Shown piece after piece: positions 1-64,000 of a stretch of DNA of 64,000 bases. The notes under the pieces were generated by a model that was not told the DNA's origin, made no database searches, and saw nothing but the letters and a program-made list of their open reading frames with translations. Origin of the DNA: an uncultured Candidatus Saccharibacteria bacterium. Its GTDB lineage: Bacteria > Patescibacteriota > Minisyncoccia > Minisyncoccales > Staskawiczbacteraceae. Where the stretch lies: positions 2,115-66,114 of the forward strand of contig CAYRHW010000002.1 in NCBI GenBank assembly GCA_964424305.1. Reading direction: 5' to 3'. How positions within the stretch are numbered: position 1 is the stretch's first letter; each line of letters starts with the position of its first letter. The position numbers were made by a program, and so were the translations under genes.

Positions 1-122
1 CGACAAAAAGGCAAATTCTCAACTTTCTACTTCAGAACCTCAAATTAACGGGCAAAAAGCTCAATTTTGAACTTAAAACACCCTTTGATAGGGTGCTTCA
101 AGCAAACAACTGTTCTACCTTG

Positions 123-411
123 CTCCGGTGCCTGGATTCGAACCAGGAACCTTTTCGTTACACTAACCCTAAAATTACTTCTAGGAATGGACTATATCAT
201 CATCCCCCGAAGGGGATGCGAGGCGCTTCGAGTAAATAGACATTTACTCTACTCCCTTGCGGGATAGTCTCTACACCTTATCGCCTAAGCGATCTTGGCT
301 CGGGATTGCCCCTGTGGGGTTTCCCCGAGTTCACCTCGTTTTTCAACCTCGATTACTCGAGGAAGCTGCAACAATTTACAGCGAATTGCTCTACCGTTGA
401 GCTACACCGGA
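123..411 (-). tRNA. tRNA-Asn(GUU) interrupted by a group I intron (exon1 411..378, intron 377..161, exon2 160..123)
   Basis: The minus strand reads UCCGGUG-UA-GCUC-AACGGUA-GAGC-A-AUUCG-CUGU | intron | UAA-CGAAA-AGGUU-CCUGG-UUCGAAU-CCAGG-CACCGGA-G. It has a perfect 7-bp acceptor stem, a canonical D arm, a T arm and discriminator G. The spliced anticodon loop CUGUUAA gives GUU. The mature sequence is close to bacterial tRNA-Asn. Exon-1 GCUGU pairs with the intronic IGS GCAGC, with a terminal U.G wobble. Confidence 0.6.
161..377 (-). ncRNA. group I self-splicing intron (IC3-like core) in the tRNA-Asn anticodon loop
   Basis: A P2-like hairpin CCUCGA-GUAA-UCGAGG is present, plus GGGG-AAAC-CCC and a GCAA-looped hairpin. 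The core AGCCAAG...AUCGC-UUAG-GCGAU-AAGGUGUAGAGACUA matches the conserved P7/P8/P3 core of small bacterial tRNA group I introns such as Azoarcus tRNA-Ile, as far as I recall that sequence. There is a UCCC-GCAA-GGGA P9-like hairpin and a CCCC-UUCG-GGGG hairpin. The intron ends in G (omega G). A P10 pairing of GUUG with UAAC is possible. Confidence 0.55.
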
Positions 412-547
412 ATAAACTATCTTATGTGCTACCACTCCACCAGAATGGTTTCTCTAATACTACTTTATTTCCCCGATCTTTTCAAGATAATATTCTTGCA
501 AATATAACAGAATAAAGATAATCTAGAATCATTAATACAACACGTAC

Positions 548-916
548 ATGATAAATTTTGATGATTTCAAAAAAATAGAATTGAAAATTGGGAAGATTCT
601 CACGGCGGAAAAAGTAGAGGGGAGTGATAAATTAATAAAATTAATGGTTGATTTTGGTACAACCCCAGCTACCCCGACAGAAGACGATCCAACCCCTACC
701 CCACTCAAGGTTACCAGACAAATAGTGGCTGGCATAGCAACGGCCTACGAGCCGGAATCATTGGTTGGCAAAGAGTTTGTTTTTGTTTTTAATCTTGAAC
801 CAAAAATGCTGAAAGGAATTGAAAGCCAGGGGATGATATTGGCCGCGACAGATAATGGGTTGCCCGTTCTAATATCTCCAGACAAACCAGTAGAACCAGG
901 AAGTGGCCTTCGCTAA
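548..916 (+). CDS. tRNA-binding domain protein (CsaA/Trbp111/EMAP-like OB fold)
   Basis: The N-terminus is KIGKILTAEKVEGSDKLIKLMVDFG. The C-terminus is RQIVAGI...LVGKEFVFVFNLEPKMLKGIESQGMILAA. Both are hallmarks of the MetRS-C/CsaA tRNA-binding domain. A P/T-rich insert is present. Confidence 0.8.
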   Translation: MINFDDFKKIELKIGKILTAEKVEGSDKLIKLMVDFGTTPATPTEDDPTPTPLKVTRQIVAGIATAYEPESLVGKEFVFVFNLEPKMLKGIESQGMILAATDNGLPVLISPDKPVEPGSGLR

Positions 917-920
917 ATCA

Positions 921-947
921 AAAAGCCCCATTACGGGGCTTTTTTTA
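921..947. terminator. bidirectional rho-independent terminator (AGCCCC-AUUAC-GGGGCU + U7)
   Basis: A 6-bp GC hairpin is flanked by an A4 run and a T7 run. It lies between the convergent 548..916 and rpoD genes and overlaps the rpoD stop codon. Confidence 0.7.
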
Positions 948-2138
948 GTAGTAATCTTGTACTTTCTTTAATTCTTCGTGCTTTCTTAATTTCTCTAAAG
1001 CTTTGGCTTGGATCTGCCTAATTCTTTCTCTGGTTACTCCAAATTCTGCCCCAGTTTCTTCTAGGGTATGCATCACGCCATCTCCTAAACCAAACCTCAT
1101 CGCTAAGATTTTTAACTCTCTTGGGCTTAGATCCCCAGATAATTCTTTTAATCTTCTTGTTAAAAGCTTCTGAGCAGCTTCTGTATTCGGCGAAAGAGTT
1201 TTATCGTCTTTTATAAACTCGGCTAAAACACTTTCTTGTTTATCTTTGTCTTCTCCGACTGGGGTTTCTAATGATACTGCTTTTTGAGCAATCTTTCTTA
1301 TATGATGCACCTTATCAACCTCTAGACCCATTTCCGATGCAACTTCCTCCGCCAAAGGCTCTCTCCCCAACTCCTGTAACAGGTTCTTCCTAACTTTAGT
1401 ATATTTGGATATGGTTTCTATCATGTGGACGGGGATCCTAATAGTTCTTGCTTGGTCAGCCAATGCACGAGTAATCGATTGCCTAATCCACCAAGTCGCA
1501 TAGGTAGAAAATTTGTACCCCTTCCTCCAGTCAAACTTCTTTACTGCTTTAAATAACCCCAAATTACCTTCTTGGATAAGATCCAATAAGGTCAAATTTG
1601 GGGATCTGCCAACATATTTTTTTGCTATGGAAACGACTAATCTTAGATTAGATAGCGCTAACCTATTTTTTGCTTCTTCATCCCCATGCTCAATACGCTT
1701 AGCTAGTTCCTTTTCTTCTCTAGCAGTAAGAAAACCAACCCTGCCAATTTCCTTTAAATACATCTGAATGGGATCAATCTTACCCACAAGAACAGCCTTC
1801 TTCTTTTTCTCTTTTTTCCCAGTTTTTGATTTTACTTCTAAAAATTCTTGAGACTCTTTGATTTCGATTCCTCTCTCATTTAAAGTTTCGTAGATTCTTT
1901 CGAGCTCGCTAATATTTTGCTCTATATCTGGGAATGTATATAGAATCTCAGAGGTGGTAATAAACCCTCTTTCGTAACCCTTCTTCAGGATACTGTCCAT
2001 CTGCGCTGGAGTTGCTACCATCTTTCTTGTCCTTGTTATTATCCTTTGCTTCTTAGACTTCCTTTTCTTGATAACTTTCTTTGCCTTCTTGGGTTTTACC
2101 TTTTTGGATACTTTTTTGTTCTTTTTTTGTCTCTTCAT
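945..2138 (-). CDS. rpoD: RNA polymerase primary sigma factor (sigma-70/RpoD) with a lysine-rich N-terminus
   Basis: Region 2 is present ([39 protein letters not shown]). Regions 3 and 4 are present ([15 protein letters not shown]...[22 protein letters not shown]). The gene overlaps dnaG by 4 bp, the classic macromolecular synthesis operon arrangement. Confidence 0.92.
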
Positions 2139-3946
2139 AATTCCTTCGTTAATTTGTTGAATTGTTCCATTAAACCCTCAACCTCTTGGGGTTTATCATC
2201 TTGCTCTGCTTTTTTAATCTCTGCAGAAATTTCTTTAAGTTTATTCCTAATTTCCATAGATTTCAATTGTATTAGGCATAAATGGATCTCTCCCTCGTCT
2301 TCTTCATAATCTACTTCGGCCCTTAGAGCAAGGGTGGCTAGAAAGTCTTTTATATCCGGATCTGTATCCGAGGAATTATATTTTGCTATTAAATCATCAA
2401 CGACTTTCTTAAAATCTTTTTTAATATCGTCAGTCTGGGCCAGGGCATGTTCCTGTTTTAGGGCTTCGAGCAAACTTTTAATCTTCTGAGAAAAAAACTG
2501 TAAATAATCCGCACTAATTGCCCCTAAATTCTCAGGATTTTTTAAAATCAACGAGATTATCTTTTCTTCTAAAACTCTCTTTCTCCCAATTGGTAAAAAG
2601 TTCTTAACTTCTTTAACTACCCCCACTTCCGCAATGCTTGGTTCAAATTCAAAATCAATTACTGTTTTCTTTAACTCTTCAATTACGTCTTGTTCTCTAA
2701 CCGATAGAACACTGGCTAATTTTTGGATCCAAAAGGACTGCTCTATTTTATTCGGCATCCTTTTAATCGCTGGCAATATTACCTTTCCAATTTCTTTTTT
2801 CCCCTCTGGAGTACTTTTATCATATTTTGCAGTGGCCGAATCAAAGTAAAAATCTAGAATTGATCTGGCCTGATCTAAAGATTTCTGCCATTCTTTTGGA
2901 TCTTCTTTAATAACATCGGCTGGATCAGAATCAGCCTTAGTTTGTTTAATAATCTTAATATTAAAACCGGCTTCTTGGGCTAAGCTGATGCTTCTTTTGG
3001 TGGCATTGTCTCCGGCCACATCCATATCAAAAGCCAAAAGGAGGTTTTCAGTATATCTTTTCAACATCACTAAATGGCTAGAGGTTAATGCCGTGCCGGA
3101 AACAGCAATTGTGTTCCCGAAACCAGCTTGATGAGCCATTATGGTGTCCGTATAACCCTCTGTTATTACGCATCGATTCTCTTTCCTAATTTCGATCTTT
3201 GAGAAATTCAAGCCGTACAAAGTGTGACTTTTATCATAAAGTAGTGTTTGTGGTGTGTTAATATACTTTGCCACTTCTTTTTCCCCCTCTATCTTTTCAA
3301 AAACCCTGGCACCAAAGCCAATAACTTGAGAACCCAAATCAAAGACAGGAAAGATGATCCTACCACGGAATCTATCATAATAGTTTTGCTTAGTTTCAGA
3401 TTTTACCACCAAGCCAGCTCTTTCTAATTCCTCCCGCTGATAACCCTTACCAACTAAAAAATCCGATAATCCCTGCCAGGTGTTTGGTGAATAACCCAAT
3501 CTCCACTTCTTAATACTCTCTTTGCTTATCCCCCTCCCCAATAAATACTTTTCAGCTTCCTTACCCTTAATGCTGGCCTCTAATTGCTTCTCAAAGAACT
3601 TACATGATAATTCACAAATCTCGTAAAGCTTTTGCCTGGCTGATGCTAACTGTGGATTTTGTTGCGTTAATTGTACGCCAGCTTTCTGAGCTAAAATCCT
3701 CAGTGCGTCTCCGAATTCCACCCCCTCAATTTTCATTACAAAGTCAAAGATAGAGCTGCCTTCACCGCATCCAAAACATTTCCACATTTGCCTTGCTGGT
3801 GAAACAAAAAAAGAGGGTGTCTTCTCCGAATGGAATGGACAAACGCCCCTGTAATTAGCCCCTGTTTTTTTAAGCTTGATGTATCCGCCAATCACCTCAA
3901 CCACATCCAACTTATTTTTAACCTCCTCAACTTGAGAGTTTAACAT
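2135..3946 (-). CDS. dnaG: DNA primase
   Basis: A CHC2 zinc finger is present ([29 protein letters not shown]). A TOPRIM region is present ([26 protein letters not shown]). Length is 603 aa. Confidence 0.9.
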
Positions 3947-3996
3947 AGTGCTTCAAAATCGACTTTATCATAGCATAAATATCAAAAGTTGCCAGA

Positions 3997-4024
3997 CTAA
4001 AAACGTCCCACATAAGTGGGACGT
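3997..4024 (-). terminator. rho-independent terminator (ACGUCCCAC-UUAU-GUGGGACGU + U5 on minus strand)
   Basis: A perfect 9-bp hairpin is followed by a U tract on the minus strand, downstream of the 4050..4826 gene. Confidence 0.65.
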
Positions 4025-4049
4025 TCTCATTAACTCAGTGCGCTGATAA

Positions 4050-4826
4050 CTATTTTATTCTGTAGGTAATGTATATATTCGCTGTTACTTCGGTCTGACC
4101 AGATTCGATTTGTGGTGCCGGAGCTGCTACGCCAAGTCCGTTAGCGGTATCCATCGATTTCTCATATAGTCCGCCTCCATAATATGGATAACTGCTATCT
4201 TGAATATTTACAATCTTCCCCAATTTCATACCAGCGGCATCAGCCATTGATTGAGCTTTTGCTTTAGCATTTTCTATGGCCTTATCGCGCGCTTGCTGAG
4301 TAGCCTTTTCTGTATCGTCAATTGCGAATTGTAAATTACCGACAAGATTCGATCCTAGGGCAGTTGCTTGATTCAATACATCGCCAATTTTAGTGAAATC
4401 CCTAACCTTTACGGCGACCTGCTGGCTCATTGTGTAGCCCTTGAATGTTCTCACCCCAGTTTTTTGGGCATACTCATAGCGTGGTTCCAAACTATATTGA
4501 GTTGTGGTGATATCTTTTGCATCAATATTCTCAGTCACCTTTAGCATATTAATAATCGCATTCATCTTGCTCGCATTCTGCCCTACTATGGTTGGCACAT
4601 CTACTCCATCGGTTGTGACTCCAAAGTTAAGCAAAACAATATCTGGAACAATAGAGACCTTCCCCTCGGCACTAACTGTTATCTCTCGAGGATAAAAATC
4701 GGGAATATTTCGGTAATCAACCATCGCCCTAACTACATAGGAACCGGTAATGGCAACCACCAAAACAACTGCTAGCATGAATAGGCCCGAAGTAAGCCCA
4801 TGCCTTTTTATTATTGTTTCTTCCAT
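4050..4826 (-). CDS. SIMPL-domain (DUF541) membrane-anchored periplasmic/extracytoplasmic protein
   Basis: There is an N-terminal TM helix. The motifs ITVSAEGKVSIVPDIV...ENAKAKAQSMADAAGMKLGKIVNI are typical of the SIMPL/26-kDa periplasmic immunogenic protein family. Confidence 0.6.
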   Translation of the reverse strand: MEETIIKRHGLTSGLFMLAVVLVVAITGSYVVRAMVDYRNIPDFYPREITVSAEGKVSIVPDIVLLNFGVTTDGVDVPTIVGQNASKMNAIINMLKVTENIDAKDITTTQYSLEPRYEYAQKTGVRTFKGYTMSQQVAVKVRDFTKIGDVLNQATALGSNLVGNLQFAIDDTEKATQQARDKAIENAKAKAQSMADAAGMKLGKIVNIQDSSYPYYGGGLYEKSMDTANGLGVAAPAPQIESGQTEVTANIYITYRIK

Positions 4827-4862
4827 ATTTTTATTAAATTAATTAATATATTTTACTACTTT

Positions 4863-6095
4863 TTAAGAAACCACACCAATAATATCAGCCAGAGGAACCA
4901 ATCTCGCCTCTTTTTCATTTCTTTTCTTTAATTCAACGCTTTCTTCTGCTAAGGTTTTCTTGCTTAATACCAACCGAATCGGCAAACCGATGAGGTCAGC
5001 TTCGGCAAACTTCTCCCCCGCTGTCTTGCCCTCTCTATCATCATAGAGTACCTCCCCCCCCTTGCCCATCATTTCATCGTAAAGTCTATCTGCCTCTGTT
5101 TCTGCCCCGTCTAACGCAATTAAATGCACTTTGAAGGGCGCGACATCCTCTGGCCAGACAATACCACCCTTATCGTGGAATAACTCGACTATGGTGCCCA
5201 TTAGGCGCCCCAGACCAATGCCGTAGCACCCCATTGTAAGGATTACATCATTCCCCTTCTCGTCTTTAACCTTAAGATCAAAGGGGGCTGAATATTTTGT
5301 CCCGAGTTTAAAGATATTCCCAACTTCGATTGACTTAGCCTCCTCAAGCTTCTTCTGGCCGCATCCTGGGCAAGCCGGCACATCATTAATAATCTCCTTG
5401 TTCACTGCGACCCTACATTTTTTACAAATGTGTATGGTATCTTCTCCAGCCTCGCAAAGTGTCTGGAATTCATGAGAGTATTTAGAGAAAGAGCCACCAG
5501 ATGCAAAGGTAAGATAGGTTTGCTCACCAATGCCCATTCGGCTAAATATTCTAATGTACGAATTAGTAACTTCTGTGTAATAATTATCCAAATCTTCTTC
5601 TGTTAAATGAAAGGAGTACAAGTCTTTCATTAAAAATTCTCTCCCACGAAGAATCCCGGATTTTGATCGTAGCTCCATCCTAAACTTATTCTGGAACTGG
5701 TAAACAGCAAAAGGAAGGTCGCGGTATGATTGAATATATTTTTTAACCAATGGAGAAACAATTTCCTCGTGCGTACCTCCAAGGGCAAATTCTCTGTCAC
5801 TTGCATCTTTCACTTTGTATAGATCATCCATTGTGCTCCAACGGCCAGTTTGTTCCCAATTCTCTTTTGGCTGAAGTGAGGGCATAAATATCTCTTGCCC
5901 TCCGACTGCGTTCATTTCTTCACGAATAATATTTTCTATCTTCTTAATTACTCGTAGACCCAATGGTAGATACGTGTAAACTCCGGCCATTACTTTATCA
6001 ATAAATCCGGCACGAATTAATAGCTGTGCGTTCAAACTCACCTCATCTTTTGGTGATTCTTTTTTGGTCTTAGTGAAAAGCTGTGATTGTTTCAT
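4863..6095 (-). CDS. proS: prolyl-tRNA synthetase, short form lacking the INS editing domain and carrying a Cys4 insert
   Basis: The N-terminus QLFTKTKKE...LLIRAGFI..GVYTYLPLGLRV.KKIENIIREEM resembles bacterial ProRS. Class II motif 2 is present (REFLMKDLYSFH). A CxxC-X17-CxxC cluster is present. The C-terminal anticodon-binding domain is present. Confidence 0.75.
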   Translation of the reverse strand: MKQSQLFTKTKKESPKDEVSLNAQLLIRAGFIDKVMAGVYTYLPLGLRVIKKIENIIREEMNAVGGQEIFMPSLQPKENWEQTGRWSTMDDLYKVKDASDREFALGGTHEEIVSPLVKKYIQSYRDLPFAVYQFQNKFRMELRSKSGILRGREFLMKDLYSFHLTEEDLDNYYTEVTNSYIRIFSRMGIGEQTYLTFASGGSFSKYSHEFQTLCEAGEDTIHICKKCRVAVNKEIINDVPACPGCGQKKLEEAKSIEVGNIFKLGTKYSAPFDLKVKDEKGNDVILTMGCYGIGLGRLMGTIVELFHDKGGIVWPEDVAPFKVHLIALDGAETEADRLYDEMMGKGGEVLYDDREGKTAGEKFAEADLIGLPIRLVLSKKTLAEESVELKKRNEKEARLVPLADIIGVVS

Positions 6096-6153
6096 AATAT
6101 TGTTTATCTATTTTAGCACAAATCTAGAACGCGGGAAGATCCGCTGATATATT

Positions 6154-6741
6154 TTAATTACTTTTACTAATATTTAAAACCTTCCCATAGCTGATGGCAA
6201 AAAGTAGAGAAATGTTTATAAAAACTAAATACACCGCAAATGCATACTGAGGGAATACCCAATACTCAATTGCAGCAAAGCTTGTTAGGGCACTTATTAA
6301 AAAAGTTAAATACAGTGTTGCAGATTCTGACTCTGGGTTGGTCCACGCTTTCTTTAGTGTTGGTATTGCTGCAAAGGCATCACTGGCGATAGCAAGAACA
6401 ATTGCAATATTTGCTTCTTTCGTAATTAACCATAATATCAACGCCAACGCAGAAAGAAACCCACAAAGATAATCAAAAAGCTTTATTTCCCAATATGCTT
6501 TCTTGCTAAATAGGGAAGCAATAAATATACAAAGAGGGCCGAAACCAGACATAAACACAGGAAGAACTGCCCAAGTTACTCCCTTAGATAATGCGGCAAC
6601 AGTTGCAATAAGTGGAGCGATAGACCACATTAACCAACCAACCTTATTGGGTTTAACCCTTCCACTCAGAGTATCTTTAAAATATATAACAGTCCCATAT
6701 ACTGCACATATAAAACCTAAAAAAACTAAAAATTGAAGCAT
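6154..6741 (-). CDS. hypothetical integral membrane protein (about 6 TM helices)
   Basis: The ORF is hydrophobic across its whole length and has no recognisable motif. Confidence 0.45.
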   Translation of the reverse strand: MLQFLVFLGFICAVYGTVIYFKDTLSGRVKPNKVGWLMWSIAPLIATVAALSKGVTWAVLPVFMSGFGPLCIFIASLFSKKAYWEIKLFDYLCGFLSALALILWLITKEANIAIVLAIASDAFAAIPTLKKAWTNPESESATLYLTFLISALTSFAAIEYWVFPQYAFAVYLVFINISLLFAISYGKVLNISKSN

Positions 6742-6756
6742 AAAAATTTTCTAAAG

Positions 6757-6839
6757 CGGAGGGGACAGGAGTCGAACCTGCAAGCCCTTGCGGGCGCACG
6801 CTTTCCAAGCGTGTTCCTTGCCATTCGGAGCACCCCTCC
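6757..6839 (-). tRNA. tRNA-Ser(GGA)
   Basis: On the minus strand the sequence is GGAGGGG-UG-...anticodon stem CACGC-UUGGAAA-GCGUG, with a long variable arm and the T arm CAGG-UUCGACU-CCUG. The acceptor 3' strand is CCCCUCC plus discriminator G. It is a type II tRNA. Confidence 0.85.
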
Positions 6840-6846
6840 AAATTTT

Positions 6847-7176
6847 TTAATGGCTTACCCTTGCCGCATAGTTAAATGCGTAAAAATAATTATTCCATTT
6901 TTCATCGCTGGAAGCATAGATGTTATCAAACATAAAATAATCTACCAAACATTCTCTCGTCAATAAAATCTCTTTTAATCTTTTTTTATTTCTGGGAGAC
7001 TCAATCGTCAAATCTAGCAATTCTAACCCTCTTTCAAAAGCGGCACTACTTCTTTTTTTATCTATTTTACGCCAGTTTATCGCCCTGCCAACTTCAGCCC
7101 CGACGTTTGCCATCTGCTCAAAAATAGACAGTTTCTGCCATCTCTCTACCGTTAAATCTTGGTGAAGGACGGTCAT
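6847..7176 (-). CDS. hypothetical protein
   Basis: The 109-aa ORF overlaps the upstream gene by 4 bp. No motif was recognised. Confidence 0.4.
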   Translation of the reverse strand: MTVLHQDLTVERWQKLSIFEQMANVGAEVGRAINWRKIDKKRSSAAFERGLELLDLTIESPRNKKRLKEILLTRECLVDYFMFDNIYASSDEKWNNYFYAFNYAARVSH

Positions 7177-7517
7177 TTTTTTATCAATTTATTCACAATT
7201 TCAATTATTTTTTTCCTTGTCTCCGGGTTATCTACTCCTCTCGTCCTATTATTCCACCCTGGCTTTATATTTATCATTGAATCGAATTCAATAAATTCTT
7301 CGCCACCCCTATCTGGCCATATATTTATCCCCCAAAGATTCTTTGGCTCAGAATTTTCTTCCTCTATCAGCAATTGCTCTTCATCTACGTGCAATGGCGC
7401 ATCAACTGCCATAATTCCTCTTTCAACGTCAATTACTGCCTTAACCAAACTTTCGTACATCTTTTTAGACATTTCTTTTAATTCTAAGACTTCTATTTTA
7501 TCTTTTACAATTTTCAT
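7173..7517 (-). CDS. hypothetical protein
   Basis: The 114-aa ORF is translationally coupled to 6847..7176. It has a Gly/Trp-rich C-terminal half (WGINIWPDRGGEEF...KPGWNNRTRGVDNPETR). Confidence 0.45.
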   Translation of the reverse strand: MKIVKDKIEVLELKEMSKKMYESLVKAVIDVERGIMAVDAPLHVDEEQLLIEEENSEPKNLWGINIWPDRGGEEFIEFDSMINIKPGWNNRTRGVDNPETRKKIIEIVNKLIKK

Positions 7518-7521
7518 ATGA

Positions 7522-8421
7522 TTATACTTTCGTATCTCTTAAGGCCCTTATCCTCTCTTCCACCGGCGGATGCGTTGAGAATATTCTCACAAACCAATCC
7601 CTGGCTTGTTTACCTTTGAATGGGGAGGATATGAAAAGATGGCTTGTGGCACTATTGGCTACCTGCATTGGAGCAGCATCTTGGGATATCTTTTCCAATG
7701 CCCTGGCCAACCCCTCGGGGTACCTTGTTAAAAGCGCCCCATCGGCATCAGCCAGAAACTCTCTCTTCCTTGATATCGCTAATTTGATTAAATTACCAGC
7801 TATTGGCGCTAGGATAGCAGCGACCAAACCAAGCAACATTAATAACCCAGCACTTTTATTATCCTCCGAATCTCCTCCCCTCCTGCTTCTAAAACCAATC
7901 CTCAAAAACCAATTAGACAGTATGGCGATGATACCAACCAAAACAACAATGGCAGTTCCCAACAACATATCTTTATTCCCAATGTGCGATAGCTCATGGG
8001 CGATAACTCCTTCCAACTCTTGTTTATCTAATTTATTCAAAAGCCCCCTTGTTACAGCAATAACAGCATGTTTAGCATTGCGACCAGTTGCGAAAGCATT
8101 TAATTGTTTTTCCTCGAGAATAAATATCTTTGGCAACGGCAACCCCGCTGTAATACAAAGATTTTCTACCACCCTATAAAGATCGGGATTATCTGATTTC
8201 TGTATTGGTTTCGCCTTCATCATTGAAAGAACAATTTTATCAGAGTACCAATAGCTAGAGAAACTCATAACAACACTAAGAATCACCGCCCCAAATAATA
8301 TGATTTGGTCGTCCATGATATAGCTAAAGAGCCACCCCAGGGCAATGATGAAAAGCAAAAAGCCGATAACTAAGAACCATGTCTTACGGGTATTAGAATC
8401 GGCTTGCGTATATAATGTCAT
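7522..8421 (-). CDS. htpX: M48 family zinc metalloprotease HtpX
   Basis: The HELSH zinc motif is present (HELSHIGNKD). There are TM segments. A downstream EFLADADGA..TRYPEGLARALEKI region is present. Confidence 0.85.
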   Translation of the reverse strand: MTLYTQADSNTRKTWFLVIGFLLFIIALGWLFSYIMDDQIILFGAVILSVVMSFSSYWYSDKIVLSMMKAKPIQKSDNPDLYRVVENLCITAGLPLPKIFILEEKQLNAFATGRNAKHAVIAVTRGLLNKLDKQELEGVIAHELSHIGNKDMLLGTAIVVLVGIIAILSNWFLRIGFRSRRGGDSEDNKSAGLLMLLGLVAAILAPIAGNLIKLAISRKREFLADADGALLTRYPEGLARALEKISQDAAPMQVANSATSHLFISSPFKGKQARDWFVRIFSTHPPVEERIRALRDTKV

Positions 8422-8427
8422 GACAAA

Positions 8428-8982
8428 TTAGAACTTCACTGCCACCGCTTCTCTCTGTGCTGCATCAGCAATCTCAAACAATTCTGCTTGTTTAAAAGAA
8501 AATGCTGAAGAGATTACGTTAGATGGGAAACTCTCTATTTTCGTATTCAGTTCCATAACATTGGTGTTATAGAATCGTCTAGCTGCCTGGATTTTATCTT
8601 CCGTGTCTCCGAGCTCTTTCTGTAATTCTAGGAAATTTATTGAAGCTTTTAAATCGGGATAATTTTCAGATACAGCAAATAGACTTTTAAGAGTATCGGA
8701 CAACATGTTTTCTGCACCAGCTTTATCCTTCATTCCCTGCGCACCCATCGCCCTTGTCCTAGCTGCAGTAACATTCTCAAATAACTGTTTCTCGTGAGTG
8801 GCATATCCCTTAACAGTTTCTACTAAATTGGGAATAAGATCATATCTTCTTTTCAACTGCACATCTATATCTGCCCAGGCTTCTTTCGTCCTGTTTCTCA
8901 TCTTAATAAGGGTGTTGAATGTTCCAATCACCCACAAAAGGAGGACGGCTATAATAATTACTACGATATATGTTAGACTCAT
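8428..8982 (-). CDS. lemA: LemA family protein
   Basis: There is an N-terminal TM helix followed by [42 protein letters not shown], the LemA signature. The lemA-htpX pair is a conserved arrangement. Confidence 0.85.
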
Positions 8983-9016
8983 GTTTTTTTCTCGACGAAA
9001 GTCGAGTATTAATTAT

Positions 9017-9550
9017 TTATTTAGGTATCCCCTCCCTAATCATTGTTGTTATTAGGGGATGCTGAACCGAGAACTTATAGCTCAACAACTTTAAAAGGCT
9101 AAAAAAATCTAGGATTTCGGATCTAAAGCTTTCCGGACCAACAAATATCTCTCCAAACTCCTGTACCAAATTCCTTGAGAAGTTATACAATACCTCGTAA
9201 TCTGATCTCTCTTTTAAGTATTTAATAATCTTCTTAAATTCTCCTTTATCTAACCAAATACCATGGCATACGTTGCAAAGATCAATCTTTGTTTTCGCCT
9301 CATCATACTGCACTTCATAGAGGGGCATTCTGCATTCTGGACACAGCCTGTTCCCCCTAGATATTTCAAACTTTTTAATGTCTCTCCACAAATCAATGTC
9401 CAACCAATTCAGCGATGGATCTTTTTTATCCTTTGCCTGTCTTAATTCATCGTGATCAAACCACATACCCAAGCAACTTGGACAGTATTCAATCTCGACG
9501 TTTAACAGGATGGCTTTATCTAAACTTTTCTTACAACTGGGACATTCCAT
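9017..9550 (-). CDS. tandem zinc-ribbon protein (zf-TFIIB-like CPxC...CxxC...W.D..E repeats)
   Basis: Two copies of CPxCxxxL...CxxCxGxWxDxxEL are present (MECPSCKKSL..YCPSCLGMWFDHDEL and LCPECRMPL..LCNVCHGIWLDKGEF). Confidence 0.5.
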   Translation of the reverse strand: MECPSCKKSLDKAILLNVEIEYCPSCLGMWFDHDELRQAKDKKDPSLNWLDIDLWRDIKKFEISRGNRLCPECRMPLYEVQYDEAKTKIDLCNVCHGIWLDKGEFKKIIKYLKERSDYEVLYNFSRNLVQEFGEIFVGPESFRSEILDFFSLLKLLSYKFSVQHPLITTMIREGIPK

Positions 9551-9614
9551 ATACTAATAATTCTAACAAAAACCCCCCATGTATTCAAGGGAGGGTTCTT
9601 GTATATATTCTGGG

Positions 9615-11529
<1,915 letters not shown>

Positions 11530-11561
11530 ATTGTTTATATATTAATTAATCTAATAACCAG

Positions 11562-11590
11562 ATTTTATTCTTAATAATGCTAGTTGTCAA
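11562..11590 (-). promoter_or_regulatory. sigma-70-type promoter for groES-groEL (-35 TTGACA, 17 bp, -10 TAAAAT). No CIRCE element seen.
   Basis: On the minus strand, TTGACA is the complement of 11585-11590 and TAAAAT is the complement of 11562-11567. The spacer is 17 bp. Confidence 0.5.
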
Positions 11591-11593
11591 TGT

Positions 11594-11620
11594 AAAAAAA
11601 GAGGCTGGCGGAGACCAACC
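11594..11620 (-). terminator. rho-independent terminator downstream of sigma-like paralog A (GGUUGG-ucuccg-CCAGCC + U7)
   Basis: The hairpin lies immediately after the stop codon. The same stem, with a different loop, occurs after paralog B. Confidence 0.55.
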
Positions 11621-12724
11621 CTAGATTCTTTGCATAGCAGGAAGATTATGACAATCCTCGAAAGCTTTTCTAATCTTGCCTAAAGCACTATCCAAAACTT
11701 GGCGCGCTCGCTCGGTCGAAAATCCGAGTTTTTCACCAAGTTCAGCAAAGGTCATGCCATCCTTAAAACGATGCCCTATTAACAGGCGCTCGTTTTCTGT
11801 TAAATTGGCGCTGGTAACAGCCTCTCCCAAAACTTCAAGACATGTAGCGCACTGTTGGTCCCTTACTTTGTCACGAAAGGCAACAATCTGAGGACTTAGG
11901 GATTCCATATCTTCTGTCGGAACAATTTTGCTCTGACAACGTGCAACTTTCCCCGCATCTCTGTTTATCTGAGATATAATCGCCCTGCAAGCATAGGTCG
12001 AAAACTTGTTCCCCCTGTTTGCCTCGAACTTGTTAATGGCTCTGAAAAGGGCTTCATTTCCGGCCGAAATAGTTTCTTGAATGTCTGTAATCGGGTACTT
12101 GGAATATCCAATCATTGTCATAACAAGCGGCATATTGGCAGCTGCTATGAATTCTCTAATGCGAACCATTCTTTGGAACCAAAAAGTTATTTTCCTGGCT
12201 TGTGCTAGCGGAGGCACTTCACCATTCAAGCCTTTCGTCAAATCAAATAAACGGAATCGGCAATAGTTATAGCCACGAAACATTTCTTGTTCGTGCTTCC
12301 TTACAAATTTTCTTGCCAGCAGATTATCTTCGCTTTGACCGGCGTCATCATCCTCTGGCAAAAACACATATTGAGGGACTGTCCGTTCGTCTAACTCTCG
12401 GAAAAGAGCGGAGACTTCTTTCTCGAATCCGGGCTTTGTAAACAACTTGTCTTTCATTACTTCGACGGGCTCTCTTTTTGCCCGCTGTAGCAAATCAAGC
12501 TCTTCGGCCGTTAACGGACGAGTTTTTCTTTTCCGTTTCGCCCTCGAAAGAAAAACCCTTCTTCCGATACGACGAAGTTCCTCAATCATTCTTAAGCACT
12601 CATCAATTTCCCGCATCAGATAATTGCTCTTTCTTTCCACGGTTATCTCCCTTCCTTGGTTGTCAAAAAGCGGAGTACCCGGACCCCATAGGGTTACCGG
12701 GTCCTTTGGTTTGCATTTTACCAA
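11621..12724 (-). CDS. divergent sigma-70-family protein, paralog A (regions 2 and 4 recognisable, basic N-terminal region). The start codon appears to be TTG.
   Basis: Region 2 is recognisable in LVMTMIGYSKYPITDIQETISAGNEALFRAINKFEANRGNKFSTYACRAI, by comparison with rpoD's [21 protein letters not shown] region-4 HTH is present (LTENERLLIGHRFKDGMTFAELGEKLGFSTERARQVLDSALGKIRKAF). GC content is clearly above its surroundings. Confidence 0.7.
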   Translation of the reverse strand: MVKCKPKDPVTLWGPGTPLFDNQGREITVERKSNYLMREIDECLRMIEELRRIGRRVFLSRAKRKRKTRPLTAEELDLLQRAKREPVEVMKDKLFTKPGFEKEVSALFRELDERTVPQYVFLPEDDDAGQSEDNLLARKFVRKHEQEMFRGYNYCRFRLFDLTKGLNGEVPPLAQARKITFWFQRMVRIREFIAAANMPLVMTMIGYSKYPITDIQETISAGNEALFRAINKFEANRGNKFSTYACRAIISQINRDAGKVARCQSKIVPTEDMESLSPQIVAFRDKVRDQQCATCLEVLGEAVTSANLTENERLLIGHRFKDGMTFAELGEKLGFSTERARQVLDSALGKIRKAFEDCHNLPAMQRI

Positions 12725-12742
12725 AACCCAAAAGTTAAAATA

Positions 12743-12771
12743 ATAATATTATTAAAACACAGCAATGTCAA
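12743..12771 (-). promoter_or_regulatory. putative sigma-70-type promoter for paralog A (-35 TTGACA, 17 bp, -10 TATTAT)
   Basis: A perfect -35 and a good -10 lie directly downstream of the paralog B terminator. The -10 is only about 19 nt from the annotated TTG start, so the true start may lie further in. Confidence 0.4.
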
Positions 12772-12776
12772 AAGTG

Positions 12777-12804
12777 TAAAAAAAGAGGCTGGCATCGAAC
12801 CAAC
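12777..12804 (-). terminator. rho-independent terminator downstream of sigma-like paralog B (GGUUGG-uucgaug-CCAGCC + U7)
   Basis: This is the second copy of the conserved AAAAAAAGAGGCTGGC..GAACCAACCCT element, seen on the plus strand. Confidence 0.55.
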
Positions 12805-12811
12805 CCTATTC

Positions 12812-13792
12812 TCACGTTTTATGTCCTTTTTTATTTTCAACTTTCACGGTAAGACCATAATACCTTTTCAAAACTTCTGCTATGCTAGAAAAAGCAATGC
12901 TTAATATGTATCGCACACCTTCTTTAGTACACCCGATTTTTTTAGCTATCGCGGCAAGATCCCTTTCTTGGCATCCAAATCCAAAACGGAGCTTAACCGC
13001 CATTTTTTGTTGAGCAGATAAGCCGGCGTGCGTATCTATTATTTCTCTCATGTGTTCCAGAAGAGACTCCAGTCTTTGATCACGTATAGCATCAACAGAT
13101 CCTGCCGCGATAAAATCTAGGACGTCATCATCGCCCGCTGGTCTGTATCTTGCTAACTGTCGCTGCTCTTTGGCGCGATAAGAACCAATCCTGTGCAATA
13201 TCGCCCTGCATGCATAAGTAGAAAATTTAAATCCCCGAGTCACATCGAACTTATCAATTGCGCTAAGAAGAGCTTGGTTCCCGTTGGAAACAGCCACAGG
13301 AATTTCCGGAAGCTTCATTCCCCTGACCTTAGAAACCATTTTCTTCACCAACTGCTGATGAACATTGAAAAGGAATTCTCGCATTCTGCGCAATAGATTA
13401 AACCAGTTGATTATTTCTCTGGTCTTCTCGGTCGGAATCTGTTGGCCGTTAACTCCTTCCATGAGTTTGGCCATACGATACCGACAGTAGTTAAGACCCA
13501 AGAAAAATTCTATTTCGTTGGCTATCGCAAAAACTCTGGCCTCAACGTCTTTCGGGCTTTGTTCTTGGCTTATTTCGCTAAAAAGGGACGCACCTGGCAT
13601 TGGTTGATGTTCAAAAATTCCCAAAAACCTCAAAAACTCTTCGTGGAATCCGGGATCATCAAACTTTTCGCTAATCATATATTCCAGCGGCTCTTTCCTG
13701 GCTGACTTAAACATTTTGGCCTCGCGGGCAGTTATTTTTTTGACCTTGCGTTTGCCTCCCCGTCGGGAGGACGCATCGCTTTTCTTCGCCAT
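12812..13792 (-). CDS. divergent sigma-70-family protein, paralog B
   Basis: Region 2 is recognisable (KFDVTRGFKFSTYACRAILHRI). A region-4 HTH is present (LSAQQKMAVKLRFGFGCQERDLAAIAKKIGCTKEGVRYILSIA). The N-terminal half aligns with paralog A (AKREPVEVMKDKLFTKPGFEKE vs ARKEPLEYMISEKFDDPGFHEE; YNYCRFRL vs LNYCRYRM). The gene is GC-richer than its flanks. Confidence 0.7.
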   Translation of the reverse strand: MAKKSDASSRRGGKRKVKKITAREAKMFKSARKEPLEYMISEKFDDPGFHEEFLRFLGIFEHQPMPGASLFSEISQEQSPKDVEARVFAIANEIEFFLGLNYCRYRMAKLMEGVNGQQIPTEKTREIINWFNLLRRMREFLFNVHQQLVKKMVSKVRGMKLPEIPVAVSNGNQALLSAIDKFDVTRGFKFSTYACRAILHRIGSYRAKEQRQLARYRPAGDDDVLDFIAAGSVDAIRDQRLESLLEHMREIIDTHAGLSAQQKMAVKLRFGFGCQERDLAAIAKKIGCTKEGVRYILSIAFSSIAEVLKRYYGLTVKVENKKGHKT

Positions 13793-13851
13793 GGCTTGCC
13801 TCCCTTCTTTGTTTGTAAAAGAACTTTAGCCCGTTTACGGGCAATTTGTTT

Positions 13852-16665
13852 TTAAATCTCTTCTTTCAAAAACTTTCCTGTATGACTTTTGGAAGACTTA
13901 GCAATATCCTTTGGGGTACCCTCTGCTACAATTTCACCCCCTCCTTCCCCGCCCTCTGGTCCCATATCTATAACCCAATCGGAGTTTTTTATAAAATCAA
14001 CATTGTGCTCAACAGCAATTACTGTATTTCCCTTAGCTACTAATTCTTTTAGCACAAACAACAATCTTTTAACATCGTCAGGATGCAAACCAGTTGTTGG
14101 TTCATCTAAAATATACAAAGTCTTCCCGGTTGTCTTGCGAGACAGCTCAGTAGCTAGTTTTACCCTCTGGGCCTCGCCTCCAGAAAGAGAAGGAGCTGGC
14201 TGGCCAATCTCCATATATGGGAGTCCGACTTCTTTTAGAGTTTTGAATTTAGAATAAAGCCCGGGAATGTTCTTAAAGAATTCGGCACCTTCTTCAATGG
14301 TCATATCCAACACTTCGGCAATATTCTTTCCCTTATATTCAATCGATAAAACCTCTTTATTATATCTCTGCCCCCGACACTCCGGGCATTCGACATAGAT
14401 ATCTGGCAAGAAATACATTTCCACCCTATTTTGCCCTTGGCCCTCGCAAGCCTCGCATCTGCCACCCTTAACATTAAAAGAAAACCTTCCCGCGCCGTAA
14501 CCCCTAATCTTAGCTTCTTTGGTACGAGTGAAAATATCTCGGATGTAGGCAAAGGCACCGGTATAGGTGGCGGGATTTGATCTTGGGGTTCTACCGATAG
14601 CCGATTGATCTACCAAGACCACCTTGTTCAAATGTTCAATCCCTTTTATCTCCCCGTGTTTACCCGGTTCATCCTTTGCCCGGTAAAATCTTTTTAACAA
14701 AGACTTGGCTAAAATGTCATCAACCAAGGAAGATTTTCCGGAGCCAGAGACACCGGTGACACAGATAAACTTCCCTAAAGGGAAATTTACATCAATATTT
14801 TTTAAATTATGCTCCTGGGCCCCCTTGATTACTAGGTATTCTTGTTTCCCATTCTCCTTCTTTCTCAATGTTGGCGAATTAACCTGTTTTTTACCCGATA
14901 AATACTCACCCGTTAATGTATGAGATTTTAAAAGTTGAGCTGGGGTACCTTTAAATATGACCTTGCCACCGTGCTTACCTGCACCGGGCCCAATGTCCAC
15001 AACCCAATCGGCCGAAAGAATTGTTTGAGGATCGTGCTCACAGAGAATTACTGTATTACCTAGATCCCTTAATTTCTTCAATGTTTCAATCAGCTTATGT
15101 TGATCTCTAGGGTGAAGTCCAATTGACGGTTCGTCTAAGATGTATAGAACCCCGGATAGTCTAGATCCAATTTGAGTGGCTAATCTTATCCTCTGCTCCT
15201 CTCCACCAGCCAGAGTTAGAGCTTTTCTGCCCAAGGCTAAATAGCCCAGACCAACATCGATTAGGAATTCGATGCGATTAATAATTTCTTTGATGATTGG
15301 CTGGGCGATTCTAAGATCAGCGCTGCTAATACTTTTGTGGCCAACAAGATGATCAAAAAATTCTTTTGTATTTGAAACCGGCATTTCTGAAATCTGATTG
15401 ATAGATTTTTCTCCCACGGTTACTGCCAGAACTTCCGGCTTCAATCTTTTCCCCAAACAAGATGGGCACTCTTTAATAACCATGTACTGCTCAATCTCCT
15501 GGCGGGTCCAATCCGAATCCGTTTCGTGATACCTTCTTTCTAAATTTGGCATTACTCCCTCAAAACCCAAACCATCACCATGCAAAATTACCTTAACTAT
15601 CTTGGGATCTAAATTTTTAAATTCCTCATCCAAAGAAAACTTATATTTTTCAGCTAATTCCGATAGCCTAACCCAGTAGTAGCTTTGCCTGCCCACCTTA
15701 TGGGAAGCTCGCATCCATGGCCAGATAGCGCCCTCGGCGATAGTTAGATTTTTATTGGGAATTACTAAATCCGGATCAACCTCCAATTTCTCCCCAAGAC
15801 CAGTACACTCGGAACAGGCCCCGTAGGGGTTGTTAAAGGAAAACAATCTCGGTTCTAATTCTGACAAAGAAACACCGCACTCTTCGCAGGCGAAATGCTT
15901 AGAGAAAACTAAATCTTTACTTTCCTTATTCCCTTTGATTTTTTGACTCACAACCAACATGCCCCTTCCCAACTTCAAACCAGTCTCAACGGAATCTGTT
16001 ATCCTTATTCTATCTGGACTCTTATCTAAAACTAATCTATCAATCACTACTTCGATGTTGTGTTTTTTATTCTTATCTAAAGCTTTCTCTACCACCTCTT
16101 CCATTTTGTAAACTATTCCATCCAATCTCAATCTAACAAACCCGCCCCTTTGGGCCTCTTCTATCAAGCCATGGTGCTCTCCCTTCTTACCGCGAGCAAT
16201 GGGACCCAGGATGATAATCTCTGAACCTTTTTCTAAATTTAAAATCTGATCAACAATTTGATCCACAGTAACCTTACTGATGGGTTTTTTACATTTTGGA
16301 CAATGAGGTTTACCAACTCTTGCAAATAAAAGACGGAGGTAGTCATAGATCTCTGTAATGGTGCCGACAGTGGATCTTGGATTATGGGAACCTTTTCTTT
16401 GATCAATGGAGATGGCGGGCGAGATGCCCTCTATTTTATCTACGTCGGGTTTATCCATCACACCCAAAAACTGCCGCGCATAGGCTGACAAACTTTCGAC
16501 ATACCTTCTCTGCCCTTCGGCGTATAGGGTATCAAACGCTAAAGAAGATTTTCCAGAACCAGATAGACCAGTAAAAACAACCAACTTATTCTTGGGAATG
16601 TCTAAATCGATGTTTTTTAGATTATGAACCCGCGCACCCCTAATTTTTATGAAATTATCGGCCAT
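13852..16665 (-). CDS. uvrA: excinuclease ABC subunit A
   Basis: There are two ABC ATPase modules ([20 protein letters not shown]) and Cys4 zinc fingers. Length is 937 aa. Confidence 0.95.
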
Positions 16666-16812
16666 AGGCTATAATTTAAGTAGGTTATTATACCAATCAT
16701 TAGAATAAATATCAAGAGTGGCCGGAGGATGCCAGATGTCCCACCAACCTATCTTGCACCAAAAAAGCAGCGTTCCCACCGCTTTAATTCACCCCGTGTC
16801 TCTAAATGTCCT

Positions 16813-17187
16813 TTAGTAATTGACCCTATTTATTAACAGGTCTAAAAGAGTTTTTAGTTCTACTTGAGCCTCTACCTCGTTATTGGAGTTAACAAACTTC
16901 TGCCACTGATCAAAAATTGGCTTGCTATTTATATCTCTTATGGCGTTCTCCAGTACGAGTCTGTCATCAAAAGAAACCTCCCCACCAGCATTTAAAATCT
17001 TTTCACAAAATATCTTAGTAAAGTTTATAACCTTCTCATTAAGTTGGTATGCCAAAAGTGTACTCTGAGTGACCCTTACTCTTTCTAGAGAAGCAAGATA
17101 CTGACCAATAAAAACACCGTCCATTAAAAGAAGAATAATAATTATTAGAAAAAGGAGTCTATCTTTTGGTATTTGCATATGTAACAA
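16813..17187 (-). CDS. small membrane-anchored protein, giant-protein-associated family (copy 1b)
   Basis: There is an N-terminal TM helix and the conserved motif FTKIF...SFDDRLVLENAIRD...IFDQWQKF...LLDLLINRVNY. It is a paralog of 17188..17547 and 30687..31055. Confidence 0.6.
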   Translation of the reverse strand: MLHMQIPKDRLLFLIIIILLLMDGVFIGQYLASLERVRVTQSTLLAYQLNEKVINFTKIFCEKILNAGGEVSFDDRLVLENAIRDINSKPIFDQWQKFVNSNNEVEAQVELKTLLDLLINRVNY

Positions 17188-17547
17188 CTATTGATTTATT
17201 TTCTCCAACAACAATTGGAGTAAATTCTTGGCCTCTCCCCCCACCTCTTGGTCAGGTGCTTTGGTAAATTTTTGCCACTGCAAAAATATATCGTTGTCCT
17301 TGGTCCCCCTGACCGCGTTCTCCAGTGCGAGCCGATCCTCGAAGGATATGTTTCCGTCTGTTTTCAATACCAAAGTAACAAACATTTTCGTAAACCCTAT
17401 AACCCCTTCATTATACCTATAGGTATTCACTTTTTGGGTTAGAGATTTAGCGTTTGACCACAATATGCAATTTCCCACAGCAGAAAACATTAAAACCATC
17501 AAAAGTATAATTGTTATAATTAAAAGTATTAATGATTTTCTGGCCAT
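17188..17547 (-). CDS. small membrane-anchored protein, giant-protein-associated family (copy 1a)
   Basis: There is an N-terminal TM helix and FTKMF...SFEDRLALENAVRG...WQKF...LLQLLLEKINQ. It starts 3 bp after the giant gene's stop. Confidence 0.6.
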   Translation of the reverse strand: MARKSLILLIITIILLMVLMFSAVGNCILWSNAKSLTQKVNTYRYNEGVIGFTKMFVTLVLKTDGNISFEDRLALENAVRGTKDNDIFLQWQKFTKAPDQEVGGEAKNLLQLLLEKINQ

Positions 17548-17549
17548 GG

Positions 17550-20500
17550 CTATGGGGTATTTTTACCCTTTTTATTAATTAATTCCCTAATCCTGTCTCG
17601 GTAAAAATTAATCGCAAGTAAAATAACGATGACCAGGATAATACCGGCCTTCCAGTCAAAATATCTGAGCAACCAGAAACTCTTTTCTAGCCCAATGTTC
17701 TGATGAATTTCATTTCCCCAAACAACCTCAATGCTTTCCCCCCTGTAGGGGCTATAACCCTTGGCCTCAACCAATAATTGATATGTTCCCTGTGGCGCCA
17801 AGAAGGCGTAACGACCAGTATCGTCGGTGATTTGGGGGTTTATCTGCTGATAATTCTTAGCTGGCCATAATTCATATTCTCTAGTTTCTGGATTTAACCA
17901 GAACAACGATGCCTTAGCACCCTCAATTCTCATTTTTCCTTGGCTTGTTTGGTAATAGATGTAACCTTCTGGGTCAATAACAGTTACTAACTTTAATTCT
18001 TTCGGAAGCAACTTAATATTATTATATTCCATAACACTTATTATCTCGTACTCTCCGTCAACAACGGGCATTGATACATTCGCCGTCCAAATTCCATCGC
18101 CATCAGCGTCTTCGTAATAGAACTCTTTAACAACAAGGGCCTGCTCTAGATTCTCTCCTCCGTCGGTTAACGCTGGAGACAGCAAAGAAGCAGCTGTTTT
18201 TTTAAGAATACTTTCCGTTGTTTCCTTCTTCCCTTTCTGCTTAAATATTAAATAACCTTTAATAGTTTTTACGGATCCCTCCGGCTTAATAATCAGCTGA
18301 ACATCCTTCCCAGCCATAACGCTTACTTTTTGCTGAATTTCTCCCTGGTCGCCCATGGTAATCGAAGTCTCCTTATCAACTGTTCCACTGCCACTTCTGA
18401 CAAATAGAATGTCTGTTGGTACCCTCTCTTTTAATTGCAGGGTGAGATGATCTAGAGAGACTCCTTGGGGAAGAGTGAAGTCTTTGGGATCCACTAATGG
18501 ACTACCGAGCCCACTTAACCGAACATTCTGCTCAATGGCCTGAGAAAGTCCAGACAAAGATAAACTATTGCCATATAGCTTCTCCACATCAGTTATCTTT
18601 GTTATCCCAATTTCCGTCAAAGCTTTGTCTAACTGCGGAAACTTCCCAGCCAAAACTCTTAATTCTTTTGGTAGGGGTTGCAAAACAAACCTTTCAATTG
18701 ATTTTGTCGGCATTGTATCCCAAATGTTAGACAAAGCATCGGGTGCTTTTTGAGGAACCACTTCCTCTACTGGGGGCTGGGGCGGTATCGGTGGCTCTAT
18801 GGGTGTTATGGGTGGAGTCGGAGGATTAATAATATCAATTATTGGAGTAAGAATATTCGGTATCCGGTAATTAATGGTGGCGGTTATTGTGTCAGATGAA
18901 ACCCCGTAGGTAGTAAAGAATTTAACATAAACAGTCTTTTGGCCCTGGCCATCAGATAATCTCCATTGCTTTGTAATTGCGTAGGATTCTTGTATCGCAT
19001 TGGTGAAATTAGGATCATTGGACACAGACATTCTAAATGTATCAGAGCTACCCCTAAGGGTAAGAGCAACATCCTGGGTGTTAGTAGTCATGGCCCCATT
19101 ATTTATCTGGACCAGGAATCCTGTTAAAGGAGCTGATGGAGGAAGGTAGGCTCCGACCGGGAGACTTCCTCCCCCAGGACAGCCAGCGGTTGTGACTGAA
19201 GAGGTAGACATTGCTGTTTCTGCGCCACCATTCTTCGCCTTAACTGTGAACGTGTAAGAAGTATTGCAAACCAAACCAGAGGAAATCCATGTGGTTGTTG
19301 TTATCCATCCAGAGTTAGTAGAGTCAGTTGTATTTTCGCCATAATATTCGGTGCCCGTTGGGTTAGAATACGCTGTCCAAGTTACTGTGATCTGACTAGC
19401 AGAATCGGCCACCAAAGAAAGAGTAGGTGGAGTAACATCAATATTAATGTCATAGGCTGAGGCCGTTGTTGCAGAGTTCCCGGCAACATCTTCTCCATAT
19501 AGACAGATATACTTCGTATTGTTATCTACGGTGGTCTGATTTATTGAATCAGAATCAGTTTTAGAATAACTTCCGGCAGAAACAGGACAAACTCCATCAG
19601 CATCATATTCCCACTTCTTTACTGAGGCATCCCCCCAACTGCCTGTGACAGTATCTGAAATAACAGGACCCGCTGCAACGTTGTTAGAGAAAGAAAGAGT
19701 TGGACCAGTAGTATCAATAACCAAAGCCTTATTAGCACCCAAAGAATTAGTAGATCCCGGCGAAGCTAGCGTTAATATGGCATTATTCCCCACCGCATCT
19801 TTAATGGTGCCACCGTTGAGAACCAGGGCTGTTGTTGAAGTATAATCAAGGTCAGTAGAGGCGTTACCGGAAGCCACCGTGTAATTAAACGTAATCGTAT
19901 TTGTACCCGAGCCAGATAAATAATCTACTGCTGTGGTCGACGGGCTTGAAGTTGATAAAATTAATTGAGGGATCCCGCTGACAATAACATCTTCACTGAA
20001 ACTTACCTGGACTGGAACTATTTGGTTAATCGTGTAGTTACCATTATCAAGGGGAGATGTGACCCCGGAAACAGTGGGAGCAGTGTTATCCAAAACTGCA
20101 GACACTGTTGTAACAGAACTTGGATTTCCGACCGGGTCTATTGCCTGAACGTGGATATAGTATGTGCCGTTTCCCGAAGATTGAGTTACGGTGATAGTGG
20201 AATCATAGCTTCCCGAAGGCGAACTTCCTATAGTTTGGTCAACTAAATAACGGAAAGTGGCGGTGCCGTCGCTTGAACTCCATGTCCATGTCTTGCTCTT
20301 TGCCGGCGTACTATCATCACTAAGTCCGGTGATATTCGGAGCAGTGTTATCAACTGTAAATGCCGTGCTTGGTCCTGCACCAAGAGAAGTGTTCCCGGCG
20401 TTGTCTGAAGCAGTGGCAGCTGCAATTGAAATACCAAGGGTGCCGTCTCCGGTAATGGAAGATATGGTAACCGTTCTTGTTGCTGTTCCAGAACCAGAAA

Positions 20501-23500
20501 CAGCAACACTTCCGTCTGCGCTTCCGGTTTTATTTAAGGTTACATTCCCTGCCACCAAACTAATCGAATCTGCTCCGCCATAAGTTATCGTATAAGTAAT
20601 TGGACCTGTGTTGGTTAAACTTGCCGATGGGGCACCGATTGAATTTGTCGGCGCGGTGATATCGTATAAAATATTATTTGCGCTATAGTAAGCCGTGGAA
20701 TTATTTGCCACGTCTTTGCATTCCAGTTTCATACAATAGTAATGGCCGTCTGTTCCGATAAAACTTGCCGAATGAGTCGTGCTCCATGTTGTTATAATTG
20801 TGTAAGATTTTCCACTGCAACCGGTGCCCGGCGAAGTTCCGACATCTGAATAAGAAATCTGATATGGCGCGGCGTTCAATCCAGAGCCCGAGTCAGTACA
20901 GGTTCCAACATTTGCAATATCAACCGTGGGAGCCGAATTGTCATAAATCAAAGTCGCAGGACTCACGCCCGGAGGACTTACCAAACTCGGCGGAGTGGTA
21001 TCAAAATCCCAATTTGTGTTACTTCCTGGCACTAAATCCGTACAGCCCGACGGAATAATGTGATTTGTTTTTGCATAAGAATAAGAAACAATTGCGTTAG
21101 TTACGGTCGTGGACGCCGGCGCCAAAATATACCAGGTTACAGCCGCAGAACTTGGAGCCAAAGTAATATTATTTGTTCCTGCTCCACCGGAAATATTTAA
21201 AGTTGTAGAAATCGTGTGCGGAGAAGCAAGCGATGCAGCAGCAAATTTTAATGTACTTGCATTTGTAATATCATTCAAAATTGCTGTCTGCAATTGGTCA
21301 GCAAAAGTCACTCCGCCCGATGAAGCATTTGTTACGGTTAAAATATTAAAAAGTTGTCCATTGGATGTGATATTCTGCGTGCCCGTACCATTGAATGTGA
21401 CGGCGGATGTACCCGGAGTAATACCAATTTTGGTCGTATCCCAGTCGCCCTTTATAGATATATTCGTGGCGCCGAGATTGGCTGTATTAATGGTGTTGTC
21501 ACCATATACGGCGGAGAAACTGCCGTTAATGGTTATTGCGGGCGTCCCGGTTGAGAGGTCCAGTTTACCAATATCAGTGCCGGTACCCGAAGCTAATTTC
21601 AGATTGTTCACAGTTAACGAGTTGCCTCCGGTATTTAAGGTCATCGGTGATATGCTTCCTTGAGAATTCCAATAACCCACATAAAGATCTCCGGCTAAAT
21701 TCCAATTCCCTGTCATTGTTATGGTTTTCGCGGTTGCCCCATATGACTGGAAATATACCCTGCCTGTGCCATCCCTTGTTAGTGCAGGAAGATTCACATT
21801 TGCCGATGGCGTTATCAACAAACCCGCGTTACCTTTCAGTGTTGTCGCAATATTTACAAAATTATCAACCCCACCAGTTAAATTTGTGGCGTTATCCAAG
21901 GTCAGCGTCGCGCCACTAACGGTTAAAGTACCCACACCAGAGGTTCCTACGTTAAGAGTCGTAGTAGTTGTGTAGGTGCCCGATCCAGTTATACTAAGAT
22001 TTATAAAATTATTGTTCGCGCCTGGGGATAAATTGCCGGTCCCCGTAAGATATACGGTACCGCTCGTTGGTGTGAACGTGCCAGCGCTCGAATCCCAGTT
22101 GCCGCTGGCTGTAATTTTAGAATTGCCCGAGCACGTGACTGTACCGCCCGTGCCAATTGTCATGTCTGCTGTTGTCCAACCGTTGACTGCCGAGGTGCCA
22201 ATGGTTACTGTTCCGCCGGTGACGGTTGAGTTACCAGTAACAGCTAAATCTTTATTTCCAATTGCAAGAGTGCCTCCACTGGCAGTTAAGCTTCCGCCCA
22301 CTGATATGTTAGCTGAGCCGGCGATGGCGGTTCCATTTGAATTAATAAGATTGCCGGCCGCGGAAAGAGAATTTGTGGATTCTGCGCCAATAGATTTTAC
22401 AAAGTGCCCGCTTCCCATGGTCTGGTCGGACTGGTTATTGTATTCGGTCAAAACCCAACCGGTTGAACGGGCGGTGGTTGAAACACGGAACTCATCAAGG
22501 ATACCATTTAAAAATCCGTTGCCTCCACCTACAGCAGCGCCGTATCGTCCTACATAGAATGTTTGAGACGAATCCGATCCTGATGTCCCAACTCCGGTAT
22601 TGGCGCTACTTACAGCCTGAGAAACTCCGTTAACATATATTGTCATTGTTGGATTAATAGAATGCGTATCTCCCTCTATAACAACATATGACCACGCACC
22701 GGTTGAAGGGGCCGTGATCTGCTTTCTTGCGTTCGTAGTTGCTCGCTCAGTAGTAAATCGCAAAAGTGGCCCCGTTTCAAATGAAATCCACCATCCAGGG
22801 CTCACTGTATTGCCATCATTCCTGGCAGCGATAGTCCCAGAAGTATTCGTAGTTGGGTTTATCCAAAAAGACCACGCAACAGATCCACTGCCGCTAGTAT
22901 TAACTAAGTCAGCAATTGACGAGCCTGTCCCCATGTTAATATATTGTGAACTTGACGAAACAAAATTGCCCCCGCCGTCGATTTCTCCTGGTGTAGCTGT
23001 GGCGCCGCTGACAGTTCCGTTGTTTACACCCAAAGAATCATTTGCTGTTAATGATGTGCCGTTTGGTAAATGATAAACTGCGGTATACCCATTACTCCAC
23101 ACCCCGGTTGCATTCTGCTGGCTGGCGCAAGTGGGGTTTCCGTAGTTCATATATAGCGTGGTGTCAGCGGTAGATGAAAGAGTTGGCACCTTCACCCATA
23201 CATATGCTGTGTCGCTTGACCCGCCCCTAGAATAATATTCAATTTCGTGAGTCAGTCTTGTTCCGCTGGCATCCATAAATACTAAATCCTGGCCCGCTGA
23301 TTGGGCGTGCGCGTAAAGGTCGGCGTCGCCGTTTATATATAGAAGGACGGGGAAGTTTGTCTGGTCGCTTGATACTTTGGTGTAGTCAATGGTGACGGCT
23401 TTCTTATAAGCCCAGCTGTAAAGCGTGCTACTGCCCGAGTGAGTAAAGTTATTAAAAGAACTTGAGCCAAGAGAAACGTCTTGCGTGCCAGACCCATTAA

Positions 23501-26500
23501 AGTCAACTGTGCCCGAGTTGTGTGTAAATGTTCCGCCAGCTTGCAACCAATTTCCGCCAACTGATAAAGTTCCCGAGCAAGAAGTTAAAGTGCCTGCAGA
23601 TATGGCTACGTTTCCCGATACAGTAACGTTTGTGCCTTGAAGAGCCCATGCTCCGCCCGTGCCGTTGATGGCAATGTTATTAAATGTACTGCCACCCGTG
23701 GTAATTGTTTTTCCGCTGGCTGTTCCGTTAAAGGTGACTGTTCCGGTTTCTGGAACGAATGTTCCTGAGTTTGACCAGTTTCCGCCAACTGTAATTGCGC
23801 ACGCGGCTCCACTGCAGTTTGCAGGCGAAACATCTAGCGTTCCTGCTGTAATTATTAAGTCATTAGTTACGTTTAATGCGGCTCCCAAAGTAAATGTTCC
23901 TTGAGTGTTAAGCGTTAAGCTGCCTAATGTTAAAGCTCCTGCGGTGCTTCCGCCCCCGCTGGCATTGTTGTTTGTAATTGTTGTTGCGGCTCCCGTGACC
24001 GTGACTAACGTGATATCTCCGCCAGCGGTGTAAGTGTTGCCCAATCCATTGTCTAACCGTATATCAACTGTTCCTGCGCCAGCGTTTAATGTGGTGCCTC
24101 CAGCCATTGTGATTACTGCTGTTCCAGAACTCCTGTTGGCATCAACCACTCCTGTTGATGCTTTTTCGTTGGCGTAGAGTGCAAGGTTGCCATCATCGGT
24201 GGTTATATTTGCGTTAATTAGAATACTTCTTCCGGCTTGCAGGGTTAAGTTGCCCCCGTTGCCTGATCCATTACTGGCCGTAACTGCGCTACTAATTGTA
24301 ATATCATTGTTGGCTTGCAATACAACGTTGCTGCCAGTGTTTAATGTTGTGGTTAGAAATGCTGGGGTTAATGTATATGTTGCAGTTGGGTCGTAAGCGA
24401 AGGTGTAACTGCTCGGGGCAGAGGCAAATGTGTTAGAAGAGACGGAATAGACTTTTTGAGCAGTAGCTTGATAGAAAGAAACAATCGTATGGTTATTAAC
24501 TACATAATCTCTTGGAACGGCCATGCTGGCACTCGCCGTAGGGCCGATAATACTATTACTACTAGAAATTGCGCCCGCACAACCCGTAGTGCCACTGCAC
24601 AGTGTAACTTCACCTGCATTTACTGTGGCTCCATTATCCCAATTAGCATTATAAACAACATAGTTTCCATTACTGAGACCTACAGACGAGGCCGCGCCAT
24701 CACTGGTCGTTGTTCCATAAAGCGAGTTAGAACTAGAAACTATTCCGGTAGTACCAGTTGTACCATTAATAAATGTGGTGGCACCAACGTCTGTTGCTGG
24801 TGAATTATCCCAACCTCCGCTACAATTTACAAAGTTTCCATTGGCAAGAGCCAGAACGCGGGGGCTGGAGCTACCACTAGCTACAGCGCCTATAGCATCA
24901 TTCGCAGTTGCTCCATAAATAGAATTAGAAGTTGAAACTGCTTGGCCGTTGCAACTATTTGTTGTGCCATTGCACCAGACTAATGCTCCAACATTAGCGG
25001 TGGCTCCGTTGTCCCAAAACGGACTACTTACCATATAATTTCCATTAACCAAAAGAGGGGTTATATATAAACCACCATTAGCACTACCTCCCACTTGGTC
25101 ACTAGTTGTTGTTCCGTAAAGCGAATTAGAGGTTGAAACAACGCCAATGCATCCAGTTGTACCACTGCACCAGGTAACAGCTCCAGCATCTACGGTTGCA
25201 CCATTATTCCATCCTGGCATCGCTACCACATAATTGCCGTTAGTCAATGGATTAACTTGTGAGCCGGAGGCGTCGCTGGCGGTGCTCCCGTAAAGCGAAT
25301 TAGAAGTAGTTACTGAGCCGGGAGTACAACCAGTCTCGCCGTTACACAAAACAACCGCTCCAATGTCTGCCTTTCCCCCGTTGTCCCAATATGGACTACC
25401 AGTAATATAATTTCCATTAGATAGGGCCTTAATAAAATATCCAATTTGATCGCTTGTTGTGGTTCCATACAAAGAATTAGAAATGGAAACTGCTTGACCA
25501 TTGCAACTACCAGTTGCGCCATTACACCAGGTTGTTGCGCCCACATCAACAGTGGCTCCGTTGTTCCAACTATAATTAGCAACCACATAATTACCATTGG
25601 TAAGAAGAGCGGGAGGGAGACTACCAACATTATCATTAATTTGCGTGCCATAAAGCGAATTAGAAGTTGAAACCGCGCCGAAGCATCCAGTTGCACCACT
25701 ACACCAAGTAATAGCCCCAGCATTAGTCGCTGCTCCATTATCCCAATTATAGCTACTAACCACATAATTCCCATTAGTTAACGTTTTAAGAACCGCCCCT
25801 ACATTATCATTTGCGGCAGAACCGACAAGCGAATTAGAAGCAGAAACCGGCTGGCCGGCGCAACTATTTGTGGTTCCATTACACCAGGTGACAGCCCCGG
25901 CGTTAGCTACAGATCCGTTGTCCCAAATCGTTGAACTAATTGCATAATTACCATTACCTACCTCAATAACAGCAAACGTCTGCCCCTGGCCTATCCTATC
26001 GCTCGCCGTTGTTCCATAAAGTGAATTAGATGTATTCATTGTTTGGCCGGCACAGTTGTTTGTTGCGCCGTTGCACAAAATAGCACCTCCGGCATCCACC
26101 ACAGCTCCATTATCCCAATTCCAATCGCTCACAACGTAATTACCATTAGATAAAGCCAAAAACATGGTTGGCATAGAAATAGAGCCCATTTGGTCACTAT
26201 TAGTAGAGCCAACAAGAGAATTAGAAGTAGAAACCGTACCCGAGCAACCAGCTGTGCCGCTGCACCAGGTTACTGCACCAGCGTCTGTCACGGCTCCATT
26301 GTCCCAAGTTGAACTTCTAATAACATAATTCCCATTAGTTAGGGAAGAAATACTATTCGAACCAACCTGGTCGCTTGCAGTTGTACCGGTTATTGTAGAA
26401 ATTAAAGCGCCCGTTTCTCCATTAAATAAATAAACAGCTCCTGCATTACTTGCTACAAGGTCGTCGCCATAGTCCGCTACTGGCACATTCCCATTAGTAA

Positions 26501-29500
26501 TTGGCACAGCAGCAAGAGCAATTGTGGAAGACACGTTTAAAAAATTATAACCAATCTGCTGACCGTATGTTCCTGTATCCGGATTCGGGTCCACCAGCTC
26601 AAAGTAATACATGGATCCCGACGGCGCTTGGCCAGACGAAGAAATAGTAATATTCTTAGGATCAAAAAGAATTGTACCCGCTGCTCCTTTTTCTGAAGAC
26701 GCGTCGGTTTTGGCGTCCGGGGAAATAGATAAGTCTCCACTTGAAGATATTTCAATTGTTCCACCTGCTGCATCTGTGCTCTTTGCGTTGGCTAATCCAT
26801 CAAACTTTGTTGATTTATCAGACCAAACAACAATGGTTCCACCATTTCCCGTATTTCCATTTGCTTTTAATGTAGTGGTTGGAGAAATAACAGTTTCGTG
26901 AGATTGAACCATTGAACCTTGCCCGTGCATGTCACCTCCAATCTTGATTGTTCCGCCCTGGTTCTCTCCCGAAGCATTTAACTTAGAGCCGAATAGTTTA
27001 ATAAAGATTGCAGCTTCAAGGGTGATGTTGCCTCCGTTGTCTCCAGAAACGTCATACTTGCCAGATGCAAAGATGTGGCTAGCGAATCCTTTGCTTCCAT
27101 TTAAATAGATTGTATTTCCCGAAACAATACTGCTTTCGCTGTCGATGTATGCACCGCTAAAATTTAAATTGACACCCCACGCTGAAATTGTCCCCTGCTG
27201 TAGGATGTTTCTTGAGCTGATGTTGACTTGGCCGGCCGAGCAATTAGCGTCAGCGTCGAGCATAACTACGCCAGAGCTTAGGTTGATTCGCCCACCGTTG
27301 CTGCTCAATTCTCCAATAATTTCAATGCGTCCCGAGGAGTTTTCGTTGTCTTCTGAGTTTAAAGAAATGTCGCTGGTAGAATCAATGGAAGAGTTGGATA
27401 CAATAGAGTTGCCGGCGGTGATGATTAAAGAAGCGTCGTCTCCGCTGGTTTTAGCAATTGGATCGTTTAGGGTGATGTCGCCTTCTGCTTTCAGGGTGAC
27501 TGCTTTGCCTGAGTTTAGTGCCGAGTTGATATCGTCAACGTTAACGTTGCCTCCGCCAGATCCAGCTTCCCAGCCAGGAGCCTCACCGGCATTTGTTGTC
27601 GGGTCGCTACTCACAGTAAGGTTGTTTGACGGAACAGAAACGTAGTCGAAAGAGATATCACCTGAGATTTTTAAATAGAATGTTGTAGCTGGCTGAGAAA
27701 GATTGGACAGCGGAATACTATAAGAGCCCTCCTGATCAATGTTGTTTAAATTGGCAATCCATTGATTTCCATCCTGAGTGTAAACATCTATCGAATCAGA
27801 TTGTCCGTCGTAAGCGGGCTTAGTATATATATTGATAACTCCCGTGGCGTCTAGCTCCTTGCTGAAAGTGAGTTTAATATATTTGTTGTTTTCAATGGTT
27901 ATCCATTTTCCGTCTTGGATTTTTACAGAGTCATAAATATCTTCTGTAATAGTTTTGTCTTCATCAAGCTTAAATGCCTTAGAGGTGAATACGATCTTAA
28001 ATGTTTGACTGCTAGACAGGGCGGAAATCGTCCACTCTAGGTAATCTAATTTTCCGTTGTCGTCATTGTCATAGGCCTTGAAGTCAACAGCAGTATCTGT
28101 GTTGTCTGGGTTCTGTAGTTTGACTTGTATTTTGCTTTCCTGACCAACGTCGTATATCTCCGGAATGTTAGTATGGGCAACGACGTCTGTGAACAAAACT
28201 TGTTTGGCTAAGCAATCTTGGTATGCAGCTTCTTCGTCAGTCAAGGCTTCGGTGGGCGCGGTCTCCGGTTCAGTTGAGGGCGGCGTGAGCACAGAAGCAT
28301 CTGACTGACTTGTGGTATCTTGGGTAATTGTTGGTGTTTCGGTGACAGATGGTTGTTCTGTTGGGGCCGATGTCTCAGCCGGTGCGATAATTGTCTCAAC
28401 TATTTGGCTAATTGCTTGTTCTAAATCTGCAAACAAATACCTGTTTATCGTGGATAAAATATTTGACACCGCATTTGCTAGGCTGGCTATGCTGTTTTTG
28501 AAGACAAAAGAAATAGGACTGTTGCTCTTATTTGCCGGGTTTAATGATTCGCAATCAATCCCTTCTGTATTTAATGAGGAAACGGTGACCATCTTACCCG
28601 TGTCTGTTGTTTCTTGTTTTAAAATTGGGGCTGGTGTTTCGTAGGTGACTTCAACAACGTCTGTGGTTGATATTTCCGGTGCCAGTGGTATTGCCGGGGT
28701 TTCTTCCGGAGCTGACGGAACTTCTACAGCAGGAGGCGCCTCTGTTGATGTGGTTTCCGGTGCCGATATGATCTCAGTTAGCGCAGGGGCAACTTCTTCT
28801 ACCGTTGGAGTGGTTGCTTCCTCCGGGATCTGACTGGACAAATCAACCACCTTTGAGTCATCTGCGGTTGATATTTCCGGTTGAGTTATTGTTTCAATAA
28901 TTTGGCCAACACCGTCTCCTACACTGGAAAGGAAAAACTTGCTGAGGCCGGATAAAAGACTGCCGAGAAAAAAATTGGATTGTTTTGAGGCTGCAGATAG
29001 TTGTTTGCGTTCTTTTGAAGAGAGCTGCTGGGTGTTCTTTACGTTGGCCTGGGCCACAAGTGCATCAGCTTGCTGCCTAGAGATAGTTTTTATCTTGATG
29101 TTCTTTGCATTTTTGGGAAGTTTTAGCAGATACTGGGTTTTTGTGAGGTCACTTTTGTTAATCAAGATAGCTCTCTTGATGGGTTGGCCCTGGGCTACCA
29201 CTAAGATAGTCTCTGTTATCTTGGTCTGGTTGGCTTTAATAAATGCTGTCTGGTCTATCTTTGGCTTTGAAAGATTGATAAATGCAACTGTAGCAGATAA
29301 CAAAAGAAAGACCGAGAGGGCGGCATAGGAAGAGATGAGAATGATTTTCCTTTTTCGCTGTTCAAATTCCCTTAGGAGCTCGGGATTAATAAAGCTAGGA
29401 GAGGCTGATCTATTCTTTTTCTTTTTGAAAAATAGGGATTTAATAAAATGCTGGCTTTTAATAAACCCTTTCCCAAGAGAAACAAAAACACCCTTTAGTT

Positions 29501-29528
29501 TTTCTGCAATTTGTTGTTGGGTTAACAT
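17550..29528 (-). CDS. giant cell-surface protein 1 (3992 aa), multidomain with N- and C-terminal TM anchors
   Basis: A basic N-terminus is followed by a TM helix, a P/T/E-rich linker and a conserved about 150-aa domain. Next comes a pectin-lyase-like beta-helix with the FHA/TPS-like signature GGTIVVWSDKSTKFDGLANA..GGTIEISSSG...AAGTILFDPKNITI. About ten 64-aa Cys-containing repeats follow (SNSLYGTT.SD..G...LTNGNYVV....WDNGA..DAGAVTWCNGTTG.C.G). Then a DUF2341-like segment (DLYAHAQSAGQDLVFMDASG) and a LamG-like segment (LDEFRVSTTARSTGW), Ig-like modules, an FN3 domain, a Pro-rich linker, a CarboxypepD_reg-like conserved C-domain and a C-terminal TM helix. Confidence 0.85.
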   Translation of the reverse strand: MLTQQQIAEKLKGVFVSLGKGFIKSQHFIKSLFFKKKKNRSASPSFINPELLREFEQRKRKIILISSYAALSVFLLLSATVAFINLSKPKIDQTAFIKANQTKITETILVVAQGQPIKRAILINKSDLTKTQYLLKLPKNAKNIKIKTISRQQADALVAQANVKNTQQLSSKERKQLSAASKQSNFFLGSLLSGLSKFFLSSVGDGVGQIIETITQPEISTADDSKVVDLSSQIPEEATTPTVEEVAPALTEIISAPETTSTEAPPAVEVPSAPEETPAIPLAPEISTTDVVEVTYETPAPILKQETTDTGKMVTVSSLNTEGIDCESLNPANKSNSPISFVFKNSIASLANAVSNILSTINRYLFADLEQAISQIVETIIAPAETSAPTEQPSVTETPTITQDTTSQSDASVLTPPSTEPETAPTEALTDEEAAYQDCLAKQVLFTDVVAHTNIPEIYDVGQESKIQVKLQNPDNTDTAVDFKAYDNDDNGKLDYLEWTISALSSSQTFKIVFTSKAFKLDEDKTITEDIYDSVKIQDGKWITIENNKYIKLTFSKELDATGVINIYTKPAYDGQSDSIDVYTQDGNQWIANLNNIDQEGSYSIPLSNLSQPATTFYLKISGDISFDYVSVPSNNLTVSSDPTTNAGEAPGWEAGSGGGNVNVDDINSALNSGKAVTLKAEGDITLNDPIAKTSGDDASLIITAGNSIVSNSSIDSTSDISLNSEDNENSSGRIEIIGELSSNGGRINLSSGVVMLDADANCSAGQVNISSRNILQQGTISAWGVNLNFSGAYIDSESSIVSGNTIYLNGSKGFASHIFASGKYDVSGDNGGNITLEAAIFIKLFGSKLNASGENQGGTIKIGGDMHGQGSMVQSHETVISPTTTLKANGNTGNGGTIVVWSDKSTKFDGLANAKSTDAAGGTIEISSSGDLSISPDAKTDASSEKGAAGTILFDPKNITISSSGQAPSGSMYYFELVDPNPDTGTYGQQIGYNFLNVSSTIALAAVPITNGNVPVADYGDDLVASNAGAVYLFNGETGALISTITGTTASDQVGSNSISSLTNGNYVIRSSTWDNGAVTDAGAVTWCSGTAGCSGTVSTSNSLVGSTNSDQMGSISMPTMFLALSNGNYVVSDWNWDNGAVVDAGGAILCNGATNNCAGQTMNTSNSLYGTTASDRIGQGQTFAVIEVGNGNYAISSTIWDNGSVANAGAVTWCNGTTNSCAGQPVSASNSLVGSAANDNVGAVLKTLTNGNYVVSSYNWDNGAATNAGAITWCSGATGCFGAVSTSNSLYGTQINDNVGSLPPALLTNGNYVVANYSWNNGATVDVGATTWCNGATGSCNGQAVSISNSLYGTTTSDQIGYFIKALSNGNYITGSPYWDNGGKADIGAVVLCNGETGCTPGSVTTSNSLYGSTASDASGSQVNPLTNGNYVVAMPGWNNGATVDAGAVTWCSGTTGCIGVVSTSNSLYGTTTSDQVGGSANGGLYITPLLVNGNYMVSSPFWDNGATANVGALVWCNGTTNSCNGQAVSTSNSIYGATANDAIGAVASGSSSPRVLALANGNFVNCSGGWDNSPATDVGATTFINGTTGTTGIVSSSNSLYGTTTSDGAASSVGLSNGNYVVYNANWDNGATVNAGEVTLCSGTTGCAGAISSSNSIIGPTASASMAVPRDYVVNNHTIVSFYQATAQKVYSVSSNTFASAPSSYTFAYDPTATYTLTPAFLTTTLNTGSNVVLQANNDITISSAVTASNGSGNGGNLTLQAGRSILINANITTDDGNLALYANEKASTGVVDANRSSGTAVITMAGGTTLNAGAGTVDIRLDNGLGNTYTAGGDITLVTVTGAATTITNNNASGGGSTAGALTLGSLTLNTQGTFTLGAALNVTNDLIITAGTLDVSPANCSGAACAITVGGNWSNSGTFVPETGTVTFNGTASGKTITTGGSTFNNIAINGTGGAWALQGTNVTVSGNVAISAGTLTSCSGTLSVGGNWLQAGGTFTHNSGTVDFNGSGTQDVSLGSSSFNNFTHSGSSTLYSWAYKKAVTIDYTKVSSDQTNFPVLLYINGDADLYAHAQSAGQDLVFMDASGTRLTHEIEYYSRGGSSDTAYVWVKVPTLSSTADTTLYMNYGNPTCASQQNATGVWSNGYTAVYHLPNGTSLTANDSLGVNNGTVSGATATPGEIDGGGNFVSSSSQYINMGTGSSIADLVNTSGSGSVAWSFWINPTTNTSGTIAARNDGNTVSPGWWISFETGPLLRFTTERATTNARKQITAPSTGAWSYVVIEGDTHSINPTMTIYVNGVSQAVSSANTGVGTSGSDSSQTFYVGRYGAAVGGGNGFLNGILDEFRVSTTARSTGWVLTEYNNQSDQTMGSGHFVKSIGAESTNSLSAAGNLINSNGTAIAGSANISVGGSLTASGGTLAIGNKDLAVTGNSTVTGGTVTIGTSAVNGWTTADMTIGTGGTVTCSGNSKITASGNWDSSAGTFTPTSGTVYLTGTGNLSPGANNNFINLSITGSGTYTTTTTLNVGTSGVGTLTVSGATLTLDNATNLTGGVDNFVNIATTLKGNAGLLITPSANVNLPALTRDGTGRVYFQSYGATAKTITMTGNWNLAGDLYVGYWNSQGSISPMTLNTGGNSLTVNNLKLASGTGTDIGKLDLSTGTPAITINGSFSAVYGDNTINTANLGATNISIKGDWDTTKIGITPGTSAVTFNGTGTQNITSNGQLFNILTVTNASSGGVTFADQLQTAILNDITNASTLKFAAASLASPHTISTTLNISGGAGTNNITLAPSSAAVTWYILAPASTTVTNAIVSYSYAKTNHIIPSGCTDLVPGSNTNWDFDTTPPSLVSPPGVSPATLIYDNSAPTVDIANVGTCTDSGSGLNAAPYQISYSDVGTSPGTGCSGKSYTIITTWSTTHSASFIGTDGHYYCMKLECKDVANNSTAYYSANNILYDITAPTNSIGAPSASLTNTGPITYTITYGGADSISLVAGNVTLNKTGSADGSVAVSGSGTATRTVTISSITGDGTLGISIAAATASDNAGNTSLGAGPSTAFTVDNTAPNITGLSDDSTPAKSKTWTWSSSDGTATFRYLVDQTIGSSPSGSYDSTITVTQSSGNGTYYIHVQAIDPVGNPSSVTTVSAVLDNTAPTVSGVTSPLDNGNYTINQIVPVQVSFSEDVIVSGIPQLILSTSSPSTTAVDYLSGSGTNTITFNYTVASGNASTDLDYTSTTALVLNGGTIKDAVGNNAILTLASPGSTNSLGANKALVIDTTGPTLSFSNNVAAGPVISDTVTGSWGDASVKKWEYDADGVCPVSAGSYSKTDSDSINQTTVDNNTKYICLYGEDVAGNSATTASAYDINIDVTPPTLSLVADSASQITVTWTAYSNPTGTEYYGENTTDSTNSGWITTTTWISSGLVCNTSYTFTVKAKNGGAETAMSTSSVTTAGCPGGGSLPVGAYLPPSAPLTGFLVQINNGAMTTNTQDVALTLRGSSDTFRMSVSNDPNFTNAIQESYAITKQWRLSDGQGQKTVYVKFFTTYGVSSDTITATINYRIPNILTPIIDIINPPTPPITPIEPPIPPQPPVEEVVPQKAPDALSNIWDTMPTKSIERFVLQPLPKELRVLAGKFPQLDKALTEIGITKITDVEKLYGNSLSLSGLSQAIEQNVRLSGLGSPLVDPKDFTLPQGVSLDHLTLQLKERVPTDILFVRSGSGTVDKETSITMGDQGEIQQKVSVMAGKDVQLIIKPEGSVKTIKGYLIFKQKGKKETTESILKKTAASLLSPALTDGGENLEQALVVKEFYYEDADGDGIWTANVSMPVVDGEYEIISVMEYNNIKLLPKELKLVTVIDPEGYIYYQTSQGKMRIEGAKASLFWLNPETREYELWPAKNYQQINPQITDDTGRYAFLAPQGTYQLLVEAKGYSPYRGESIEVVWGNEIHQNIGLEKSFWLLRYFDWKAGIILVIVILLAINFYRDRIRELINKKGKNTP
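24500..26450 (-). repeat. intragenic tandem array of about ten 64-aa (192-bp) Cys-containing repeats in giant protein 1
   Basis: The SNSL[YV]G...TNGNY...WDNG...WCNGTTG.C.G unit is visible in the translation and as periodic DNA similarity. Confidence 0.7.
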
Positions 29529-29748
29529 TTAACTATAATTAAACAAAAATACAAAAGATGTCTTTTTTAATATTAAATAATGATATAATAAAAATGGACG
29601 TGAATCAAATTATATAATACTCCCATTGAGGCCTAGGCCTACAATTCTTCAATTTCATTAGACAAATTAAAGAAACTGAGTCATTATTGAAGAGTACACC
29701 TTGTTGATTGTTTGATAGCTCCTTAGACAAGCCAAAGGAAGGGAACGA

Positions 29749-30555
29749 ATGATGAAGAGCCGAGGGATCGCAAAATTACTATTTGCATCAGCGCATTTTC
29801 TGTTCATTATTACAATCCTGACACCATGTTTGAAAATAGAGGCGGCGATGGTCACGATACCAAATATCCCTGCATATTACTGGTACCATGGATGCACGCC
29901 CACTGCGATGGCCGCAATCCTGGGCCACTGGGATATTCAGGGATACACCAATTTGTTTAAAGCCCAAGGTAACGACCTATACCTGACGGCGAATGTACAA
30001 GACGAAATATCATCACCGGCTCATAATGCAAAATACGATTCAACCCCCGATGATCCGAACCTACCAACTCCGCCTAAGGAGAGTATCGCTGACTGGATCG
30101 GGACATCGGTTGATCCAGTCGCCTTCGGAGGAACTTATATCTACAAAACAACGGCTGGCTTCGTTGACTACGCCGCCTACAAAGGATACACCTTCCAGGC
30201 CACACGCATCCTAGCCGATGCAACCTGGACGGCCCTTATTGCCGAGGTTGATTTGGGGAGACCCATGCTATTCTATGTTGATTCCAATGGAGACGGCACG
30301 TCCGACCACACTGTCCCCGTATTCGGATACGACGACCGAGGCATTGGTGGCCAGTGGTATGCATGCTATACCACCTGGAGCGAAGACGAAGTTCCTGTCT
30401 GGAAAGAATACCAAAACCTCGCCGCTGGTAACATCTACGGGGTTTATGGCTCCACCCAGGTGATTCCTCCCCCGTTGCCAGAGCCCTCTACAATCATATT
30501 TATACTGTTAAGTTCACCGCTGATTTTTTCCAGACGCAAACCCCCACTTCATTAA
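29749..30555 (+). CDS. secreted papain-fold cysteine peptidase-like protein (C39-like) with a C-terminal sorting signal (LPEPS + hydrophobic helix + RRK)
   Basis: There is an N-terminal signal peptide. The candidate catalytic Cys lies in YWYHGCTPTAMAAILGHW (C39_2-like CGP..A.AM). The His candidate lies in DHTVPVFGYDD. The C-terminus PLPEPSTIIFILLSSPLIFSRRKPP has PEP-CTERM/LPXTG-type tripartite architecture. GC content is markedly higher than the flanks. Confidence 0.5.
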   Translation: MMKSRGIAKLLFASAHFLFIITILTPCLKIEAAMVTIPNIPAYYWYHGCTPTAMAAILGHWDIQGYTNLFKAQGNDLYLTANVQDEISSPAHNAKYDSTPDDPNLPTPPKESIADWIGTSVDPVAFGGTYIYKTTAGFVDYAAYKGYTFQATRILADATWTALIAEVDLGRPMLFYVDSNGDGTSDHTVPVFGYDDRGIGGQWYACYTTWSEDEVPVWKEYQNLAAGNIYGVYGSTQVIPPPLPEPSTIIFILLSSPLIFSRRKPPLH

Positions 30556-30639
30556 TCGTTATAATAATTAGACCCTTCCAAAGAAAACCTGAATAACTCT
30601 AGTTCGGGTTTTTTGATTATATATTCACACTTCACCAAA

Positions 30640-30672
30640 AAAGCGACGCTGGGCGTCGCTTAAATCACCCTC
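30640..30672 (-). terminator. rho-independent terminator of giant cassette 2 (AGCGACGC-cca-GCGUCGCU + U6)
   Basis: A perfect 8-bp GC-rich hairpin is followed by a T tract on the minus strand, just downstream of 30687..31055. Confidence 0.7.
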
Positions 30673-30686
30673 TACAGCAACTCTTA

Positions 30687-31055
30687 TTAATATCTAATCC
30701 TATTAATCAACAAATCCAAAAGTACCTTTACCTCCTCCCGCGCTTGAATTTCACTTCCCGCTTCTGTAAATTTTTTCCACTGATCTATAATTTCCTTATT
30801 ATTGGTTCCCCTAACAGCATTCTCGAGCTGAAGACGATCTTCAAAAGAAACGTCTGTAGTGGCTTTAATCACCTTGGTAACAAATAGTTTAGTAAAATCT
30901 AATATCGCGTCATTCTGCTGATAGACTAGATTAAGAGCTCTATACGTCTGCGCATCTTTATAATAAATATAACACTGTCCACTAAGGATAATAATAATTC
31001 CGACAAGAGCAATAATAGAGATTAATAGGACAGTACGTTTGTTTATATTTATCAT
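30687..31055 (-). CDS. small membrane-anchored protein, giant-protein-associated family (copy 2)
   Basis: There is an N-terminal TM helix and FTKLF...SFEDRLQLENAVRG...IIDQWKKF...LLDLLINRIRY. It lies 13 bp downstream of giant gene 2. Confidence 0.6.
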   Translation of the reverse strand: MININKRTVLLISIIALVGIIIILSGQCYIYYKDAQTYRALNLVYQQNDAILDFTKLFVTKVIKATTDVSFEDRLQLENAVRGTNNKEIIDQWKKFTEAGSEIQAREEVKVLLDLLINRIRY

Positions 31056-31068
31056 AAAAATTTATAAA

Positions 31069-34000
31069 TTAATTAGTTGCTGTAATTATTCTTTTTTGCA
31101 TTCTGTCACGATAAAAGATGTAACCAGAAAAAATGAACATTAATATAATAACTAAAATTTTCCAATCAAAATATTTCACAAACCAATTGCTACTCTTAAG
31201 CTCGATATTTTCATGCACCCCAACCCCATTTTTAACCTCAAATTCTTCGCCCCTATAGGACGTGTAACCACGAGCCTCCACGGTTATATAATAACTCCCT
31301 TCCGGGACCAAGAAAGAATACTTACCAGTAACATCGGTTACTTGTGGGTTTGTTTGTTGATATTTCTTTGCTGGCCAAATCTCGTAGACTTTTGTCTCAG
31401 GGTTCATCCAGTATAGGGTGACCCTGCTATCTCTAATTCTTATCTGTCCTTCTGGCTTTTGGTAATAAATATAACCCTCTGGATCAACAACGACGATTAG
31501 GCTTGTTTGAGTTGATTTTATCTTTCTATCTTGATAATCAATGACCGTTGTAATTTCATAGTCCCCATCAACGGCTGGAGCAATTATATCTGCTATCCAA
31601 ATCCCATCTTTGTCTAGATCTAAATAATCAAACTCTTGTAAAACTAATCTATCTCCGTTATTGGCCACTTCCTCTTTGGGACTCCCCAGCAAAGAGGCAG
31701 TAATCAAATTTGAATCGCCCCCGTTCAAAGACACTGAATTTCTTTGCTTAACAAGGAAATAACCGGTTACCGCCCTTGCTTGCTTCTCTGGCTTAACAAT
31801 TAGTTGTAGCCCCTTATTTGAAATAACATCTATTTTCTGCTGTGGTTCACCCTCTTGGCTGATAGAAACATTGATATTTTGGTCAATTAGCCCGCCACCA
31901 GTTCTGGCGAAAACAATTTCAGTGGGTATTTTCATCTTTGCGCCATTGGTTAGATCGCCGATAGAAACTCCCGCTGGAGCAAATCCACCCGTACCCATAC
32001 TGGCTCCGGGCAAACTTACCATTTCCGCTAACCCGGGCAACACAAAGTTATTCCCCAACAATTTACTGACATCTGATGCCCTAGAGACACCTATCTCTCT
32101 AAACGCCGAATCCAACTGAGGTATCTTCTGAGAAAGGACGCTTAACTCTCTCGGCATCGGCCCCAGAATAAAGGTCTCAACATTCCCCACCGACAAAACA
32201 TCTATTTGTTTCCTAAATACAAATGGTGTTTCTTTCGTGACAACCTCCTCTATCGGAGGACTCTCTACGCTTGGTACCTGACCCGAACCTATTATTCCTC
32301 CTATCCCTTCCACCACCTTACCGATACCATTAACAATTTGCCCCGGCAGCTTAGTTATACCCTCGGCCACATTGCCGGTTGACTCAATCACCTCTCGGAC
32401 AATTGTTTTCTTCCCGAGATATATTGAATCAGAGTATGCCTCCGATGACTGACCGTAGGAAGTAAAGAATTTAACATAAACAGTTTTATCTCCATTTCCT
32501 TCTGGCAATACCCAGCGAACAATATCTTGATATGGTTGCTGAACTGCGTTTGTAAACTCTGGATTATTAGATATGGCCATTCGCTCAACGTCTGAGCCTG
32601 CTTTCAACAAAAGGACGACTTCTGGATTTTCTGTAATAGAGTCGTTGTTATTTATAAAAACTGAGAATCCCCCAGCAGGAATAACCGGCGCCACATAGGC
32701 ACCAGAAGGTAATCCACTACCACCACACCCCTTTGTATCTATGGTGGCTACATCGGTAAAACTAGTTTCTGCATCATTTCCATTTCTTGCTTTAACTCTA
32801 AAGGCATAATTGGTATCACAGGTTAAGCCAGAAGAAGACCAGAACAAAGATGTTACCCAACCAGAATTTGTATTGTTACTAGTGTTTTCGATATAGTATT
32901 GAGTGCCCGACGGGTTTGAATTGGCTGTCCAAGTGGCTGTAATTTGACTAAGAGAATCAGCGCTTAAGGTAAGGGAGGAAGGAATATTAGCTAAGGTGTA
33001 TTTAGAGGAAGGAAGAGAGTAGGCAGATACATTACCCATCACGTCTCTTGCCTGCACACGATAGGCGTATATTGTTCCTGGGTTAAGTGGCGTATCCACC
33101 AAAGTATTTGAAGCTTGCCATCCTAATTCAGTAGTATCTCTCTTAAATTGATAGGCGGCAGTAGCGTGAAGACCAGACTCTGAATCAGTGGCTGTATTAG
33201 CCACCACAGTTATGCCAGTTGTTGTGTCGGCTGTAGTTGAAGAAATCCCAATGTTGGTAGGTGGGGTTACATCCCCATAGTTAATATCTGCGTTACAAGT
33301 TTCATCAAAACTACAGAATATATCAAGGGCACAATCGGCGGTTACTGTACAAGCAGCACCTATGCCCCCACAAATATTATCGGTACCACAAAAGTGGCTA
33401 CCGCAATCGTTATTGGTGGTGCAGGAGCCACCAAGGGCCACAGCCTGAGTGGTTGCAGATAAGGTGCTGGAATAATTAGAGATGTTTCCTGTTGCATCTT
33501 TGGCTCTGACTTCGTATGTATATTGAGTGTTTGGAGTTAAGCCTGAATCTACATGTGTTGTTGAGGATTGCCAACCAGATGAAGTTGCTCCTGGGTTGCC
33601 AGTAGTTTCTTGGAATTGATATGGGCTGGCATCTAATCCTGAGCCACTGTTATCTGTTGCTGTTCCGCTAACAACTGTAATTTGAGTTGATGAGTTGGCC
33701 GTTGCAGAAGATAGCGCAACGGTCGGAGGGGTAAATACCCAATTTAGGTTGTTGCCACTACTGGTGAAATAGCTTCCTGTGATTTGCTTGCCGACACCAA
33801 CCAATGCATCAGAATCTTTAACATCAACATAGCTCACGGCTAGAGTTGCAGTTGGATCAACGCTCAACTTCCATTGGGTCGGAGTAGAATTTGATCTTAA
33901 GCTTAACAAATTTCCTGCAATTCCATTCAGAGTAATGGTTCCACCTGCAGCGATTGATGTTGTGGATCCGGAAGCGAAGGTTAGGGTGCGTGCAGTGGTG

Positions 34001-37000
34001 ACGGATTTGGTTAGGTTATAGAAGGTGGTGTCGCCGGTGATGGATTGGTTGGTACCATTAAAGGTAACGGCTCCGGTGGTTGTAGAAAATGCACCGTTGT
34101 TTGCCCAGTTTCCGCCAACAGAAATATTATGGCTTCCCATGGTTAAGGTTGAGCCAGCATTAACAACTAAGTTGCCACCAGTACTAATATTTGAGCTAGG
34201 GGTAAATGTGGAAGATGTCGTGTATTTATTGAAATTCAAGAGTCCTCCGGCGGTGATGCCAGCGACCGTGTTTGAGCTACCTTCAGCGGTTAAACCTATG
34301 TCGGCACTGCCCGTTGTAACCAAGTCTCCACTGAGTACTAAGGTTTTGTTGTAAACAATAGTTGTGCTAGCAGAATTGGTCATTGTGCCAACAGTTAAAT
34401 TTCCCGTTGAACTATTTGTAACCCATATATTGTTATGATTTCCAGTTATGTTGATACCACCTGAGACGGCAGCGGGTATTGTGTGAGAACCAAAGCCGCC
34501 AATATCGTAATTATCTGCCGTCAAGTTCAATGTTGTTGCGGTTATAGTGGAAGAACCATCTCCATAAATTGGCCCAGAGTTGGTAAGGTTTACGGTTGTA
34601 GCTCCAATTGCTCCGGTTATATTTAATCCAGCTGCAACTTTATCCACCAGCGTAAATGTTTTTCCGCTGGCGCTGACTGTGCTAAGATTTGTAATATTAT
34701 TATTTGCATTATCAAGAGTGCTGGTTCCGCCGGTATTTGTATAAACAAAAGTGGTGGCTGTTAGCGGACCGGATTGAGTTGTGGTGCCGGTATTGGTTGA
34801 GTTATTAAGGGTAAATGTGCGTCCTGTGGTGTTGATGGTGCCAAGGGCGTTGATGGTGTTAAAAACGCTGGACAATGTAGTGTCGGCACTTGTATTTGTA
34901 TAAATAAAAGTATCCGCCCTCATAGGGTTCGACTGTGTGGTGGTGACCGTGTTGACAAGAGTGAATGTTCTTCCGCTAACGTCAATTGTGCCAAGGGCGC
35001 TGATTGCGTTTTGTTGGTCAAGCGTGGTGTTAGCTGATGTGTTTGTATAAATAAAAGTAGACGCAGTTAAAACTCCTGTTTGGGTGGTTGCGGCAGTGTT
35101 GGTAAGAGTGAATGTTCGGCCCGTGGCATTGATTGTGCCAAGCGCGCTAATTACATTGCTTTGGTTAAGCGTAGTATTTGCCGAGGTGTTTGTATAATTA
35201 AATGTAGCGGCGGTTAACGCCCCAGTCTGAGTTGTGGCAACGGTGTTTGTGAGGGTGAATGTTCTCCCTGCGGCACTAGCATTAAAACCACTAATCGCAT
35301 TATTTTGATCAAGTGTAGTATTAGCTAAAGTATTAATATAGGTGAAACCAGCGGCGGTTAAGACGCCGGTTTGAGTGGTGGCGACTGTGTTGGTAAGCCT
35401 AAACACCATATTAGTACAATTAATTGTACCTAGCGTGCTGATAACATTTGATTGAGTTAGCGTTGAATCGTTTGAAGTATTTGTATATACGAAAGTGCCG
35501 GCGGTTAACACGCCCGTTTGAGTAGTTGCAACGGTGTTTTTTAAATTGAACGTGCGGCCAGCGGCATTAATCGTTCCAAGTATCCCGATTGCATTGCTTT
35601 GAGTTAATGTCGTGTCGGCCGATGTGTTGGTGTAGACAAAGGTTCCAGCTGTTAAAACTCCAGACTGAGTTGTGGTTGCAGTGTTTACAAGAGTTACTGT
35701 TTGCCCGGTGGCAGTAATTGTGCCCAAAGCCGAAATTGCATTTGTTGCGCTGTCTAATGTTGTGGCTCCAACAGAGTTGCTTATTGCTAAGGTCCCGACG
35801 GTAATTGTGCTTCCAGCATACTGAGTAATACTACCACCCGTGTCTGCTAAACTTAGAGTTCCTGTAACGCTTGAAGTGTCAATCACAAGCGGAGTTGCTT
35901 GAACTGTTTTAATGTATGCATTGCGACCGGTTTGAGTTGTTAATTTCAATGTTCCCGTAACTGCCACATCTATTTCTAAATTGGCCCCACTGGCGCCTAT
36001 ATCATAACTAGTGCCATTAGTAATCATCTCTAGATTAACAGCGGAAATTGGGTTAGTCCCAGCACTGGCTTCTTTAATTCTTGATGCTTGGAGCTTAAAA
36101 CTAGTGTTACTGAAATTAATTGGACCATAAATGTTCGCTGTATTTAAGGAGCCAGTCAATCCTGCTTTCCCCATAATAATTTTACTATTAACCCCAGTCA
36201 CTCCCGCGCCAATAGTCACCAAGCCGGTAGGGTCAGCATCAAAGCCAGTGCCTAAGTCTTTTCTACCACCAAGAGCCATCCCAACGTTAGTTCCTCCGGA
36301 TGGTAGAAGGCTAAGAGTCCCCGTAGTAACAAATCCGCCGGTTGGAGTATTCCCCGGAGTATATCTATTAGTAGTAATCGTTATATTTCCAGCACCGGCC
36401 GAAATTGCGATACCATCACTTTGCTGATAAAGGCCGGAACCGCAATTAATCGACACGTCGCTGCCAGAACCATAGGTTGTGTCTACATTACCGGTAACCC
36501 AAATACCGGTGTTACCATTAGTTATGGTCAGCACCCCGCGTAAGGTTGTAACTCCCAAATATTGGATTGCGTTTGTTTGCGTTCCAAGATTTAATCCTCC
36601 GCCGGTGTCTGTAACAGACAAAGTTCCGGCAGTTACGGCGCCGGTTTGATCCAGGGCGAGGGTATTTTTTAAGGTTACCGTCTGACCGGTTGCATTTATC
36701 GTCCCCAAATGAGTTATGGCATTTGTCGTACTGTCTAGTGTTGTTGCTCCAACTGTGTTGTTTATTGCTAGTGTTCCGGCAGTAATTGTGGTTGATGCGG
36801 CCTGAGTTATCGCGCCACTTGTATCATTAAACAAACTCAATTTGCCACCGACAGTTGAGGTTCCAATTGCGTATCCAGAAGCAGAAGCAGACTCCACATA
36901 TGCATTGTTAGAACCCGCTGTCGCCAAATTAACAGTTGTTACAGCAAAATCAATTGCGGAAGCAAAGGATGCTCCGATATCTCCGGTATAAGCATTAAGC

Positions 37001-40000
37001 GTTAGGGTTGTAGCAGTAATTGCTCTTACTTTCCCTCCGTCTGTGATAGATCCTGCGTTTAATGTTAATGTTTTGCCCGTGAATGCAACGGCGGCACCAA
37101 TAGTCAAAGCTCCAGTGCTTGAAGTGCTTCCAATTACGATTGGGCCAGTTGCTCCGGTCAAAATAGTTGATATTTCATCTGCAGACAAGTCAAACGCCCC
37201 ACCGCCGCCCAACGACATGGTTGTGCTTGCGGTTGATGGCTTTAATGTTAAGGTTCCAGAAGTTGCAAATGGATTATTACCAGAATTAATATTAATTTGT
37301 ATTACATCGGCAGTGATAGTAATAGCACCGCCAATTGTTGAAGTTAAATCTCGGTTGGCATATTGCGAATAAGTTCCGGTACCGCAATTAATTGCTATCG
37401 TGCCGTTTGAAGTTACAGATATGTCTCCATCAACATTAAGGCTAGCATTAGAATTCGTAAAACTAAAATCTCCAACGGAACTCGAATCACGCATTAACGT
37501 AACAGCATTAGCACCACCCAAATTAACTGTGGAGCTACCGATTACTGATAAGTTGAGCGCGTTAATTACTCCGCTTTGCGCAACTGCCCCGATTGAAGTT
37601 AAATAAAATGTTGCGCTGGTTGTTACGTTTCCTAAATTTGTACTATCGCCGGTTGAATTAAGATAAATAATACCTGAACTGTTCCCAATTACTATTGCGC
37701 CGGTTGTTTTAACATCTAAATAATCGCCACTGGCTCCGATATCGCCACCGCCCACGAGCGTAAGCGCCCCTGTTCCCAAATCAAAATTGTCTGCAGTTGT
37801 GTTTCCATCTGTCATCGCGGTATTAAAATTAACCGTAACTGCTTTGTTAGACACAGTAGTGATTTTTAAAATATCTGTTGCCGTCCCACCATTAATCGTT
37901 GTGTCGGTATTGAATGTTACATTGTTAATATCCAAAGCTCCCGTGTTGCCAGCGGCTCCAATTGTTAAACTTGTGCAATTGGAATTAATTGCCAATATTT
38001 CTTGGTCGCTCAAATTAAATGTTCCGGTTGGCGAACCATCTCCAATACCAACGGTTGCGTTGGTCGTTTCCGGTTTTATTGTTAAAGTTCCAAGCACATT
38101 AATACTTGAGCCAGCAGAAGTACCAAGCTCCATCCCATCACCAATTAGCGTGGTAGTGCTATCCTGTGTCCCTCCGGAAATTCCATACACGCCTTGGGTA
38201 AATGTCCCATTCCCGACATCAATTAAAAGCGATGTTCCAAAACTTATCTGACCAGTCAGAGCAAGATTATTACTCCCGTTATCTAAAGAAAATCCTTCTG
38301 AGACAACAGTATCATATAGGTTTGAAATATTATTTATATTGCCGTTTAGGTCTACATTACTAACACCGTAGCCACCAACGGCTAGGGTTGTTGCCGATAT
38401 TGCTGCTGATTGAAAAACCTCGTCTGCCGATTCAATTGTTAATAAATTTATCTGTCCTGAGCCATTTTTAACCGCACCATTAAAATCTAACGGACCAGTA
38501 AAGGCTCGAATATTTAAATTATCCTTCGTCTCAATGGCACCCAAATTACAACCAGAGCCACAAACCATTATTATGCTTGTGTCGTAACTACTAGATAGGG
38601 CAGATATTGTGCCCGCCGATGAATCAATCACACTGACGCCCGCACCATAGCCAATCTCAATGGTTGCATCGTTGACTATTAAATTTCCCGTAATAATTAA
38701 AGAATTTAATGCATTGCCATCTGCAATTTTAAACGGATGGCCATTGGAGAAATAGTTTATACTAGAAATTGTTAAATCAGATGCTCCGGCGTTAGTCCCG
38801 GCATCCAAATATAAATAATTAGAATAAATATTTCCAGGTGAATTATTAAATGACCCAGAACCAGAATTGTCTGTATCAACTTTTAAATACACAACCCTTT
38901 CTGGGGTACCCACGGTACCGATATCTCCAGTTTGAGCAATGTTGCCAGTTGAATAAATATATGTGTCTGCCACTCCTCCTCCACCGCTACAACCCTCGGT
39001 GACGCCACCAATAGATACCGAAGACGGTGCATAAACGTTTCCGATCCTAAGGTCTCCACTACAGGTCTGCACACCAGTAAGCGTAAAAGAGCCAGATCCG
39101 GCATAGGTCCCGTTTAGGCCGATTACACCAGTGTCGTCAGAATAAATTGACCCGCCAGTTTGATTAATCGAGCCGGCGCTGACAAGAAGTTGGCCTCCGT
39201 TTGACCAAATATTTCCACCGCTCAGTAATAACGTCCCATTTATAGTTAACAGAATACCATCGCTTGGATTGATATTTCCTCCAGCCATTGATAAATTGCC
39301 GGCAACTGTGATGGCACTTGTCATATATATGGTGCTATCGTATCCAGCCGAAATAGTCATGGCGGCCACACTAACATCAGACATAGCAACTGCATCATTA
39401 TCGCAATCGCCGTCAAAAATAATTGTGTCGTCAACGGTTGGCGCAGAACCAGCGTCCCCCCCACCACAACCAGAAGGATCTGTTGTTTTCCAGGCACTAC
39501 CAGTAGCAAGATTTATATTATCAAAAGCATTTCCCACCCAATATAGCGTCCTTCCCTCCGGGTCGGTAATTAAATCAAAATTAACACTTCCAATAACCCT
39601 TAGGTCAAATGAATCAGTTGGCGCTGGAAGGTTTGTAAGAAAGAGTTTGTATTTGGCCTCGTCGGTAATATTGAAGGTGGTAATTAAATTTTTGCCGTTC
39701 TTCTCATATACTTCAACTTGAGCCGGATTTCCGTCGGCTGATTTCGCATATAGAGTAATGTCGTTTACACTTGTGAGTTCTTTTTCAAATACTGCTCTTA
39801 CATATTCACCGCTGTTAACTGTTTCTGACCAAACTCCGTCTTGCGCTTTTGTCTGGTCATAAATATCAGAAATTAATTCTTTGCTAGCATCCAGGTGCCA
39901 CGCCCCGGTGATATTGATAACGATTGTATATGTTTGAGTTGAAAGGTGAGGAACAATCCATTCAATGTAATCTATAAATCCATTATTGTTTAAATCATAG

Positions 40001-41145
40001 GCCGTGAATACTGTTGGTTCTTGCGTCCCATCTGGTAATTCATGAAAAATCTTTATAGCTTCCTGTCTATCTATGGGGATGGTATCGTCTAACTCAGTGA
40101 AAGCAAGAACGTTGGTATATTGTAGCTCGTCGGGGGCGGAGATGGTGACTTCCTTCTCCTGTTGAATTGGATCATTATTGGTGATGACCTCTGTAATTTC
40201 TGGAGCAGGTGTTTCGTATTCAACGGTGACGAATTGCACCTCTGGAGCAGGAACCTCTACTTGTGGTTGTTCCGTTGGAGTTTCCTCTATTATTGGTTCC
40301 TCAACAACCGGCTGTTCTTCTGTTATCGGCGTTGTCTCGGGCTCCGCTGGTGTCACTTCTGGGCTTGCAGGAACCTCCTCTGTAGCTGGCGTTTCAACGA
40401 CTGGTTGTTCCTCGGAGATAGATGGCGCCTGATCAACTAAGTTCCCCACATCAACAAAAACAGCGTCTGGTGTTTGGACGACATCTGTATCTTCTCCACC
40501 CACCAACTGAGAGACCAACTGATCGACCGTGGTCTCAACGCTGGCAGTAGCTCTTTTAATGTAATTCAAAACACTGCCCAAGGCTGACCTCAATGGATTA
40601 ATCTTGGCGATCTGAATACTCTGTTTTGCTTGGGCGATAAACTGCTGCCTGCTCCCCAATGTAATTACTTCTTTTGAGGGAGTGACTCTCTTCGAAATTG
40701 TCTTAACAACAACATTGCTAACTGATTTTGGAAGCTTGATGAAAGATTGGCCGCTCTTAATGATACTGACTGGGATTGTCTTTGTTTGTCTTACTATTTG
40801 GCCTGCAATAATCTGTGGCTTGTCTTCGTAGTATATTCCATTCTTGGCAACTATCTTTGCTTCGGGAACATTTGAGAAAATGATGGAGAAAAAACTGACA
40901 ACACTCAAAAGTGCGATCAAAAGTAGGCCAAGAGAAAAGGCAAGGGTTACTTCTTCTTTTCTTTTCTTGTTGCGAATAAATTCTTTTACAAACTCTGGTT
41001 TGATGAAACTGTGGAAAGTTGCTTTACCCCTCTTCTTTTTCTTTGGAAAGAGAGAAATGATAGAAGATTGGATTTTAGCAAACCATTCTTTGAGAGAAAC
41101 AAAAACATCTTTTAGTGTTTCTGTAATTTGTTGCAGAGTTAACAT
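31069..41145 (-). CDS. giant cell-surface protein 2 (3358 aa), paralog of giant 1 at both termini with a different middle
   Basis: The N-terminal about 60 aa, the TM helix, the acidic P/E-rich linker and the about 150-aa post-linker domain are all homologous to giant 1. The middle is T/S/G/N-rich beta-helix-like with 48-aa tandem repeats (TFTLTNTVATTQTGVLTAGTFVYTNTSANTTLDQSNAISALGTINATGR). There are two FN3 domains and a Cys-rich knot (GGSCTTNNDCGSHFCGTDNICGG). The C-terminal conserved domain and TM helix are homologous to giant 1 (DPEGYIYYQ...WPAK.YQQ.NPQ.TD.TG.Y.F..P.G.Y...EA.GY..YRGE). Confidence 0.85.
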   Translation of the reverse strand: MLTLQQITETLKDVFVSLKEWFAKIQSSIISLFPKKKKRGKATFHSFIKPEFVKEFIRNKKRKEEVTLAFSLGLLLIALLSVVSFFSIIFSNVPEAKIVAKNGIYYEDKPQIIAGQIVRQTKTIPVSIIKSGQSFIKLPKSVSNVVVKTISKRVTPSKEVITLGSRQQFIAQAKQSIQIAKINPLRSALGSVLNYIKRATASVETTVDQLVSQLVGGEDTDVVQTPDAVFVDVGNLVDQAPSISEEQPVVETPATEEVPASPEVTPAEPETTPITEEQPVVEEPIIEETPTEQPQVEVPAPEVQFVTVEYETPAPEITEVITNNDPIQQEKEVTISAPDELQYTNVLAFTELDDTIPIDRQEAIKIFHELPDGTQEPTVFTAYDLNNNGFIDYIEWIVPHLSTQTYTIVINITGAWHLDASKELISDIYDQTKAQDGVWSETVNSGEYVRAVFEKELTSVNDITLYAKSADGNPAQVEVYEKNGKNLITTFNITDEAKYKLFLTNLPAPTDSFDLRVIGSVNFDLITDPEGRTLYWVGNAFDNINLATGSAWKTTDPSGCGGGDAGSAPTVDDTIIFDGDCDNDAVAMSDVSVAAMTISAGYDSTIYMTSAITVAGNLSMAGGNINPSDGILLTINGTLLLSGGNIWSNGGQLLVSAGSINQTGGSIYSDDTGVIGLNGTYAGSGSFTLTGVQTCSGDLRIGNVYAPSSVSIGGVTEGCSGGGGVADTYIYSTGNIAQTGDIGTVGTPERVVYLKVDTDNSGSGSFNNSPGNIYSNYLYLDAGTNAGASDLTISSINYFSNGHPFKIADGNALNSLIITGNLIVNDATIEIGYGAGVSVIDSSAGTISALSSSYDTSIIMVCGSGCNLGAIETKDNLNIRAFTGPLDFNGAVKNGSGQINLLTIESADEVFQSAAISATTLAVGGYGVSNVDLNGNINNISNLYDTVVSEGFSLDNGSNNLALTGQISFGTSLLIDVGNGTFTQGVYGISGGTQDSTTTLIGDGMELGTSAGSSINVLGTLTIKPETTNATVGIGDGSPTGTFNLSDQEILAINSNCTSLTIGAAGNTGALDINNVTFNTDTTINGGTATDILKITTVSNKAVTVNFNTAMTDGNTTADNFDLGTGALTLVGGGDIGASGDYLDVKTTGAIVIGNSSGIIYLNSTGDSTNLGNVTTSATFYLTSIGAVAQSGVINALNLSVIGSSTVNLGGANAVTLMRDSSSVGDFSFTNSNASLNVDGDISVTSNGTIAINCGTGTYSQYANRDLTSTIGGAITITADVIQININSGNNPFATSGTLTLKPSTASTTMSLGGGGAFDLSADEISTILTGATGPIVIGSTSSTGALTIGAAVAFTGKTLTLNAGSITDGGKVRAITATTLTLNAYTGDIGASFASAIDFAVTTVNLATAGSNNAYVESASASGYAIGTSTVGGKLSLFNDTSGAITQAASTTITAGTLAINNTVGATTLDSTTNAITHLGTINATGQTVTLKNTLALDQTGAVTAGTLSVTDTGGGLNLGTQTNAIQYLGVTTLRGVLTITNGNTGIWVTGNVDTTYGSGSDVSINCGSGLYQQSDGIAISAGAGNITITTNRYTPGNTPTGGFVTTGTLSLLPSGGTNVGMALGGRKDLGTGFDADPTGLVTIGAGVTGVNSKIIMGKAGLTGSLNTANIYGPINFSNTSFKLQASRIKEASAGTNPISAVNLEMITNGTSYDIGASGANLEIDVAVTGTLKLTTQTGRNAYIKTVQATPLVIDTSSVTGTLSLADTGGSITQYAGSTITVGTLAISNSVGATTLDSATNAISALGTITATGQTVTLVNTATTTQSGVLTAGTFVYTNTSADTTLTQSNAIGILGTINAAGRTFNLKNTVATTQTGVLTAGTFVYTNTSNDSTLTQSNVISTLGTINCTNMVFRLTNTVATTQTGVLTAAGFTYINTLANTTLDQNNAISGFNASAAGRTFTLTNTVATTQTGALTAATFNYTNTSANTTLNQSNVISALGTINATGRTFTLTNTAATTQTGVLTASTFIYTNTSANTTLDQQNAISALGTIDVSGRTFTLVNTVTTTQSNPMRADTFIYTNTSADTTLSSVFNTINALGTINTTGRTFTLNNSTNTGTTTQSGPLTATTFVYTNTGGTSTLDNANNNITNLSTVSASGKTFTLVDKVAAGLNITGAIGATTVNLTNSGPIYGDGSSTITATTLNLTADNYDIGGFGSHTIPAAVSGGINITGNHNNIWVTNSSTGNLTVGTMTNSASTTIVYNKTLVLSGDLVTTGSADIGLTAEGSSNTVAGITAGGLLNFNKYTTSSTFTPSSNISTGGNLVVNAGSTLTMGSHNISVGGNWANNGAFSTTTGAVTFNGTNQSITGDTTFYNLTKSVTTARTLTFASGSTTSIAAGGTITLNGIAGNLLSLRSNSTPTQWKLSVDPTATLAVSYVDVKDSDALVGVGKQITGSYFTSSGNNLNWVFTPPTVALSSATANSSTQITVVSGTATDNSGSGLDASPYQFQETTGNPGATSSGWQSSTTHVDSGLTPNTQYTYEVRAKDATGNISNYSSTLSATTQAVALGGSCTTNNDCGSHFCGTDNICGGIGAACTVTADCALDIFCSFDETCNADINYGDVTPPTNIGISSTTADTTTGITVVANTATDSESGLHATAAYQFKRDTTELGWQASNTLVDTPLNPGTIYAYRVQARDVMGNVSAYSLPSSKYTLANIPSSLTLSADSLSQITATWTANSNPSGTQYYIENTSNNTNSGWVTSLFWSSSGLTCDTNYAFRVKARNGNDAETSFTDVATIDTKGCGGSGLPSGAYVAPVIPAGGFSVFINNNDSITENPEVVLLLKAGSDVERMAISNNPEFTNAVQQPYQDIVRWVLPEGNGDKTVYVKFFTSYGQSSEAYSDSIYLGKKTIVREVIESTGNVAEGITKLPGQIVNGIGKVVEGIGGIIGSGQVPSVESPPIEEVVTKETPFVFRKQIDVLSVGNVETFILGPMPRELSVLSQKIPQLDSAFREIGVSRASDVSKLLGNNFVLPGLAEMVSLPGASMGTGGFAPAGVSIGDLTNGAKMKIPTEIVFARTGGGLIDQNINVSISQEGEPQQKIDVISNKGLQLIVKPEKQARAVTGYFLVKQRNSVSLNGGDSNLITASLLGSPKEEVANNGDRLVLQEFDYLDLDKDGIWIADIIAPAVDGDYEITTVIDYQDRKIKSTQTSLIVVVDPEGYIYYQKPEGQIRIRDSRVTLYWMNPETKVYEIWPAKKYQQTNPQVTDVTGKYSFLVPEGSYYITVEARGYTSYRGEEFEVKNGVGVHENIELKSSNWFVKYFDWKILVIILMFIFSGYIFYRDRMQKRIITATN
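34650..36900 (-). repeat. intragenic tandem 144-bp (48-aa) repeats (about 10 copies) plus a larger about 1-kb internal duplication in giant protein 2
   Basis: Periodic near-identical DNA units (…gtgaatgttc[tg]ncc.gt.gc…attgtgccaag.gcgct.at…) and the repeated TFTL.NT..TTQ.G peptide are visible. Confidence 0.7.
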
Positions 41146-41238
41146 TTAACTATTGTATAAATTAAAAATACAAAAGATACCTTTTCGAATATTAATAAAT
41201 TATACACAATAAATTATTGTAAAGCAAATATCTAAAAG

Positions 41239-41267
41239 TTGACCTATTAATTTTAATTTGATATACT
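41239..41267 (+). promoter_or_regulatory. sigma-70-type promoter (-35 TTGACC, 17 bp, -10 TATACT) for the 41278-44466 plus-strand operon
   Basis: Consensus-like hexamers with 17-bp spacing lie about 10 bp upstream of the first ATG. Confidence 0.5.
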
Positions 41268-41277
41268 GGCACTATCA

Positions 41278-41673
41278 ATGAGGAAAATTGTTTCTCGCAT
41301 CATAGCTGGCATTTTGGGCCTAGGAATAGCCGTCTGGTTTATTCCCGGAATTGTCCTAAAAGTATCCCCGGATTCTAACTTTTTTGGTGTCCCCTTAACT
41401 ACGGAGTGGCATGTTATAGTGCTTTTGGGCATTGTTATTGGGATAATCAACTCCTTTGTAAAACCGCTATTAGATATTATAACCCTTCCGCTAAGAATAA
41501 TCACATTGGGAATCTTCGGCTTCATAGTCAACATCGCCTTGATCTGGGCCGTTGACTTAATCTTTCCAGAGATAACCATTGGCTGGTTCTTCCCACTCCT
41601 CTGGACAACGTTAATTATTTGGGGGTTGAATATTATACTCCCCGCATTATTTACAAAAAAAGAAAAAATTTAA
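41278..41673 (+). CDS. DUF360 / phage-holin-family-4-like membrane protein
   Basis: There are four TM segments. The pattern GIVIGIINSFVKPLLDIITLPLRIITLGIFGFIVNIALIWAV is typical of the YvlD/DUF360 family. Confidence 0.65.
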   Translation: MRKIVSRIIAGILGLGIAVWFIPGIVLKVSPDSNFFGVPLTTEWHVIVLLGIVIGIINSFVKPLLDIITLPLRIITLGIFGFIVNIALIWAVDLIFPEITIGWFFPLLWTTLIIWGLNIILPALFTKKEKI

Positions 41674-41677
41674 ACAC

Positions 41678-41899
41678 ATGCAACAATATCTATTAATCGC
41701 TCAAATAGTAGTCTCCATATTACTAGTAGTCTGTATTTCCCTGCAGCAAAGGGGAACTGCCCTAGGATCTGCCTTTGGTGGCTCCGGCGGAGGAGAATCC
41801 TACTCCAGCCGAAGGGGCATACAAAAAAACATATTCTACGCTACTATTGTTTTAACTGCTATCTTTGCAATTTTAGGCATCGTCAATCTCTTAATTTAA
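41678..41899 (+). CDS. secG: preprotein translocase subunit SecG
   Basis: The 73-aa ORF has two TM helices flanking the Gly-rich loop LQQRGTALGSAFGGSGGGESY. Confidence 0.7.
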   Translation: MQQYLLIAQIVVSILLVVCISLQQRGTALGSAFGGSGGGESYSSRRGIQKNIFYATIVLTAIFAILGIVNLLI

Positions 41900-41902
41900 T
41901 TA

Positions 41903-43879
41903 ATGAAAAGCATACAATTTCCTAAGTTTTCTCAGTGGAAAAAAATTCCAAAGATACTCCATAAGAAAGAAAAGATAACTTTTCTGGTTTTTTTAGGATT
42001 AGCTTTGGCTTCTTTAATTTTTCTCACCACTTCTCTCTACCTCAAAAACACCAAGGTGGTAGCAGCTTCTGGCGGAAGCTATACAGAGGGGGTAATTGGC
42101 CAGCCAAGATTCATTAATCCCATCTATGGGGAAACCAACGATGTTGATAGGGATTTAATTGAGCTTGTTTTCTCTGGCTTAATGTCCTACGACGACAATG
42201 GAAACATAGTTAACGACCTAGTGGATAGTTACAAGGTTTCGGAAGACGGGAAAACCTATGAATTTAAGCTAAAAGACAAGATACTTTGGCAAGATGGCCA
42301 ACCACTTACTTCGGAGGATGTTGTCTTCACCATAAGAACAATCCAAAATTCTGATTACAAAAGCCCGCTAAGAGCTAACTGGCTAGATGTTGATACGGAG
42401 ATTATCTCAGAAAACTCATTCCGTCTTAAACTTAAGAGCCCATATAATGCATTCTTAGAAAATTGTACCCTGAAAATAATCCCAAAGCATATTTGGGAGA
42501 ATATTCTTCCAGAAAATTTCGCTTTATCTTTTTACAACCTACAACCAGTGGGCTCGGGTCCGTATAAGTTTAAAAGCCTAAAACAAGCGGACACGGGATT
42601 TATTAGTTCAATATCTCTCAAGGCGAACACAAATTACTATAAAAGTCGCCCATATATCTCCAATATTGACTTCAAATTCTTTGAAAGAAAAGAAGACTTA
42701 ATCAAGGCGGCTAACAAAAAGGACATTGATGGCTATTCTTCTGTTTTCCTAACCGAAAGTCCGATCCAGAAATCATTCTCTGCTAAAGCATTTTCTACTC
42801 CGAGATATTTTGCCGTTTTCTTTAATACCCAACAATCGGAAATATTCAATAGTATTAAAGTAAGGCAGGCATTAAATTACGCTACAGATAAAAAAGCCCT
42901 CATTGATGAATTAGAGTCTGGATTGCAATCAAAATACGGAGTAAAAACCCTAAATCAGGCTGACTCACCAATTCTACCAGCATTCGAAGGATACAACGAG
43001 CCAACGACAATATATGGATTTGATGCGGAAAAGGCAGGGCAACTTCTGGACTCAGCTGGATTTAAAGCTGATGAGCAAGGCCAAAGAACAAAGAATATTG
43101 CGAAAACACCAGCCTTCCAATTTAAATCAACCCTTTCCACTGGCTCCAGTAACGGCGAGGTAACCGAGCTACAGAAATGCTTGGCAAAAGACCCTGAAAT
43201 ATATCAGGGAGATGCAACAGGATATTTTGGCAAGGCAACAAAGGAAGCTGTCACTAAATTCCAAGCAAAGTATCTTCCAGATTTAGCAACTAAAGATATC
43301 GGCATAGTGGGAAAATCAACCAGAGCAAAATTAAACGAGCTTTGCACTCCCCCCGCCCAAAATACCCTACCATTAGCCTTTGACATCGTGACCATAAACC
43401 AACCGTTGATAGTCCAAGCTGCAAATATATTAAAGGCTCAATGGGAGAAGATGGGGATACAGGTCACCGTTAAGACGCTTAGTATCCAAGATTTAAAAAT
43501 AGTTATAAAAAACAGAGATTATGACTGTTTGCTTTACGGAGAAGCCCTTGGAACCCTAATAGATCCCTATCCTTTTTGGCACTCTAGCCAAAAGATAGAT
43601 CCGGGATTAAACCTATCGGGATATGATAGCCAAGATGCCGATAAGTTGCTAAAAGATGCTCGGGAAAGCTTGGACGATGCAGAAAAACAACAGAAATATG
43701 AGGAATTCCAGAATATCCTAATTGCGGACGCCCCAGCAATATTCCTATACAACTCGAGCTATGTATATATAATATCTAATAAAATACAGGGAATTGACGT
43801 ACAAAAAATAGTTGATCCTGCGAAAAGGTTTGCCACCGTAGAAGAATGGCACGTTAAAACTAAAAGAGTATTTAAATAA
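41903..43879 (+). CDS. family-5 extracellular solute-binding protein (OppA/DppA-like) with an inserted peptidoglycan-binding (PG_binding_1) domain and an N-terminal TM anchor
   Basis: SBP_bac_5 features are present (ASGGSYTEGVIGQPRFINP..., C-terminal FWHSSQ...LSGYDSQDADKLL). The insert EVTELQKCLAKDPEIYQGDATGYFGKATKEAVTKFQAKY matches the PG-binding helical repeat. No permease or ATPase genes lie nearby. Confidence 0.65.
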   Translation: MKSIQFPKFSQWKKIPKILHKKEKITFLVFLGLALASLIFLTTSLYLKNTKVVAASGGSYTEGVIGQPRFINPIYGETNDVDRDLIELVFSGLMSYDDNGNIVNDLVDSYKVSEDGKTYEFKLKDKILWQDGQPLTSEDVVFTIRTIQNSDYKSPLRANWLDVDTEIISENSFRLKLKSPYNAFLENCTLKIIPKHIWENILPENFALSFYNLQPVGSGPYKFKSLKQADTGFISSISLKANTNYYKSRPYISNIDFKFFERKEDLIKAANKKDIDGYSSVFLTESPIQKSFSAKAFSTPRYFAVFFNTQQSEIFNSIKVRQALNYATDKKALIDELESGLQSKYGVKTLNQADSPILPAFEGYNEPTTIYGFDAEKAGQLLDSAGFKADEQGQRTKNIAKTPAFQFKSTLSTGSSNGEVTELQKCLAKDPEIYQGDATGYFGKATKEAVTKFQAKYLPDLATKDIGIVGKSTRAKLNELCTPPAQNTLPLAFDIVTINQPLIVQAANILKAQWEKMGIQVTVKTLSIQDLKIVIKNRDYDCLLYGEALGTLIDPYPFWHSSQKIDPGLNLSGYDSQDADKLLKDARESLDDAEKQQKYEEFQNILIADAPAIFLYNSSYVYIISNKIQGIDVQKIVDPAKRFATVEEWHVKTKRVFK

Positions 43880-43881
43880 TT

Positions 43882-44466
43882 ATGGAATTCAATCTAGAAA
43901 ACATAAAACCAGACGTTAGACACCTCAACGACATGAGAGAGGTTTTATACGATCAAGAATGGGCAAAATCTGCTCCAGACACAGACCTCTACTATATGTA
44001 TAGGAAGCTAAAAGAAGAAAATGACCTATTCCACAACATTACTATCACCCTGGCAAAATTCCTGGGAAAAGAATTCAATAAAACCAAAGGGCATATCCAT
44101 ATTGGTAATTACGGGGAAACCTATACAGTGATATCTGGCCAGGCCATCTTCTTTATGCAGAAAACGAACGAAGCGATTGTTGAAGATGTCTACGCCGTTA
44201 AAGCAAGCGCCGGGGAATCAGTCATAATCCCCCCTCACTATGGGCACGTTACCATCAATCCTTCTGATGTAGACCTAAAAACTGGAGACTGGAGCTCCAA
44301 AAATTCTAAAAGCGACTACTCTTTATTCGAAAAACTACAGGGTGCCTGCTATTACTATACAAAAGAAGGTTGGATCAAAAACGAGAACTACAAAAATGTT
44401 CCTCCCCTGCGTTTTGAAGAACCTCTAAAATCTTTACCCGAGGATCTAAGTTTTCTCAAGGGTTAA
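43882..44466 (+). CDS. cupin-type glucose-6-phosphate isomerase (archaeal-type PGI)
   Basis: Length is about 190 aa. The metal-binding motifs are TKGHIHIGNYGETYTVISGQAIFFMQ and IIPPHYGHVTINPSD. Confidence 0.6.
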   Translation: MEFNLENIKPDVRHLNDMREVLYDQEWAKSAPDTDLYYMYRKLKEENDLFHNITITLAKFLGKEFNKTKGHIHIGNYGETYTVISGQAIFFMQKTNEAIVEDVYAVKASAGESVIIPPHYGHVTINPSDVDLKTGDWSSKNSKSDYSLFEKLQGACYYYTKEGWIKNENYKNVPPLRFEEPLKSLPEDLSFLKG

Positions 44467-44479
44467 AAGTAAATACTTT

Positions 44480-44561
44480 GTCGAGGTGGTGAAATTGGCA
44501 AACACGTACGCTTCAGAAGCGTATGCCGCAAGGCTTGAGGGTTCAAATCCCTCCCTCGGCA
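44480..44561 (+). tRNA. tRNA-Leu(CAG)
   Basis: The sequence reads GUCGAGG-UG-GUG-AAAUUGGCAAA-CAC..anticodon stem UACGC-UUCAGAA-GCGUA, with a long variable arm and the T arm GAGGG-UUCAAAU-CCCUC. The acceptor 3' strand is CCUCGGC plus A. The acceptor stem is 7 bp with one G.U pair. Confidence 0.85.
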
Positions 44562-44610
44562 CTTAGAAGTCTCTCTTAGTAAATAATTAACAAGTAAGTA
44601 ATAATTTAGT

Positions 44611-46296
44611 ATGTACAAAACAAGAACTCAAAATAATTTAAGAATCATCCCTCTTGGAGGATGCGAAGAAGTCGGTAGAAACATGACTGTCTTTGAATAT
44701 GGGCAGGATATAATAATAATGGACATGGGTATTCAATTCCCGGAGGAAGACATGCCTGGAGTTGACTACATCATCCCCAATGTCAGCTACCTAAAGGGTA
44801 GAGAGAAGGATATTAAGGGCGTTGTCTTCTCCCATGGCCATCTAGACCATATCGGAGCAGCCCATATACTCTTAGATAAATTAGGCAACCCTCCCATTAT
44901 TGGAAGGCCCCTAACCATAGAGATAATAAAGAGGAGACAAGAAGAGGCCCACAGAGGAAGTTCGAAAAAACTGAAGATCATATATATAAAAGATATTAAT
45001 GACCGAATAAATCTCGGAGCTTTTCAGGTAAGCTTTTTCCAAGTAGATCACGCTATTATGGATTCTGTAGGAACGATTATCCAAACTCCGCCGGCAACAA
45101 TAATCCATCCTGGCGATTGGACCATAGAAAGAAAGCCCGTAGGAAGAAAAGAGATAAGATATGACTACTTATCAAAACTGAGAAGACCCACTATCCTGAT
45201 GCTTGAAAGCTTAGGGGCAGTTAATAGAGAACTACCCATCACCGAAGAGGAGATGTTAAAAAACCTACATGGGTTAATTCTTGGAGCTCAGGGAAGAATA
45301 ATAATTGCTACCTTTTCTTCCCAACTACAAAGGATAAAACAGATCATTGAATATGCCTCCCAAGTAAACAAGAAAGTTGTACTTGATGGCTATTCGATGA
45401 AACTAAATGTTGAGATCGCCAAAGAGCTCGGCTACATCAACCCGATGAAAGACGCCATAATCCCAATCGAAAGAATGCATGATTACCCAGAGAACAAGAT
45501 AGTAGTAATCTGCACTGGGGGCCAGGGAGAGGAAATGGCTGTTTTGCCTAGAATCGTTACGGGTAACCATCGATTTATTAAAATCAAAAAAACTGATACC
45601 ATTGTTTTCTCTTCCTCTATAATCCCCGGCAACGAGAGATCTATCCAGCGTCTAAAAGATAGCCTCTACCGCCTGTCGGATAATGTATATCATGGAGATA
45701 TAATGGATGTTCATATCTCCGGCCATAGCAATATCTTTGATATTGAAAGAATAATCAAAGATATTAAGCCAGACTACTTTGTTCCTGTTTATGCTAACCA
45801 CTTCATGCTAAAAGAAGCGGCAATGATTGCCTACAAAGCTGGCGTTCCCAAGGATAAAATCTTTATCCCAGACAATGGTTCTATTATAGACGTTTCTAAC
45901 AACGGCTTGAAAATGCTAAAGGAAAAAGTCCCAACTAGCTATGTCTTCGTTGATGGCTTAGGAGTCGGAGATGTTGGCGAAGTTGTCCTAAGAGATAGAC
46001 AAGCGTTGGCAAATGATGGAATGTTTGTTATTGTAGCAATTGTAGATAGGCAAACGGGCAGGGTGAAGGGCTCTCCAGATATCATCTCCAGGGGATTCGT
46101 TTATCTAAGAGAATCAAAGGACTTATTGGCCCAAACAAGGAGAAAGGTGATAGATATTGTTGATAAGGCAGCTGGCACGGGGGGGGCAATCAACTGGGTC
46201 TACATTAAGGATGAGATCAGGAATAAAGTTGGAGAATTCTTGCACACCAAAACAGAACGTCGCCCAATGGTTTTACCAGTAGTAATTGAGGTATAA
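44611..46296 (+). CDS. rnj: ribonuclease J
   Basis: The metallo-beta-lactamase motif HGHLDHIGA is present, along with beta-CASP and a C-terminal domain. Length is 561 aa. Confidence 0.9.
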   Translation: MYKTRTQNNLRIIPLGGCEEVGRNMTVFEYGQDIIIMDMGIQFPEEDMPGVDYIIPNVSYLKGREKDIKGVVFSHGHLDHIGAAHILLDKLGNPPIIGRPLTIEIIKRRQEEAHRGSSKKLKIIYIKDINDRINLGAFQVSFFQVDHAIMDSVGTIIQTPPATIIHPGDWTIERKPVGRKEIRYDYLSKLRRPTILMLESLGAVNRELPITEEEMLKNLHGLILGAQGRIIIATFSSQLQRIKQIIEYASQVNKKVVLDGYSMKLNVEIAKELGYINPMKDAIIPIERMHDYPENKIVVICTGGQGEEMAVLPRIVTGNHRFIKIKKTDTIVFSSSIIPGNERSIQRLKDSLYRLSDNVYHGDIMDVHISGHSNIFDIERIIKDIKPDYFVPVYANHFMLKEAAMIAYKAGVPKDKIFIPDNGSIIDVSNNGLKMLKEKVPTSYVFVDGLGVGDVGEVVLRDRQALANDGMFVIVAIVDRQTGRVKGSPDIISRGFVYLRESKDLLAQTRRKVIDIVDKAAGTGGAINWVYIKDEIRNKVGEFLHTKTERRPMVLPVVIEV

Positions 46297-46305
46297 TAAA
46301 AAAAT

Positions 46306-47283
46306 ATGAGAATATTATCAGGGATTCAGCCAAGTGGCGATATCCATATCGGAAATTATTTAGGAGCCCTAAAACAATGGATTTCTCTCCAAAAAGAGAA
46401 CGAGTGCATTTATTTTGTTGCAGATTTGCACTCTCTAACAGTCCCCTATGATCCGAAGACCCTACAAAAATCGATAACAGAAAAAGTTATCGCATATATT
46501 GCTGCCGGCCTAGACCCAGAAAAGAGCACCATCTTTATTCAGTCTCAAATTAAAGAACACTCTGAACTTGCTTGGATATTAAATACCGTCTGCCCTATCG
46601 GTGAGTTAGAGAGAATGACTCAGTACAAGGAAAAATCTAAAAAGTATAAAGACAATATCAATGCTGGGCTTTTAGATTATCCTGTTTTAATGGCAGCTGA
46701 TATTCTACTCTATAAGACAATCGCGGTGCCAGTTGGGAAAGACCAAACCCAACACGTTGAATTGGCCAGAACGCTTGCTAGAAAATTTAATCAAAAATTT
46801 GGAAAAACCTTTATAGAACCCAAAGATATTTTGCCAAAACTTGGGGCTAAGATTATGAGTTTAACCAACCCCGAGAAAAAAATGTCTAAAACCGACGAGC
46901 CCCAAAGCTACATCTCCCTATTTGAGGAACCAGAATCAATCCAGAAAAAGATAATGTCAGCGACCACTGATTCGGGGAAACAGATAAAATATGACCCAAT
47001 AAAAAAACCGGGCGTATCCAATCTTTTAACCATATATAGCCTACTAGAAAACAAACCCATAAAGGATATAGAAAAAATGTTTGTTAAGAAGGGCTATTCT
47101 GAATTCAAAAAATCCCTGGCAACGACAATGATAAACTTTCTGGAGCCTTTCAGAAAAAAACACAAGGAGTTGCTTACCAGAGATGTTTACATCAAAGAGA
47201 TACTAAGCCGAGGGAAGGATAGAGCCCAAAGAATCGCTCAGGCGACAATGCAGGAAGTCAAAGAGAAAATGGGATTGATCTAA
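46306..47283 (+). CDS. trpS: tryptophanyl-tRNA synthetase
   Basis: The class I HIGH motif (GDIHIGNYLGA) and the KMSKT (KMSKS-type) motif are present. Length is 325 aa. Confidence 0.9.
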   Translation: MRILSGIQPSGDIHIGNYLGALKQWISLQKENECIYFVADLHSLTVPYDPKTLQKSITEKVIAYIAAGLDPEKSTIFIQSQIKEHSELAWILNTVCPIGELERMTQYKEKSKKYKDNINAGLLDYPVLMAADILLYKTIAVPVGKDQTQHVELARTLARKFNQKFGKTFIEPKDILPKLGAKIMSLTNPEKKMSKTDEPQSYISLFEEPESIQKKIMSATTDSGKQIKYDPIKKPGVSNLLTIYSLLENKPIKDIEKMFVKKGYSEFKKSLATTMINFLEPFRKKHKELLTRDVYIKEILSRGKDRAQRIAQATMQEVKEKMGLI

Positions 47284-47304
47284 ATATCGGATACTAAGAT
47301 TAGA

Positions 47305-47330
47305 AAAAACAGCCCCTTGGGCTGTTTTTA
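47305..47330. terminator. bidirectional rho-independent terminator (CAGCCC-cuu-GGGCUG) between convergent trpS and pgm
   Basis: The hairpin is flanked by an A6 run and a T5 run and overlaps the pgm stop codon. Confidence 0.6.
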
Positions 47331-48680
47331 ATTTTCTACCTTTGAAAGTCTTCCAACTAATCCCCTTAACTCGCTCTTTTTCTCCTCCAATAACTTCTTC
47401 GTATCCGCTTCGATGGTTAAACGCAGAAATGGCTCTGTGTTAGACGGTCTTAGATTAAACCACCAATCAATATATTCCACGGTAACTCCATCTAAGTATT
47501 CTTGCCTACCGCTAGAATACTCTTTTTTAACTTCATCAATTATCTGATCTTTATTCTCCACCAAAAAATTAATCTCTGATGATTTTTCATATAGACATAA
47601 CTCTGCCATTAACTCGGAGACCTTCTTCCCAGAATCAGAAATGACCCTTAGGGCAATTAGGAGGGCCATTAATCCCGAATCCCCATAATAATTACCCTTA
47701 AAGCAATAATGACCAGACAATTCTCCCCCCATTACTCCATCATTCTTTATTACTCCCTCCCTTACATTAACAAAACCTACTTGAGTTTTTATTGGGTTTC
47801 CCCCCCATTTTTTAATAAACTCCGGCACCGACTTAGAACAAATTGTGTTATAGGCGACACCCGCACCAGGAGTAACCCCCAAAAGATACTTCGCCAAAAG
47901 CAAAAGCGTGCAATCTGCTGGTACCAACTCCCCCCTTTCGTTTAATAAGAATATCCTATCTGCATCTCCGTCAAAGATGAAACCAAAGTCAGCCTTTTCT
48001 TTATTAATTAAATCCCTCACTTGATTTATTGATCCCTCTTCAAGGGGATTCGATGGGTGATTAGGAAAATTTCCGTCAATACCAAAATTTAATTGGACCA
48101 TCTGGACCGATGGCAGATCCACCAAAGGAATAATTCTTGCTGCCATCCCATTGCCAGCATCAAATACAATTTTAAGTGGCCCTATGCCCCCCAAGCCGAC
48201 AAGAGAAGAAATATGTTTAATGTAATCTTCTCTAATGTCTTTTTCCTCAATTACTCCCAATTTACTACCCTTAATAGTATTATCCTGGTTACTAACAATC
48301 TCATATAAATCCCTCCCCCTAATCATCGAAAACCCTCCCTCGGCTTTCTTAATTAGTTTGAACCCATTATACTCTTTGGGGTTATGACTAGCGGTTATCA
48401 TAACGCCGGCATCGTAGCCATACTTTCCAACAGCAAAATACAAAATCTCCGTTGGGATTTGACCCAAATCAACTACGTCGCAACCAGCATCAATGATGCC
48501 ATGGCATAAAGCGTTAAACAGGTCGGGGGAAGAAATTCGCATATCTTGACCGACTACTATTTTCTTGGCCTCGGTATATTTAACAAGGGCTTTGCCAATG
48601 GAAAAAGCCGCATCTTCGTCTAAATCTTGAAGATAAATTCCGCGGATGTCATAGGACCTGAATATAGAAGAGGAAATCAT
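47328..48680 (-). CDS. phosphoglucomutase/phosphomannomutase family protein
   Basis: The active-site phosphoserine motif TASHNPKEYNGFK is present, along with the metal-binding FDGDADR. Length is 450 aa. Confidence 0.85.
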   Translation of the reverse strand: MISSSIFRSYDIRGIYLQDLDEDAAFSIGKALVKYTEAKKIVVGQDMRISSPDLFNALCHGIIDAGCDVVDLGQIPTEILYFAVGKYGYDAGVMITASHNPKEYNGFKLIKKAEGGFSMIRGRDLYEIVSNQDNTIKGSKLGVIEEKDIREDYIKHISSLVGLGGIGPLKIVFDAGNGMAARIIPLVDLPSVQMVQLNFGIDGNFPNHPSNPLEEGSINQVRDLINKEKADFGFIFDGDADRIFLLNERGELVPADCTLLLLAKYLLGVTPGAGVAYNTICSKSVPEFIKKWGGNPIKTQVGFVNVREGVIKNDGVMGGELSGHYCFKGNYYGDSGLMALLIALRVISDSGKKVSELMAELCLYEKSSEINFLVENKDQIIDEVKKEYSSGRQEYLDGVTVEYIDWWFNLRPSNTEPFLRLTIEADTKKLLEEKKSELRGLVGRLSKVEN

Positions 48681-48766
48681 ATAGGATTATTATATCACAG
48701 AAAATTGAAACAAAAGCAAATATAACCCTGATTTAGAGGGGCCCCTAGGTGGCTTCATACAATGGC

Positions 48767-48795
48767 TTGATTATTTTATTAACGCCTGCTATAAT
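48767..48795 (+). promoter_or_regulatory. sigma-70-type promoter of the rpsF-ssb-rpsR operon (-35 TTGATT, 17 bp, -10 TATAAT)
   Basis: A consensus -10 and a near-consensus -35 lie about 26 bp upstream of the rpsF ATG. Confidence 0.55.
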
Positions 48796-48821
48796 GGCCT
48801 TAACAGAAATCACCAAACATT

Positions 48822-49259
48822 ATGAAAAATTACGAATTAAGCTACCTTATTTCCCCAGAATCAAGCACGGAGGAAACAGAAGCATTAAACGCAGGCATTA
48901 CTTCAACCATCCAGAAAGAGGGAGGGTTAATATTGAAGTCAGAAATGCCAGTTTCAAAATTTCTAGGCTACACAATAAAAAAGCAGAGATCAGCTCTCTG
49001 GGTTAATATTGAATTTTCTGCCGAGCCAGAGAAAATAGCCGTAATCGATAGCTATATGAAAAAGGAGACGAAGATTTTGCGCTATCTCCTTGTTATTAAA
49101 AAACCGAAGAGACAAATCAAAGAAAGAAGGGAAAGAAAAGAGCAGACTCCTGCTCCCGAAATTACCAAAGAAGAAAGCGTTATTAAACCTGAAAAATTTG
49201 ATAAAAAAGTCGATCTCAAAGACATCGACGAAAAGCTAGACGAAATATTAAAAGACTAA
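48822..49259 (+). CDS. rpsF: 30S ribosomal protein S6 (bS6) with an extended charged C-terminus
   Basis: The N-terminus MKNYELSYLISP is present. The gene precedes ssb-rpsR in the conserved order. Confidence 0.85.
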   Translation: MKNYELSYLISPESSTEETEALNAGITSTIQKEGGLILKSEMPVSKFLGYTIKKQRSALWVNIEFSAEPEKIAVIDSYMKKETKILRYLLVIKKPKRQIKERRERKEQTPAPEITKEESVIKPEKFDKKVDLKDIDEKLDEILKD

Positions 49260-49267
49260 AACAAAGT

Positions 49268-49756
49268 ATGAATTTAAATAGAGCTTTCATATTAGGAAAC
49301 GTTACCCAGGTGCCAGAGGTAAAATCATTACCATCGGGTCAACCAGTTGTTTCATTCGGCATCGCAACCAATAGGTTCTACACCGATACCGCTGGAGCAA
49401 AAAAGCAAGATACAGAATTCCACAATATTGTTGCTTTCGGTAAGTTAGCCGACATATGTTCTCGCTATTTAAACAAAGGATCGTTAATATTAGTTGAAGG
49501 AAGATTAAAGACAAGAAATTGGCAGAATTCATCTGGAGTTAAGCAATACAAAACCGAAATCATTGCCAATAGCATCCAACTTGGCCCCAAGCCATCGGGG
49601 ATAGGAGGATCATATCCGAAACAAGGCCAAGCAAAAGATATTCAAGAAGAAACCAAGAACGAAGAAATTCCAATCATTGAAGAGAACTATACTCCCCCAG
49701 CATCGAACATCCAAACAGACGAGAATGAGATCGACGTGAAAGACATTCCGTTTTAA
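49268..49756 (+). CDS. ssb: single-stranded DNA-binding protein
   Basis: An OB fold is present (NRAFILGNVTQ.PEVK...VSFGIATNR...QDTEFHNIVAFGKLA). The acidic C-terminal tail ends in DIPF. Confidence 0.9.
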   Translation: MNLNRAFILGNVTQVPEVKSLPSGQPVVSFGIATNRFYTDTAGAKKQDTEFHNIVAFGKLADICSRYLNKGSLILVEGRLKTRNWQNSSGVKQYKTEIIANSIQLGPKPSGIGGSYPKQGQAKDIQEETKNEEIPIIEENYTPPASNIQTDENEIDVKDIPF

Positions 49757-49794
49757 CTATTAACTACTAATTTCCAATTAATTATTATATAAAT

Positions 49795-49992
49795 ATGGCT
49801 TGCTATTTTTGTCAGAAAAACGTAGACGAAATTGACTTCAAGAACATCGATGTGCTTTCGAAGTTTGTTTCGGGTATGTATAAAATAAAAGGAAGAAGGA
49901 AAAGTGGTCTTTGCGCTCGCCACCAGAGGGGGATATCCCAGGCGATCAAAAGATCGAGACAATTAGGATTAATGCCCTATTTGCCAAAATAG
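49795..49992 (+). CDS. rpsR: 30S ribosomal protein S18 (bS18)
   Basis: The 65-aa ORF contains CYFC...IDFKN...LSKFVS...GKI..RR.SGLCARHQR.ISQAIKRSR.LGL.PY. Confidence 0.9.
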   Translation: MACYFCQKNVDEIDFKNIDVLSKFVSGMYKIKGRRKSGLCARHQRGISQAIKRSRQLGLMPYLPK

Positions 49993-50027
49993 ATATTACC
50001 CAACAGCAGGCAAGGATATTAGACAAC

Positions 50028-50056
50028 AAAAAACAACCCATGGGTTGTTTTTTGTT
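50028..50056 (+). terminator. rho-independent terminator (ACAACCCA-UGGGUUGU + U6) after rpsR
   Basis: A perfect 8-bp palindromic hairpin is followed by a T tract. Confidence 0.7.
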
Positions 50057-50062
50057 ATTGAT

Positions 50063-50398
50063 CTATTCTTTCAACCCCTTCTTCACTACATCTGTCTCGG
50101 GTTTCTCCAATAAGTCCCTTTCCTCTTTTGTAAGGGCTTCCCCTCTTTTTATTTTTTCTGTAATTTTTTCCAACTCGCCTACCCGCGCGCTATAAACAGC
50201 ACGCTCTTCTTCTATACTTAACCCCGGAAATTTTTCCGACAGAGATTCCCTGGCTTCTTCTAAGCCCCTCTTGTCCTGTCCTTCTTTTGCCTTTCCCTCT
50301 GCGATTATTCTAGAAACCCGTGACCAATCTTTTTTCTTCCCAGAGCCTTGTTCGGGAATGACAGGTGGTTCTTCTCCCCCCTTTGGTTTTTCTCCCAT
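50063..50398 (-). CDS. hypothetical highly charged protein downstream of recA (not RecX-like)
   Basis: The 111-aa ORF is low-complexity and K/E-rich. It was called only from ORF length and its position 22 bp downstream of recA. Confidence 0.4.
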   Translation of the reverse strand: MGEKPKGGEEPPVIPEQGSGKKKDWSRVSRIIAEGKAKEGQDKRGLEEARESLSEKFPGLSIEEERAVYSARVGELEKITEKIKRGEALTKEERDLLEKPETDVVKKGLKE

Positions 50399-50419
50399 AT
50401 TTTATAAATTAGATATTTT

Positions 50420-51430
50420 TTACTTCTCAACAATTACTTCTGGTTTCGCCAGCTCTGCTTTCAATTCTTTCATTAGGCCCGCGTCTTCTTTTATTGACCT
50501 CTTCGCAGTCTCTATTCCTACGCCAATCTTTCTATCGCCAAACTGGAATGTGTTGCCAACTTGTTTAATAATCCCCCGGGTCATACAAACCCTTAGGACA
50601 TCGGCTGATACTGATATCCCTTCGTTGTAGTATATATCAAACTCAGCGATTCTAAATGGAGCAGCCACCTTGTTTTTAACTACTTTTGCCTTCACCCTAT
50701 TCCCTATAATCTCATCCCCACTTTTTATCTGAGCTGTTCTTGTTAAATTAATTCTAACTGAGGCATAAAACTTTAAAGCCAAACCTCCCGGAGTAGTTTC
50801 TGGATTACCGAAAACCATACCAATTTTCATTCTTGTCTGATTTAGGAATATGACAATTGTGTTGGTCTTGGCGACAATACTGGCAAGCTTTCTACAGGCC
50901 TGGCTCATGAGCCTGGCCTGAAGACCCATGTGTTGATCCCCAATCTCTCCCTCTATCTCCACCCTTGGAGTTAGGGCAGCCACAGAATCTATTACAATCA
51001 CATCAATGTTTTCTGAACGAACTAAGGCCTCTACAATTTGCAGGGCCTGCTCTCCGGAATCTGGTTGAGATATTAAAAGCTCATCAACATTTACTCCTAT
51101 CTTCCTTGCATAGTCAGGATCCATGGCGTGCTCGGCGTCAACAAATGCTCCAACACCACCCTTCTTCTGCGCTTCAGCTAAAATATGCAAAGACAAAGTT
51201 GTTTTACCAGAACTCTCAGGGCCAAATATCTCTATTACCCTTCCTCTGGGAACTCCCCCAACCCCCAAGGCATAATCCATGGCAATGGACCCCGTTGGGA
51301 TGACATCTACATCAACTAAGCCGATGTCTTTTAACTTCATGATAGCCCCCTCTCCGAATCTTTCTTTTATCCCATCCATAGCTTCCTGGAGCCCTGTTCT
51401 AACTATTTTTTTCTCTATTTTTTTTGCCAT
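50420..51430 (-). CDS. recA: recombinase RecA
   Basis: The Walker A motif [10 protein letters not shown] is present, with IEIFGPE, L2-loop region motifs and AFVDAEHA. Length is 336 aa. Confidence 0.95.
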
Positions 51431-51435
51431 ATTTT

Positions 51436-51993
51436 TTAATTTCTATTTTGTTTAATTAAATCTTCTAAAATACCGATAGTTTCTTGCTTCTTCGCCCAAG
51501 TCTTGATATATTTCATATCCACTTCTGAAATTCTTAATACAGATTTTATATCTTCTAACTGCTTTGATGATTCTAAATCCTTGCGCCACAACAATTTACT
51601 TAATATTAAATCTTCTGGAGAAACAAAATTAATTTTATAGCCAAAAATGTCTTTTGGAATTCCTCTTTTAATTTCCTGCTTGTTGAATTCATTTTTTATC
51701 ACCCAGAAGTCTACCTTTAATTGCGATTGTGGATGTATAAAATTAAATTCTCCTTTTCTTTCAAGCGCATCATTCATCGCTTCTTTTGAAACATAAACAT
51801 CTTTATCTATGGACAGAAGCTCTTCTGCTAATGGGTTTATATTTTTTGCCAATATTTCCACAACAATATCAATATCTGCAGTAAAACGAGGCCTCCCCCA
51901 AACAGAAACCGCCATCCCGCCAGTAATTATGTATGGGATTTTTAGCTTATCTAAAATTTTGGCTATTTTGATAAGAAGGTCTTCTATCTCCAT
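51436..51993 (-). CDS. nucleotidyltransferase-fold protein (minimal NTase; GG...DIDI motif)
   Basis: [25 protein letters not shown] contains the hG[GS] and DxD signatures of the pol-beta-like NTase fold. The gene lies 5 bp downstream of recA. Confidence 0.5.
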
Positions 51994-52180
51994 TTATTTT
52001 TCTATCGTTTAATTGGGCTAACTTTTTGCCAAACCGAAAAAAATCGCAAGTGAGTTTTACTTTTTTCTCAACCGTCATTTTCCTGAAAATATCGTCCTGA
52101 ATTTTTTCTGCTCTTCCCGGTGTTAAAGTATTTTTATGCATCTGAGTATTCGTGATTAGTTTTAAAAATTTGCCCAAGCA

Positions 52181-54400
52181 CTACACTTTCTCCCAATCAT
52201 CGGATTCGTCTGCTCCCTCCATGTCGGCTCCTGTCCCGGGGACGCCATCATCCACATGTATGCCAGTATCTCCAAAAACTTCCCTTGGTTTTGCCCCGTC
52301 AGCCGGACCAACAACGCCCCTCTCTTCTAGCATATCGATGAGTCTAGCTGCTCTAGCATATCCAATCTTTAGTCTTCTTTGTAGAAACGAAGCAGAGGCC
52401 TTTTTAGTCTCTAAAATTATTCTTTTACATTCTTCAAATAATGGATCATTCTGATCAAAAAAGACTTCTCCCCCTCCTCCTTTCTCGTGCTCTTCTTGAG
52501 CTTCTAACTGTTCCTGCAAACTCCGGGAGAGCATTCCTGCTTCTGAGTTATCTATCTTACCATTTTGTTTCCCAATAAATTCTGCTACCTTTCTAACATC
52601 TTCTTCGGGAACATACGGCCCCTGAATTCTTCTCGGCCTTATACTCTTGGCGGAAATGAATAACATGTCTCCGGCTCCCAATAGTTTTTCGGCCCCAGCG
52701 GCGTCTAGGACAGTTCTGGAGTCAACCTGAGAGGCAACCTGGAAGGTTATTCTTGAAGTAACATTAGCCTTAATAAGACCGGTGATAACCTCTACAGAGG
52801 GCCTTTGTGTGGCTAAAACAAGGTGTATGCCAGTGGCTCTTGCCATCTGGGCCAATCTTACAACCCCAGCTTCTATTTCTCTGCCCTTGGCTGCCATTAA
52901 GTCTGCCAACTCATCAACAATCAACGTTATATACGGTAAAGTTTTCCCGGCAGCAATTACTGTTTTATTTTTATTATACGTATCCAAATTACGAGTTGGT
53001 ATTTCAGAAAAAACCTCGAATCTTCTTTCCATTTCTTTAACTAACCAATTTAAAGCATTAATGGTTTTATTGGCGTCATAGATAACTGGGCATAAAAGAT
53101 GGGGTAGGTGATTATAGTGTTGGAATTCTACTCTCTTCGGATCAACCATGATAAGTTTCATGGTTTGTGGAGAATTCCTGTATAACAAACTTAGAATCAA
53201 ACTGTTTAAAAATATTGTTTTACCCGTACCGGTAGAACCAGCTACCAAAAGATGGGGCATTTCTGCGATGTCGGCATACATTGGCGCGCCAGAAACACTA
53301 CGGCCCAAAGCAAATAGAAGGGGAGCTGATGAATTCTTAAACGCTGGATCAGCAACCAAATTCCTAAGAGAAACGATACTTCTAGTCTTGTTAGGAATTT
53401 CAATACCAACAAGGGACTTCCCGGGGATGGGGGCTTCGATCCTAATGGGATGGGCTGCCAATGCCAATGATAAATTATTGGTTAAAGTAGTAATTTTGGA
53501 TAGCTTAACCCCTTCAGCGGGCTTAAAAGCATACTGGGTGACAGTGGGCCCAACATTGGCCTCCACCATCTCAACTGGAATGCCAAAATTCTCTAAGGTT
53601 TTTTGAATAATTGTTGAATTCTGCTTTATATTCCCACTTGTTGGACTCCCTTCATTCTTAGAAAGAAGATCAAGAGGGGGAAGAATATATTGAGGATCTT
53701 TTGGCCTCTCTGATTTTTTAGAATCATCCTTACCTTCTTCTGGTTTACTATTTTTAAATAATGATATCTTGGGCTGCGCGTCTTTATCTAATTTATTTTC
53801 ATCCCCACTTTCTTTTATGCTTAACGATATCGGTTTCTCGGGGTGAACAATTCTAGAGAATATTGATTTCTTCTTCTCTTCCTCTAATAATTGAGGCCTG
53901 AATTGCCACAAAGATTGAGAGAAGATTAAAAGGCCGATTATGATCATTGCTCCAAAAACTAAATTAGCTACCAACAATCCGAACGAGTTAACTGTTAATT
54001 GGCCCATTAGATATCCTAGCCAACCCCCTTGCTTCACAGCTAAATCCTGAGCGCCAAGAATCCCGGCCATTCCAAAGATAATAATAAAGATACCTAAAAA
54101 AATGGGCAAAAATCTACTCTTTTGTTTTGGTTTTAAAAAGATCAATCCGGCCAAAAGGAAAAGGAAAGGTATAGAGAAAACGGTCTGACCGATTAGAAAT
54201 CTGGATCCCCTTAATAGTAGATCTCCCCCATTACCCGCCTTATCCCAAAAACTCAAACCAACAATTACGGCCAATAAAAACATTATGGTGGCCTTTATCC
54301 ATCTTTTTGTACGAGAATTTAACAAAGGAGCCTTCGGCTTCTCATCCTTCTTCGAAGGTTTTTGATTCTCCTTATTCTTTTGATTTTTATCTTTTGACAT
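52181..54400 (-). CDS. ftsK: DNA translocase FtsK/SpoIIIE
   Basis: N-terminal TM helices are present. The motor domain carries Walker A (AGSTGTGKT) and Walker B (ITLIVDELADLM). A gamma-domain winged helix is present. Length is 739 aa. Confidence 0.9.
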   Translation of the reverse strand: MSKDKNQKNKENQKPSKKDEKPKAPLLNSRTKRWIKATIMFLLAVIVGLSFWDKAGNGGDLLLRGSRFLIGQTVFSIPFLFLLAGLIFLKPKQKSRFLPIFLGIFIIIFGMAGILGAQDLAVKQGGWLGYLMGQLTVNSFGLLVANLVFGAMIIIGLLIFSQSLWQFRPQLLEEEKKKSIFSRIVHPEKPISLSIKESGDENKLDKDAQPKISLFKNSKPEEGKDDSKKSERPKDPQYILPPLDLLSKNEGSPTSGNIKQNSTIIQKTLENFGIPVEMVEANVGPTVTQYAFKPAEGVKLSKITTLTNNLSLALAAHPIRIEAPIPGKSLVGIEIPNKTRSIVSLRNLVADPAFKNSSAPLLFALGRSVSGAPMYADIAEMPHLLVAGSTGTGKTIFLNSLILSLLYRNSPQTMKLIMVDPKRVEFQHYNHLPHLLCPVIYDANKTINALNWLVKEMERRFEVFSEIPTRNLDTYNKNKTVIAAGKTLPYITLIVDELADLMAAKGREIEAGVVRLAQMARATGIHLVLATQRPSVEVITGLIKANVTSRITFQVASQVDSRTVLDAAGAEKLLGAGDMLFISAKSIRPRRIQGPYVPEEDVRKVAEFIGKQNGKIDNSEAGMLSRSLQEQLEAQEEHEKGGGGEVFFDQNDPLFEECKRIILETKKASASFLQRRLKIGYARAARLIDMLEERGVVGPADGAKPREVFGDTGIHVDDGVPGTGADMEGADESDDWEKV

Positions 54401-54488
54401 TTATGAAAAAACTATAAATATAGAGCAGATATCTTTAGATTATTATATCATCTTATAAATACCAGGTCTACAAGGGAAATAAAGGATT

Positions 54489-55190
54489 TTAACCGTCCTT
54501 CATCCCAATAACGGCAACCATTGTTTGGGGAGTCTGCGGTTTATCTCTCCTAAAAGAAAAGTATTTATCTACCAGACAAAAGGTGCAATCGGGGCTTGTT
54601 TCCATATTCCCCTCATCCAGCCCCAATGTTAACAACCTTTCTTTAACTATCCTCTTTAAATCAACAAACTTTTCTGAAGAGTCGAGCTTTTCAGCCACAT
54701 CCTTCCCGACTTCAAAATGGCACTTAGCTATGCCGGGCCCTATCCCAACCAATATATTTTGGGGCAATGAACCAAACTCCTTAACCATATTGCTAATCCC
54801 CCCTTCTAGGATGTTACTTACTATGCCCCTCCACCCACAATGCAATAAACCAACAACTTTGTTCTCGGGATCAAATAAATACACTGGCAAACAATCTGCC
54901 ACAGTTAGGGTCAGGTACAAATCTTTTGCTTGAGTTAGTAGTCCATCAACATTCCCCAATACCCTGCCTGCGTCACCAATGGAAACTGTCTGGACATGGT
55001 TCTTATGTAAAGAGCCAACTGTTACCACTGCCTCGGGGGTGATCCCAATTTTCTTGAAAAACTTTTTCCTGTTTGAGACAATGATTTCATCATCAAATTT
55101 ACTAACCAAAAATCCCGGGGAACTCATTGGTCCGTCATTTTTCTCTGACAACCCAACTATTAAATTATACCCAGAAGATATTTTAAACAT
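54489..55190 (-). CDS. pgeF: peptidoglycan editing factor PgeF / YfiH-family (laccase-domain) protein
   Basis: The conserved H..H, ADCLPV and HCGWRG motifs of the YfiH/DUF152 family are present. Confidence 0.8.
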   Translation of the reverse strand: MFKISSGYNLIVGLSEKNDGPMSSPGFLVSKFDDEIIVSNRKKFFKKIGITPEAVVTVGSLHKNHVQTVSIGDAGRVLGNVDGLLTQAKDLYLTLTVADCLPVYLFDPENKVVGLLHCGWRGIVSNILEGGISNMVKEFGSLPQNILVGIGPGIAKCHFEVGKDVAEKLDSSEKFVDLKRIVKERLLTLGLDEGNMETSPDCTFCLVDKYFSFRRDKPQTPQTMVAVIGMKDG

Positions 55191-55206
55191 TGATTAAAAT
55201 TCTATC

Positions 55207-55234
55207 AAAAAACCACCCTTTAATAAAGGTGGCC
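55207..55234 (-). terminator. rho-independent terminator, copy 1 of a duplicated element (GGCCACCUUU-auua-AAAGGGUGG + U6)
   Basis: A hairpin is followed by a U6 run on the minus strand, directly after the 55254..55478 gene. It is near-identical to the element at 55525..55552. Confidence 0.65.
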
Positions 55235-55253
55235 GACGACCTACATCTAAAAA

Positions 55254-55478
55254 TCACCTTATAGCCAATAACTCTTTTAATTCCTTGACCGAATCTTCTA
55301 GTTTTTCTATTCTTTTTTTATGGTCGGCAAGAATTAGTTTCTCAATTTTATCTAATCGCTCATCAACTGAATTAAAGCGTTTATTCATTTCACCTTTTGT
55401 TGCCATTTCATTTGCTATACCATTAAACCCCCTTTGAACCATTATTGCTAAATCATCAATTGTAATATTTTTCTTCAT
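55254..55478 (-). CDS. hypothetical small coiled-coil protein
   Basis: The 74-aa ORF is bracketed by two copies of the same terminator. The KIEKL...IEKLEDSVKELKEL heptad pattern is present. Confidence 0.4.
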   Translation of the reverse strand: MKKNITIDDLAIMVQRGFNGIANEMATKGEMNKRFNSVDERLDKIEKLILADHKKRIEKLEDSVKELKELLAIR

Positions 55479-55524
55479 ACAATTATATTATATTCTCTAA
55501 AAAACTGCTGTCAAATATATTATC

Positions 55525-55552
55525 AAAAAACCACCCTTTGATAAAGGTGGCC
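55525..55552 (-). terminator. rho-independent terminator after rpoC, copy 2 (GGCCACCUUU-auca-AAAGGGUGG + U6)
   Basis: A hairpin and U tract lie 9 bp after the rpoC stop. Confidence 0.7.
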
Positions 55553-55560
55553 TTTTGTTT

Positions 55561-58500
55561 CTATTTCCTGAACCCTGTCCCCACTGGAATAAGCTTACCA
55601 ATAATGACATTTTCCTTTAACCCACGAAGCTTATCTTCTTTGCCTTCTAGGGATGCCTTAATGAGCACTCTGGATGTTTGTTGGAAAGAAGCAGCTGATA
55701 AAAAGCTTTCTGAGGCCAAAGCGACTTCGGAAATTCCAAGCAACATCTGTACAGCAACCGGAAGTTTCTTGTCGTGCTTTTTTAAGTAATCACAAGCTTC
55801 TTGGTATGTTGGGCCCTCAATAACTTCTCCTCTTACCCAATCACCATCTCCCTCTTCTCTAATCTTCATACGGGAGAACATCTTTTGAACGATTATCTCA
55901 ATATGTTTATCATGGATATCTACTCCCTGTGAGGAATAAACCTTCTGGACTTCTTTAATGAGATAGCGTTGGGTTTCGCTTGCTCCAGCTGATTTATACA
56001 TCTTCTTAATATCCAAACTTCCACCGCAAAGTGGCTGTCCTTCTTTTATAACATCTCCCTGTTTAACTAAAATTGCAATCCTATTAGGAATCTTATACTC
56101 CATCACATCCTTCGATCCCTTGCCAGTAGGTTCAATCTTAATAATCCTCAATTCCTCATCAACTTTTACAACTTTCCCCTCTGTTAAAGATATGATCGCT
56201 TCTCCCTTGGGCGCCCTGGCTTCAAATATTTCTTCCACACGAGGCAACCCCTGTGTAATATCTCCACCAGCCGCAACTCCGCCCAAGTGACGAGTTCTTA
56301 GAGTTAACTGAGTACCCGGCTCACCAATTGCCTGAGCAGCGATTACTCCAACTGCTTCTCCCAATTCAATTAATTTATTTCTACCGAAATCCCAACCATA
56401 GCATTTCTGACAAATTCCTCTTAGAGTTTTACAACTCAACGGAGTGAACACTTGGACTTCCGCTATCTTTTCTTTTTCAATAATCTCGGCCTTCTTCCAA
56501 TCAATGATGTCGCCCTTCTTAACTATTACAGTGTTGCCATGTTTTACATCTTCGACTGTGACACGCCCAACAATCTTAAATCTGAAGCTTTGCTCAATAT
56601 CATCCGCATCTTTCCTTAGGATTGCAATGCCATGCTTCTCTCCACAATCTTCTTCGCTAATAATCATATCGTGGGCAACATCAACCAATCTACGAGTTAA
56701 ATAACCGGCTGAGGATGTTCTTAAGGCAGTATCAGCAGTACCCTTCCTGGCACCATGAGTAGAGATAAAGTATTCAAGAACATTGAATCCCTCGGCAAAA
56801 GAAGATTTTATAGGCAATTCAATAATGTCACCAGTCGGGTTATTCACCAAACCCTTCATACCAGCCATTTGAACTGGTTGGGCCCATGTACCTCTAGCAC
56901 CAGCTGAGATAATGGACATAACTGACCCATCTTGTGGCAAAACTTCTTTTAGTAAAACCTCCAACCTTGTCTTAACGGTTTGCCAGATGAGAATAATTTG
57001 AGCTGTCTTTTCTTCCTTAGATAATAGTCCTTTCTTGAAGTAGCTGTTTATCTTCTCAACCTCTGTTTCGGCTTCGTCAATGAGCTTTGCTTTCTGTGGT
57101 GGAACAATTAGGTCATCCATGCCCCAAGAATATGAAGCCAATGTTGAATACTCAAAACCAATATTTTTTATCTTATCCAAAACAGCCACCGCCTCATCGT
57201 TAGAATAATCTAAGATGAAATCACGGAGCAAAACTTTAATCCCCTTGGCATCAATTAGTCTATTTACAAAAGCGTAGCTATCTGGAAGGTTATTATTTAA
57301 AATTATTCTTCCAACACTTGTTTCTATAATCTCCTTGTCTTTTGATTTGGGGTTAACAATTTTTATCTTTTCTTGTAATTTTACACAACCAAAATCATAG
57401 GCCGTGATAGCCTCTGAAACACTGGAAAACATTTTCGGGGCTGGCTGGTTTTTCTTCTGCTCATCTGTCATTTTATCCTCAGCCATTCTTGTAAGGTAAT
57501 AACAACCCAAAGCAATATCTCTGAAAGGCCCCATTACGGGCAACCCAGTTGCTGGCCTTAAAAGGTTAGATTGAGATAACATAATTTCCTTGGCCTCTTT
57601 TTGGGCTTCATCGGATAATGGCAGGTAAACTGCCATCTGGTCACCATCAAAGTCGGCGTTAAAGGCCTCGCAGACCAAAGGATTAATTCTTATGGTCTCT
57701 CCTTCAACCAAAACTGGGTAGAATGCTTGAATACCTAGTCTGTGCAAGGTTGGGGCTCTGTTAAGTAGAACCAATTTGTTTTGGACTACTTCTTCTAGAA
57801 TTCCCCAAACTTCAGGAATTTTATCTTCAATTAGTCTTGTTGCTCCACGGATATTAAAGGCCAACTCTCTATCTAATATTTTTTTAATAACAAAAGGTTT
57901 AAATATCTCAAGAGCCATATTTTTTGGCAATCCGCATTGGGAAAACTTCAAGTCTGGTCCTACCGCGATTACTGATCTTCCAGAATAATCTACACGTTTA
58001 CCTAAAAGATTCTGACGGAATCTTCCCTGCTTGCCGGCTAACATGGCTGCTAACGACTTCAGCAAACGTTTTCCACCAGTTGTGGCAGTAGTTGTTACGC
58101 CCTTCCTCATTTCATTATCAATTAAAGCATCTACTGCTTCCTGCAACATTCTCTTTTCGTTTCTAACAATTACCGCTGGAGCGGAAATCTCTAAAAGATA
58201 TTTTAAACGATTATTTCTATTGATTACTCTTCGATATAAATCATTAAGATCCGAAGAGGCATATCTACCTCCATCCAACTGAACCATTGGTCTTAGGTCT
58301 GGTGGTAGAACTGGCAAAATATTCATAAACATCCATTCTGGTTTTACTCCGGACTTCACCATACCTTGGAAAAGTTTCAATCTCCTAAGAACCCTTTTCC
58401 TGTTAATCGGTAAGGTTGTCTTACTTTCTTTGGCCAATTCTTCTGCAGTTTTCTTTAAATCAACCTGTTCAAAAATTGCCCGAATTGTTTCTGCCCCTGT

Positions 58501-59127
58501 ACCAGCCTCAAAGGTTTCTCCGTACTTCATAGATAAGCTATGGTAGACAACCTCAGATAAAATCCTTAGGGGTTTTATCTCTGAAACCTCTTCTATGGCT
58601 TTATCCCTTGCTGTTCGTAGTTCCTGTTTAGCGGCATTGGTCTTTTCTTTCTTTGTCTTCCTTTGGAACTCTTGTTCGATTTCCTCTAGGACTCTTTTCT
58701 TGGCATCTTCATTTGTTTTAATGATAATGTAGGAAGAAAAGTAAATGACCTTCTCTAACTGTTGAGAAGACTTATCTAAAACCAATCCCATTCTTGATGG
58801 AACTCCACGTAAAAACCAGATGTGAGAAACTGGGGCAGCTAATTTTATATGTCCCATTCTTTCTCTTCTTACCTGGGCCTTCGTAACTTCAACTCCGCAA
58901 CGATCACAAACCACCCCCTTGTATCTGATCCTCTTATATTTCCCGCATGCGCATTCATAGTCTTTTTCAGGACCAAAAATCCTCTCGCAGAATAAACCAT
59001 CCTTCTCTGGTTTCTGAGTTCTGTAGTTAATCGTTTCTGGCCTTATTACTTCGCCATGGCTCCACGACAAAATTTCTTCGGGAGAGGCGAGTTTTATTCT
59101 GATGCCTTCAAGATCTAATACACGCAT
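55561..59127 (-). CDS. rpoC: DNA-directed RNA polymerase subunit beta'
   Basis: Zinc-binding Cys residues are present. The active site NADFDGDQM is present. Length is 1188 aa. Confidence 0.95.
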   Translation of the reverse strand: MRVLDLEGIRIKLASPEEILSWSHGEVIRPETINYRTQKPEKDGLFCERIFGPEKDYECACGKYKRIRYKGVVCDRCGVEVTKAQVRRERMGHIKLAAPVSHIWFLRGVPSRMGLVLDKSSQQLEKVIYFSSYIIIKTNEDAKKRVLEEIEQEFQRKTKKEKTNAAKQELRTARDKAIEEVSEIKPLRILSEVVYHSLSMKYGETFEAGTGAETIRAIFEQVDLKKTAEELAKESKTTLPINRKRVLRRLKLFQGMVKSGVKPEWMFMNILPVLPPDLRPMVQLDGGRYASSDLNDLYRRVINRNNRLKYLLEISAPAVIVRNEKRMLQEAVDALIDNEMRKGVTTTATTGGKRLLKSLAAMLAGKQGRFRQNLLGKRVDYSGRSVIAVGPDLKFSQCGLPKNMALEIFKPFVIKKILDRELAFNIRGATRLIEDKIPEVWGILEEVVQNKLVLLNRAPTLHRLGIQAFYPVLVEGETIRINPLVCEAFNADFDGDQMAVYLPLSDEAQKEAKEIMLSQSNLLRPATGLPVMGPFRDIALGCYYLTRMAEDKMTDEQKKNQPAPKMFSSVSEAITAYDFGCVKLQEKIKIVNPKSKDKEIIETSVGRIILNNNLPDSYAFVNRLIDAKGIKVLLRDFILDYSNDEAVAVLDKIKNIGFEYSTLASYSWGMDDLIVPPQKAKLIDEAETEVEKINSYFKKGLLSKEEKTAQIILIWQTVKTRLEVLLKEVLPQDGSVMSIISAGARGTWAQPVQMAGMKGLVNNPTGDIIELPIKSSFAEGFNVLEYFISTHGARKGTADTALRTSSAGYLTRRLVDVAHDMIISEEDCGEKHGIAILRKDADDIEQSFRFKIVGRVTVEDVKHGNTVIVKKGDIIDWKKAEIIEKEKIAEVQVFTPLSCKTLRGICQKCYGWDFGRNKLIELGEAVGVIAAQAIGEPGTQLTLRTRHLGGVAAGGDITQGLPRVEEIFEARAPKGEAIISLTEGKVVKVDEELRIIKIEPTGKGSKDVMEYKIPNRIAILVKQGDVIKEGQPLCGGSLDIKKMYKSAGASETQRYLIKEVQKVYSSQGVDIHDKHIEIIVQKMFSRMKIREEGDGDWVRGEVIEGPTYQEACDYLKKHDKKLPVAVQMLLGISEVALASESFLSAASFQQTSRVLIKASLEGKEDKLRGLKENVIIGKLIPVGTGFRK

Positions 59128-59169
59128 TGGTTAATTTTTGAATATTATTTTTATAAACTAAATCAATTG

Positions 59170-62100
59170 TTATCTTTCTTCCCTTCTAAGCTTCTCCTTA
59201 ATCTCCACCGCCAATCCCATTGATTTTAATTCAGCGACCAAAAGGTTAAACGAAGCTGGAATATTCGGGTTTTTGATAGGTTCTCCCTTTAAAATTGCTT
59301 CGTAGGTTGCGGCTCTGCCGATCACATCATCGGATTTAATGGTCAACATTTCCTGCAATGTGTGAGCTGCCCCATAGCCTTCCAATGCCCATACTTCCAT
59401 CTCCCCAAACCTCTGGCCACCAAATTGAGCCTTGCCCCCTAACGGTTGCTGAGTAATTAATGAATAGGGCCCGATTGAACGAGCATGGAGTTTATCATCA
59501 ACCATGTGGATTAACTTCATCACATACATATAGCCAACGGTAATTGGTCTTTCAAAGGGAAGACCAGTCCTACCATCATACAAGATTGTTTGACCAGATT
59601 CTGGTAGACCAGCTTTCCTCAACTCTCCTTTAATGCTTTCTTTGTCAGCACCGTGTAGGGCCGGCGAAATTACGTTATAGTTTAATTTCTTCGCAGCCCA
59701 ACCCAAGTGAGTTTCTAAAATCTGCCCCAAATTCATTCTTGATGGAACCGACAATGGACTTAAAACAATATCAACAGGAGTGCCATCTTCTAAGAATGGC
59801 ATTTCTTCGGGAGGCAAAACTCTTGAAACAACTCCTTTATTTCCATGACGGCCAACTAATTTATCTCCCACTTTTATCTTTCTTAATTCGGCAATCTCAA
59901 CCTGAATTCTTTTAATAACTCCTGGTTCTAGTTTGTGCCCCAAGTCTCTGGAAAATATCTTTACATTAATAACCCTGCCTTTCTTGCCGTGCTCCATTCT
60001 CAAAGAAGCATCTTTCACATCCTTAGCTTTTTCTCCAAAAATCGCTCTTAGCAATCTCTCTTCGGGGGTTAGTTCTACCTCACCCTTTGGCGAAATCTTT
60101 CCAACTAAAATATCGTTAGGACCAACTTCGGCCCCAACCCTTACGATTCCCTCTTCATCTAAATCTTTTAATTTTTCTTCTCCAACGTTAGGGATATCAC
60201 AGGTAGTTACTTCGGGTCCTAGTTTTGTTTCTCGAACATCACAGGTAAACTCTTCTACGTGGATAGAAGTGAAAAAGTCCTCTTTCGTTAATTTATTAGA
60301 AATGGTGATCGAATCTTCAAACCCTCCTCCCCTTAAACACATAAAGGCTACTAGGATATTTCTACCCAAAGCCAACCTTCCTTTTGATATTGAGGCTCCG
60401 TCACTCAAAATGTCTCCTTTTTTAAATTCTTCTCCTTTCTCTACTGCTGGTTTTTGGTGGAAACAAGTATATTGGTTTGTTCTAACAAAAGTTTGCAATT
60501 CATAGTCCTCAATTTTCTTTTCTCCCCCTATTTCAATTTCTACCTTAATATGGCCGGCGTCTACTTCTTTTACCTTTCCTGGACCCTTGGCAACTATTAC
60601 CTGGCCAGAATCTCTAGCCACGTTCCTCTCAACCCCAGTGCCCACCAATGGTGGTTCTGGGAATATTAACGGCACTGCTTGCCGTTGCATGTTCGAACCC
60701 ATAAGAGCCCTGGAAGCATCATCATTCTGTAAGAATGGGATTAAAGAAGTGGCGATACTAATAAATTGTTTTGAAGAAACATCGATAAAGTCTATTTTTG
60801 AAATTTCCACTTCGGCTGGCTCTCCTTTCACCCTGGCTTCAACCTTGTTTGGTAGAATTTCCGGTAGAATCTTATTGTCATCATCTAGGGGGACCGAAGC
60901 TGGAGCAATGGCATATCTCTCTTCATCCTGAGCTGTTAAATAGTGTATTTCGTCAGTTACCTTACCATTTTTAACCTTAAAGTAGGGAGTTTCGATAAAC
61001 CCGTATGGATTCACTCGGGCGAAAGATGCCAAGTGCCCAACCAAGCCAACATTAGGACCTTCGGGTGTTTGTATGGGACAAATTCTTCCATAATGAGAAG
61101 GCTGAACGTCACGAACCTCAAAACCGGCTCTTTCTCTTGTTAGGCCACCTGGTCCAGTGGTTGTAAGTCTTCTTTTGTGCTCTAGCTCGGCTAATGGATT
61201 TTCGTTATCCATAAACTGAGAGAACTGAGAAGAAGTGTAAAATTCCTTAATAACCGCCATAAATGGCCTAGGATTAATAAGCTGGACGGGTGTTATGGTC
61301 GAAGGATCTAAGGTAGACATCTTATCTTTAATAATCCTCTCCATTCTCATTAAACCTACCCTTAACCTATTCTGCAAAAGCTCAGCCATTGTTCTTACTC
61401 TTCTATTTCCCAAATGGTCGACTTGGTCCGGGTGGGCAGTGGGGTCGTTGTTCATCCTGATGATTTCTTTGATCACTTCCACAATATCTTCAATCTTTAG
61501 GGCTCTTTCTTCTTTCTTAATTTCTTTGTCCTTATCGGCTGGGGCAAGATTTGGCAACCTCTGCCAAGTTTTCCAACGGCCAACTTTTGACAGATCGTAT
61601 CTGTCAAAATTAAAGAACATGTTGAATATTAAATCCTGGGCAGTATCTGGAGCAACCAAATCTCCGGGTCTTAACCTTCTATAAATTTCCACAAGAGCCT
61701 CTTTCTGGTCCTGGCAGGTTTCCCTCTTGAAAGTTTCTTGAATATATTTAATTTCGCCGGTGTCTACCTTTTCAAATGCCTTATTAACCTTATCTATATT
61801 CTCTAACCCTAACGCCATCAACAATGTTGTTGCTGGAACTTTTCTTTTGCGATTAATCTTTACTCCAATAAATCCTGATTCTTCGGTCTCAAACTCTAGC
61901 CAAGCTCCACGGTTTGGAATAATTTTAGCGCCAAAATAGTTTTTGCCACGAGAATTCCTGGCGGTGAAAAAAGCTCCGGGAGAACGGATCAATTGAGAAA
62001 CCACAACCCTCTCTACTCCATTTAATACAAAGGTGCCCCTCTCTGTCATTAGGGGAAAATCAGCAAGAAATACTTCTTGCTCTTTTATCTCTTTTGTTTT

Positions 62101-62391
62101 TAGATTAACTAATTTAACCTTAACTCTTAGGGGCGCCTCTAGGGAATCGTTATTCTTTCTGGCTTCCAAGCCGTCTTTATGGTTTGGTTTATCTAGCCTG
62201 TAATCCTTAAACCAAAGTTGGAATTCTTTCCCAGTGTAATCTGTTATGGGAGATATCTCTTCTAACAGTTCCTTTATTCTTACATCCAAAAAGTCGTCCC
62301 AAGCTTGTTGCTGGAGATTTAGTAGATTGGGGAGATGGAAGGAAATTCGTGACTTAGAAAAGTTTTTTATTTTGATATTATCCTCAATCAT
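59170..62391 (-). CDS. rpoB: DNA-directed RNA polymerase subunit beta
   Basis: Conserved beta-subunit blocks are present (GGQRFGEMEVWALEGYGAA, the PSRMN..Q..E region). Length is 1073 aa. It lies immediately upstream of rpoC. Confidence 0.95.
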   Translation of the reverse strand: MIEDNIKIKNFSKSRISFHLPNLLNLQQQAWDDFLDVRIKELLEEISPITDYTGKEFQLWFKDYRLDKPNHKDGLEARKNNDSLEAPLRVKVKLVNLKTKEIKEQEVFLADFPLMTERGTFVLNGVERVVVSQLIRSPGAFFTARNSRGKNYFGAKIIPNRGAWLEFETEESGFIGVKINRKRKVPATTLLMALGLENIDKVNKAFEKVDTGEIKYIQETFKRETCQDQKEALVEIYRRLRPGDLVAPDTAQDLIFNMFFNFDRYDLSKVGRWKTWQRLPNLAPADKDKEIKKEERALKIEDIVEVIKEIIRMNNDPTAHPDQVDHLGNRRVRTMAELLQNRLRVGLMRMERIIKDKMSTLDPSTITPVQLINPRPFMAVIKEFYTSSQFSQFMDNENPLAELEHKRRLTTTGPGGLTRERAGFEVRDVQPSHYGRICPIQTPEGPNVGLVGHLASFARVNPYGFIETPYFKVKNGKVTDEIHYLTAQDEERYAIAPASVPLDDDNKILPEILPNKVEARVKGEPAEVEISKIDFIDVSSKQFISIATSLIPFLQNDDASRALMGSNMQRQAVPLIFPEPPLVGTGVERNVARDSGQVIVAKGPGKVKEVDAGHIKVEIEIGGEKKIEDYELQTFVRTNQYTCFHQKPAVEKGEEFKKGDILSDGASISKGRLALGRNILVAFMCLRGGGFEDSITISNKLTKEDFFTSIHVEEFTCDVRETKLGPEVTTCDIPNVGEEKLKDLDEEGIVRVGAEVGPNDILVGKISPKGEVELTPEERLLRAIFGEKAKDVKDASLRMEHGKKGRVINVKIFSRDLGHKLEPGVIKRIQVEIAELRKIKVGDKLVGRHGNKGVVSRVLPPEEMPFLEDGTPVDIVLSPLSVPSRMNLGQILETHLGWAAKKLNYNVISPALHGADKESIKGELRKAGLPESGQTILYDGRTGLPFERPITVGYMYVMKLIHMVDDKLHARSIGPYSLITQQPLGGKAQFGGQRFGEMEVWALEGYGAAHTLQEMLTIKSDDVIGRAATYEAILKGEPIKNPNIPASFNLLVAELKSMGLAVEIKEKLRREER

Positions 62392-62669
62392 ATCCTAATC
62401 GATAAGGCTTAAAAGCCTAAATAATTATTAAAATATTCTCCTTCGTCTAACCCTATTAATTTTACGACTGCCTATATAACTACAAAAACCCTAAATCCTT
62501 AGGGTAACTCCCGGCTCCCTCTTCGAAAAACATTTTGAAGATTAATAGAGTCGGGTGATAAACTTTAAGTTATGAGAAAAAAAGAAAATAAGGCACCTTT
62601 TTTTGATATCTCTACTAATTATAGTTATATAGATGTTTTTGTCAATAGCTTGCAGCGGATAACACAAAT

Positions 62670-63782
62670 TTAAACCCTAACCTTCATACTTTGTAGAAGT
62701 CCAAGCCCAACAAAAGTTCCTATCAAACCAGACCCTCCATAGCTAACCAGTGGCAAATAAATACCGATCACGGGCAATAATCCTAAATTCATCCCGATGT
62801 TTATAGAAAAATGGGCAATTAGAATAATGGCAAAGCCGGAAGCAAAAAGCCTAGGGAAATTAGATGTAGCTGTAATCGCGATCCTAATTATCCGCCAGAT
62901 TAGAATAAAATAAAGGGACAACATAACTAGTACACCGACTAGGCCAAACTCTTCTGCAAAGGAGGCGAAGATAAAATCAGTATGTGGTTCTGGTAAAAAC
63001 CCGTACTGAGTTTGAGACCCTTTCGTGAATCCCTGCCCGAATATTTGTCCGGAACCTATGGCAATTTCTGCTTGGTTTTGACTCCAAGAAGAACCCAATG
63101 GATCTTTCGGGAAAAGGAAACTTGAAATCCTATCTTTCTGATAATCTTTTAATAAAAACTGCCACGAGAAACCCACCACTAAAATGGCGCAGAAACAAAG
63201 AATCAAAAAATGCTTAATTCTAATCCCGGAGATAAGTAATGTGGCCAGCCATATTATCATCAAAATTATTACCGACCCCATGTCCGGCTGGAGAAACATT
63301 AGCAGAGAGGGAATAACTACATAAATTCCAGAAAAGATGATATGCCTAAAGCTGTACATTTCTACGTGCCTCATCGAGAAATATTTCGCCAATAAAATAA
63401 TCAATATTAATTTGGCGGGCTCGATGGGGTCAAAGGAAAGCCCCCCTAATTTATACCACCCCCTCTTTCCCCTTATTTCCGGCGCTAGGAAAAAAACCCC
63501 GACCAATAGCAAAAGGGAGATAAAATACAAAATCAAAATTAGGTAGGGATTATTTCTCAATATTCTGTAATTAAAGAAACTGATGATAAACATCAGGATA
63601 AGGCCGACTACAAAGAATATTATTTGTTTTTTAAAGTTAAAAAAGTCTCCCTTCCTTAGAGAGGAACTATAGAGTGCAACCAATCCTATGCCAGCCAATA
63701 AAACAGAACAAATAATCATTGGCCAGTCCAATTTTCTAAAGTGAGCCCTTAGGGGCCTTAAAGATAAAATATCTAATAACAC
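62670..63782 (-). CDS. SEDS-family peptidoglycan glycosyltransferase (FtsW/RodA)
   Basis: There are about 10 TM helices with conserved SEDS loops (FQPSE-like LQPDMGS, GLLPVIGIYLPLVSYGGSG). Length is 370 aa. Confidence 0.8.
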   Translation of the reverse strand: MLLDILSLRPLRAHFRKLDWPMIICSVLLAGIGLVALYSSSLRKGDFFNFKKQIIFFVVGLILMFIISFFNYRILRNNPYLILILYFISLLLLVGVFFLAPEIRGKRGWYKLGGLSFDPIEPAKLILIILLAKYFSMRHVEMYSFRHIIFSGIYVVIPSLLMFLQPDMGSVIILMIIWLATLLISGIRIKHFLILCFCAILVVGFSWQFLLKDYQKDRISSFLFPKDPLGSSWSQNQAEIAIGSGQIFGQGFTKGSQTQYGFLPEPHTDFIFASFAEEFGLVGVLVMLSLYFILIWRIIRIAITATSNFPRLFASGFAIILIAHFSINIGMNLGLLPVIGIYLPLVSYGGSGLIGTFVGLGLLQSMKVRV

Positions 63783-63786
63783 GTTT

Positions 63787-64000
63787 TTACTTAATTAAAT
63801 TAAGAAAATCTTCTTCTCCTAGTATCTTAACGCCTAACTTTTCTGCTTTCTGCATTTTTGATCCAGGGTTCTCCCCGACCACAACAAAACTAGTATTCTT
63901 TGAAACGGATTCTGTGGCTTCGCCACCCAATTTTACAACCTCCTCTTTTGCCTGCTCCCTAGACATTGTATCTAATTCCCCAGTGAATACAAATGTTTTA
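63787..64000 (-). CDS. ligA: NAD-dependent DNA ligase, C-terminal BRCT end (partial, truncated by the window edge)
   Basis: The minus-strand translation ends ...GELDTMSREQAKEEVVKLGGEATESVSKNTSFVVVGENPGSKMQKAEKLGVKILGEEDFLNLIK*, the BRCT domain of LigA. The stop lies 4 bp before the ftsW/rodA start. Confidence 0.7.
   Translation of the reverse strand, partial: KTFVFTGELDTMSREQAKEEVVKLGGEATESVSKNTSFVVVGENPGSKMQKAEKLGVKILGEEDFLNLIK

Follow-up and report, generated by a model that had tools for sequence, protein, structure and literature searches.

The window, the whole 64,000-nucleotide stretch of DNA analysed here, comes from an uncultured Candidatus Saccharibacteria bacterium and carries a tRNA-Asn gene that is split within its anticodon loop. 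The features at this locus are listed below; L245 and L248 denote the two nearest relatives, both of which have an uninterrupted (empty) tRNA-Asn site.

1..239, plus strand: 3' end of a convergent protein gene whose start lies outside the window (from the translation of L242:2-571)
71..95, minus strand: hairpin CACCCU-AUCAA-AGGGUG, read by eye 28 nt downstream of the tRNA, with UUUUAAGU after it
411..123, minus strand: split tRNA-Asn(GUU) gene (cloverleaf and intron-aware ARAGORN)
411..378, minus strand: exon 1, 34 nt, holding the acceptor 5' strand, D arm, anticodon-stem 5' strand and loop nucleotides C32 U33 G34 U35 (ARAGORN -i; same as the 5' part of the uninterrupted L245 gene)
377..161, minus strand: group I intron of 217 nt, without an ORF (Rfam RF00028, fold and covariation)
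160..123, minus strand: exon 2, 38 nt, holding U36 A37 A38, the anticodon-stem 3' strand, variable loop, T arm, acceptor 3' strand and G123 (ARAGORN -i; comparison with L245)

The acceptor stem of the tRNA pairs UCCGGUG with CACCGGA, including U1-A72, and is followed by the discriminator G73 (G123); CCA is not encoded. Intron-aware ARAGORN (-i) calls a tRNA-Asn(gtt) with a 217-nt intron and the junction 'gctgt-Intron-taacg', which places the insertion after loop nucleotide 4, between U35 and U36 of the anticodon, and the spliced sequence is again called tRNA-Asn with anticodon GUU. Exon 1 ends in U378, the U at -1 relative to the 5' splice site, and the intron ends in the terminal guanosine G161. 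Splicing in silico restores an anticodon loop of CUGUUAA and gives a 72-nt product that is identical at 72/72 positions to the uninterrupted tRNA-Asn of the syntenic close relative L245, and it is this identity that fixes the 3' junction at G161. The relative's uninterrupted tRNA-Asn scores 70.1 bits with the Rfam tRNA model. In L248 the tRNA-Asn differs solely by a compensatory change at 31:39. The initial annotation had read a complete minus-strand tRNA-Asn(GUU) with an insert of about 217 nt in its anticodon loop, an exon 1 ending in U, an intron ending in G, a restored CUGUUAA loop and a product of about 72 nt, and all of this was borne out. The split gene is thus confirmed to the base, far beyond chance. 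When run on the whole window, neither default ARAGORN nor the Rfam tRNA model saw it, and ARAGORN found no other tRNA-Asn within the 64 kb.

Mechanically called ORFs of 47-70 aa cover the intron region, and one plus-strand frame forms the end of a genuine neighbouring gene, so that small protein genes, a tmRNA or some other structured RNA might be considered as what lies here. Such a reading is barely conceivable. The ARAGORN tmRNA search and Rfam were both negative for tmRNA, a better fit to which the initial annotation had set against its own reading, and Rfam reports Intron_gpI alone in this region. None of five ORFs over the region has a Pfam family above the cut-off, and the tail of the neighbouring gene varies in length with the presence of the intron. 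The initial annotation dismissed three ORFs as artefacts, which agrees with their want of family support, but one of them, ending at 239, belongs to the convergent gene. That gene meets its first in-frame stop at 237..239, and its last 40 or so codons are antisense to the downstream hairpin, exon 2 and the 3' end of the intron. In L248, which has no intron, its tail is shorter by 27 codons; because its length changes with the presence or absence of the intron, the tail is not conserved coding sequence. The gene probably encodes a large serine recombinase: some homologues carry PF13408 (recombinase zinc ribbon), while a Pfam search of the C-terminal fragment in the window gave no domain. As for flanking signals, the hairpin at 71..95 is tentatively a possible (bidirectional) terminator, and its stem is kept in L248 with another loop. 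A terminator consensus scan called none, this hairpin included, and a promoter-like site at 485..457 scored no better than the shuffled expectation.

Two checks suggested by the initial annotation speak directly to the nature of the insert. With an E-value of 3.9e-18, the Rfam model RF00028 (Intron_gpI) aligns to 388..168 on the minus strand; the score is 78.1 bits where the gathering score is 50, and the match takes in model positions 1-253, the full model. The minimum free energy fold of the intron reaches -82.1 kcal/mol (z=-4.6; 0/200 shuffles fold as well) and recovers P2-P9. The elements of the intron, all on the minus strand, are as follows.

365..382, minus strand: P1, exon GCUGU (382..378) with the internal guide GCAGC (369..365), including U378.G369
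377..370, minus strand: L1 loop, 8 nt, the place of an HNH ORF in relatives
347..362, minus strand: P2 hairpin CCUCGA-GUAA-UCGAGG, with covariation
219..338, minus strand: P3 (338..332 with 225..219), enclosing P4-P6, the P7 5' strand, P7.1 and P7.2
275..328, minus strand: P4-P5-P6 domain, with covariation
328..323/305..300 and 319..316/312..309, minus strand: P4 and P5, respectively, with J4/5 AAA
299..297/277..275 and 293..289/284..280, minus strand: P6 and P6a, respectively
265..271, minus strand: P7 5' strand GAGACUA with A270 bulged, invariant in 48/48 homologues
264..253, minus strand: P7.1, UCCC-GCAA-GGGA
252..250, minus strand: GUA linker between P7.1 and P7.2
249..230, minus strand: P7.2, GAGUAAAU-GUCU-AUUUACUC, with covariation
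201..218, minus strand: P8 hairpin CAUCCCC-UUCG-GGGGAUG, with covariation
189..200, minus strand: J8/7 AUGAUA (200..195) and the P7 3' strand UAGUCC (194..189)
161..185, minus strand: P9 hairpin CCUAGAA-GUAA-UUUUAGG (185..168) and the tail GUUAGUG to G161

The wobble that the initial annotation drew between the end of exon 1 and the guide GCAGC is found as U378.G369, and its core string AGCCAAG-[hairpin]-AAGGUGUAGAGACUA is present in the intron just as it was given. Its list of tetraloop hairpins held up for GUAA (L2 and L9), GCAA (L7.1) and UUCG (L8). The GAAA hairpin in that list did not: both the fold and the covariation reject 'GGGGAAACCCC' as a hairpin and assign it to the 3' end of P4, J4/5 and the 5' strand of P5.

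Support for the fold also comes from relatives. A structure-blind MAFFT alignment of 48 homologous introns spans 479 columns, in which 84.7% of cells are paired, compared with 35-43% in slid controls; compensatory changes occur in 52 of the 73 pairs, and the observed values were reached by 0/500 shuffles. The search pattern that gathered the homologues required AUAGUCC, the terminal G and TAA, so the invariance of these three in the genome set was demanded from the start. The guide strand and the P7 5' strand lay outside the pattern, so that their invariance was not imposed: the four inner pairs of P1, including the U.G, are the same in 48/48, as are all six pairs of P7 with its bulged A270. 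P2 shows compensatory changes in 6/6 pairs with 94% of cells paired, and its loop is GNNA in 48/48, the G and the A being invariant. The seven pairs of P3 are 97.9% paired, four of them with compensatory changes, and P4 (95%), P5 (76%), P6 (97.9%) and the outer part of P6a (94.8%) each have such changes as well. They are found in 8/8 pairs of P7.2, 6/7 of P8 and 6/7 of P9, where L9 is G-N-A-A in 48/48. This covariation supports P2 through P9 as predicted helices. One further candidate, a P10 formed by exon-2 positions +2 to +6 with intron U4-U8 (5 pairs, at a one-base offset), is 37% paired in the family and was rejected as not conserved.

A gene with an intact fold could still be a relic, a tRNA-Asn pseudogene with a non-splicing intron while another tRNA-Asn gene does the decoding. 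The loss of the homing endonuclease gene, the weak P10 and an A27.A43 mismatch in the tRNA would fit such a history, as would the fact that the 64 kb in view, though empty of any other tRNA-Asn, are only part of the genome. We regard it as very unlikely. The window intron matches the family consensus at 71/71 columns conserved at >=90%, all its helices are intact, and the exons equal the relative's uninterrupted gene. The mismatch is common to the intron-less relatives. The same intron-containing gene is found, identical, in three independent assemblies, and ORF-less introns are the majority of the family, about 80/103 among the loci listed.

The subgroup of the intron is where the initial annotation and the present analysis part. 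It had likened the insert to the IC3 introns of bacterial tRNAs, such as those of Azoarcus tRNA-Ile and cyanobacterial tRNA-Leu, and several observations speak for that assignment. The intron lies in a tRNA anticodon loop, the P4-P6 domain is as small as in Azoarcus, the string GCCAAG...AAGGUGUAGAGACUA running from P6 through J6/7 to P7 is identical to that of Azoarcus, and GISSD assigns bacterial tRNA introns to IC3, according to Williams' text. The window intron does have the typical IC3 setting, a compact ORF-less intron in the anticodon loop of a bacterial tRNA, yet this does not discriminate because it is common to non-IC3 tRNA introns in Williams' seed.

The architecture points elsewhere. 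In IC3 introns a short joiner of about 3 nt, without P7.1 and P7.2, is expected between P7 and P3'; the window intron has 35 nt there, arranged as P7.1-GUA-P7.2. PMC3428280 gives exactly such an arrangement, P7.1 and P7.2 between P7 and P3' and joined by G-U-A, as the IA2 criterion. The segment from P7 to P7' measures 86 nt, nearer to the 77 of phage Twort intron 2 than to the 54 of Azoarcus, and it aligns without gaps to Twort only, not to Azoarcus. By alignment columns, the GUA linker is found in 25 of the 48 family members. An exact 25-mer across P7, P7.1 and GUA is common to nine introns on phage contigs, none of them in tRNAs, and a blastn search with the window intron matches DNA-polymerase/HNH loci of T7-like phages. 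At least 120 viral contigs contain a broader core pattern, and of its 124 copies 5 lie in tRNAs. Judged by its sequence, the intron is of IA2 (phage-type) architecture, colinear with Twort intron 2, and membership in IC3 is quite unlikely; of the earlier IC3 likeness, the identical core string stands and the architecture does not.

Taken together, we put the probability at close to nine in ten that the gene at 411..123 on the minus strand is functional, encodes tRNA-Asn(GUU) and is split between U35 and U36 by a predicted self-splicing IA2 intron of 217 nt that has no ORF. The steps proposed for its splicing follow the established group I pathway. In the folded precursor, exon GCUGU would pair with the guide GCAGC to form P1, so that the 5' splice site falls at U378.G369. 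The G269-C190 pair of P7, which we take to be the guanosine-binding site by analogy with Tetrahymena and Azoarcus, would bind an exogenous guanosine, and this would attack after U378. The terminal G161 would next occupy the same site, and the freed 3'-OH of U35 would attack after G161, joining the exons into a 72-nt tRNA with the loop CUGUUAA. CCA, not being encoded in the gene, would be added to the spliced tRNA afterwards. As in the Twort ribozyme, the core is presumably braced by the P7.1-GUA-P7.2 module together with L2 and L9, the conserved GNRA loops.

Catalytic activity of the RNA is what we infer from these features, and a true group I intron might nevertheless depend in vivo on a protein cofactor, either a host factor or a maturase-like activity. 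Many group I introns require proteins in vivo (review PMC3984707), and this one is small, with few peripheral elements as well as a weak P10. That said, self-splicing in vitro is described in PMC3428280 for compact tRNA introns of bacteria and for IA2 introns of phages, that of the T7-like Pf-WMP3 among them. The GNRA loops L2 and L9 and the P7.1/P7.2 insertion are the usual RNA-only stabilisers, and the locus has no linked gene that is a candidate cofactor. A requirement for such a protein is therefore unlikely, and splicing by the RNA itself is the reading followed here.

The intron belongs to a widespread group. CTGT/intron/TAA in tRNA-Asn was found in at least 103 species-level genomes (103/111 callable genome loci) and at 17/17 resolvable metagenome loci. 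ARAGORN -i often settles on a different junction and labels the homologues Thr, Tyr, Asp or His; this was corrected by enumerating junctions, with a U at -1 and a terminal G required. On these sequence comparisons, the tRNA-Asn intron lineage appears to be site-specific for CUGU/UAA. About 20 relatives, the nearest one included, carry an HNH ORF of 105-130 aa in L1 (Pfam PF01844 at 28.1 bits), which in this lineage reads through P1', P2 and P3. The window intron has no homing endonuclease ORF, its L1 being only 8 nt of the 217, and a search for a free-standing HNH homologue within the window returned only a dual-coding match inside the intron itself. Without an endonuclease gene, it can no longer home by itself.

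Since both nearest relatives have the uninterrupted site, the intron was probably acquired recently in the window lineage. The direction of this event, gain as opposed to loss, is read from one 122-aa neighbouring protein with pairwise identities of 84, 81 and 78%, and would favour gain; relatives at 54-62% identity, sought as an outgroup, have neither synteny nor an adjacent tRNA-Asn. A near-identical donor intron was also sought in metagenomes, where the closest sequence is identical at 182/217 positions. The lineage as a whole targets this exact tRNA-Asn site and probably spreads with the help of the HNH homing endonuclease whose ORF lies in the P1 loop. In a broader scenario, the present intron would be a recently fixed, ORF-less copy from a single HNH-driven, phage-derived IA2 lineage specialised on CUGU/UAA and distributed over more than a dozen bacterial phyla and DPANN archaea, perhaps sitting in the sole tRNA-Asn gene of its organism. 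We hold this scenario tentatively, at a little short of even odds.

Three contigs of archaea (DPANN) also carry this intron lineage in their tRNA-Asn genes. If true, they would provide the first documented case of group I introns, as opposed to bulge-helix-bulge introns, in tRNA genes of archaea.

Several consequences follow for genome annotation and for the study of introns. tRNAscan-SE is not designed for intron-split genes of this kind, according to its authors. Together with the miss by default ARAGORN, this means that such genomes will be reported as lacking tRNA-Asn, and the missed calls skew completeness and codon-usage inferences for CPR bacteria. Bacterial tRNA introns would not all be IC3, a phage-type IA2 ribozyme being lodged here in a tRNA anticodon. 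If the gene is the organism's only tRNA-Asn, all of its Asn decoding would depend on ribozyme activity. The filled site, the two empty sites and the HNH-bearing versions make up a compact natural system for homing and endonuclease loss.

Among known systems, the closest is the "Asn.4Ug" class of tRNA introns, computationally defined and already included in the Williams 2020 catalogue (bioRxiv 10.1101/2020.01.27.920355). The class is characterised by insertion at 35/36 of tRNA-Asn, U at -1 and G as the last intron base, all of which the window intron has. The initial annotation had regarded the host and position as non-classical; they do lie outside the four classical cases, but split tRNA-Asn genes of this kind are catalogued and present in at least 103 public genomes, of which this is a further member. 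Because the class was already known, current understanding is not overturned. The cyanobacterial seed of the class, Pam37.Asn.4Ug, which matches two of the homologous loci (L182 and L162), shares with the window intron the tRNA-Asn(GUU) host, the 35/36 insertion, the U at -1, the terminal G, and additional structure that separates P7 from P3' and precedes AGCGCC. It differs in a longer P2 region and in one long '..CAAUAA..' element that replaces P7.1-GUA-P7.2, whereas the window intron, of the CPR type and shorter, has the GUA linker and another P1 guide.

Intron 2 of phage Twort orf142 (AF132670.1), a crystallised IA2 ribozyme, has the same order of elements: P7 with a bulged A, a P7.1 tetraloop hairpin, GUA, P7.2, CUCGAA, P3', P8 and GAUAUAGUC. 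The two introns share 137 identical positions overall, 54/77 of the P7 to P7' segment, and a similar 5' end (AAAU). The Twort intron, of 252 nt, splits a protein-coding gene of the phage; its P5 region is larger, and it continues past P9 into extra 3' elements, whereas the window intron ends shortly after P9. The Azoarcus tRNA-Ile(CAU) intron, the IC3 archetype (Aol6.Ile2.5Ug in Williams' seed), is similar in its bacterial tRNA anticodon loop, length of about 200 nt, want of an ORF, minimal P4-P6, GNRA loops on P2 and P9, and GCCAAG...AAGGUGUAGAGACUA string. It differs in its insertion at 36/37 instead of 35/36, in being devoid of P7.1 and P7.2, and in having AAGGCA as J8/7 in place of AUGAUA.

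The remaining likeness is to the DNA-polymerase introns of the T7-like phages PhiI, W31 and Pf-WMP3, which are described in PMC3428280 as IA2 introns with P7.1-GUA-P7.2. According to that paper, these phage introns encode an HNH-family homing endonuclease, as do relatives of the window intron, and the ORF overlaps ribozyme core elements in the Pf-WMP3 intron, as it does in the tRNA-Asn lineage. The ORF begins in P6a in the phage introns and in the P1 loop in the tRNA-Asn lineage, and the phage introns sit in a protein gene whereas the window intron, free of any ORF, sits in a tRNA.

Read on the minus strand, the first 900 nt of the window (1..900) hold two tRNA halves with 217 nt between them. 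The initial annotation had seen here a complete tRNA whose anticodon loop is split by a group I intron, and this reading is borne out. ARAGORN in default mode misses the tRNA-Asn at 411..123; with introns allowed it reports tRNA-Asn(gtt) with a 217-nt intron, 'gctgt-Intron-taacg', and it calls the in-silico spliced sequence tRNA-Asn(gtt) unaided. The gene encodes no CCA and is laid out as follows.

411..378, minus strand: tRNA-Asn exon 1 (direct reading; ARAGORN with introns allowed)
377..161, minus strand: group I intron, 217 nt (ARAGORN with introns allowed; identity of the spliced product)
160..123, minus strand: tRNA-Asn exon 2, discriminator G at 123 (direct reading; ARAGORN)

The covariance-model check proposed for the insert gave an end-to-end match to Rfam Intron_gpI at 388..168(-), with 78.1 bits against a gathering score of 50 (E=3.9e-18). 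Folded alone, the intron reaches -82.1 kcal/mol (z=-4.6 versus 200 dinucleotide shuffles) with the expected helices present. The U.G pairing of the final U of exon 1 with the guide GCAGC, the terminal G of the intron and the spliced loop CUGUUAA were all verified. Hairpin loops GUAA, GCAA and UUCG are present as described, but the supposed GAAA hairpin was a misreading: 'GGGGAAACCCC' is P4/J4-5/P5. The split gene is real and its essentials had been correctly interpreted; the subgroup and the novelty assigned to it need correction. Every pair in the drawn structure is a standard pair in the window intron.

Elements of the intron, in intron numbering (window coordinate = 378 minus intron position)
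P1: exon -5..-1 with intron 9-13
P2: 16-21/26-31, loop GUAA
P3: 40-46/153-159
P4: 50-55/73-78
P5: 59-62/66-69
P6: 79-81/101-103
P6a: 85-89/94-98
P7: 107 and 109-113 with 184-189, A108 bulged
P7.1: 114-117/122-125, loop GCAA
P7.1-P7.2 linker: G126 U127 A128
P7.2: 129-136/141-148
P8: 160-166/171-177, loop UUCG
J8/7: AUGAUA
P9: 193-199/204-210, loop GUAA
Terminal G: 217

The pattern ATAGTCC-N(12-42)-GTAA-N13-GGTTCRANTCC has at least 120 matches in a scan of 185,579 species-representative genomes. Because intron placement by ARAGORN was ambiguous, junctions were re-mapped by enumerating all candidates and demanding a valid spliced tRNA. At least 103 loci (103 of the 111 callable among the matches listed) proved to be tRNA-Asn(GUU) with CTGT-intron-TAA junctions, U at -1 and a terminal G. 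By depositor label, these 103 loci among the matches listed fall to Patescibacteria (49), Cyanobacteriota (8), 'Gammaproteobacteria' (7), Omnitrophota (6), Acidobacteriota (5), Planctomycetota (3), DPANN archaea (3) and others (22); the closest introns among them come from Nomurabacteria and Paceibacterota MAGs.

The window intron and 47 ORF-less members among the matches listed were aligned with MAFFT, blind to structure. In these 48 introns the drawn structure has 84.7% of cells paired, versus 35-43% in controls that shift the partners by 1-3 columns, and 52 of 73 pairs show both-sided changes; none of 500 shuffles matches the observed pairing and covariation values. Covariation is seen in P2, P3, P4, P5, P6, outer P6a, P7.2, P8 and P9. 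The search placed no requirement on the guide strand or on the P7 5' strand GAGACUA, yet both are invariant (48/48), as is the U.G pair of the guide, whereas the invariance of AUAGUCC, the terminal G and TAA was built into the pattern. The window intron has the consensus base at all 71 columns conserved at 90% or more. P10 as drawn is paired in 37% of the alignment; its conservation was not found and is not claimed.

The locus (GC content about 40%) adjoins a tRNA_bind gene (548..916, plus strand) and neighbours genes for a lysine-rich sigma-70, DnaG and a short ProRS. Identical copies of the tRNA_bind gene occur in three other assemblies, each with an identical split tRNA-Asn gene, and named homologues of the protein come from Pacebacteria, Staskawiczbacteria, Nealsonbacteria and Paceibacterota. 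Taken with the closest introns, these features indicate that the source is probably a Patescibacteria/CPR bacterium. The two relatives nearest to the tRNA_bind gene (84% and 81% identity) share the sigma-70/DnaG neighbourhood and have an uninterrupted tRNA-Asn(GUU). The spliced product is identical (72/72) to the uninterrupted gene of the syntenic relative L245 and differs from that of a second, L248, solely by the compensatory G31C/C39G. Given this comparison, the intron is exactly 377..161, since the flanking bases at the two junctions differ; the A27.A43 mismatch, common to the uninterrupted genes, is thus a lineage trait and not decay. As the window lineage is nearer to each intron-less lineage (84% and 81% for neighbour proteins) than these are to each other (78%), the comparison weakly favours one recent gain, which would be preferred over two losses. 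More distant relatives, in which synteny is lost, provided no usable outgroup.

In intron-less L245 (CAYNAF010000021.1), the stretch ~60-387(-) contains a 298-nt insertion that encodes a GIY-YIG protein of 83 aa (Pfam PF01541, 63.9 bits). The direct repeat on either side of it is 27 nt long and combines 14 nt from upstream with the first 13 nt of tRNA-Asn. The 5' part of tRNA-Asn is therefore the target of a second, unrelated endonuclease element, which regenerates the gene by duplication. Elsewhere in the window, ARAGORN calls a tRNA-Ser(GGA) at 6757-6839(-) that is missing from the Rfam scan of the whole window; on its own the segment reaches 45.3 bits (gathering score 29), so the omission is due to the speed filter and the tRNA is not an unusual one.

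Five mechanical plus-strand ORFs cover the locus. None of the five has a Pfam family above cut-off, but one frame belongs to the 3' end of a genuine convergent gene whose start lies beyond the window; it occupies 1-239(+) and extends to at least 189 aa on comparison contig L242 (2-571). Its first stop is at 237..239, so the last ~40 codons run antisense to exon 2, to the hairpin downstream of the tRNA and to the 3' end of the intron, of which 79 nt are crossed. In intron-less L248 the protein is 27 codons shorter and stops at the reverse complement of the anticodon loop, which marks the tail as incidental. The recombinase zinc-ribbon domain PF13408 is present in some homologues, and the gene probably encodes the C-terminal portion of a large serine recombinase. 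A recombinase abutting the tRNA 3' end suggests an integrative element that attaches at tRNA-Asn. Fragments of ~97 aa on short contigs make up many of the homologues, as though assemblies tended to break at this point.

Introns of 423-590 nt occupy 21 of the 103 loci among the matches listed, and most of them encode a 105-125-aa protein with CxxC...HH...CxNCH motifs; Pfam HNH (cut-off 21.4 bits) scores 28.1 bits for one of two proteins tested and 19.0 bits, just under cut-off, for the other. In these introns the distance from the 5' end to the guide GCAGC is 306-364 nt, which places the ORF in the P1 loop; the window intron has an 8-nt L1 and no ORF. The nearest metagenome relative found, L268 (182/217 identical), has a 130-aa HNH ORF running from nt 31 to 423 through P1', P2, P3 and P4. 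Its C-terminal tail (TQLP..VEKRGEFGETP) is encoded by the ribozyme core, which is why tblastn with intron HNH proteins matches the window at 392..312. In the HNH-bearing relatives L268, L269 and L278 the final ~20-30 codons come from P1', P2, J2/3, P3 and P4, so the same bases are under protein-coding and RNA-structure constraint; the reading frame of the tail is still visible in the ORF-less window copy, 312-392(-) (QLPRVIEVEKRGELGETPQGQSRAK). In metagenomes, all 17 resolvable matches to a J2/3-P5 string lie in tRNA-Asn at the same junction; the lineage is therefore specific for this site.

The most interesting item is a by-product from outside the window. Three of the 103 loci among the matches listed lie on DPANN contigs, two of Pacearchaeota and one of Woesearchaeota (JAGVXA010000008.1, CAYIBB010000024.1, JAFCDH010000004.1).

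L132, 1943-2170, plus strand: archaeal split tRNA-Asn
L236, 108-326, minus strand: archaeal split tRNA-Asn
L142: archaeal split tRNA-Asn with a 423-nt intron

Their exons have G1-C72, versus the bacterial U1-A72, and within a few kb lie genes for aIF2-beta, MCM with an archaeal winged helix, TBP, a PNO1/Dim2-type KH protein and FtsZ; with such markers nearby, the contigs are not mis-binned bacterial ones. Rfam Intron_gpI gives 83.1 and 97.2 bits for two of the three introns, and the L142 intron falls under threshold. Archaeal group I introns had been found only in rRNA genes (Nawrocki 2018), a Pacearchaeota tRNA case was dismissed as mis-binning (Williams 2020), and the literature searched contained no report of group I introns in archaeal tRNA-Asn genes. 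These contigs suggest that archaeal tRNA genes do carry them and that transfer has occurred between CPR and DPANN. On a predicted viral contig (L121, IMGVR_UViG_3300033153_009805), about 17 tRNA genes form an array, and one of them, a tRNA-Asn, is interrupted at this same site by a group I intron of 218 nt (Rfam 90.1 bits); other viral contigs have group I introns in genes that ARAGORN -i labels as Tyr, Lys, Thr and Gln tRNAs, with junctions as ARAGORN placed them.

Host and position had been described as non-classical. They do lie outside the four classical bacterial settings, Leu.3Ug, Arg.5Ug, fMet.2Ug and Ile2.5Ug, all listed as IC3, but Williams (bioRxiv 2020) expanded the settings from four to 21 and included Pam37.Asn.4Ug in the seed alignment. 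That seed, the cyanobacterial variant recovered here from Phormidium-type genomes, has the same tRNA and insertion site as the window intron. With Asn.4Ug catalogued and at least 103 loci among the matches listed, the locus belongs to a known, widespread, experimentally uncharacterised class. Detection of CPR tRNAs that contain group I introns is difficult (Lui et al. 2021), and tRNAscan-SE 2.0 was not designed for such tRNAs (tRNAscan-SE 2.0 paper).

The proposed IC3 resemblance fares less well. The string GCCAAG...AAGGUGUAGAGACUA is indeed identical in the Azoarcus tRNA-Ile intron, but the 35 nt from P7 to P3' form two extra hairpins with a GUA joiner, an IA2-type arrangement; the defining feature of IC3, the lack of P7.1 and P7.2, was tested for and is absent here. 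A passage of Kong et al. (PMC3428280) gives 'P7.1 and P7.2 linked by a G-U-A sequence' as the basis for IA2 assignment and classes T7-like phage DNA-polymerase introns there. Searched by blastn against 50,697 phage records, the locus matches T7-like DNA-polymerase/HNH loci. The pattern AGAGACTA..AGCGCC..GATGAKATAGTCC has at least 124 copies in viral contigs, of which tRNA genes hold 5 of 124 among the matches listed, and nine viral contigs contain the exact 25-mer GTAGAGACTATCCCGCAAGGGAGTA, never in a tRNA. The Twort orf142 record (AF132670.1) contains three Rfam-confirmed group I introns, and the second is colinear with the window intron from P7 to P7', through a P7.1 tetraloop hairpin, GUA, P7.2, CUCGAA, P3', P8 and GAUAUAGUC. 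On this architecture, this colinearity and the phage-intron matches, and having both hairpins that IC3 lacks, the window intron is filed as IA2-type: its P7-to-P7' segment measures 86 nt, against 77 nt in Twort intron 2 and 54 nt in the Azoarcus intron, which is without both P7.1 and P7.2.

Follow-up and report, generated by a model that had tools for sequence, protein, structure and literature searches.

The window analysed here, meaning the whole stretch of 64,000 nucleotides, carries two genes with sigma-70-family signatures, A and B, placed between uvrA and the groES-groEL operon. The features of the locus are listed below in the direction of transcription, followed by the resident primary sigma factor gene.

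16715..16687, (-), uvrA promoter-like site, TTGATA-17-TATAAT, from the promoter scan
13852-16665, (-), uvrA, 937-aa ORF, native left flank of the putative insertion
13829..13842, (-), hairpin GCCCG-uaaa-CGGGC just after the uvrA stop codon, 5-bp stem, -9.1 kcal/mol
13793..13826, (-), B translation-initiation region with a T-run, ACAAAC and the Shine-Dalgarno (SD) sequence GAAGGGAGG (13807..13799)
12812-13792, (-), sigma paralog B, 326 aa, the upstream copy between uvrA and groES
12766..12809, (-), 3' module copy 1, predicted B terminator, T-tract and next -35 box, TAGGGTTGGT-loop-GCCAGCCTCTTTTTTTACA-CTT-TTGACA
12771..12743, (-), promoter-like site of A, TTGACA-17-TATTAT, 11/12 sigma-70-type match
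12641..12736, (-), A leader with a hairpin (12702..12677) then U5, the 8-mer TTGACAAC (12666..12659) and the SD sequence GGAAGGGAG (12655..12647)
11621-12640, (-), sigma paralog A, 339 aa from GTG 12640, the downstream copy
11585..11624, (-), 3' module copy 2, predicted A terminator joined to the groES -35 box, TAGGGTTGGT-loop-GCCAGCCTCTTTTTTTACA-TTGACA
11590..11562, (-), groES promoter, TTGACA-17-TAAAAT, 11/12 sigma-70-type match
11242-11529, (-), groES
9615..11529, (-), groES-groEL operon, native right flank of the putative insertion
945..2138, (-), rpoD, primary sigma factor with regions 1.1, 1.2, 2, 3 and 4, downstream of dnaG

The raw open reading frame of A spans 11621-12724 and begins with TTG 12724. 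Its most likely start is GTG 12640, which lies behind the SD GGAAGGGAG and agrees with two independent gene calls; A is annotated as a 339-aa gene in two assemblies. The two proteins are 33% identical over 307 aa (E=1e-49), a similarity that includes the N-terminal halves, and both contain the motif KFSTYACRAI. Profile searches matched Sigma70_r2 (PF04542, cut-off 24) in A at 24.4 bits and in B at 29.1 bits, whereas Sigma70_r4 (PF04545, cut-off 24.1) was matched above the cut-off in A (41 bits) and just below it in B (20.3 bits); no region 3 match was found in either. Despite the sub-cut-off Pfam score of B, the family profile aligns to region 4 of both SigA and the host RpoD. Both proteins also exceed the TIGR02937 cut-off of 42.9 bits (A 57.3, B 45.8). 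By the region 2 and region 4 criteria A and B are sigma-70-family factors, and the sequence-only reading, which had described two paralogous genes with these signatures, is borne out. A family HMM, built from an alignment containing A and B themselves, scored A at 291, B at 298 and the host RpoD at 100 bits. Both proteins fall within the top 150 family representatives and are unchanged at each of the 29 positions that do not vary among 54 aligned members (29/29), a retention that suggests purifying selection.

Several established identities were considered for the pair and rejected. A primary sigma factor of the RpoD/SigA type is contradicted by the lack of Sigma70_r1_1 and Sigma70_r3 matches in both proteins, by the skipping of region 3 in alignments and by RpoD_Cterm scores of 48-52 bits against a cut-off of 354. 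RpoH (sigma-32) models likewise scored far too low (PRK07500, 49 vs 315 bits; TIGR02392, 38 vs 323 bits), and the link of A and B to RpoH is their closeness to groESL alone. Membership of the ECF class (group 4) was set aside on a Sigma70_r4_2 score of just 13.5 bits against 25.7, an N-terminal extension of 130 aa that includes a region-1.2-like helix, the absence of an adjoining anti-sigma ORF, and nearest solved relatives that belong to groups 1/2. The MzaA protein of the MZA anti-phage system matched in the region-2 segment alone, with 43-44 bits against a cut-off of 800.

A and B share a layout of family-specific N-terminal extension, region-1.2-like helix, sigma2, linker and sigma4 helix-turn-helix, in which the linker of ~27 residues stands in for sigma3. 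When the family profile is aligned to SigA, ~86 SigA residues are skipped at region 3, and the same gap appears against the host RpoD. Searches of the profile against the solved SigA, RpoD, RpoS and SigB structures gave E-values of ~1e-33 to 1e-38, the aligned parts being regions 1.2 through 2, and region 4. The AlphaFold2 model of B (pLDDT 85) is all-helical with a C-terminal three-helix bundle, and Foldseek ranks SigA and SigB as its closest structural matches. The N-terminal halves had been described as unrelated to rpoD, which is correct in so far as the alignment with the host RpoD begins only at residue ~135 of B, but from its position ~72 onwards the family profile can be aligned with mycobacterial SigA, over region 1.2 and the non-conserved region. 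Within sigma2 the motif KFSTYACR is invariant, and Arg-Ala is found where primary sigma factors have the Trp pair of region 2.3 (W433/W434 in E. coli). The recognition helix of sigma4 reads TKERVRQIQ in the family, STERARQVL in A and TKEGVRYIL in B. Of the residues E, R, R and Q in the helix with which primary sigma factors recognise the -35 box, all are kept in A and two are changed in B; therefore the -35 boxes read by the two proteins probably differ.

More than 100 proteins named Staskawiczbacteria or Patescibacteria match the host RpoB at 82-89% identity, which marks the host as a Staskawiczbacteria-like member of the CPR (Patescibacteria). CPR bacteria have very small genomes and few transcription regulators. 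Within the 64-kb window rpoD is the sole sigma-70-family ORF besides A and B. Because the genome's real rpoD lies separately at 945-2138, A and B are alternative sigma factors, extra ones as had been proposed. The flanking uvrA has homologs at 55-77% identity (n=80 loci), and Pfam UvrA domains were identified on an identical gene in locus L031.

The hairpin that follows uvrA has only a short, displaced U run behind its stem and is probably a leaky terminator, so B could be read through from uvrA. The promoter scan found no sigma-70-type promoter of its own for B. This hairpin is the positional homolog of the hairpin in the A leader, where the fold z-score is merely -1.7, and the B initiation region is ~75% identical to the corresponding 35 nt before A. 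The 8-mer TTGACAAC brackets A plus its terminator, with a second copy at 11590..11583.

Directly after the stop codon of each sigma gene stands a GGTTGG-loop-CCAGCC hairpin followed by T7, called as terminator-like; exactly 2 copies occur in 64 kb against 0.01 expected. The hairpins have 8-pair stems followed by U7, with energies of -16.9 and -11.3 kcal/mol and z-scores of -4.8 and -2.3, and on the criteria for intrinsic (Rho-independent) termination both are predicted terminators. The sequence-only reading had recognised this common design and embedded it in a conserved element of ~35 bp. The element exists, but its length is ~44 bp. Its two copies are 37/38 identical outside the hairpin loop, and copy 2 opens with the TAG stop of A. 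At fourfold synonymous sites A and B are 26% identical, which is the chance level (saturated). Plain tandem duplication does not account for the module identity beside these saturated sites.

A consensus TTGACA -35 box follows each terminator, as had been noted, and the T-tract and -35 box are common to the A and groES promoters. An exact TTGACA stands upstream of groES in 36/38 relatives, and by this conservation the copy after A is identified as the native promoter of groES. The promoters would thus belong to the downstream genes, and not to the preceding cassette as first supposed. CIRCE, the HrcA-repressor operator, is present upstream of groES in 23/38 relatives; here it is absent from the groES promoter and from the entire 64-kb window.

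The segment had been taken for a GC-rich block of ~2.2 kb between low-GC flanks. Its GC content is 0.433, where the window averages 0.413 +/- 0.025; this is the 76th percentile, and 24% of windows of the same size reach or exceed it. The tetranucleotide distance is at the 78th percentile, with 22% of windows as deviant or more. Codon-usage distances of 0.122 for A and 0.181 for B lie among those of host genes (0.056-0.251), and the GC3 of both is inside the host-gene range. All these measures are within the normal range of the window and no compositional island appears in the sliding-window profiles; therefore the case for horizontal transfer is one of phyletic pattern and synteny only.

The gene order uvrA-groES-groEL(-zn-ribbon)-lemA-M48 is conserved in 38 related loci, and in ~22 of them uvrA and groES are directly adjacent with a gap of 66-230 bp. 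No A/B homolog is present in the uvrA-groES gap of any of these 38 loci. Even the closest relatives sampled are distant (UvrA <=77% identical), and the sequence of the best one, L033, ends right after uvrA. The slot takes varied cargo in the relatives, including a LAGLIDADG-type gene. In two further assemblies the locus itself is 100% identical. The synteny of the 38 loci, together with the contrast between the relatives of RpoB and those of A and B, supports the earlier view of a foreign insertion inside a housekeeping neighbourhood. Viewed as a genomic islet, the segment is missing at the syntenic site in relatives and has its closest homologs in a phylum other than that of the host (the named relatives are Phycisphaerae/Planctomycetes); its composition and codon usage do not deviate, and it has no integrase or transposase. 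Direct repeats are present (the 44-bp module and TTGACAAC), which are equally explained by functional signals having been duplicated in tandem.

The best non-self matches to A and B reach 30-42% identity, and none exceeds 42% among 5.8 billion proteins. All named relatives are Phycisphaerae/Planctomycetota except one labelled Rhodospirillales, and clustering at 50% identity divides the KFSTYACR family into at least 150 groups. In the four Planctomycetota-type contexts inspected the homologs are single chromosomal genes amid free-living gene content. Neighbour-joining trees, which have long branches, recover A and B as sister sequences in 100/100 bootstraps, a figure that becomes 98/100 with Dayhoff-6 recoding. 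The point at which the A+B branch joins the family is unstable, its neighbour including a viral-contig sequence in 45/100 bootstraps. A duplicated unit had been proposed, and the two copies do have their 5' translation-initiation region, gene and terminator in common.

Collectively our data favour a reading in which the segment from ~11585 to 13851 is a lineage-specific insertion between uvrA and groES that carries two functional alternative sigma factors of Phycisphaerae/Planctomycetota type, to which we assign a probability of roughly 0.7. We infer that horizontal transfer first brought in a single sigma gene, together with its Shine-Dalgarno region and intrinsic terminator, between the stop codon of uvrA and the -35 box of groES, and that the unit comprising upstream hairpin, SD, gene, terminator, T-tract and groES -35/-10 was later duplicated in tandem. 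In this way the downstream copy, A, would have captured a copy of the groES promoter, seen as the TTGACA after B. The acquisition would be old enough for the base composition to match that of the host. From the anatomy of the locus, B would be transcribed by read-through from the uvrA promoter past the weak hairpin, and A from its own housekeeping-type promoter, whose T-tract and -35 box are common with groESL. Each predicted terminator would be strong and one-directional, insulating the next unit. The two proteins would compete with RpoD for core RNA polymerase and steer it to promoters with a non-housekeeping -10 box.

It is unlikely that the pair is instead the remnant of a phage-, plasmid- or integrative-element-derived cassette, with the 44-bp module or TTGACAAC around A marking recombination junctions. 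Genes on IMG/VR viral contigs do encode family members with KFSTYACR and without sigma3 (137-182 bits against the family HMM), one of them (L120) with genes for a tyrosine integrase and a DNA methylase in its vicinity, and sequences from such contigs are included in the nearest neighbour of A+B in the bootstraps given above. These proteins are just 23-31% identical to A and B, no closer than the chromosomal Phycisphaerae genes; IMG/VR contigs can be cellular, the neighbours in L116 being RtcB, DnaJ and a CCA-adding enzyme, and the 3' module was not found on them. The match to the phage sigma factor group PHROG 351 (1e-17 to 1e-18) is one to a generic sigma fold, and a search of 50,697 GenBank phage and 72,556 PLSDB plasmid records returned one region-2 match only, with 19% coverage. 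Bracketing of A plus terminator by TTGACAAC and of the whole of A by the 44-bp module, like the varied cargo of the slot in relatives, would fit mobility, but the insert and its flanks have no integrase, transposase, replication or structural gene, and homologs on Planctomycetota-type contigs are single chromosomal genes. The phage- or plasmid-like origin offered by the sequence-only reading gained no positive evidence from these records, gene contents and homologs.

Host-like composition and codon usage, together with host-type promoters and Shine-Dalgarno sequences, are also what would be expected if the pair had been present at this position in the ancestor of the CPR clade and was repeatedly lost, its Phycisphaerae likeness reflecting ancient common descent. 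The slot is variable among relatives, so repeated losses are plausible, and the deep A-B divergence, with its saturated synonymous sites, implies long residence somewhere. We nevertheless hold this to be quite unlikely given that 0/38 syntenic relatives carry A or B, that the 5.8 billion sequences hold nothing >42% identical though close Staskawiczbacteria RpoB proteins number in the hundreds there, and that all named family members bar the one labelled Rhodospirillales are Planctomycetota. An assembly chimera, with a fragment of Planctomycetota DNA misplaced in a CPR contig, for which the metagenome source and the relatives in another phylum might speak, is very improbable indeed, since three assemblies from different assemblers show these junctions with 100% identity, both junctions lie in intergenic DNA carrying the native groES promoter, GC (0.44) and codon usage are host-like, and A and B are merely ~30% identical to any Planctomycetota protein.

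A further joint reading, which we regard as unlikely when taken as a whole, is that the KFSTYACR proteins form a distinct, phylum-crossing class of sigma-70 factors and that the pair is wired into groESL control, replacing CIRCE/HrcA. Such a class may have a sigma2 of group-1-like type, region 1.2 included, but neither sigma3 nor the Trp pair, both wholly lost, and its members may pass from one phylum to another, perhaps carried by integrative or viral elements. The wiring may use the shared, unusually conserved terminator/T-tract/-35 module, and a small sigma cascade could then stand in place of the CIRCE/HrcA heat-shock control of most relatives.

Under the favoured reading, of a lineage-specific insertion, a foreign alternative sigma factor would have been taken up, kept and duplicated, which suggests that horizontal transfer can widen the transcription programme of even tiny CPR genomes. 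The locus would provide a clear natural case of a promoter captured through tandem duplication, and it points to a large unstudied sigma family without region 3 and the conserved Trp pair. The acquisition of A and B would be an ordinary kind of event that leaves current concepts unchanged and provides a useful annotation.

Among known systems, ECF sigma factors share with A and B the two-domain sigma2-linker-sigma4 arrangement without sigma3, and A and B pass the 'sigma70-ECF' superfamily cut-off of TIGR02937. In contrast to ECF factors, A and B carry ~130 additional residues at the N-terminus, among them a region-1.2-like helix, stand closer to groups 1/2 in PDB searches, score 13.5 bits with Sigma70_r4_2 and have no neighbouring anti-sigma gene. 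Group 1/2 sigma factors (RpoD/SigA, RpoS and mycobacterial SigB) give the best sequence and fold matches, with regions 1.2, 2.1-2.4 and 4.1-4.2 aligned. They differ in possessing region 1.1, sigma3 and the region 3.2 finger, and Trp-Trp where A and B have Arg-Ala; the scores of A and B are far under every RpoD, RpoS and RpoH equivalog cut-off.

The uncharacterised sigma-70 family proteins of ~330 aa from Phycisphaerae/Planctomycetota show full-length homology, with 85-93% of the A/B query covered (for example P0128 from Phycisphaerales bacterium AB-hyl4, GCA_041821185.1; further P0018, P0045 and P0057). They have the same layout of N-terminal extension, region-1.2-like helix, sigma2, short linker and sigma4, and share with A and B all 29 invariant residues, including NY..R, GN.ALL and KFD..RG.KFSTYACR. 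The identity to A and B is 27-34% only, and the sigma4 recognition helix has diverged in A and B, which form a tandem pair in a CPR genome of ~41% GC whereas in the four contexts inspected elsewhere the homologs are single chromosomal genes. With genomic islets the locus has in common conserved flanks, variable slot content and cargo with relatives in another phylum. It differs from them in having no mobility genes, tRNA target or compositional deviation, and in a cargo that appears tandemly duplicated along with the promoter of its neighbour.

The two paralogous sigma-70-family genes, A and B, lie between uvrA and groES. In minus-strand order the features of this region are as follows.

13852-16665, minus strand: uvrA, first in the order
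Between uvrA and B, minus strand: weak hairpin (5 bp, -9 kcal/mol)
12812-13792, minus strand: sigma paralog B (326 aa), then a hairpin and U7
Between the B terminator and the A leader, minus strand: promoter-like site TTGACA-17-TATTAT
12641-12736, minus strand: leader of A (~96 nt)
11621-12640, minus strand: sigma paralog A (339 aa), then a hairpin and U7
Between the A terminator and groES, minus strand: TTGACA-17-TAAAAT
11242-11529, minus strand: groES
9615-11249, minus strand: groEL

The raw open reading frame of A extends as far as a TTG (12724), but translation likely starts at the GTG at 12640: two independent gene calls agree, and GGAAGGGAG before it is a strong SD, homologous to GAAGGGAGG before B. 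The 367-aa TTG start (NCBI call, P0122) was dropped on the strength of this SD. In the leader of A, U5 follows a hairpin (12702..12677) that is the positional homolog of the one found 3' of uvrA, and a 17-codon mini-ORF starts at the ATG at 12716. A regulatory leader or RNA thermometer 5' of A was rejected, as the fold z-score of -1.7 is not distinctive and no Rfam family was found.

A and B are sigma factors. The sequence-only reading had described two genes with sigma-70 signatures and suggested an HMM check, which bears this out: both proteins score above the cut-offs of TIGR02937 (57.3 bits for A and 45.8 bits for B; cut-off 42.9) and Pfam Sigma70_r2 (24.4 and 29.1 bits; cut-off 24). For Sigma70_r4, A reaches 41 bits and B 20.3 bits, the latter below the cut-off of 24.1. 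The motif KFSTYACRAI is present in both. A profile built from 54 members of their family, the Phycisphaerae-type KFSTYACR sigma proteins, matched the solved SigA, RpoD, RpoS and SigB chains with E values of ~1e-33 to 1e-38. SigA 154-309, with regions 1.2 and 2 and the non-conserved region, is matched by profile positions 72-228, and SigA 395-460 (region 4) by positions 255-324, and ~86 region-3 residues are skipped. With hhalign, the host RpoD gave the same region-3 gap, and B aligned to it from residue ~135 onward only. AlphaFold2 predicts an all-helical B (mean pLDDT 85), in which one long helix (222-254) joins sigma2 to a three-helix sigma4, and Foldseek places this model closest to mycobacterial SigA and SigB.

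Besides A and B, the window contains a single sigma-70-family ORF, the true rpoD (945-2138, downstream of dnaG), which encodes the primary sigma of the genome, with regions 1.1, 1.2, 2, 3 and 4. Hence A and B are alternative sigma factors, with a 1.2-2-4 architecture. All 29 family-invariant residues are retained in both, which suggests that both are functional. A link to a defence system (MzaA) was discarded, the similarity being limited to region 2. Downstream of rpoD we also observed a group I catalytic intron (168-388, minus strand; Rfam RF00028, 78 bits, full-length model match); ARAGORN found no tRNA at these positions.

A UvrA scan of metagenome contigs gave 80 loci, in 38 of which (UvrA 60-75% identical) groES-groEL lies downstream of uvrA, the shared order often extending, as in the window, to a zinc-ribbon gene, lemA and an M48 peptidase gene. 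The uvrA-groES gap is just 66-230 bp in ~22 of these 38, with the groES promoter beginning directly after the uvrA stop, and ~16 carry unrelated cargo of 0.5-2.8 kb, comprising hypothetical proteins, a HTH_17 and receiver-domain protein (locus L037) and a LAGLIDADG/HTH protein (locus L055). None of the 38 gaps contains an A/B homolog. In Staskawiczbacteria-like genomes this slot (loci L033-L112) is a hotspot of lineage-specific cargo. Two other assemblies contain the A/B locus at 100% identity, so it is not a chimera.

More than 100 relatives of the host RpoB share 82-89% identity with it, and those that carry names are Candidatus Staskawiczbacteria or Patescibacteria. Among 5.8 billion proteins the best non-self match of B has 30% identity and that of A 42% over 65% of its length, and the organism names on A/B matches are all Phycisphaerae or Planctomycetes, save one labelled Rhodospirillales. 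Clustered at 50% identity, the family has at least 150 clusters above 277 bits, and in the four family contexts inspected the gene is a single chromosomal one amid housekeeping or free-living-type genes. A genome-contig search with protein B alone gave no matches beyond distant region-2 ones from unrelated phyla. On three contigs the sigma homolog divergently adjoins a Fe/Mn superoxide dismutase gene (L177, 6714-8930; L178, 6714-8930; L179, 6928-8990), an adjacency that recurs in two different Planctomycetota-type contig families; this neighbor may be a hint of a family role in oxidative stress.

Synteny and phyletic pattern, rather than composition, support the A/B segment as an insertion of foreign origin. 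The earlier proposal of a foreign insertion in a housekeeping neighborhood, together with the synteny comparison suggested for it, is therefore upheld, since uvrA and groES are adjacent in many relatives and none has A/B. The accompanying description of the segment as GC-rich fails in every compositional test. Its GC of 0.433 compares with a window mean of 0.413 +/- 0.025, 24% of equal-sized windows being at least as GC-rich, and its tetranucleotide distance falls at the 78th percentile. The sigma genes have a GC3 of 0.42 and codon-usage distances of 0.122 (A) and 0.181 (B), both in the host-gene range. A compositional island is ruled out on all three measures. In composition, the window deviates most in two giant ORFs (17550-29528 and 31069-41145, both minus strand; 3992 and 3358 aa), whose GC at the second codon position is unusually high (0.48-0.50).

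Origin of the pair from a phage, plasmid or other mobile element is a minor rival to this reading. IMG/VR contigs, putatively viral (L116-L120 and L155), encode shorter, more distant family-like proteins that have KFSTYACR but no sigma3 (127-182 bits with the family HMM). On L120 a tyrosine integrase and a DNA methylase lie near the sigma-like gene, and the neighbor of the A+B branch includes a viral-contig sequence in 45/100 bootstraps. Branches around this node are long, for which reason a mobile origin is kept as a minor rival only. The viral contigs have no copy of the ~44-bp module that follows each sigma gene. L116 (GC 0.40) has RtcB, CCA-adding enzyme and DnaJ near its sigma-like gene. 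The phage- or plasmid-like character first proposed for the pair found no positive evidence in phage, plasmid, PHROG or PADLOC comparisons: against 50,697 phage and 72,556 plasmid records (tblastn) B had no match and A one region-2 match (19% coverage), PHROG and PADLOC matches were generic only, and no mobility genes occur in the insert or its flanks. An integron cassette with the hairpin as attC was rejected: the stem-loop is just 20 nt, GTTGGT does not match GTTRRRY, and no integrase is present.

Over ~307 residues A and B share 33% identity (E = 1e-49), and they are sisters in 100/100 NJ bootstraps, 98/100 with Dayhoff-6 recoding and 100/100 with viral sequences added. The 35 nt 5' of both starts are ~75% identical, with a T-run, the motif ACAA[A/C]C and the SD GAAGGGAG; a hairpin precedes this stretch in both genes. 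The 3' module, TAGGGTTGGT-loop-GCCAGCCTCTTTTTTTACA-(CTT)-TTGACA, is identical at 37/38 positions outside the loop. Its TAG is the stop codon of A and lies in frame two codons past a TGA in B, hence the 3' ends are homologous. The sister placement and the common 5' flank and 3' module sustain the claim that A and B are paralogs within a duplicated unit. The proposal of a duplicated promoter-sigma-terminator cassette holds in part: TTGACA follows both terminators, but the one after A is the native groES -35 box, an exact TTGACA standing upstream of groES in 36/38 relatives.

Where A and B share a residue, fourfold-degenerate sites match at 26%, the level of chance, so in neutral terms the duplication is old. 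The near-identity of the module nevertheless includes both G.U wobble pairs of the stem, just the loop differing; it may reflect constraint on the sequence itself, gene conversion, or a junction left by recombination. The feature in question for the last of these is the 8-mer TTGACAAC, which brackets A and its terminator (12666..12659 and 11590..11583). The module was absent from 176 other loci, save one chance stem match, and from the loci of relatives. A dispersed repeat or MITE was rejected, there being just two copies in the window.

The simplest history is a tandem duplication of a unit comprising hairpin, SD, sigma gene, terminator and groES promoter, after which A, the downstream copy, would sit behind a captured duplicate of that promoter. 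The promoter scan found no promoter-like site of B's own, and B would rely on read-through from uvrA across the weak hairpin. Both proteins would compete with RpoD for core RNA polymerase. The stretch FSTYACRAIL in region 2.3-2.4 has lost the Trp pair of primary sigmas, so the -10 element recognised by A and B probably differs from theirs. For region 4.2, TKERVRQIQ is the consensus of the family and matches TRERIRQIQ of the RpoD helix, and since A has STERARQVL and B TKEGVRYIL, the two have probably diverged in -35 specificity.

A and groESL have a T-tract and -35 box in common, which invites a heat-shock reading, as does the lack of the groES operator CIRCE. In 23/38 relatives (among L036-L099) an operator like CIRCE, of the form TTAGCACTC-N9-GAGTGCTAA with at most 5 mismatches, lies between the TTGACA promoter and groES; it is absent both upstream of groES in the window (11530-11590, minus strand) and from the whole 64 kb. 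It is also missing in the other 15/38, all without the insertion; a specific association of insertion with CIRCE loss was accordingly rejected, and nothing ties A/B to heat shock.

A full-text literature search yielded no paper on this sigma family and none on the transfer of sigma factors into CPR. Both proteins score far under all equivalog cut-offs (RpoD, RpoS, RpoH, FliA and the sporulation sigmas). A and B represent an alternative sigma-70-family factor acquired by horizontal transfer and tandemly duplicated, a kind already known, in a host that is unusual for it.

What the first reader, a model, noticed from the sequence alone, without database searches (positions are those of the whole stretch)
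16813..41145. Duplicated giant-surface-protein plus small-membrane-partner cassette: candidate undescribed cell-surface system
Two giant genes (3992 and 3358 aa) have the same architecture, and their terminal modules and 5' leader DNA (about 60 bp) are homologous. The shared N-terminal module is a basic cytoplasmic tail, a TM helix, an acidic Pro/Thr/Glu linker and a about 150-aa conserved domain. The hypervariable cores are very long, beta-helix/repeat-rich and completely different between the two copies. The shared C-terminal module is FN3, a about 100-aa conserved domain, a Pro-rich linker, a CarboxypepD_reg-like beta-sandwich and a terminal TM helix. Each giant gene is followed within 3-13 bp by members of a small (119-124 aa) N-terminally anchored protein family with the invariant motif SF[ED]DRLxLENA[VI]R...[DQ]QW[QK]KF...LL[DQ]LL. 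Copy 1 has two in tandem and copy 2 has one. A GC-rich peptidase gene with a sorting tail sits between the cassettes. Both ends of each giant carry TM anchors and a tightly coupled small partner co-varies with the conserved C-module. These features suggest a dedicated assembly, anchoring or immunity partner for an adhesin or contact-dependent effector of the kind episymbiotic small-genome bacteria would need. I know of no described family that matches this layout.
Basis: partly seen in the sequence, partly recalled or inferred. Interest (0 to 1): 0.8.

Follow-up and report, generated by a model that had tools for sequence, protein, structure and literature searches.

The report
Anchored giant surface proteins with partner
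Two huge membrane-anchored surface proteins of an uncultivated ultra-small bacterium each sit next to a tiny membrane partner gene; this pairing turns out to be an unnamed two-gene module conserved across a whole lineage, and it probably anchors cell-surface fibres.

Summary
Two intact genes (3992 and 3358 aa) share N- and C-terminal modules and a 5' leader. Each is followed within 2-13 nt by 119-124-aa single-pass proteins of one family.

The interpretation needs correcting on one point: giant size is not the defining feature. The last ~390 aa (helical subdomain, three beta-sandwiches, TM helix, basic tail) form a module found widely in Paceibacteria-type Patescibacteria. There it is attached to ectodomains of 593 to 3992 aa (median about 970).

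The small four-helix-bundle protein follows that module in 57 of 61 informative metagenome loci and in 19 of the 21 distinct loci from the smaller, partly overlapping genome and contig set. It was present downstream in 6 of 6 loci found by searching with the module itself. Neither part has a Pfam, NCBIfam or PDB relative, and I found no literature on them.

The N-module is a second anchor. In a close relative it is a separate protein diversified by a retroelement, and one of its domains is 45% identical to DPANN archaeal proteins. The GC-rich peptidase is foreign and unrelated.

Best reading: surface-display fibres on a conserved membrane pedestal with a co-translated partner. A toxin-immunity reading is rejected. 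I rate it a new variant of a known kind, of moderate to high interest.

The parts
17550..29528 (-). G1: 3992-aa doubly anchored giant surface protein (cassette 1)
   Evidence: Intact ORF. Two TM segments only. GC3 0.39, like host genes.
27609..29528 (-). G1 N-module (aa 1-640): basic cytoplasmic tail, TM helix (aa 62-87, nt 29268-29345), domain A, acidic Pro/Thr/Glu linker, domain B with an EF-hand-like DxDxNG loop
   Evidence: BLASTP against G2. Homologous N-modules in L012, L020, L004, L041, L052, L054, L073 and L082. No Pfam family.
19494..27608 (-). G1 variable core. Contains an EtpA-like beta-helix (nt 26634-27170), a DUF5650 repeat array (nt 24543-26341), a DUF2341/LamG-like domain (nt 23100-23294), further beta-helix and Ig-like arrays
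   Evidence: Pfam DUF5650 at 503 bits with 10 stretches, and DUF2341 at 46 bits. EtpA match E 7.7e-10 over aa 787-965. Repeat families D1-D3 and D7.
17577..19493 (-). G1 shared C region (aa 3346-3984): FN3, ~100-aa conserved domain, Pro-rich linker, then the C-module proper (nt 17571-18758) ending in a TM helix (nt 17604-17660) and a basic tail
   Evidence: BLASTP. FN3 match to 1k85. C-module HMM E 8e-151 over aa 3591-3986. Hydropathy.
17188..17547 (-). S1a: 119-aa N-anchored four-helix-bundle partner, starting 2 nt after the G1 stop
   Evidence: Alignment A1. Small-family HMM E about 1e-51.
16813..17187 (-). S1b: 124-aa tandem second partner, abutting the S1a stop
   Evidence: Tandem small genes also occur in L040 and L041.
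29529..29610 (-). G1 promoter and 5' leader, homologous to the G2 leader. Has a TTGATT-17-TATCAT promoter-like site and an AAAAGAcaTCTTTT palindrome
   Evidence: Repeat D13. Promoter scan. Shuffle test. Motif absent from other loci.
31069..41145 (-). G2: 3358-aa doubly anchored giant surface protein (cassette 2)
   Evidence: Intact ORF. Two TM segments.
39556..41145 (-). G2 N-module (aa 1-530), TM helix aa 72-90 (nt 40876-40932). Domain B (aa 308-529) is shared with DPANN archaeal proteins
   Evidence: 45% identity over 225 aa to the Pacearchaeota-labelled P0293.
33049..39555 (-). G2 variable core: beta-helix-like Thr/Gly/Asn-rich repeats, including a 49-aa (147-nt) repeat array at nt 34648-35694, plus FN3-like domains
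   Evidence: Repeat families D4-D6 and D8. TRF period 147. Pfam fn3 and weak DUF5649. No PDB sequence relative.
31087..33048 (-). G2 shared C region (aa 2700-3353). Includes the C-module proper (nt 31084-32241) and a C-terminal TM helix (nt 31114-31170)
   Evidence: C-module HMM E 2e-155. AF2 model at pLDDT 84. Fold matches.
30687..31055 (-). S2: 122-aa partner protein, starting 13 nt after the G2 stop
   Evidence: AF2 pLDDT 91, TM helix plus four-helix bundle. 453 representative clusters in the family.
30641..30661 (-). Intrinsic-terminator-like hairpin closing the G2-S2 operon
   Evidence: 9-bp stem with 6 GC pairs, followed by a T-run.
41146..41229 (-). G2 promoter and 5' leader (homologue of 29529-29610)

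Best explanation
Each cassette is an operon for a cell-surface fibre and its membrane partner.

Shown:
- The giant protein has an N-terminal signal-anchor helix and a C-terminal stop-transfer helix. Everything between is predicted to lie outside the cell.
- The last ~390 aa form a conserved pedestal: a small helical subdomain, two Ig-like beta-sandwiches, a transthyretin-like (CarboxypepD_reg-type) beta-sandwich, then a TM helix with strongly conserved flanks (DWK...YNFYRDxIRE).
- This pedestal is a lineage-wide module of Paceibacteria-type Patescibacteria, grafted onto ectodomains from about 200 to 3600 aa.
- The gene directly downstream encodes a ~120-aa protein with an N-terminal TM helix and a predicted extracytoplasmic four-helix bundle.

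Inferred:
- The small protein is made in fixed proportion by translational coupling. It docks on the membrane-proximal pedestal or its TM helix.
- It then acts as a co-anchor or assembly chaperone.
- The Pro-rich linker spans the wall.
- The variable shaft (beta-helix, DUF5650, LamG/DUF2341, Ig/FN3 arrays) projects outward to bind a host cell or substrate.
- The N-module is an independent second anchor. In a close relative it is a separate retroelement-diversified binding protein, so the giants may be tethered at both ends.
For: Architecture and topology.

Breadth of the C-module: at least 122 hits, E down to 1e-134, mostly 580-690-aa proteins from Brenner-, Staskawicz-, Taylor-, Nomura- and Liptonbacteria.

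Breadth of the small family: 453 clusters at 50% identity, nearly all 115-145 aa.

Adjacency:
- The pair is found in all of window and L001-L020.
- Downstream small gene present in 6 of 6 loci reached through the C-module.
- 57 of 61 informative metagenome loci have the pair.
- Spacing runs from -13 to a few tens of nt in most.

Co-divergence of the two partners: Mantel r 0.57, 0 of 5000 permutations as high.

Folds:
- Small protein pLDDT 91, TM helix plus four-helix bundle.
- Tandem Ig-like stalks of Gram-positive adhesins and pilins (UafA, SdrD, BcpA, SpaD, RrgA).
- Stalk-plus-TM proteins OST48, NOMO and SlaB.

Adhesin-like shaft: EtpA beta-helix E 7.7e-10, DUF5650 x10, DUF2341.

N-module as a separable display anchor: in L004 it is a 795-aa ORF whose 3' end is a DGR variable region (VR 3375-3558 against TR 4151-4334, 91%), followed by Avd and RT.

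The same N+core+C+small layout occurs in at least 8 other loci of 2009 to more than 3285 aa.
Against: - No direct evidence that the two proteins touch. No multimer model could be run, and there are too few paired sequences for residue covariation.
- No expression or localisation data.
- Co-divergence is confounded by shared phylogeny.
- Five distinct orphan small genes lack an adjacent C-module gene (L021/22, L023, L034, L065/66, L089), so the partner is not strictly dependent on adjacency.
- Whether the N-terminal helix stays uncleaved is not established.
- Adhesion itself is inferred only from domain types.
Confidence: 0.6

Rival explanations
1. Envelope scaffold rather than adhesin. The C-module proteins and their partner would be structural parts of the cell envelope, such as an S-layer-like or wall-spacing scaffold analogous to the SlaB stalk. 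The giants would be enlarged variants that set surface architecture instead of binding a host.
For: - The pair is near-universal and usually single- or low-copy, with modest 600-700-aa members carrying conserved 'YAWGENxGWINF' repeats.
- The Pro-rich linker is typical of wall-spanning segments.
Against: - The ectodomains are extremely variable in size and content (593-3992 aa), which suits ligand binding better than a lattice.
- They include an EtpA-like beta-helix and LamG-like domains.
- The loci recurrently sit next to DGR-diversified binding proteins.
- The fold matches are generic beta-sandwiches.
Confidence: 0.2
2. Sorting or processing system. The conserved C-terminal TM helix and its basic tail would be a sorting signal that is recognised and possibly cleaved, with the small protein as part of the sorting machinery. 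This would be analogous to LPXTG/sortase or PEP-CTERM/exosortase.
For: - The TM flanks are far more conserved than a passive anchor needs (WWLKxxDWK...YNFYRDxIRE).
- A hydrophobic segment plus basic tail resembles known sorting signals.
- The partner is strictly adjacent.
Against: - No LPXTG-like motif in 0 of 62 C-termini.
- No NCBIfam sorting-signal model hit.
- No sortase, exosortase or rhombosortase among the window ORFs of 100 aa or more scanned against Pfam.
- The small protein has one TM helix and only R, E, W and L invariant, so no plausible catalytic set.
Confidence: 0.12
3. Polymorphic toxin or contact-dependent inhibition system, with the small proteins as immunity factors (part of the first reader's suggestion).
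For: A giant beta-helical protein followed immediately by small ORFs, two of them in tandem in cassette 1, is a layout seen in CDI and Rhs loci. There is also sequence similarity to a TpsA-type shaft.
Against: - The C-terminal ~390 aa are the most conserved part and end in a membrane anchor, not a variable toxin.
- The small family is conserved across 453 clusters and is predicted to be extracytoplasmic.
- No TPS domain, TpsB, or toxin domain was detected.
Confidence: 0.03
4. Artefact or coincidence. The giants would be mis-assembled repeats or pseudogenes, and the small gene would be an unrelated neighbour.
For: Metagenome-derived giant genes often break assemblies: L001 ends inside the gene and L074 carries a frameshift.
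Against: - Uninterrupted 12-kb and 10-kb ORFs with host-like codon composition.
- Internal repeats are only 60-81% identical.
- Homologous complete genes of 2000-3000 aa occur on independent contigs.
- Adjacency is conserved in about 93% of loci with otherwise different flanks.
Confidence: 0.03

Closest known systems
Gram-positive cell-wall-anchored adhesins and pilins (MSCRAMMs such as SdrD and UafA; BcpA, SpaD, RrgA)
   Same: - N-terminal export signal and a long modular ectodomain.
- Tandem Ig-like or CnaB-type beta-sandwich stalk next to the anchor.
- Pro-rich wall-spanning segment.
- C-terminal hydrophobic helix plus basic tail.
   Different: - No LPXTG motif (0 of 62) and no sortase nearby.
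- The anchor is a conserved 390-aa module with its own helical subdomain.
- A dedicated small membrane partner is encoded downstream.
- The giants have a second, N-terminal anchor.
Sulfolobus SlaA/SlaB S-layer (membrane stalk SlaB: beta-sandwich domains plus a C-terminal TM helix)
   Different: - The resemblance is at fold level only, with no sequence relationship.
- Here the stalk is fused to the displayed part.
- The second protein is a 120-aa helical bundle, not a lattice former.
Two-partner-secretion adhesins (FHA, EtpA)
   Same: A right-handed beta-helix shaft. G1 aa 787-965 matches EtpA at E 7.7e-10.
   Different: - No TPS domain and no TpsB transporter.
- No outer membrane is expected in this lineage.
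- These proteins are membrane-anchored rather than secreted.
DGR-diversified surface proteins of CPR bacteria and DPANN archaea (C-type-lectin-fold targets, Fib_succ_major/Lcl_C)
   Same: - The N-module of the giants is homologous to the anchor and stalk of a DGR target in L004.
- It is also homologous to FISUMP-domain proteins.
- Domain B is shared with DPANN archaeal proteins.
   Different: The window has no RT, Avd or TR/VR pair. The giants carry repeat cores instead of a lectin-fold tip.
Giant surface proteins of other small-genome or symbiotic bacteria (Omnitrophota giant genes, 10.1101/2023.11.21.568195; Apilactobacillus kunkeei Giant1-5, PMC12863079)
   Same: Multi-thousand-residue extracellular proteins, implicated in cell-cell contact, that take up a large share of a small genome.
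   Different: - Omnitrophota giants are larger than 30,000 aa, with many TM helices and SecA-like domains.
- No homology to the modules described here was seen.
- None of the papers I searched or read describes a conserved small partner of this kind.

Membership tests
Unnamed Paceibacteria 'C-module + small partner' two-gene module (defined here) | Protein ends in the ~390-aa C-module (helical subdomain, three beta-sandwiches, TM helix, YNFYRD-type tail) | tested here: met
   HMM built from 62 members: G1 E 8e-151, G2 E 2e-155. 42-63% identity to homologues.
Unnamed Paceibacteria 'C-module + small partner' two-gene module (defined here) | A ~120-aa small-family gene (TM helix plus four-helix bundle, FEDRLxLE...W motif) lies directly downstream on the same strand | tested here: met
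   Window: spacers of 2 nt and 13 nt. The same layout holds in 57 of 61 informative metagenome loci and in every one of L001-L020 and L024-L028.
LPXTG/sortase-anchored surface proteins | LPXTG-type motif just before the C-terminal hydrophobic segment | tested here: not met
   Regex [LIV]Px[TSA][GAS] in the last 70 aa: 0 of 62 C-modules, including G1 and G2.
LPXTG/sortase-anchored surface proteins | Sortase gene in the locus or genome | tested here: inconclusive
   No Sortase Pfam hit among the window ORFs of 100 aa or more scanned. The rest of the genome was not available.
PEP-CTERM/exosortase and other NCBIfam C-terminal sorting signals | Match to a curated sorting-signal model | tested here: not met
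   NCBIfam scan of both giants found no family at E <= 0.1. The peptidase tail LPEPS-TM-RRK looks PEP-CTERM-like by eye but gave no model hit either.
Two-partner secretion TpsA adhesins | N-terminal TPS (Haemagg_act) domain and an adjacent TpsB/Omp85 transporter | tested here: not met
   No such Pfam hit and no TpsB among the neighbours. Only shaft similarity to EtpA was found.
Polymorphic toxin / CDI toxin-immunity pairs | Variable C-terminal toxin domain with a cognate, variable, cytoplasmic immunity protein downstream | tested here: not met
   The C-terminus is the conserved, membrane-anchored part. The small protein is conserved and membrane-anchored.
DGR target proteins | A VR near the 3' end matching a TR beside an RT/Avd cassette | tested here: not met
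   No TR/VR-like repeat in 16000-42500 and no RT or Avd homologue in the window. The feature is met for the N-module protein of relative L004.
Pfam CarboxypepD_reg (PF13620) | Score at or above the gathering threshold (32.3 bits) | tested here: inconclusive
Pfam DUF5650 repeat and DUF2341 (G1 core only) | Score above the gathering threshold | tested here: met
   DUF5650 503 bits (cut-off 25, 10 stretches). DUF2341 46.2 bits (cut-off 23.4).
LemA family (N-terminal TM helix plus helical bundle; a member lies in the window at 8428..8982) | Profile similarity to the small family | tested here: not met
   hhalign probability 0.9%.

The most novel reading that the evidence does not exclude
The C-module plus its four-helix-bundle partner would be the general surface-display anchor of Paceibacteria. 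It would be a sortase-independent counterpart of LPXTG anchoring, onto which the lineage grafts interchangeable ectodomains.

The giants would be fusions of two separately anchored components: an N-module display stalk, shared by horizontal transfer with DPANN archaea and elsewhere diversified by retroelements, and the C-module pedestal. Together they would form doubly tethered host-attachment fibres that mediate episymbiosis.
Probability: 0.3. Interest if true: 0.75.

Novelty: new variant of a known kind. Interest (0 to 1): 0.55.

Why it matters
Paceibacteria are among the most diverse and abundant uncultivated bacteria, and how they attach to hosts or organise their surface is essentially unknown.

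This work defines a conserved, unannotated gene pair that marks their major membrane-anchored surface proteins, from 600 to 4000 aa. That gives three things:
- a sequence handle for finding such proteins in fragmented metagenomes;
- a concrete, testable interaction between the pedestal and the small partner;
- a link between CPR and DPANN surface modules and DGR diversification islands.

If the partner proves to be an anchoring or assembly factor, it would be a new way of fixing surface proteins in bacteria with a Gram-positive-like envelope.

Tried and rejected
- Pfam and NCBIfam scans of the small proteins gave only noise, and the N- and C-modules gave nothing beyond a sub-threshold CarboxypepD_reg match and fn3.
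- PDB sequence searches with profiles of the small family and the C-module found nothing significant.
- A LemA relationship was tested and rejected.
- The diverse small-family alignment A3 had no conserved stretch for locus retrieval, so the narrower A2 was used. This biases retrieval towards members that keep the FEDRL[QA]LE motif.
- The afdb50 fold library was unavailable.
- Four literature searches (giant proteins in Patescibacteria, DUF5650, Parcubacteria surface proteins, Paceibacteria with carboxypeptidase-regulatory-like) found no description of this module. The Omnitrophota giant-gene preprint describes a different architecture.
- The leader motif TCTTTTGTATT was not found upstream of homologues in other genomes, so it is a within-genome feature.
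- I checked whether DGRs target the giants themselves. In L004, L007, L027 and L053 the VR lies in a neighbouring gene, not in the C-module protein.
- L074 first looked like a second case of separate N- and C-module genes. It is a frameshift inside a DUF2341 domain.
- The peptidase has no homologue in any related locus.

Full report
**1. Observation**

The six-frame ORF list reproduces every coordinate in the finding.
- G1 is 17550..29528(-), 3992 aa.
- G2 is 31069..41145(-), 3358 aa.
- The small genes are 17188..17547(-), 16813..17187(-) and 30687..31055(-).
- The gene on the opposite strand is 29749..30555(+).

BLASTP of the two giants aligns the C-terminal 664 aa at 42% identity (E 2e-164). 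It also aligns two N-terminal blocks at 30-33%. Nothing significant aligns between the cores.

A hydropathy scan finds exactly two TM-grade segments in each giant, one near each end. Lys/Arg residues cluster on the outer flanks of the polypeptide, giving an N-in, C-in topology with the whole body outside.

The three small proteins are 42% identical to each other and carry the quoted motif.

The leader similarity is genuine. A 73-nt stretch upstream of each start codon is 53/73 identical, against 36.8 +/- 1.6 in shuffles. The first 40 codons are 25/40 identical, while the rest of the N-module is only about 30% identical.

Repeats inside the genes are 60-81% identical at DNA level. GC3 of the giants matches housekeeping genes. 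So they are native, intact genes and not collapse artefacts.

**2. Genomic setting**

The flanks are ordinary housekeeping genes:
- uvrA, groEL, LemA and an M48 peptidase;
- dnaG and sigma factors;
- rpoB and rpoC, ftsK, recA;
- RNase J and tRNA synthetases.

The nearest database relatives are MAGs labelled Patescibacteria, Staskawiczbacteria and Paceibacterota. In two relatives the G2-like gene and its small partner lie in the same place, directly upstream of uvrA-groES-groEL-LemA-M48.

Cassette 1 and the peptidase gene are therefore extra material in this genome, sitting between the ancestral cassette and uvrA.

**3. The C-terminal module is a widespread family, mostly not giant**

I searched with the last 399 aa of G2. 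This returned at least 122 proteins (E down to 1e-134). Most are 580-690 aa, and where named they are called 'carboxypeptidase-like regulatory domain-containing protein'. They come from Brenner-, Staskawicz-, Taylor-, Nomura- and Liptonbacteria and other Paceibacteria.

These shorter members have:
- a normal signal peptide;
- four or five unannotated 'YAWGENxGWINF' repeats;
- a Pro-rich linker;
- the same C-module, TM helix and tail.

Across complete examples collected here, protein length runs from 593 to 3992 aa. The median is about 970 aa, and 8 of 28 are 2000 aa or longer. G1 and G2 are the two largest.

**4. The small protein is a widespread family tied to that module**

A profile of 14 small proteins finds 453 clusters (at 50% identity) in 1.84 billion representatives. 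Of these, 405 have E <= 1e-10, and nearly all are 115-145 aa.

Adjacency was tested in both directions.
- **From the small gene, genome set.** In 11 genome loci and the earlier contigs, every small gene is preceded on the same strand by an ORF ending in the C-module (HMM E 1e-93 to 1e-194).
- **From the small gene, metagenome set.** Of 70 metagenome loci, 61 have enough upstream sequence to judge, and 57 show the pair. This count includes two special cases. In four loci an Avd-like gene sits between the two partners. In two to three loci the small gene is tandemly duplicated, as in cassette 1.
- **From the small gene, distant members.** Four distant members were sampled; two are paired and two are orphans.
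- **From the C-module.** All 6 loci reached this way have a small-family gene immediately downstream.

Pairwise identities of the two partners are correlated (Mantel r 0.57, 0 of 5000 permutations as high). That fits co-inheritance, although shared phylogeny contributes.

**5. Structure**

AlphaFold2 models the small protein confidently (pLDDT 91). One long helix (residues 6-63) contains the TM segment and then continues as the first helix of a four-helix bundle. The invariant residues (R74, E78, W93, L116) all lie in the bundle, and the TM helix is not conserved.

The C-module model (pLDDT 84, pTM 0.74) has a short helical subdomain, two beta-sandwiches, a third beta-sandwich, and a long TM helix. 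Its best matches are:
- tandem Ig-like stalks of Gram-positive adhesins and pilins (UafA, SdrD, BcpA, SpaD, RrgA);
- beta-sandwich-plus-TM proteins such as OST48, NOMO and the Sulfolobus S-layer stalk SlaB.

The TM flanks are unusually conserved (WWLKxxDWK...YNFYRDxIRE).

There is no LPXTG-like motif in any of 62 C-termini. No NCBIfam sorting-signal model matched. No sortase or exosortase was found in the window.

**6. The cores and the N-module**

The G1 core contains:
- a beta-helix matching the two-partner-secretion adhesin EtpA (E 7.7e-10);
- about ten DUF5650 repeats (503 bits) and a DUF2341/LamG-like domain;
- Ig-like and FN3 arrays.

The G2 core is a different Thr/Gly/Asn-rich beta-helix-like array with 49-aa repeats and FN3 domains.

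The N-module has no Pfam family. The full layout of N-module, core, C-module and small gene recurs in at least eight other loci of 2009 to more than 3285 aa.

In the closest relative (L004/L010) the N-module is a separate 795-aa protein. Its 3' end is a DGR variable region, 91% identical to a template repeat that sits between Avd and RT. A signal-peptide-bearing C-module protein and the small gene follow. The N-module is therefore an independent anchor-and-stalk unit used for display.

Domain B of the N-module (G2 aa 308-529) is 45% identical to a protein labelled Pacearchaeota. Several other hits carry Nanoarchaeota or Woesearchaeota labels. This suggests exchange between CPR bacteria and DPANN archaea. 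I could not verify the binning of those MAGs.

**7. Mechanism**

*Shown:* the topology; the conserved pedestal; the strict adjacency and close spacing or overlap of the genes; the fold classes; adhesin-type shaft domains; a terminator after S2; a promoter-like site in each conserved leader.

*Inferred:*
- Sec-dependent export, with the N-terminal helix as signal anchor and the C-terminal helix as stop-transfer.
- The small protein's extracytoplasmic bundle docks on the membrane-proximal pedestal as a co-anchor or assembly factor.
- The Pro-rich linker crosses the wall.
- The variable shaft reaches outward to bind a host or substrate.

I put 0.6 on 'surface-display fibre with a dedicated membrane partner'. 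I put roughly 0.4 on the specific co-anchor or chaperone role.

*Rivals:* an envelope-scaffold role (0.2); a novel sorting signal with its machinery (0.12); toxin-immunity (0.03, contradicted by the conservation pattern); artefact or coincidence (0.03).

**8. What is not part of it**

The peptidase (weak Peptidase_C39_2 and C10 matches, signal peptide, LPEPS-TM-RRK tail) has GC3 of 0.53 against 0.36-0.40 in its neighbours. It has no homologue in any related locus. It is a foreign insertion between the cassettes.

**9. Novelty and score**

Giant adhesin-like proteins in small-genome symbionts, and Ig-stalk-plus-TM anchors, are both known kinds. New here are three things:
- a lineage-wide, unannotated pedestal module;
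- its near-obligate 120-aa partner;
- the doubly anchored giant variants that fuse it to a DGR- and DPANN-associated N-module.

No Pfam, NCBIfam, PDB or literature record was found.

I rate it a new variant of a known kind, with interest 0.55. It is well supported, and a specialist would want to test it, but the function of the partner remains inferred.

**Caveats**
- Locus retrieval relied on conserved peptide patterns, so very divergent small genes are under-sampled.
- 'Complete' protein lengths are stop-to-stop ORFs.
- Some loci from different collections are the same contig (for example L001 and L029).
- Taxon names are those given in MAG records.

Noticed in passing
window 29749-30555 (+): A GC-rich papain-like peptidase (49.7% GC, GC3 0.53; weak Peptidase_C39_2 and C10 matches). 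It has a signal peptide and a PEP-CTERM-looking tail (LPEPS, TM helix, RRK). There is no homologue in any related locus and no exosortase in the window, so it is probably horizontally acquired.
   Followed up: partly
L004 1172-5549; L007 8388-11817; L027 335-4924; L053 5071-7171; also L054, L055, L057, L063, L098: Diversity-generating retroelements (RT, Avd and a TR/VR pair) recur right beside the C-module/small-gene pair. The VR lies in a neighbouring surface protein: the N-module protein in L004, an Lcl_C protein in L007. It never lies in the C-module protein. The window itself has no DGR.
   Followed up: partly
L046 9619-9900; L047 320-701; L056 815-1153; L059 3790-4171; also L017 1993-2466, L026 7466-7843: An Avd-like / 23S-rRNA-IVS-type four-helix-bundle gene is inserted between, or directly beside, the C-module gene and the small gene in several loci, without a nearby RT.
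   Followed up: no
window 39559-40224 (G2 aa 308-529); P0287, P0292-P0294, P0311, P0321, P0327, P0329: Domain B of the N-module is 41-48% identical to proteins from MAGs labelled Pacearchaeota, Nanoarchaeota or Woesearchaeota. P0293 also starts with a basic tail plus TM helix. This suggests exchange of a surface-display module between CPR bacteria and DPANN archaea. The binning was not verified.
   Followed up: partly
window about 121-410 (-): A group I intron (Rfam RF00028, 78 bits, 168-388) sits between two halves of a tRNA-like sequence: 5' TCCGGTGTAGCTCAACGGTAGAGC... and 3' ...GGTTCGAATCCAGGCACCGGAGCA. This looks like an intron-interrupted tRNA that ARAGORN did not call.
   Followed up: partly
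window 29414-29610 and 41031-41229: Only the promoter, 5'UTR and first ~40 codons of the two giants are 73-75% identical at DNA level, whereas the proteins are otherwise 30-43% identical. This suggests gene conversion or shared regulation. Both leaders contain an AAAAG(N2-4)CTTTT palindrome followed by GTATTTTT, and the motif is absent upstream of homologues elsewhere.
   Followed up: partly
window 11621-13792 (-): Two sigma-70-like genes (367 and 326 aa) lie between uvrA and groES/groEL. In relatives L001 and L004, uvrA is followed directly by groES.
   Followed up: no
P0018, P0024, P0073, P0100, P0114 (N-terminal ~200 aa); L011, L013, L017: The ~650-aa family members carry 4-5 copies of an unannotated 'GYAWxENxGWINF' repeat. 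Some also have a Cys-flanked DDDxDGxxDYPxDPGC motif. No Pfam family matches.
   Followed up: no
L074 2201-9857: A ~2560-aa homologue (N-module, DUF2341, C-module) is split into two overlapping ORFs by a frameshift inside the DUF2341 domain. This is either a sequencing error or a pseudogene.
   Followed up: partly
window 41278-41673 (+) and 51436-51993 (-): A Phage_holin_4_2-type 4-TM membrane protein is transcribed divergently from G2. An AbiEii/DUF6036-like nucleotidyltransferase lies near recA.
   Followed up: no
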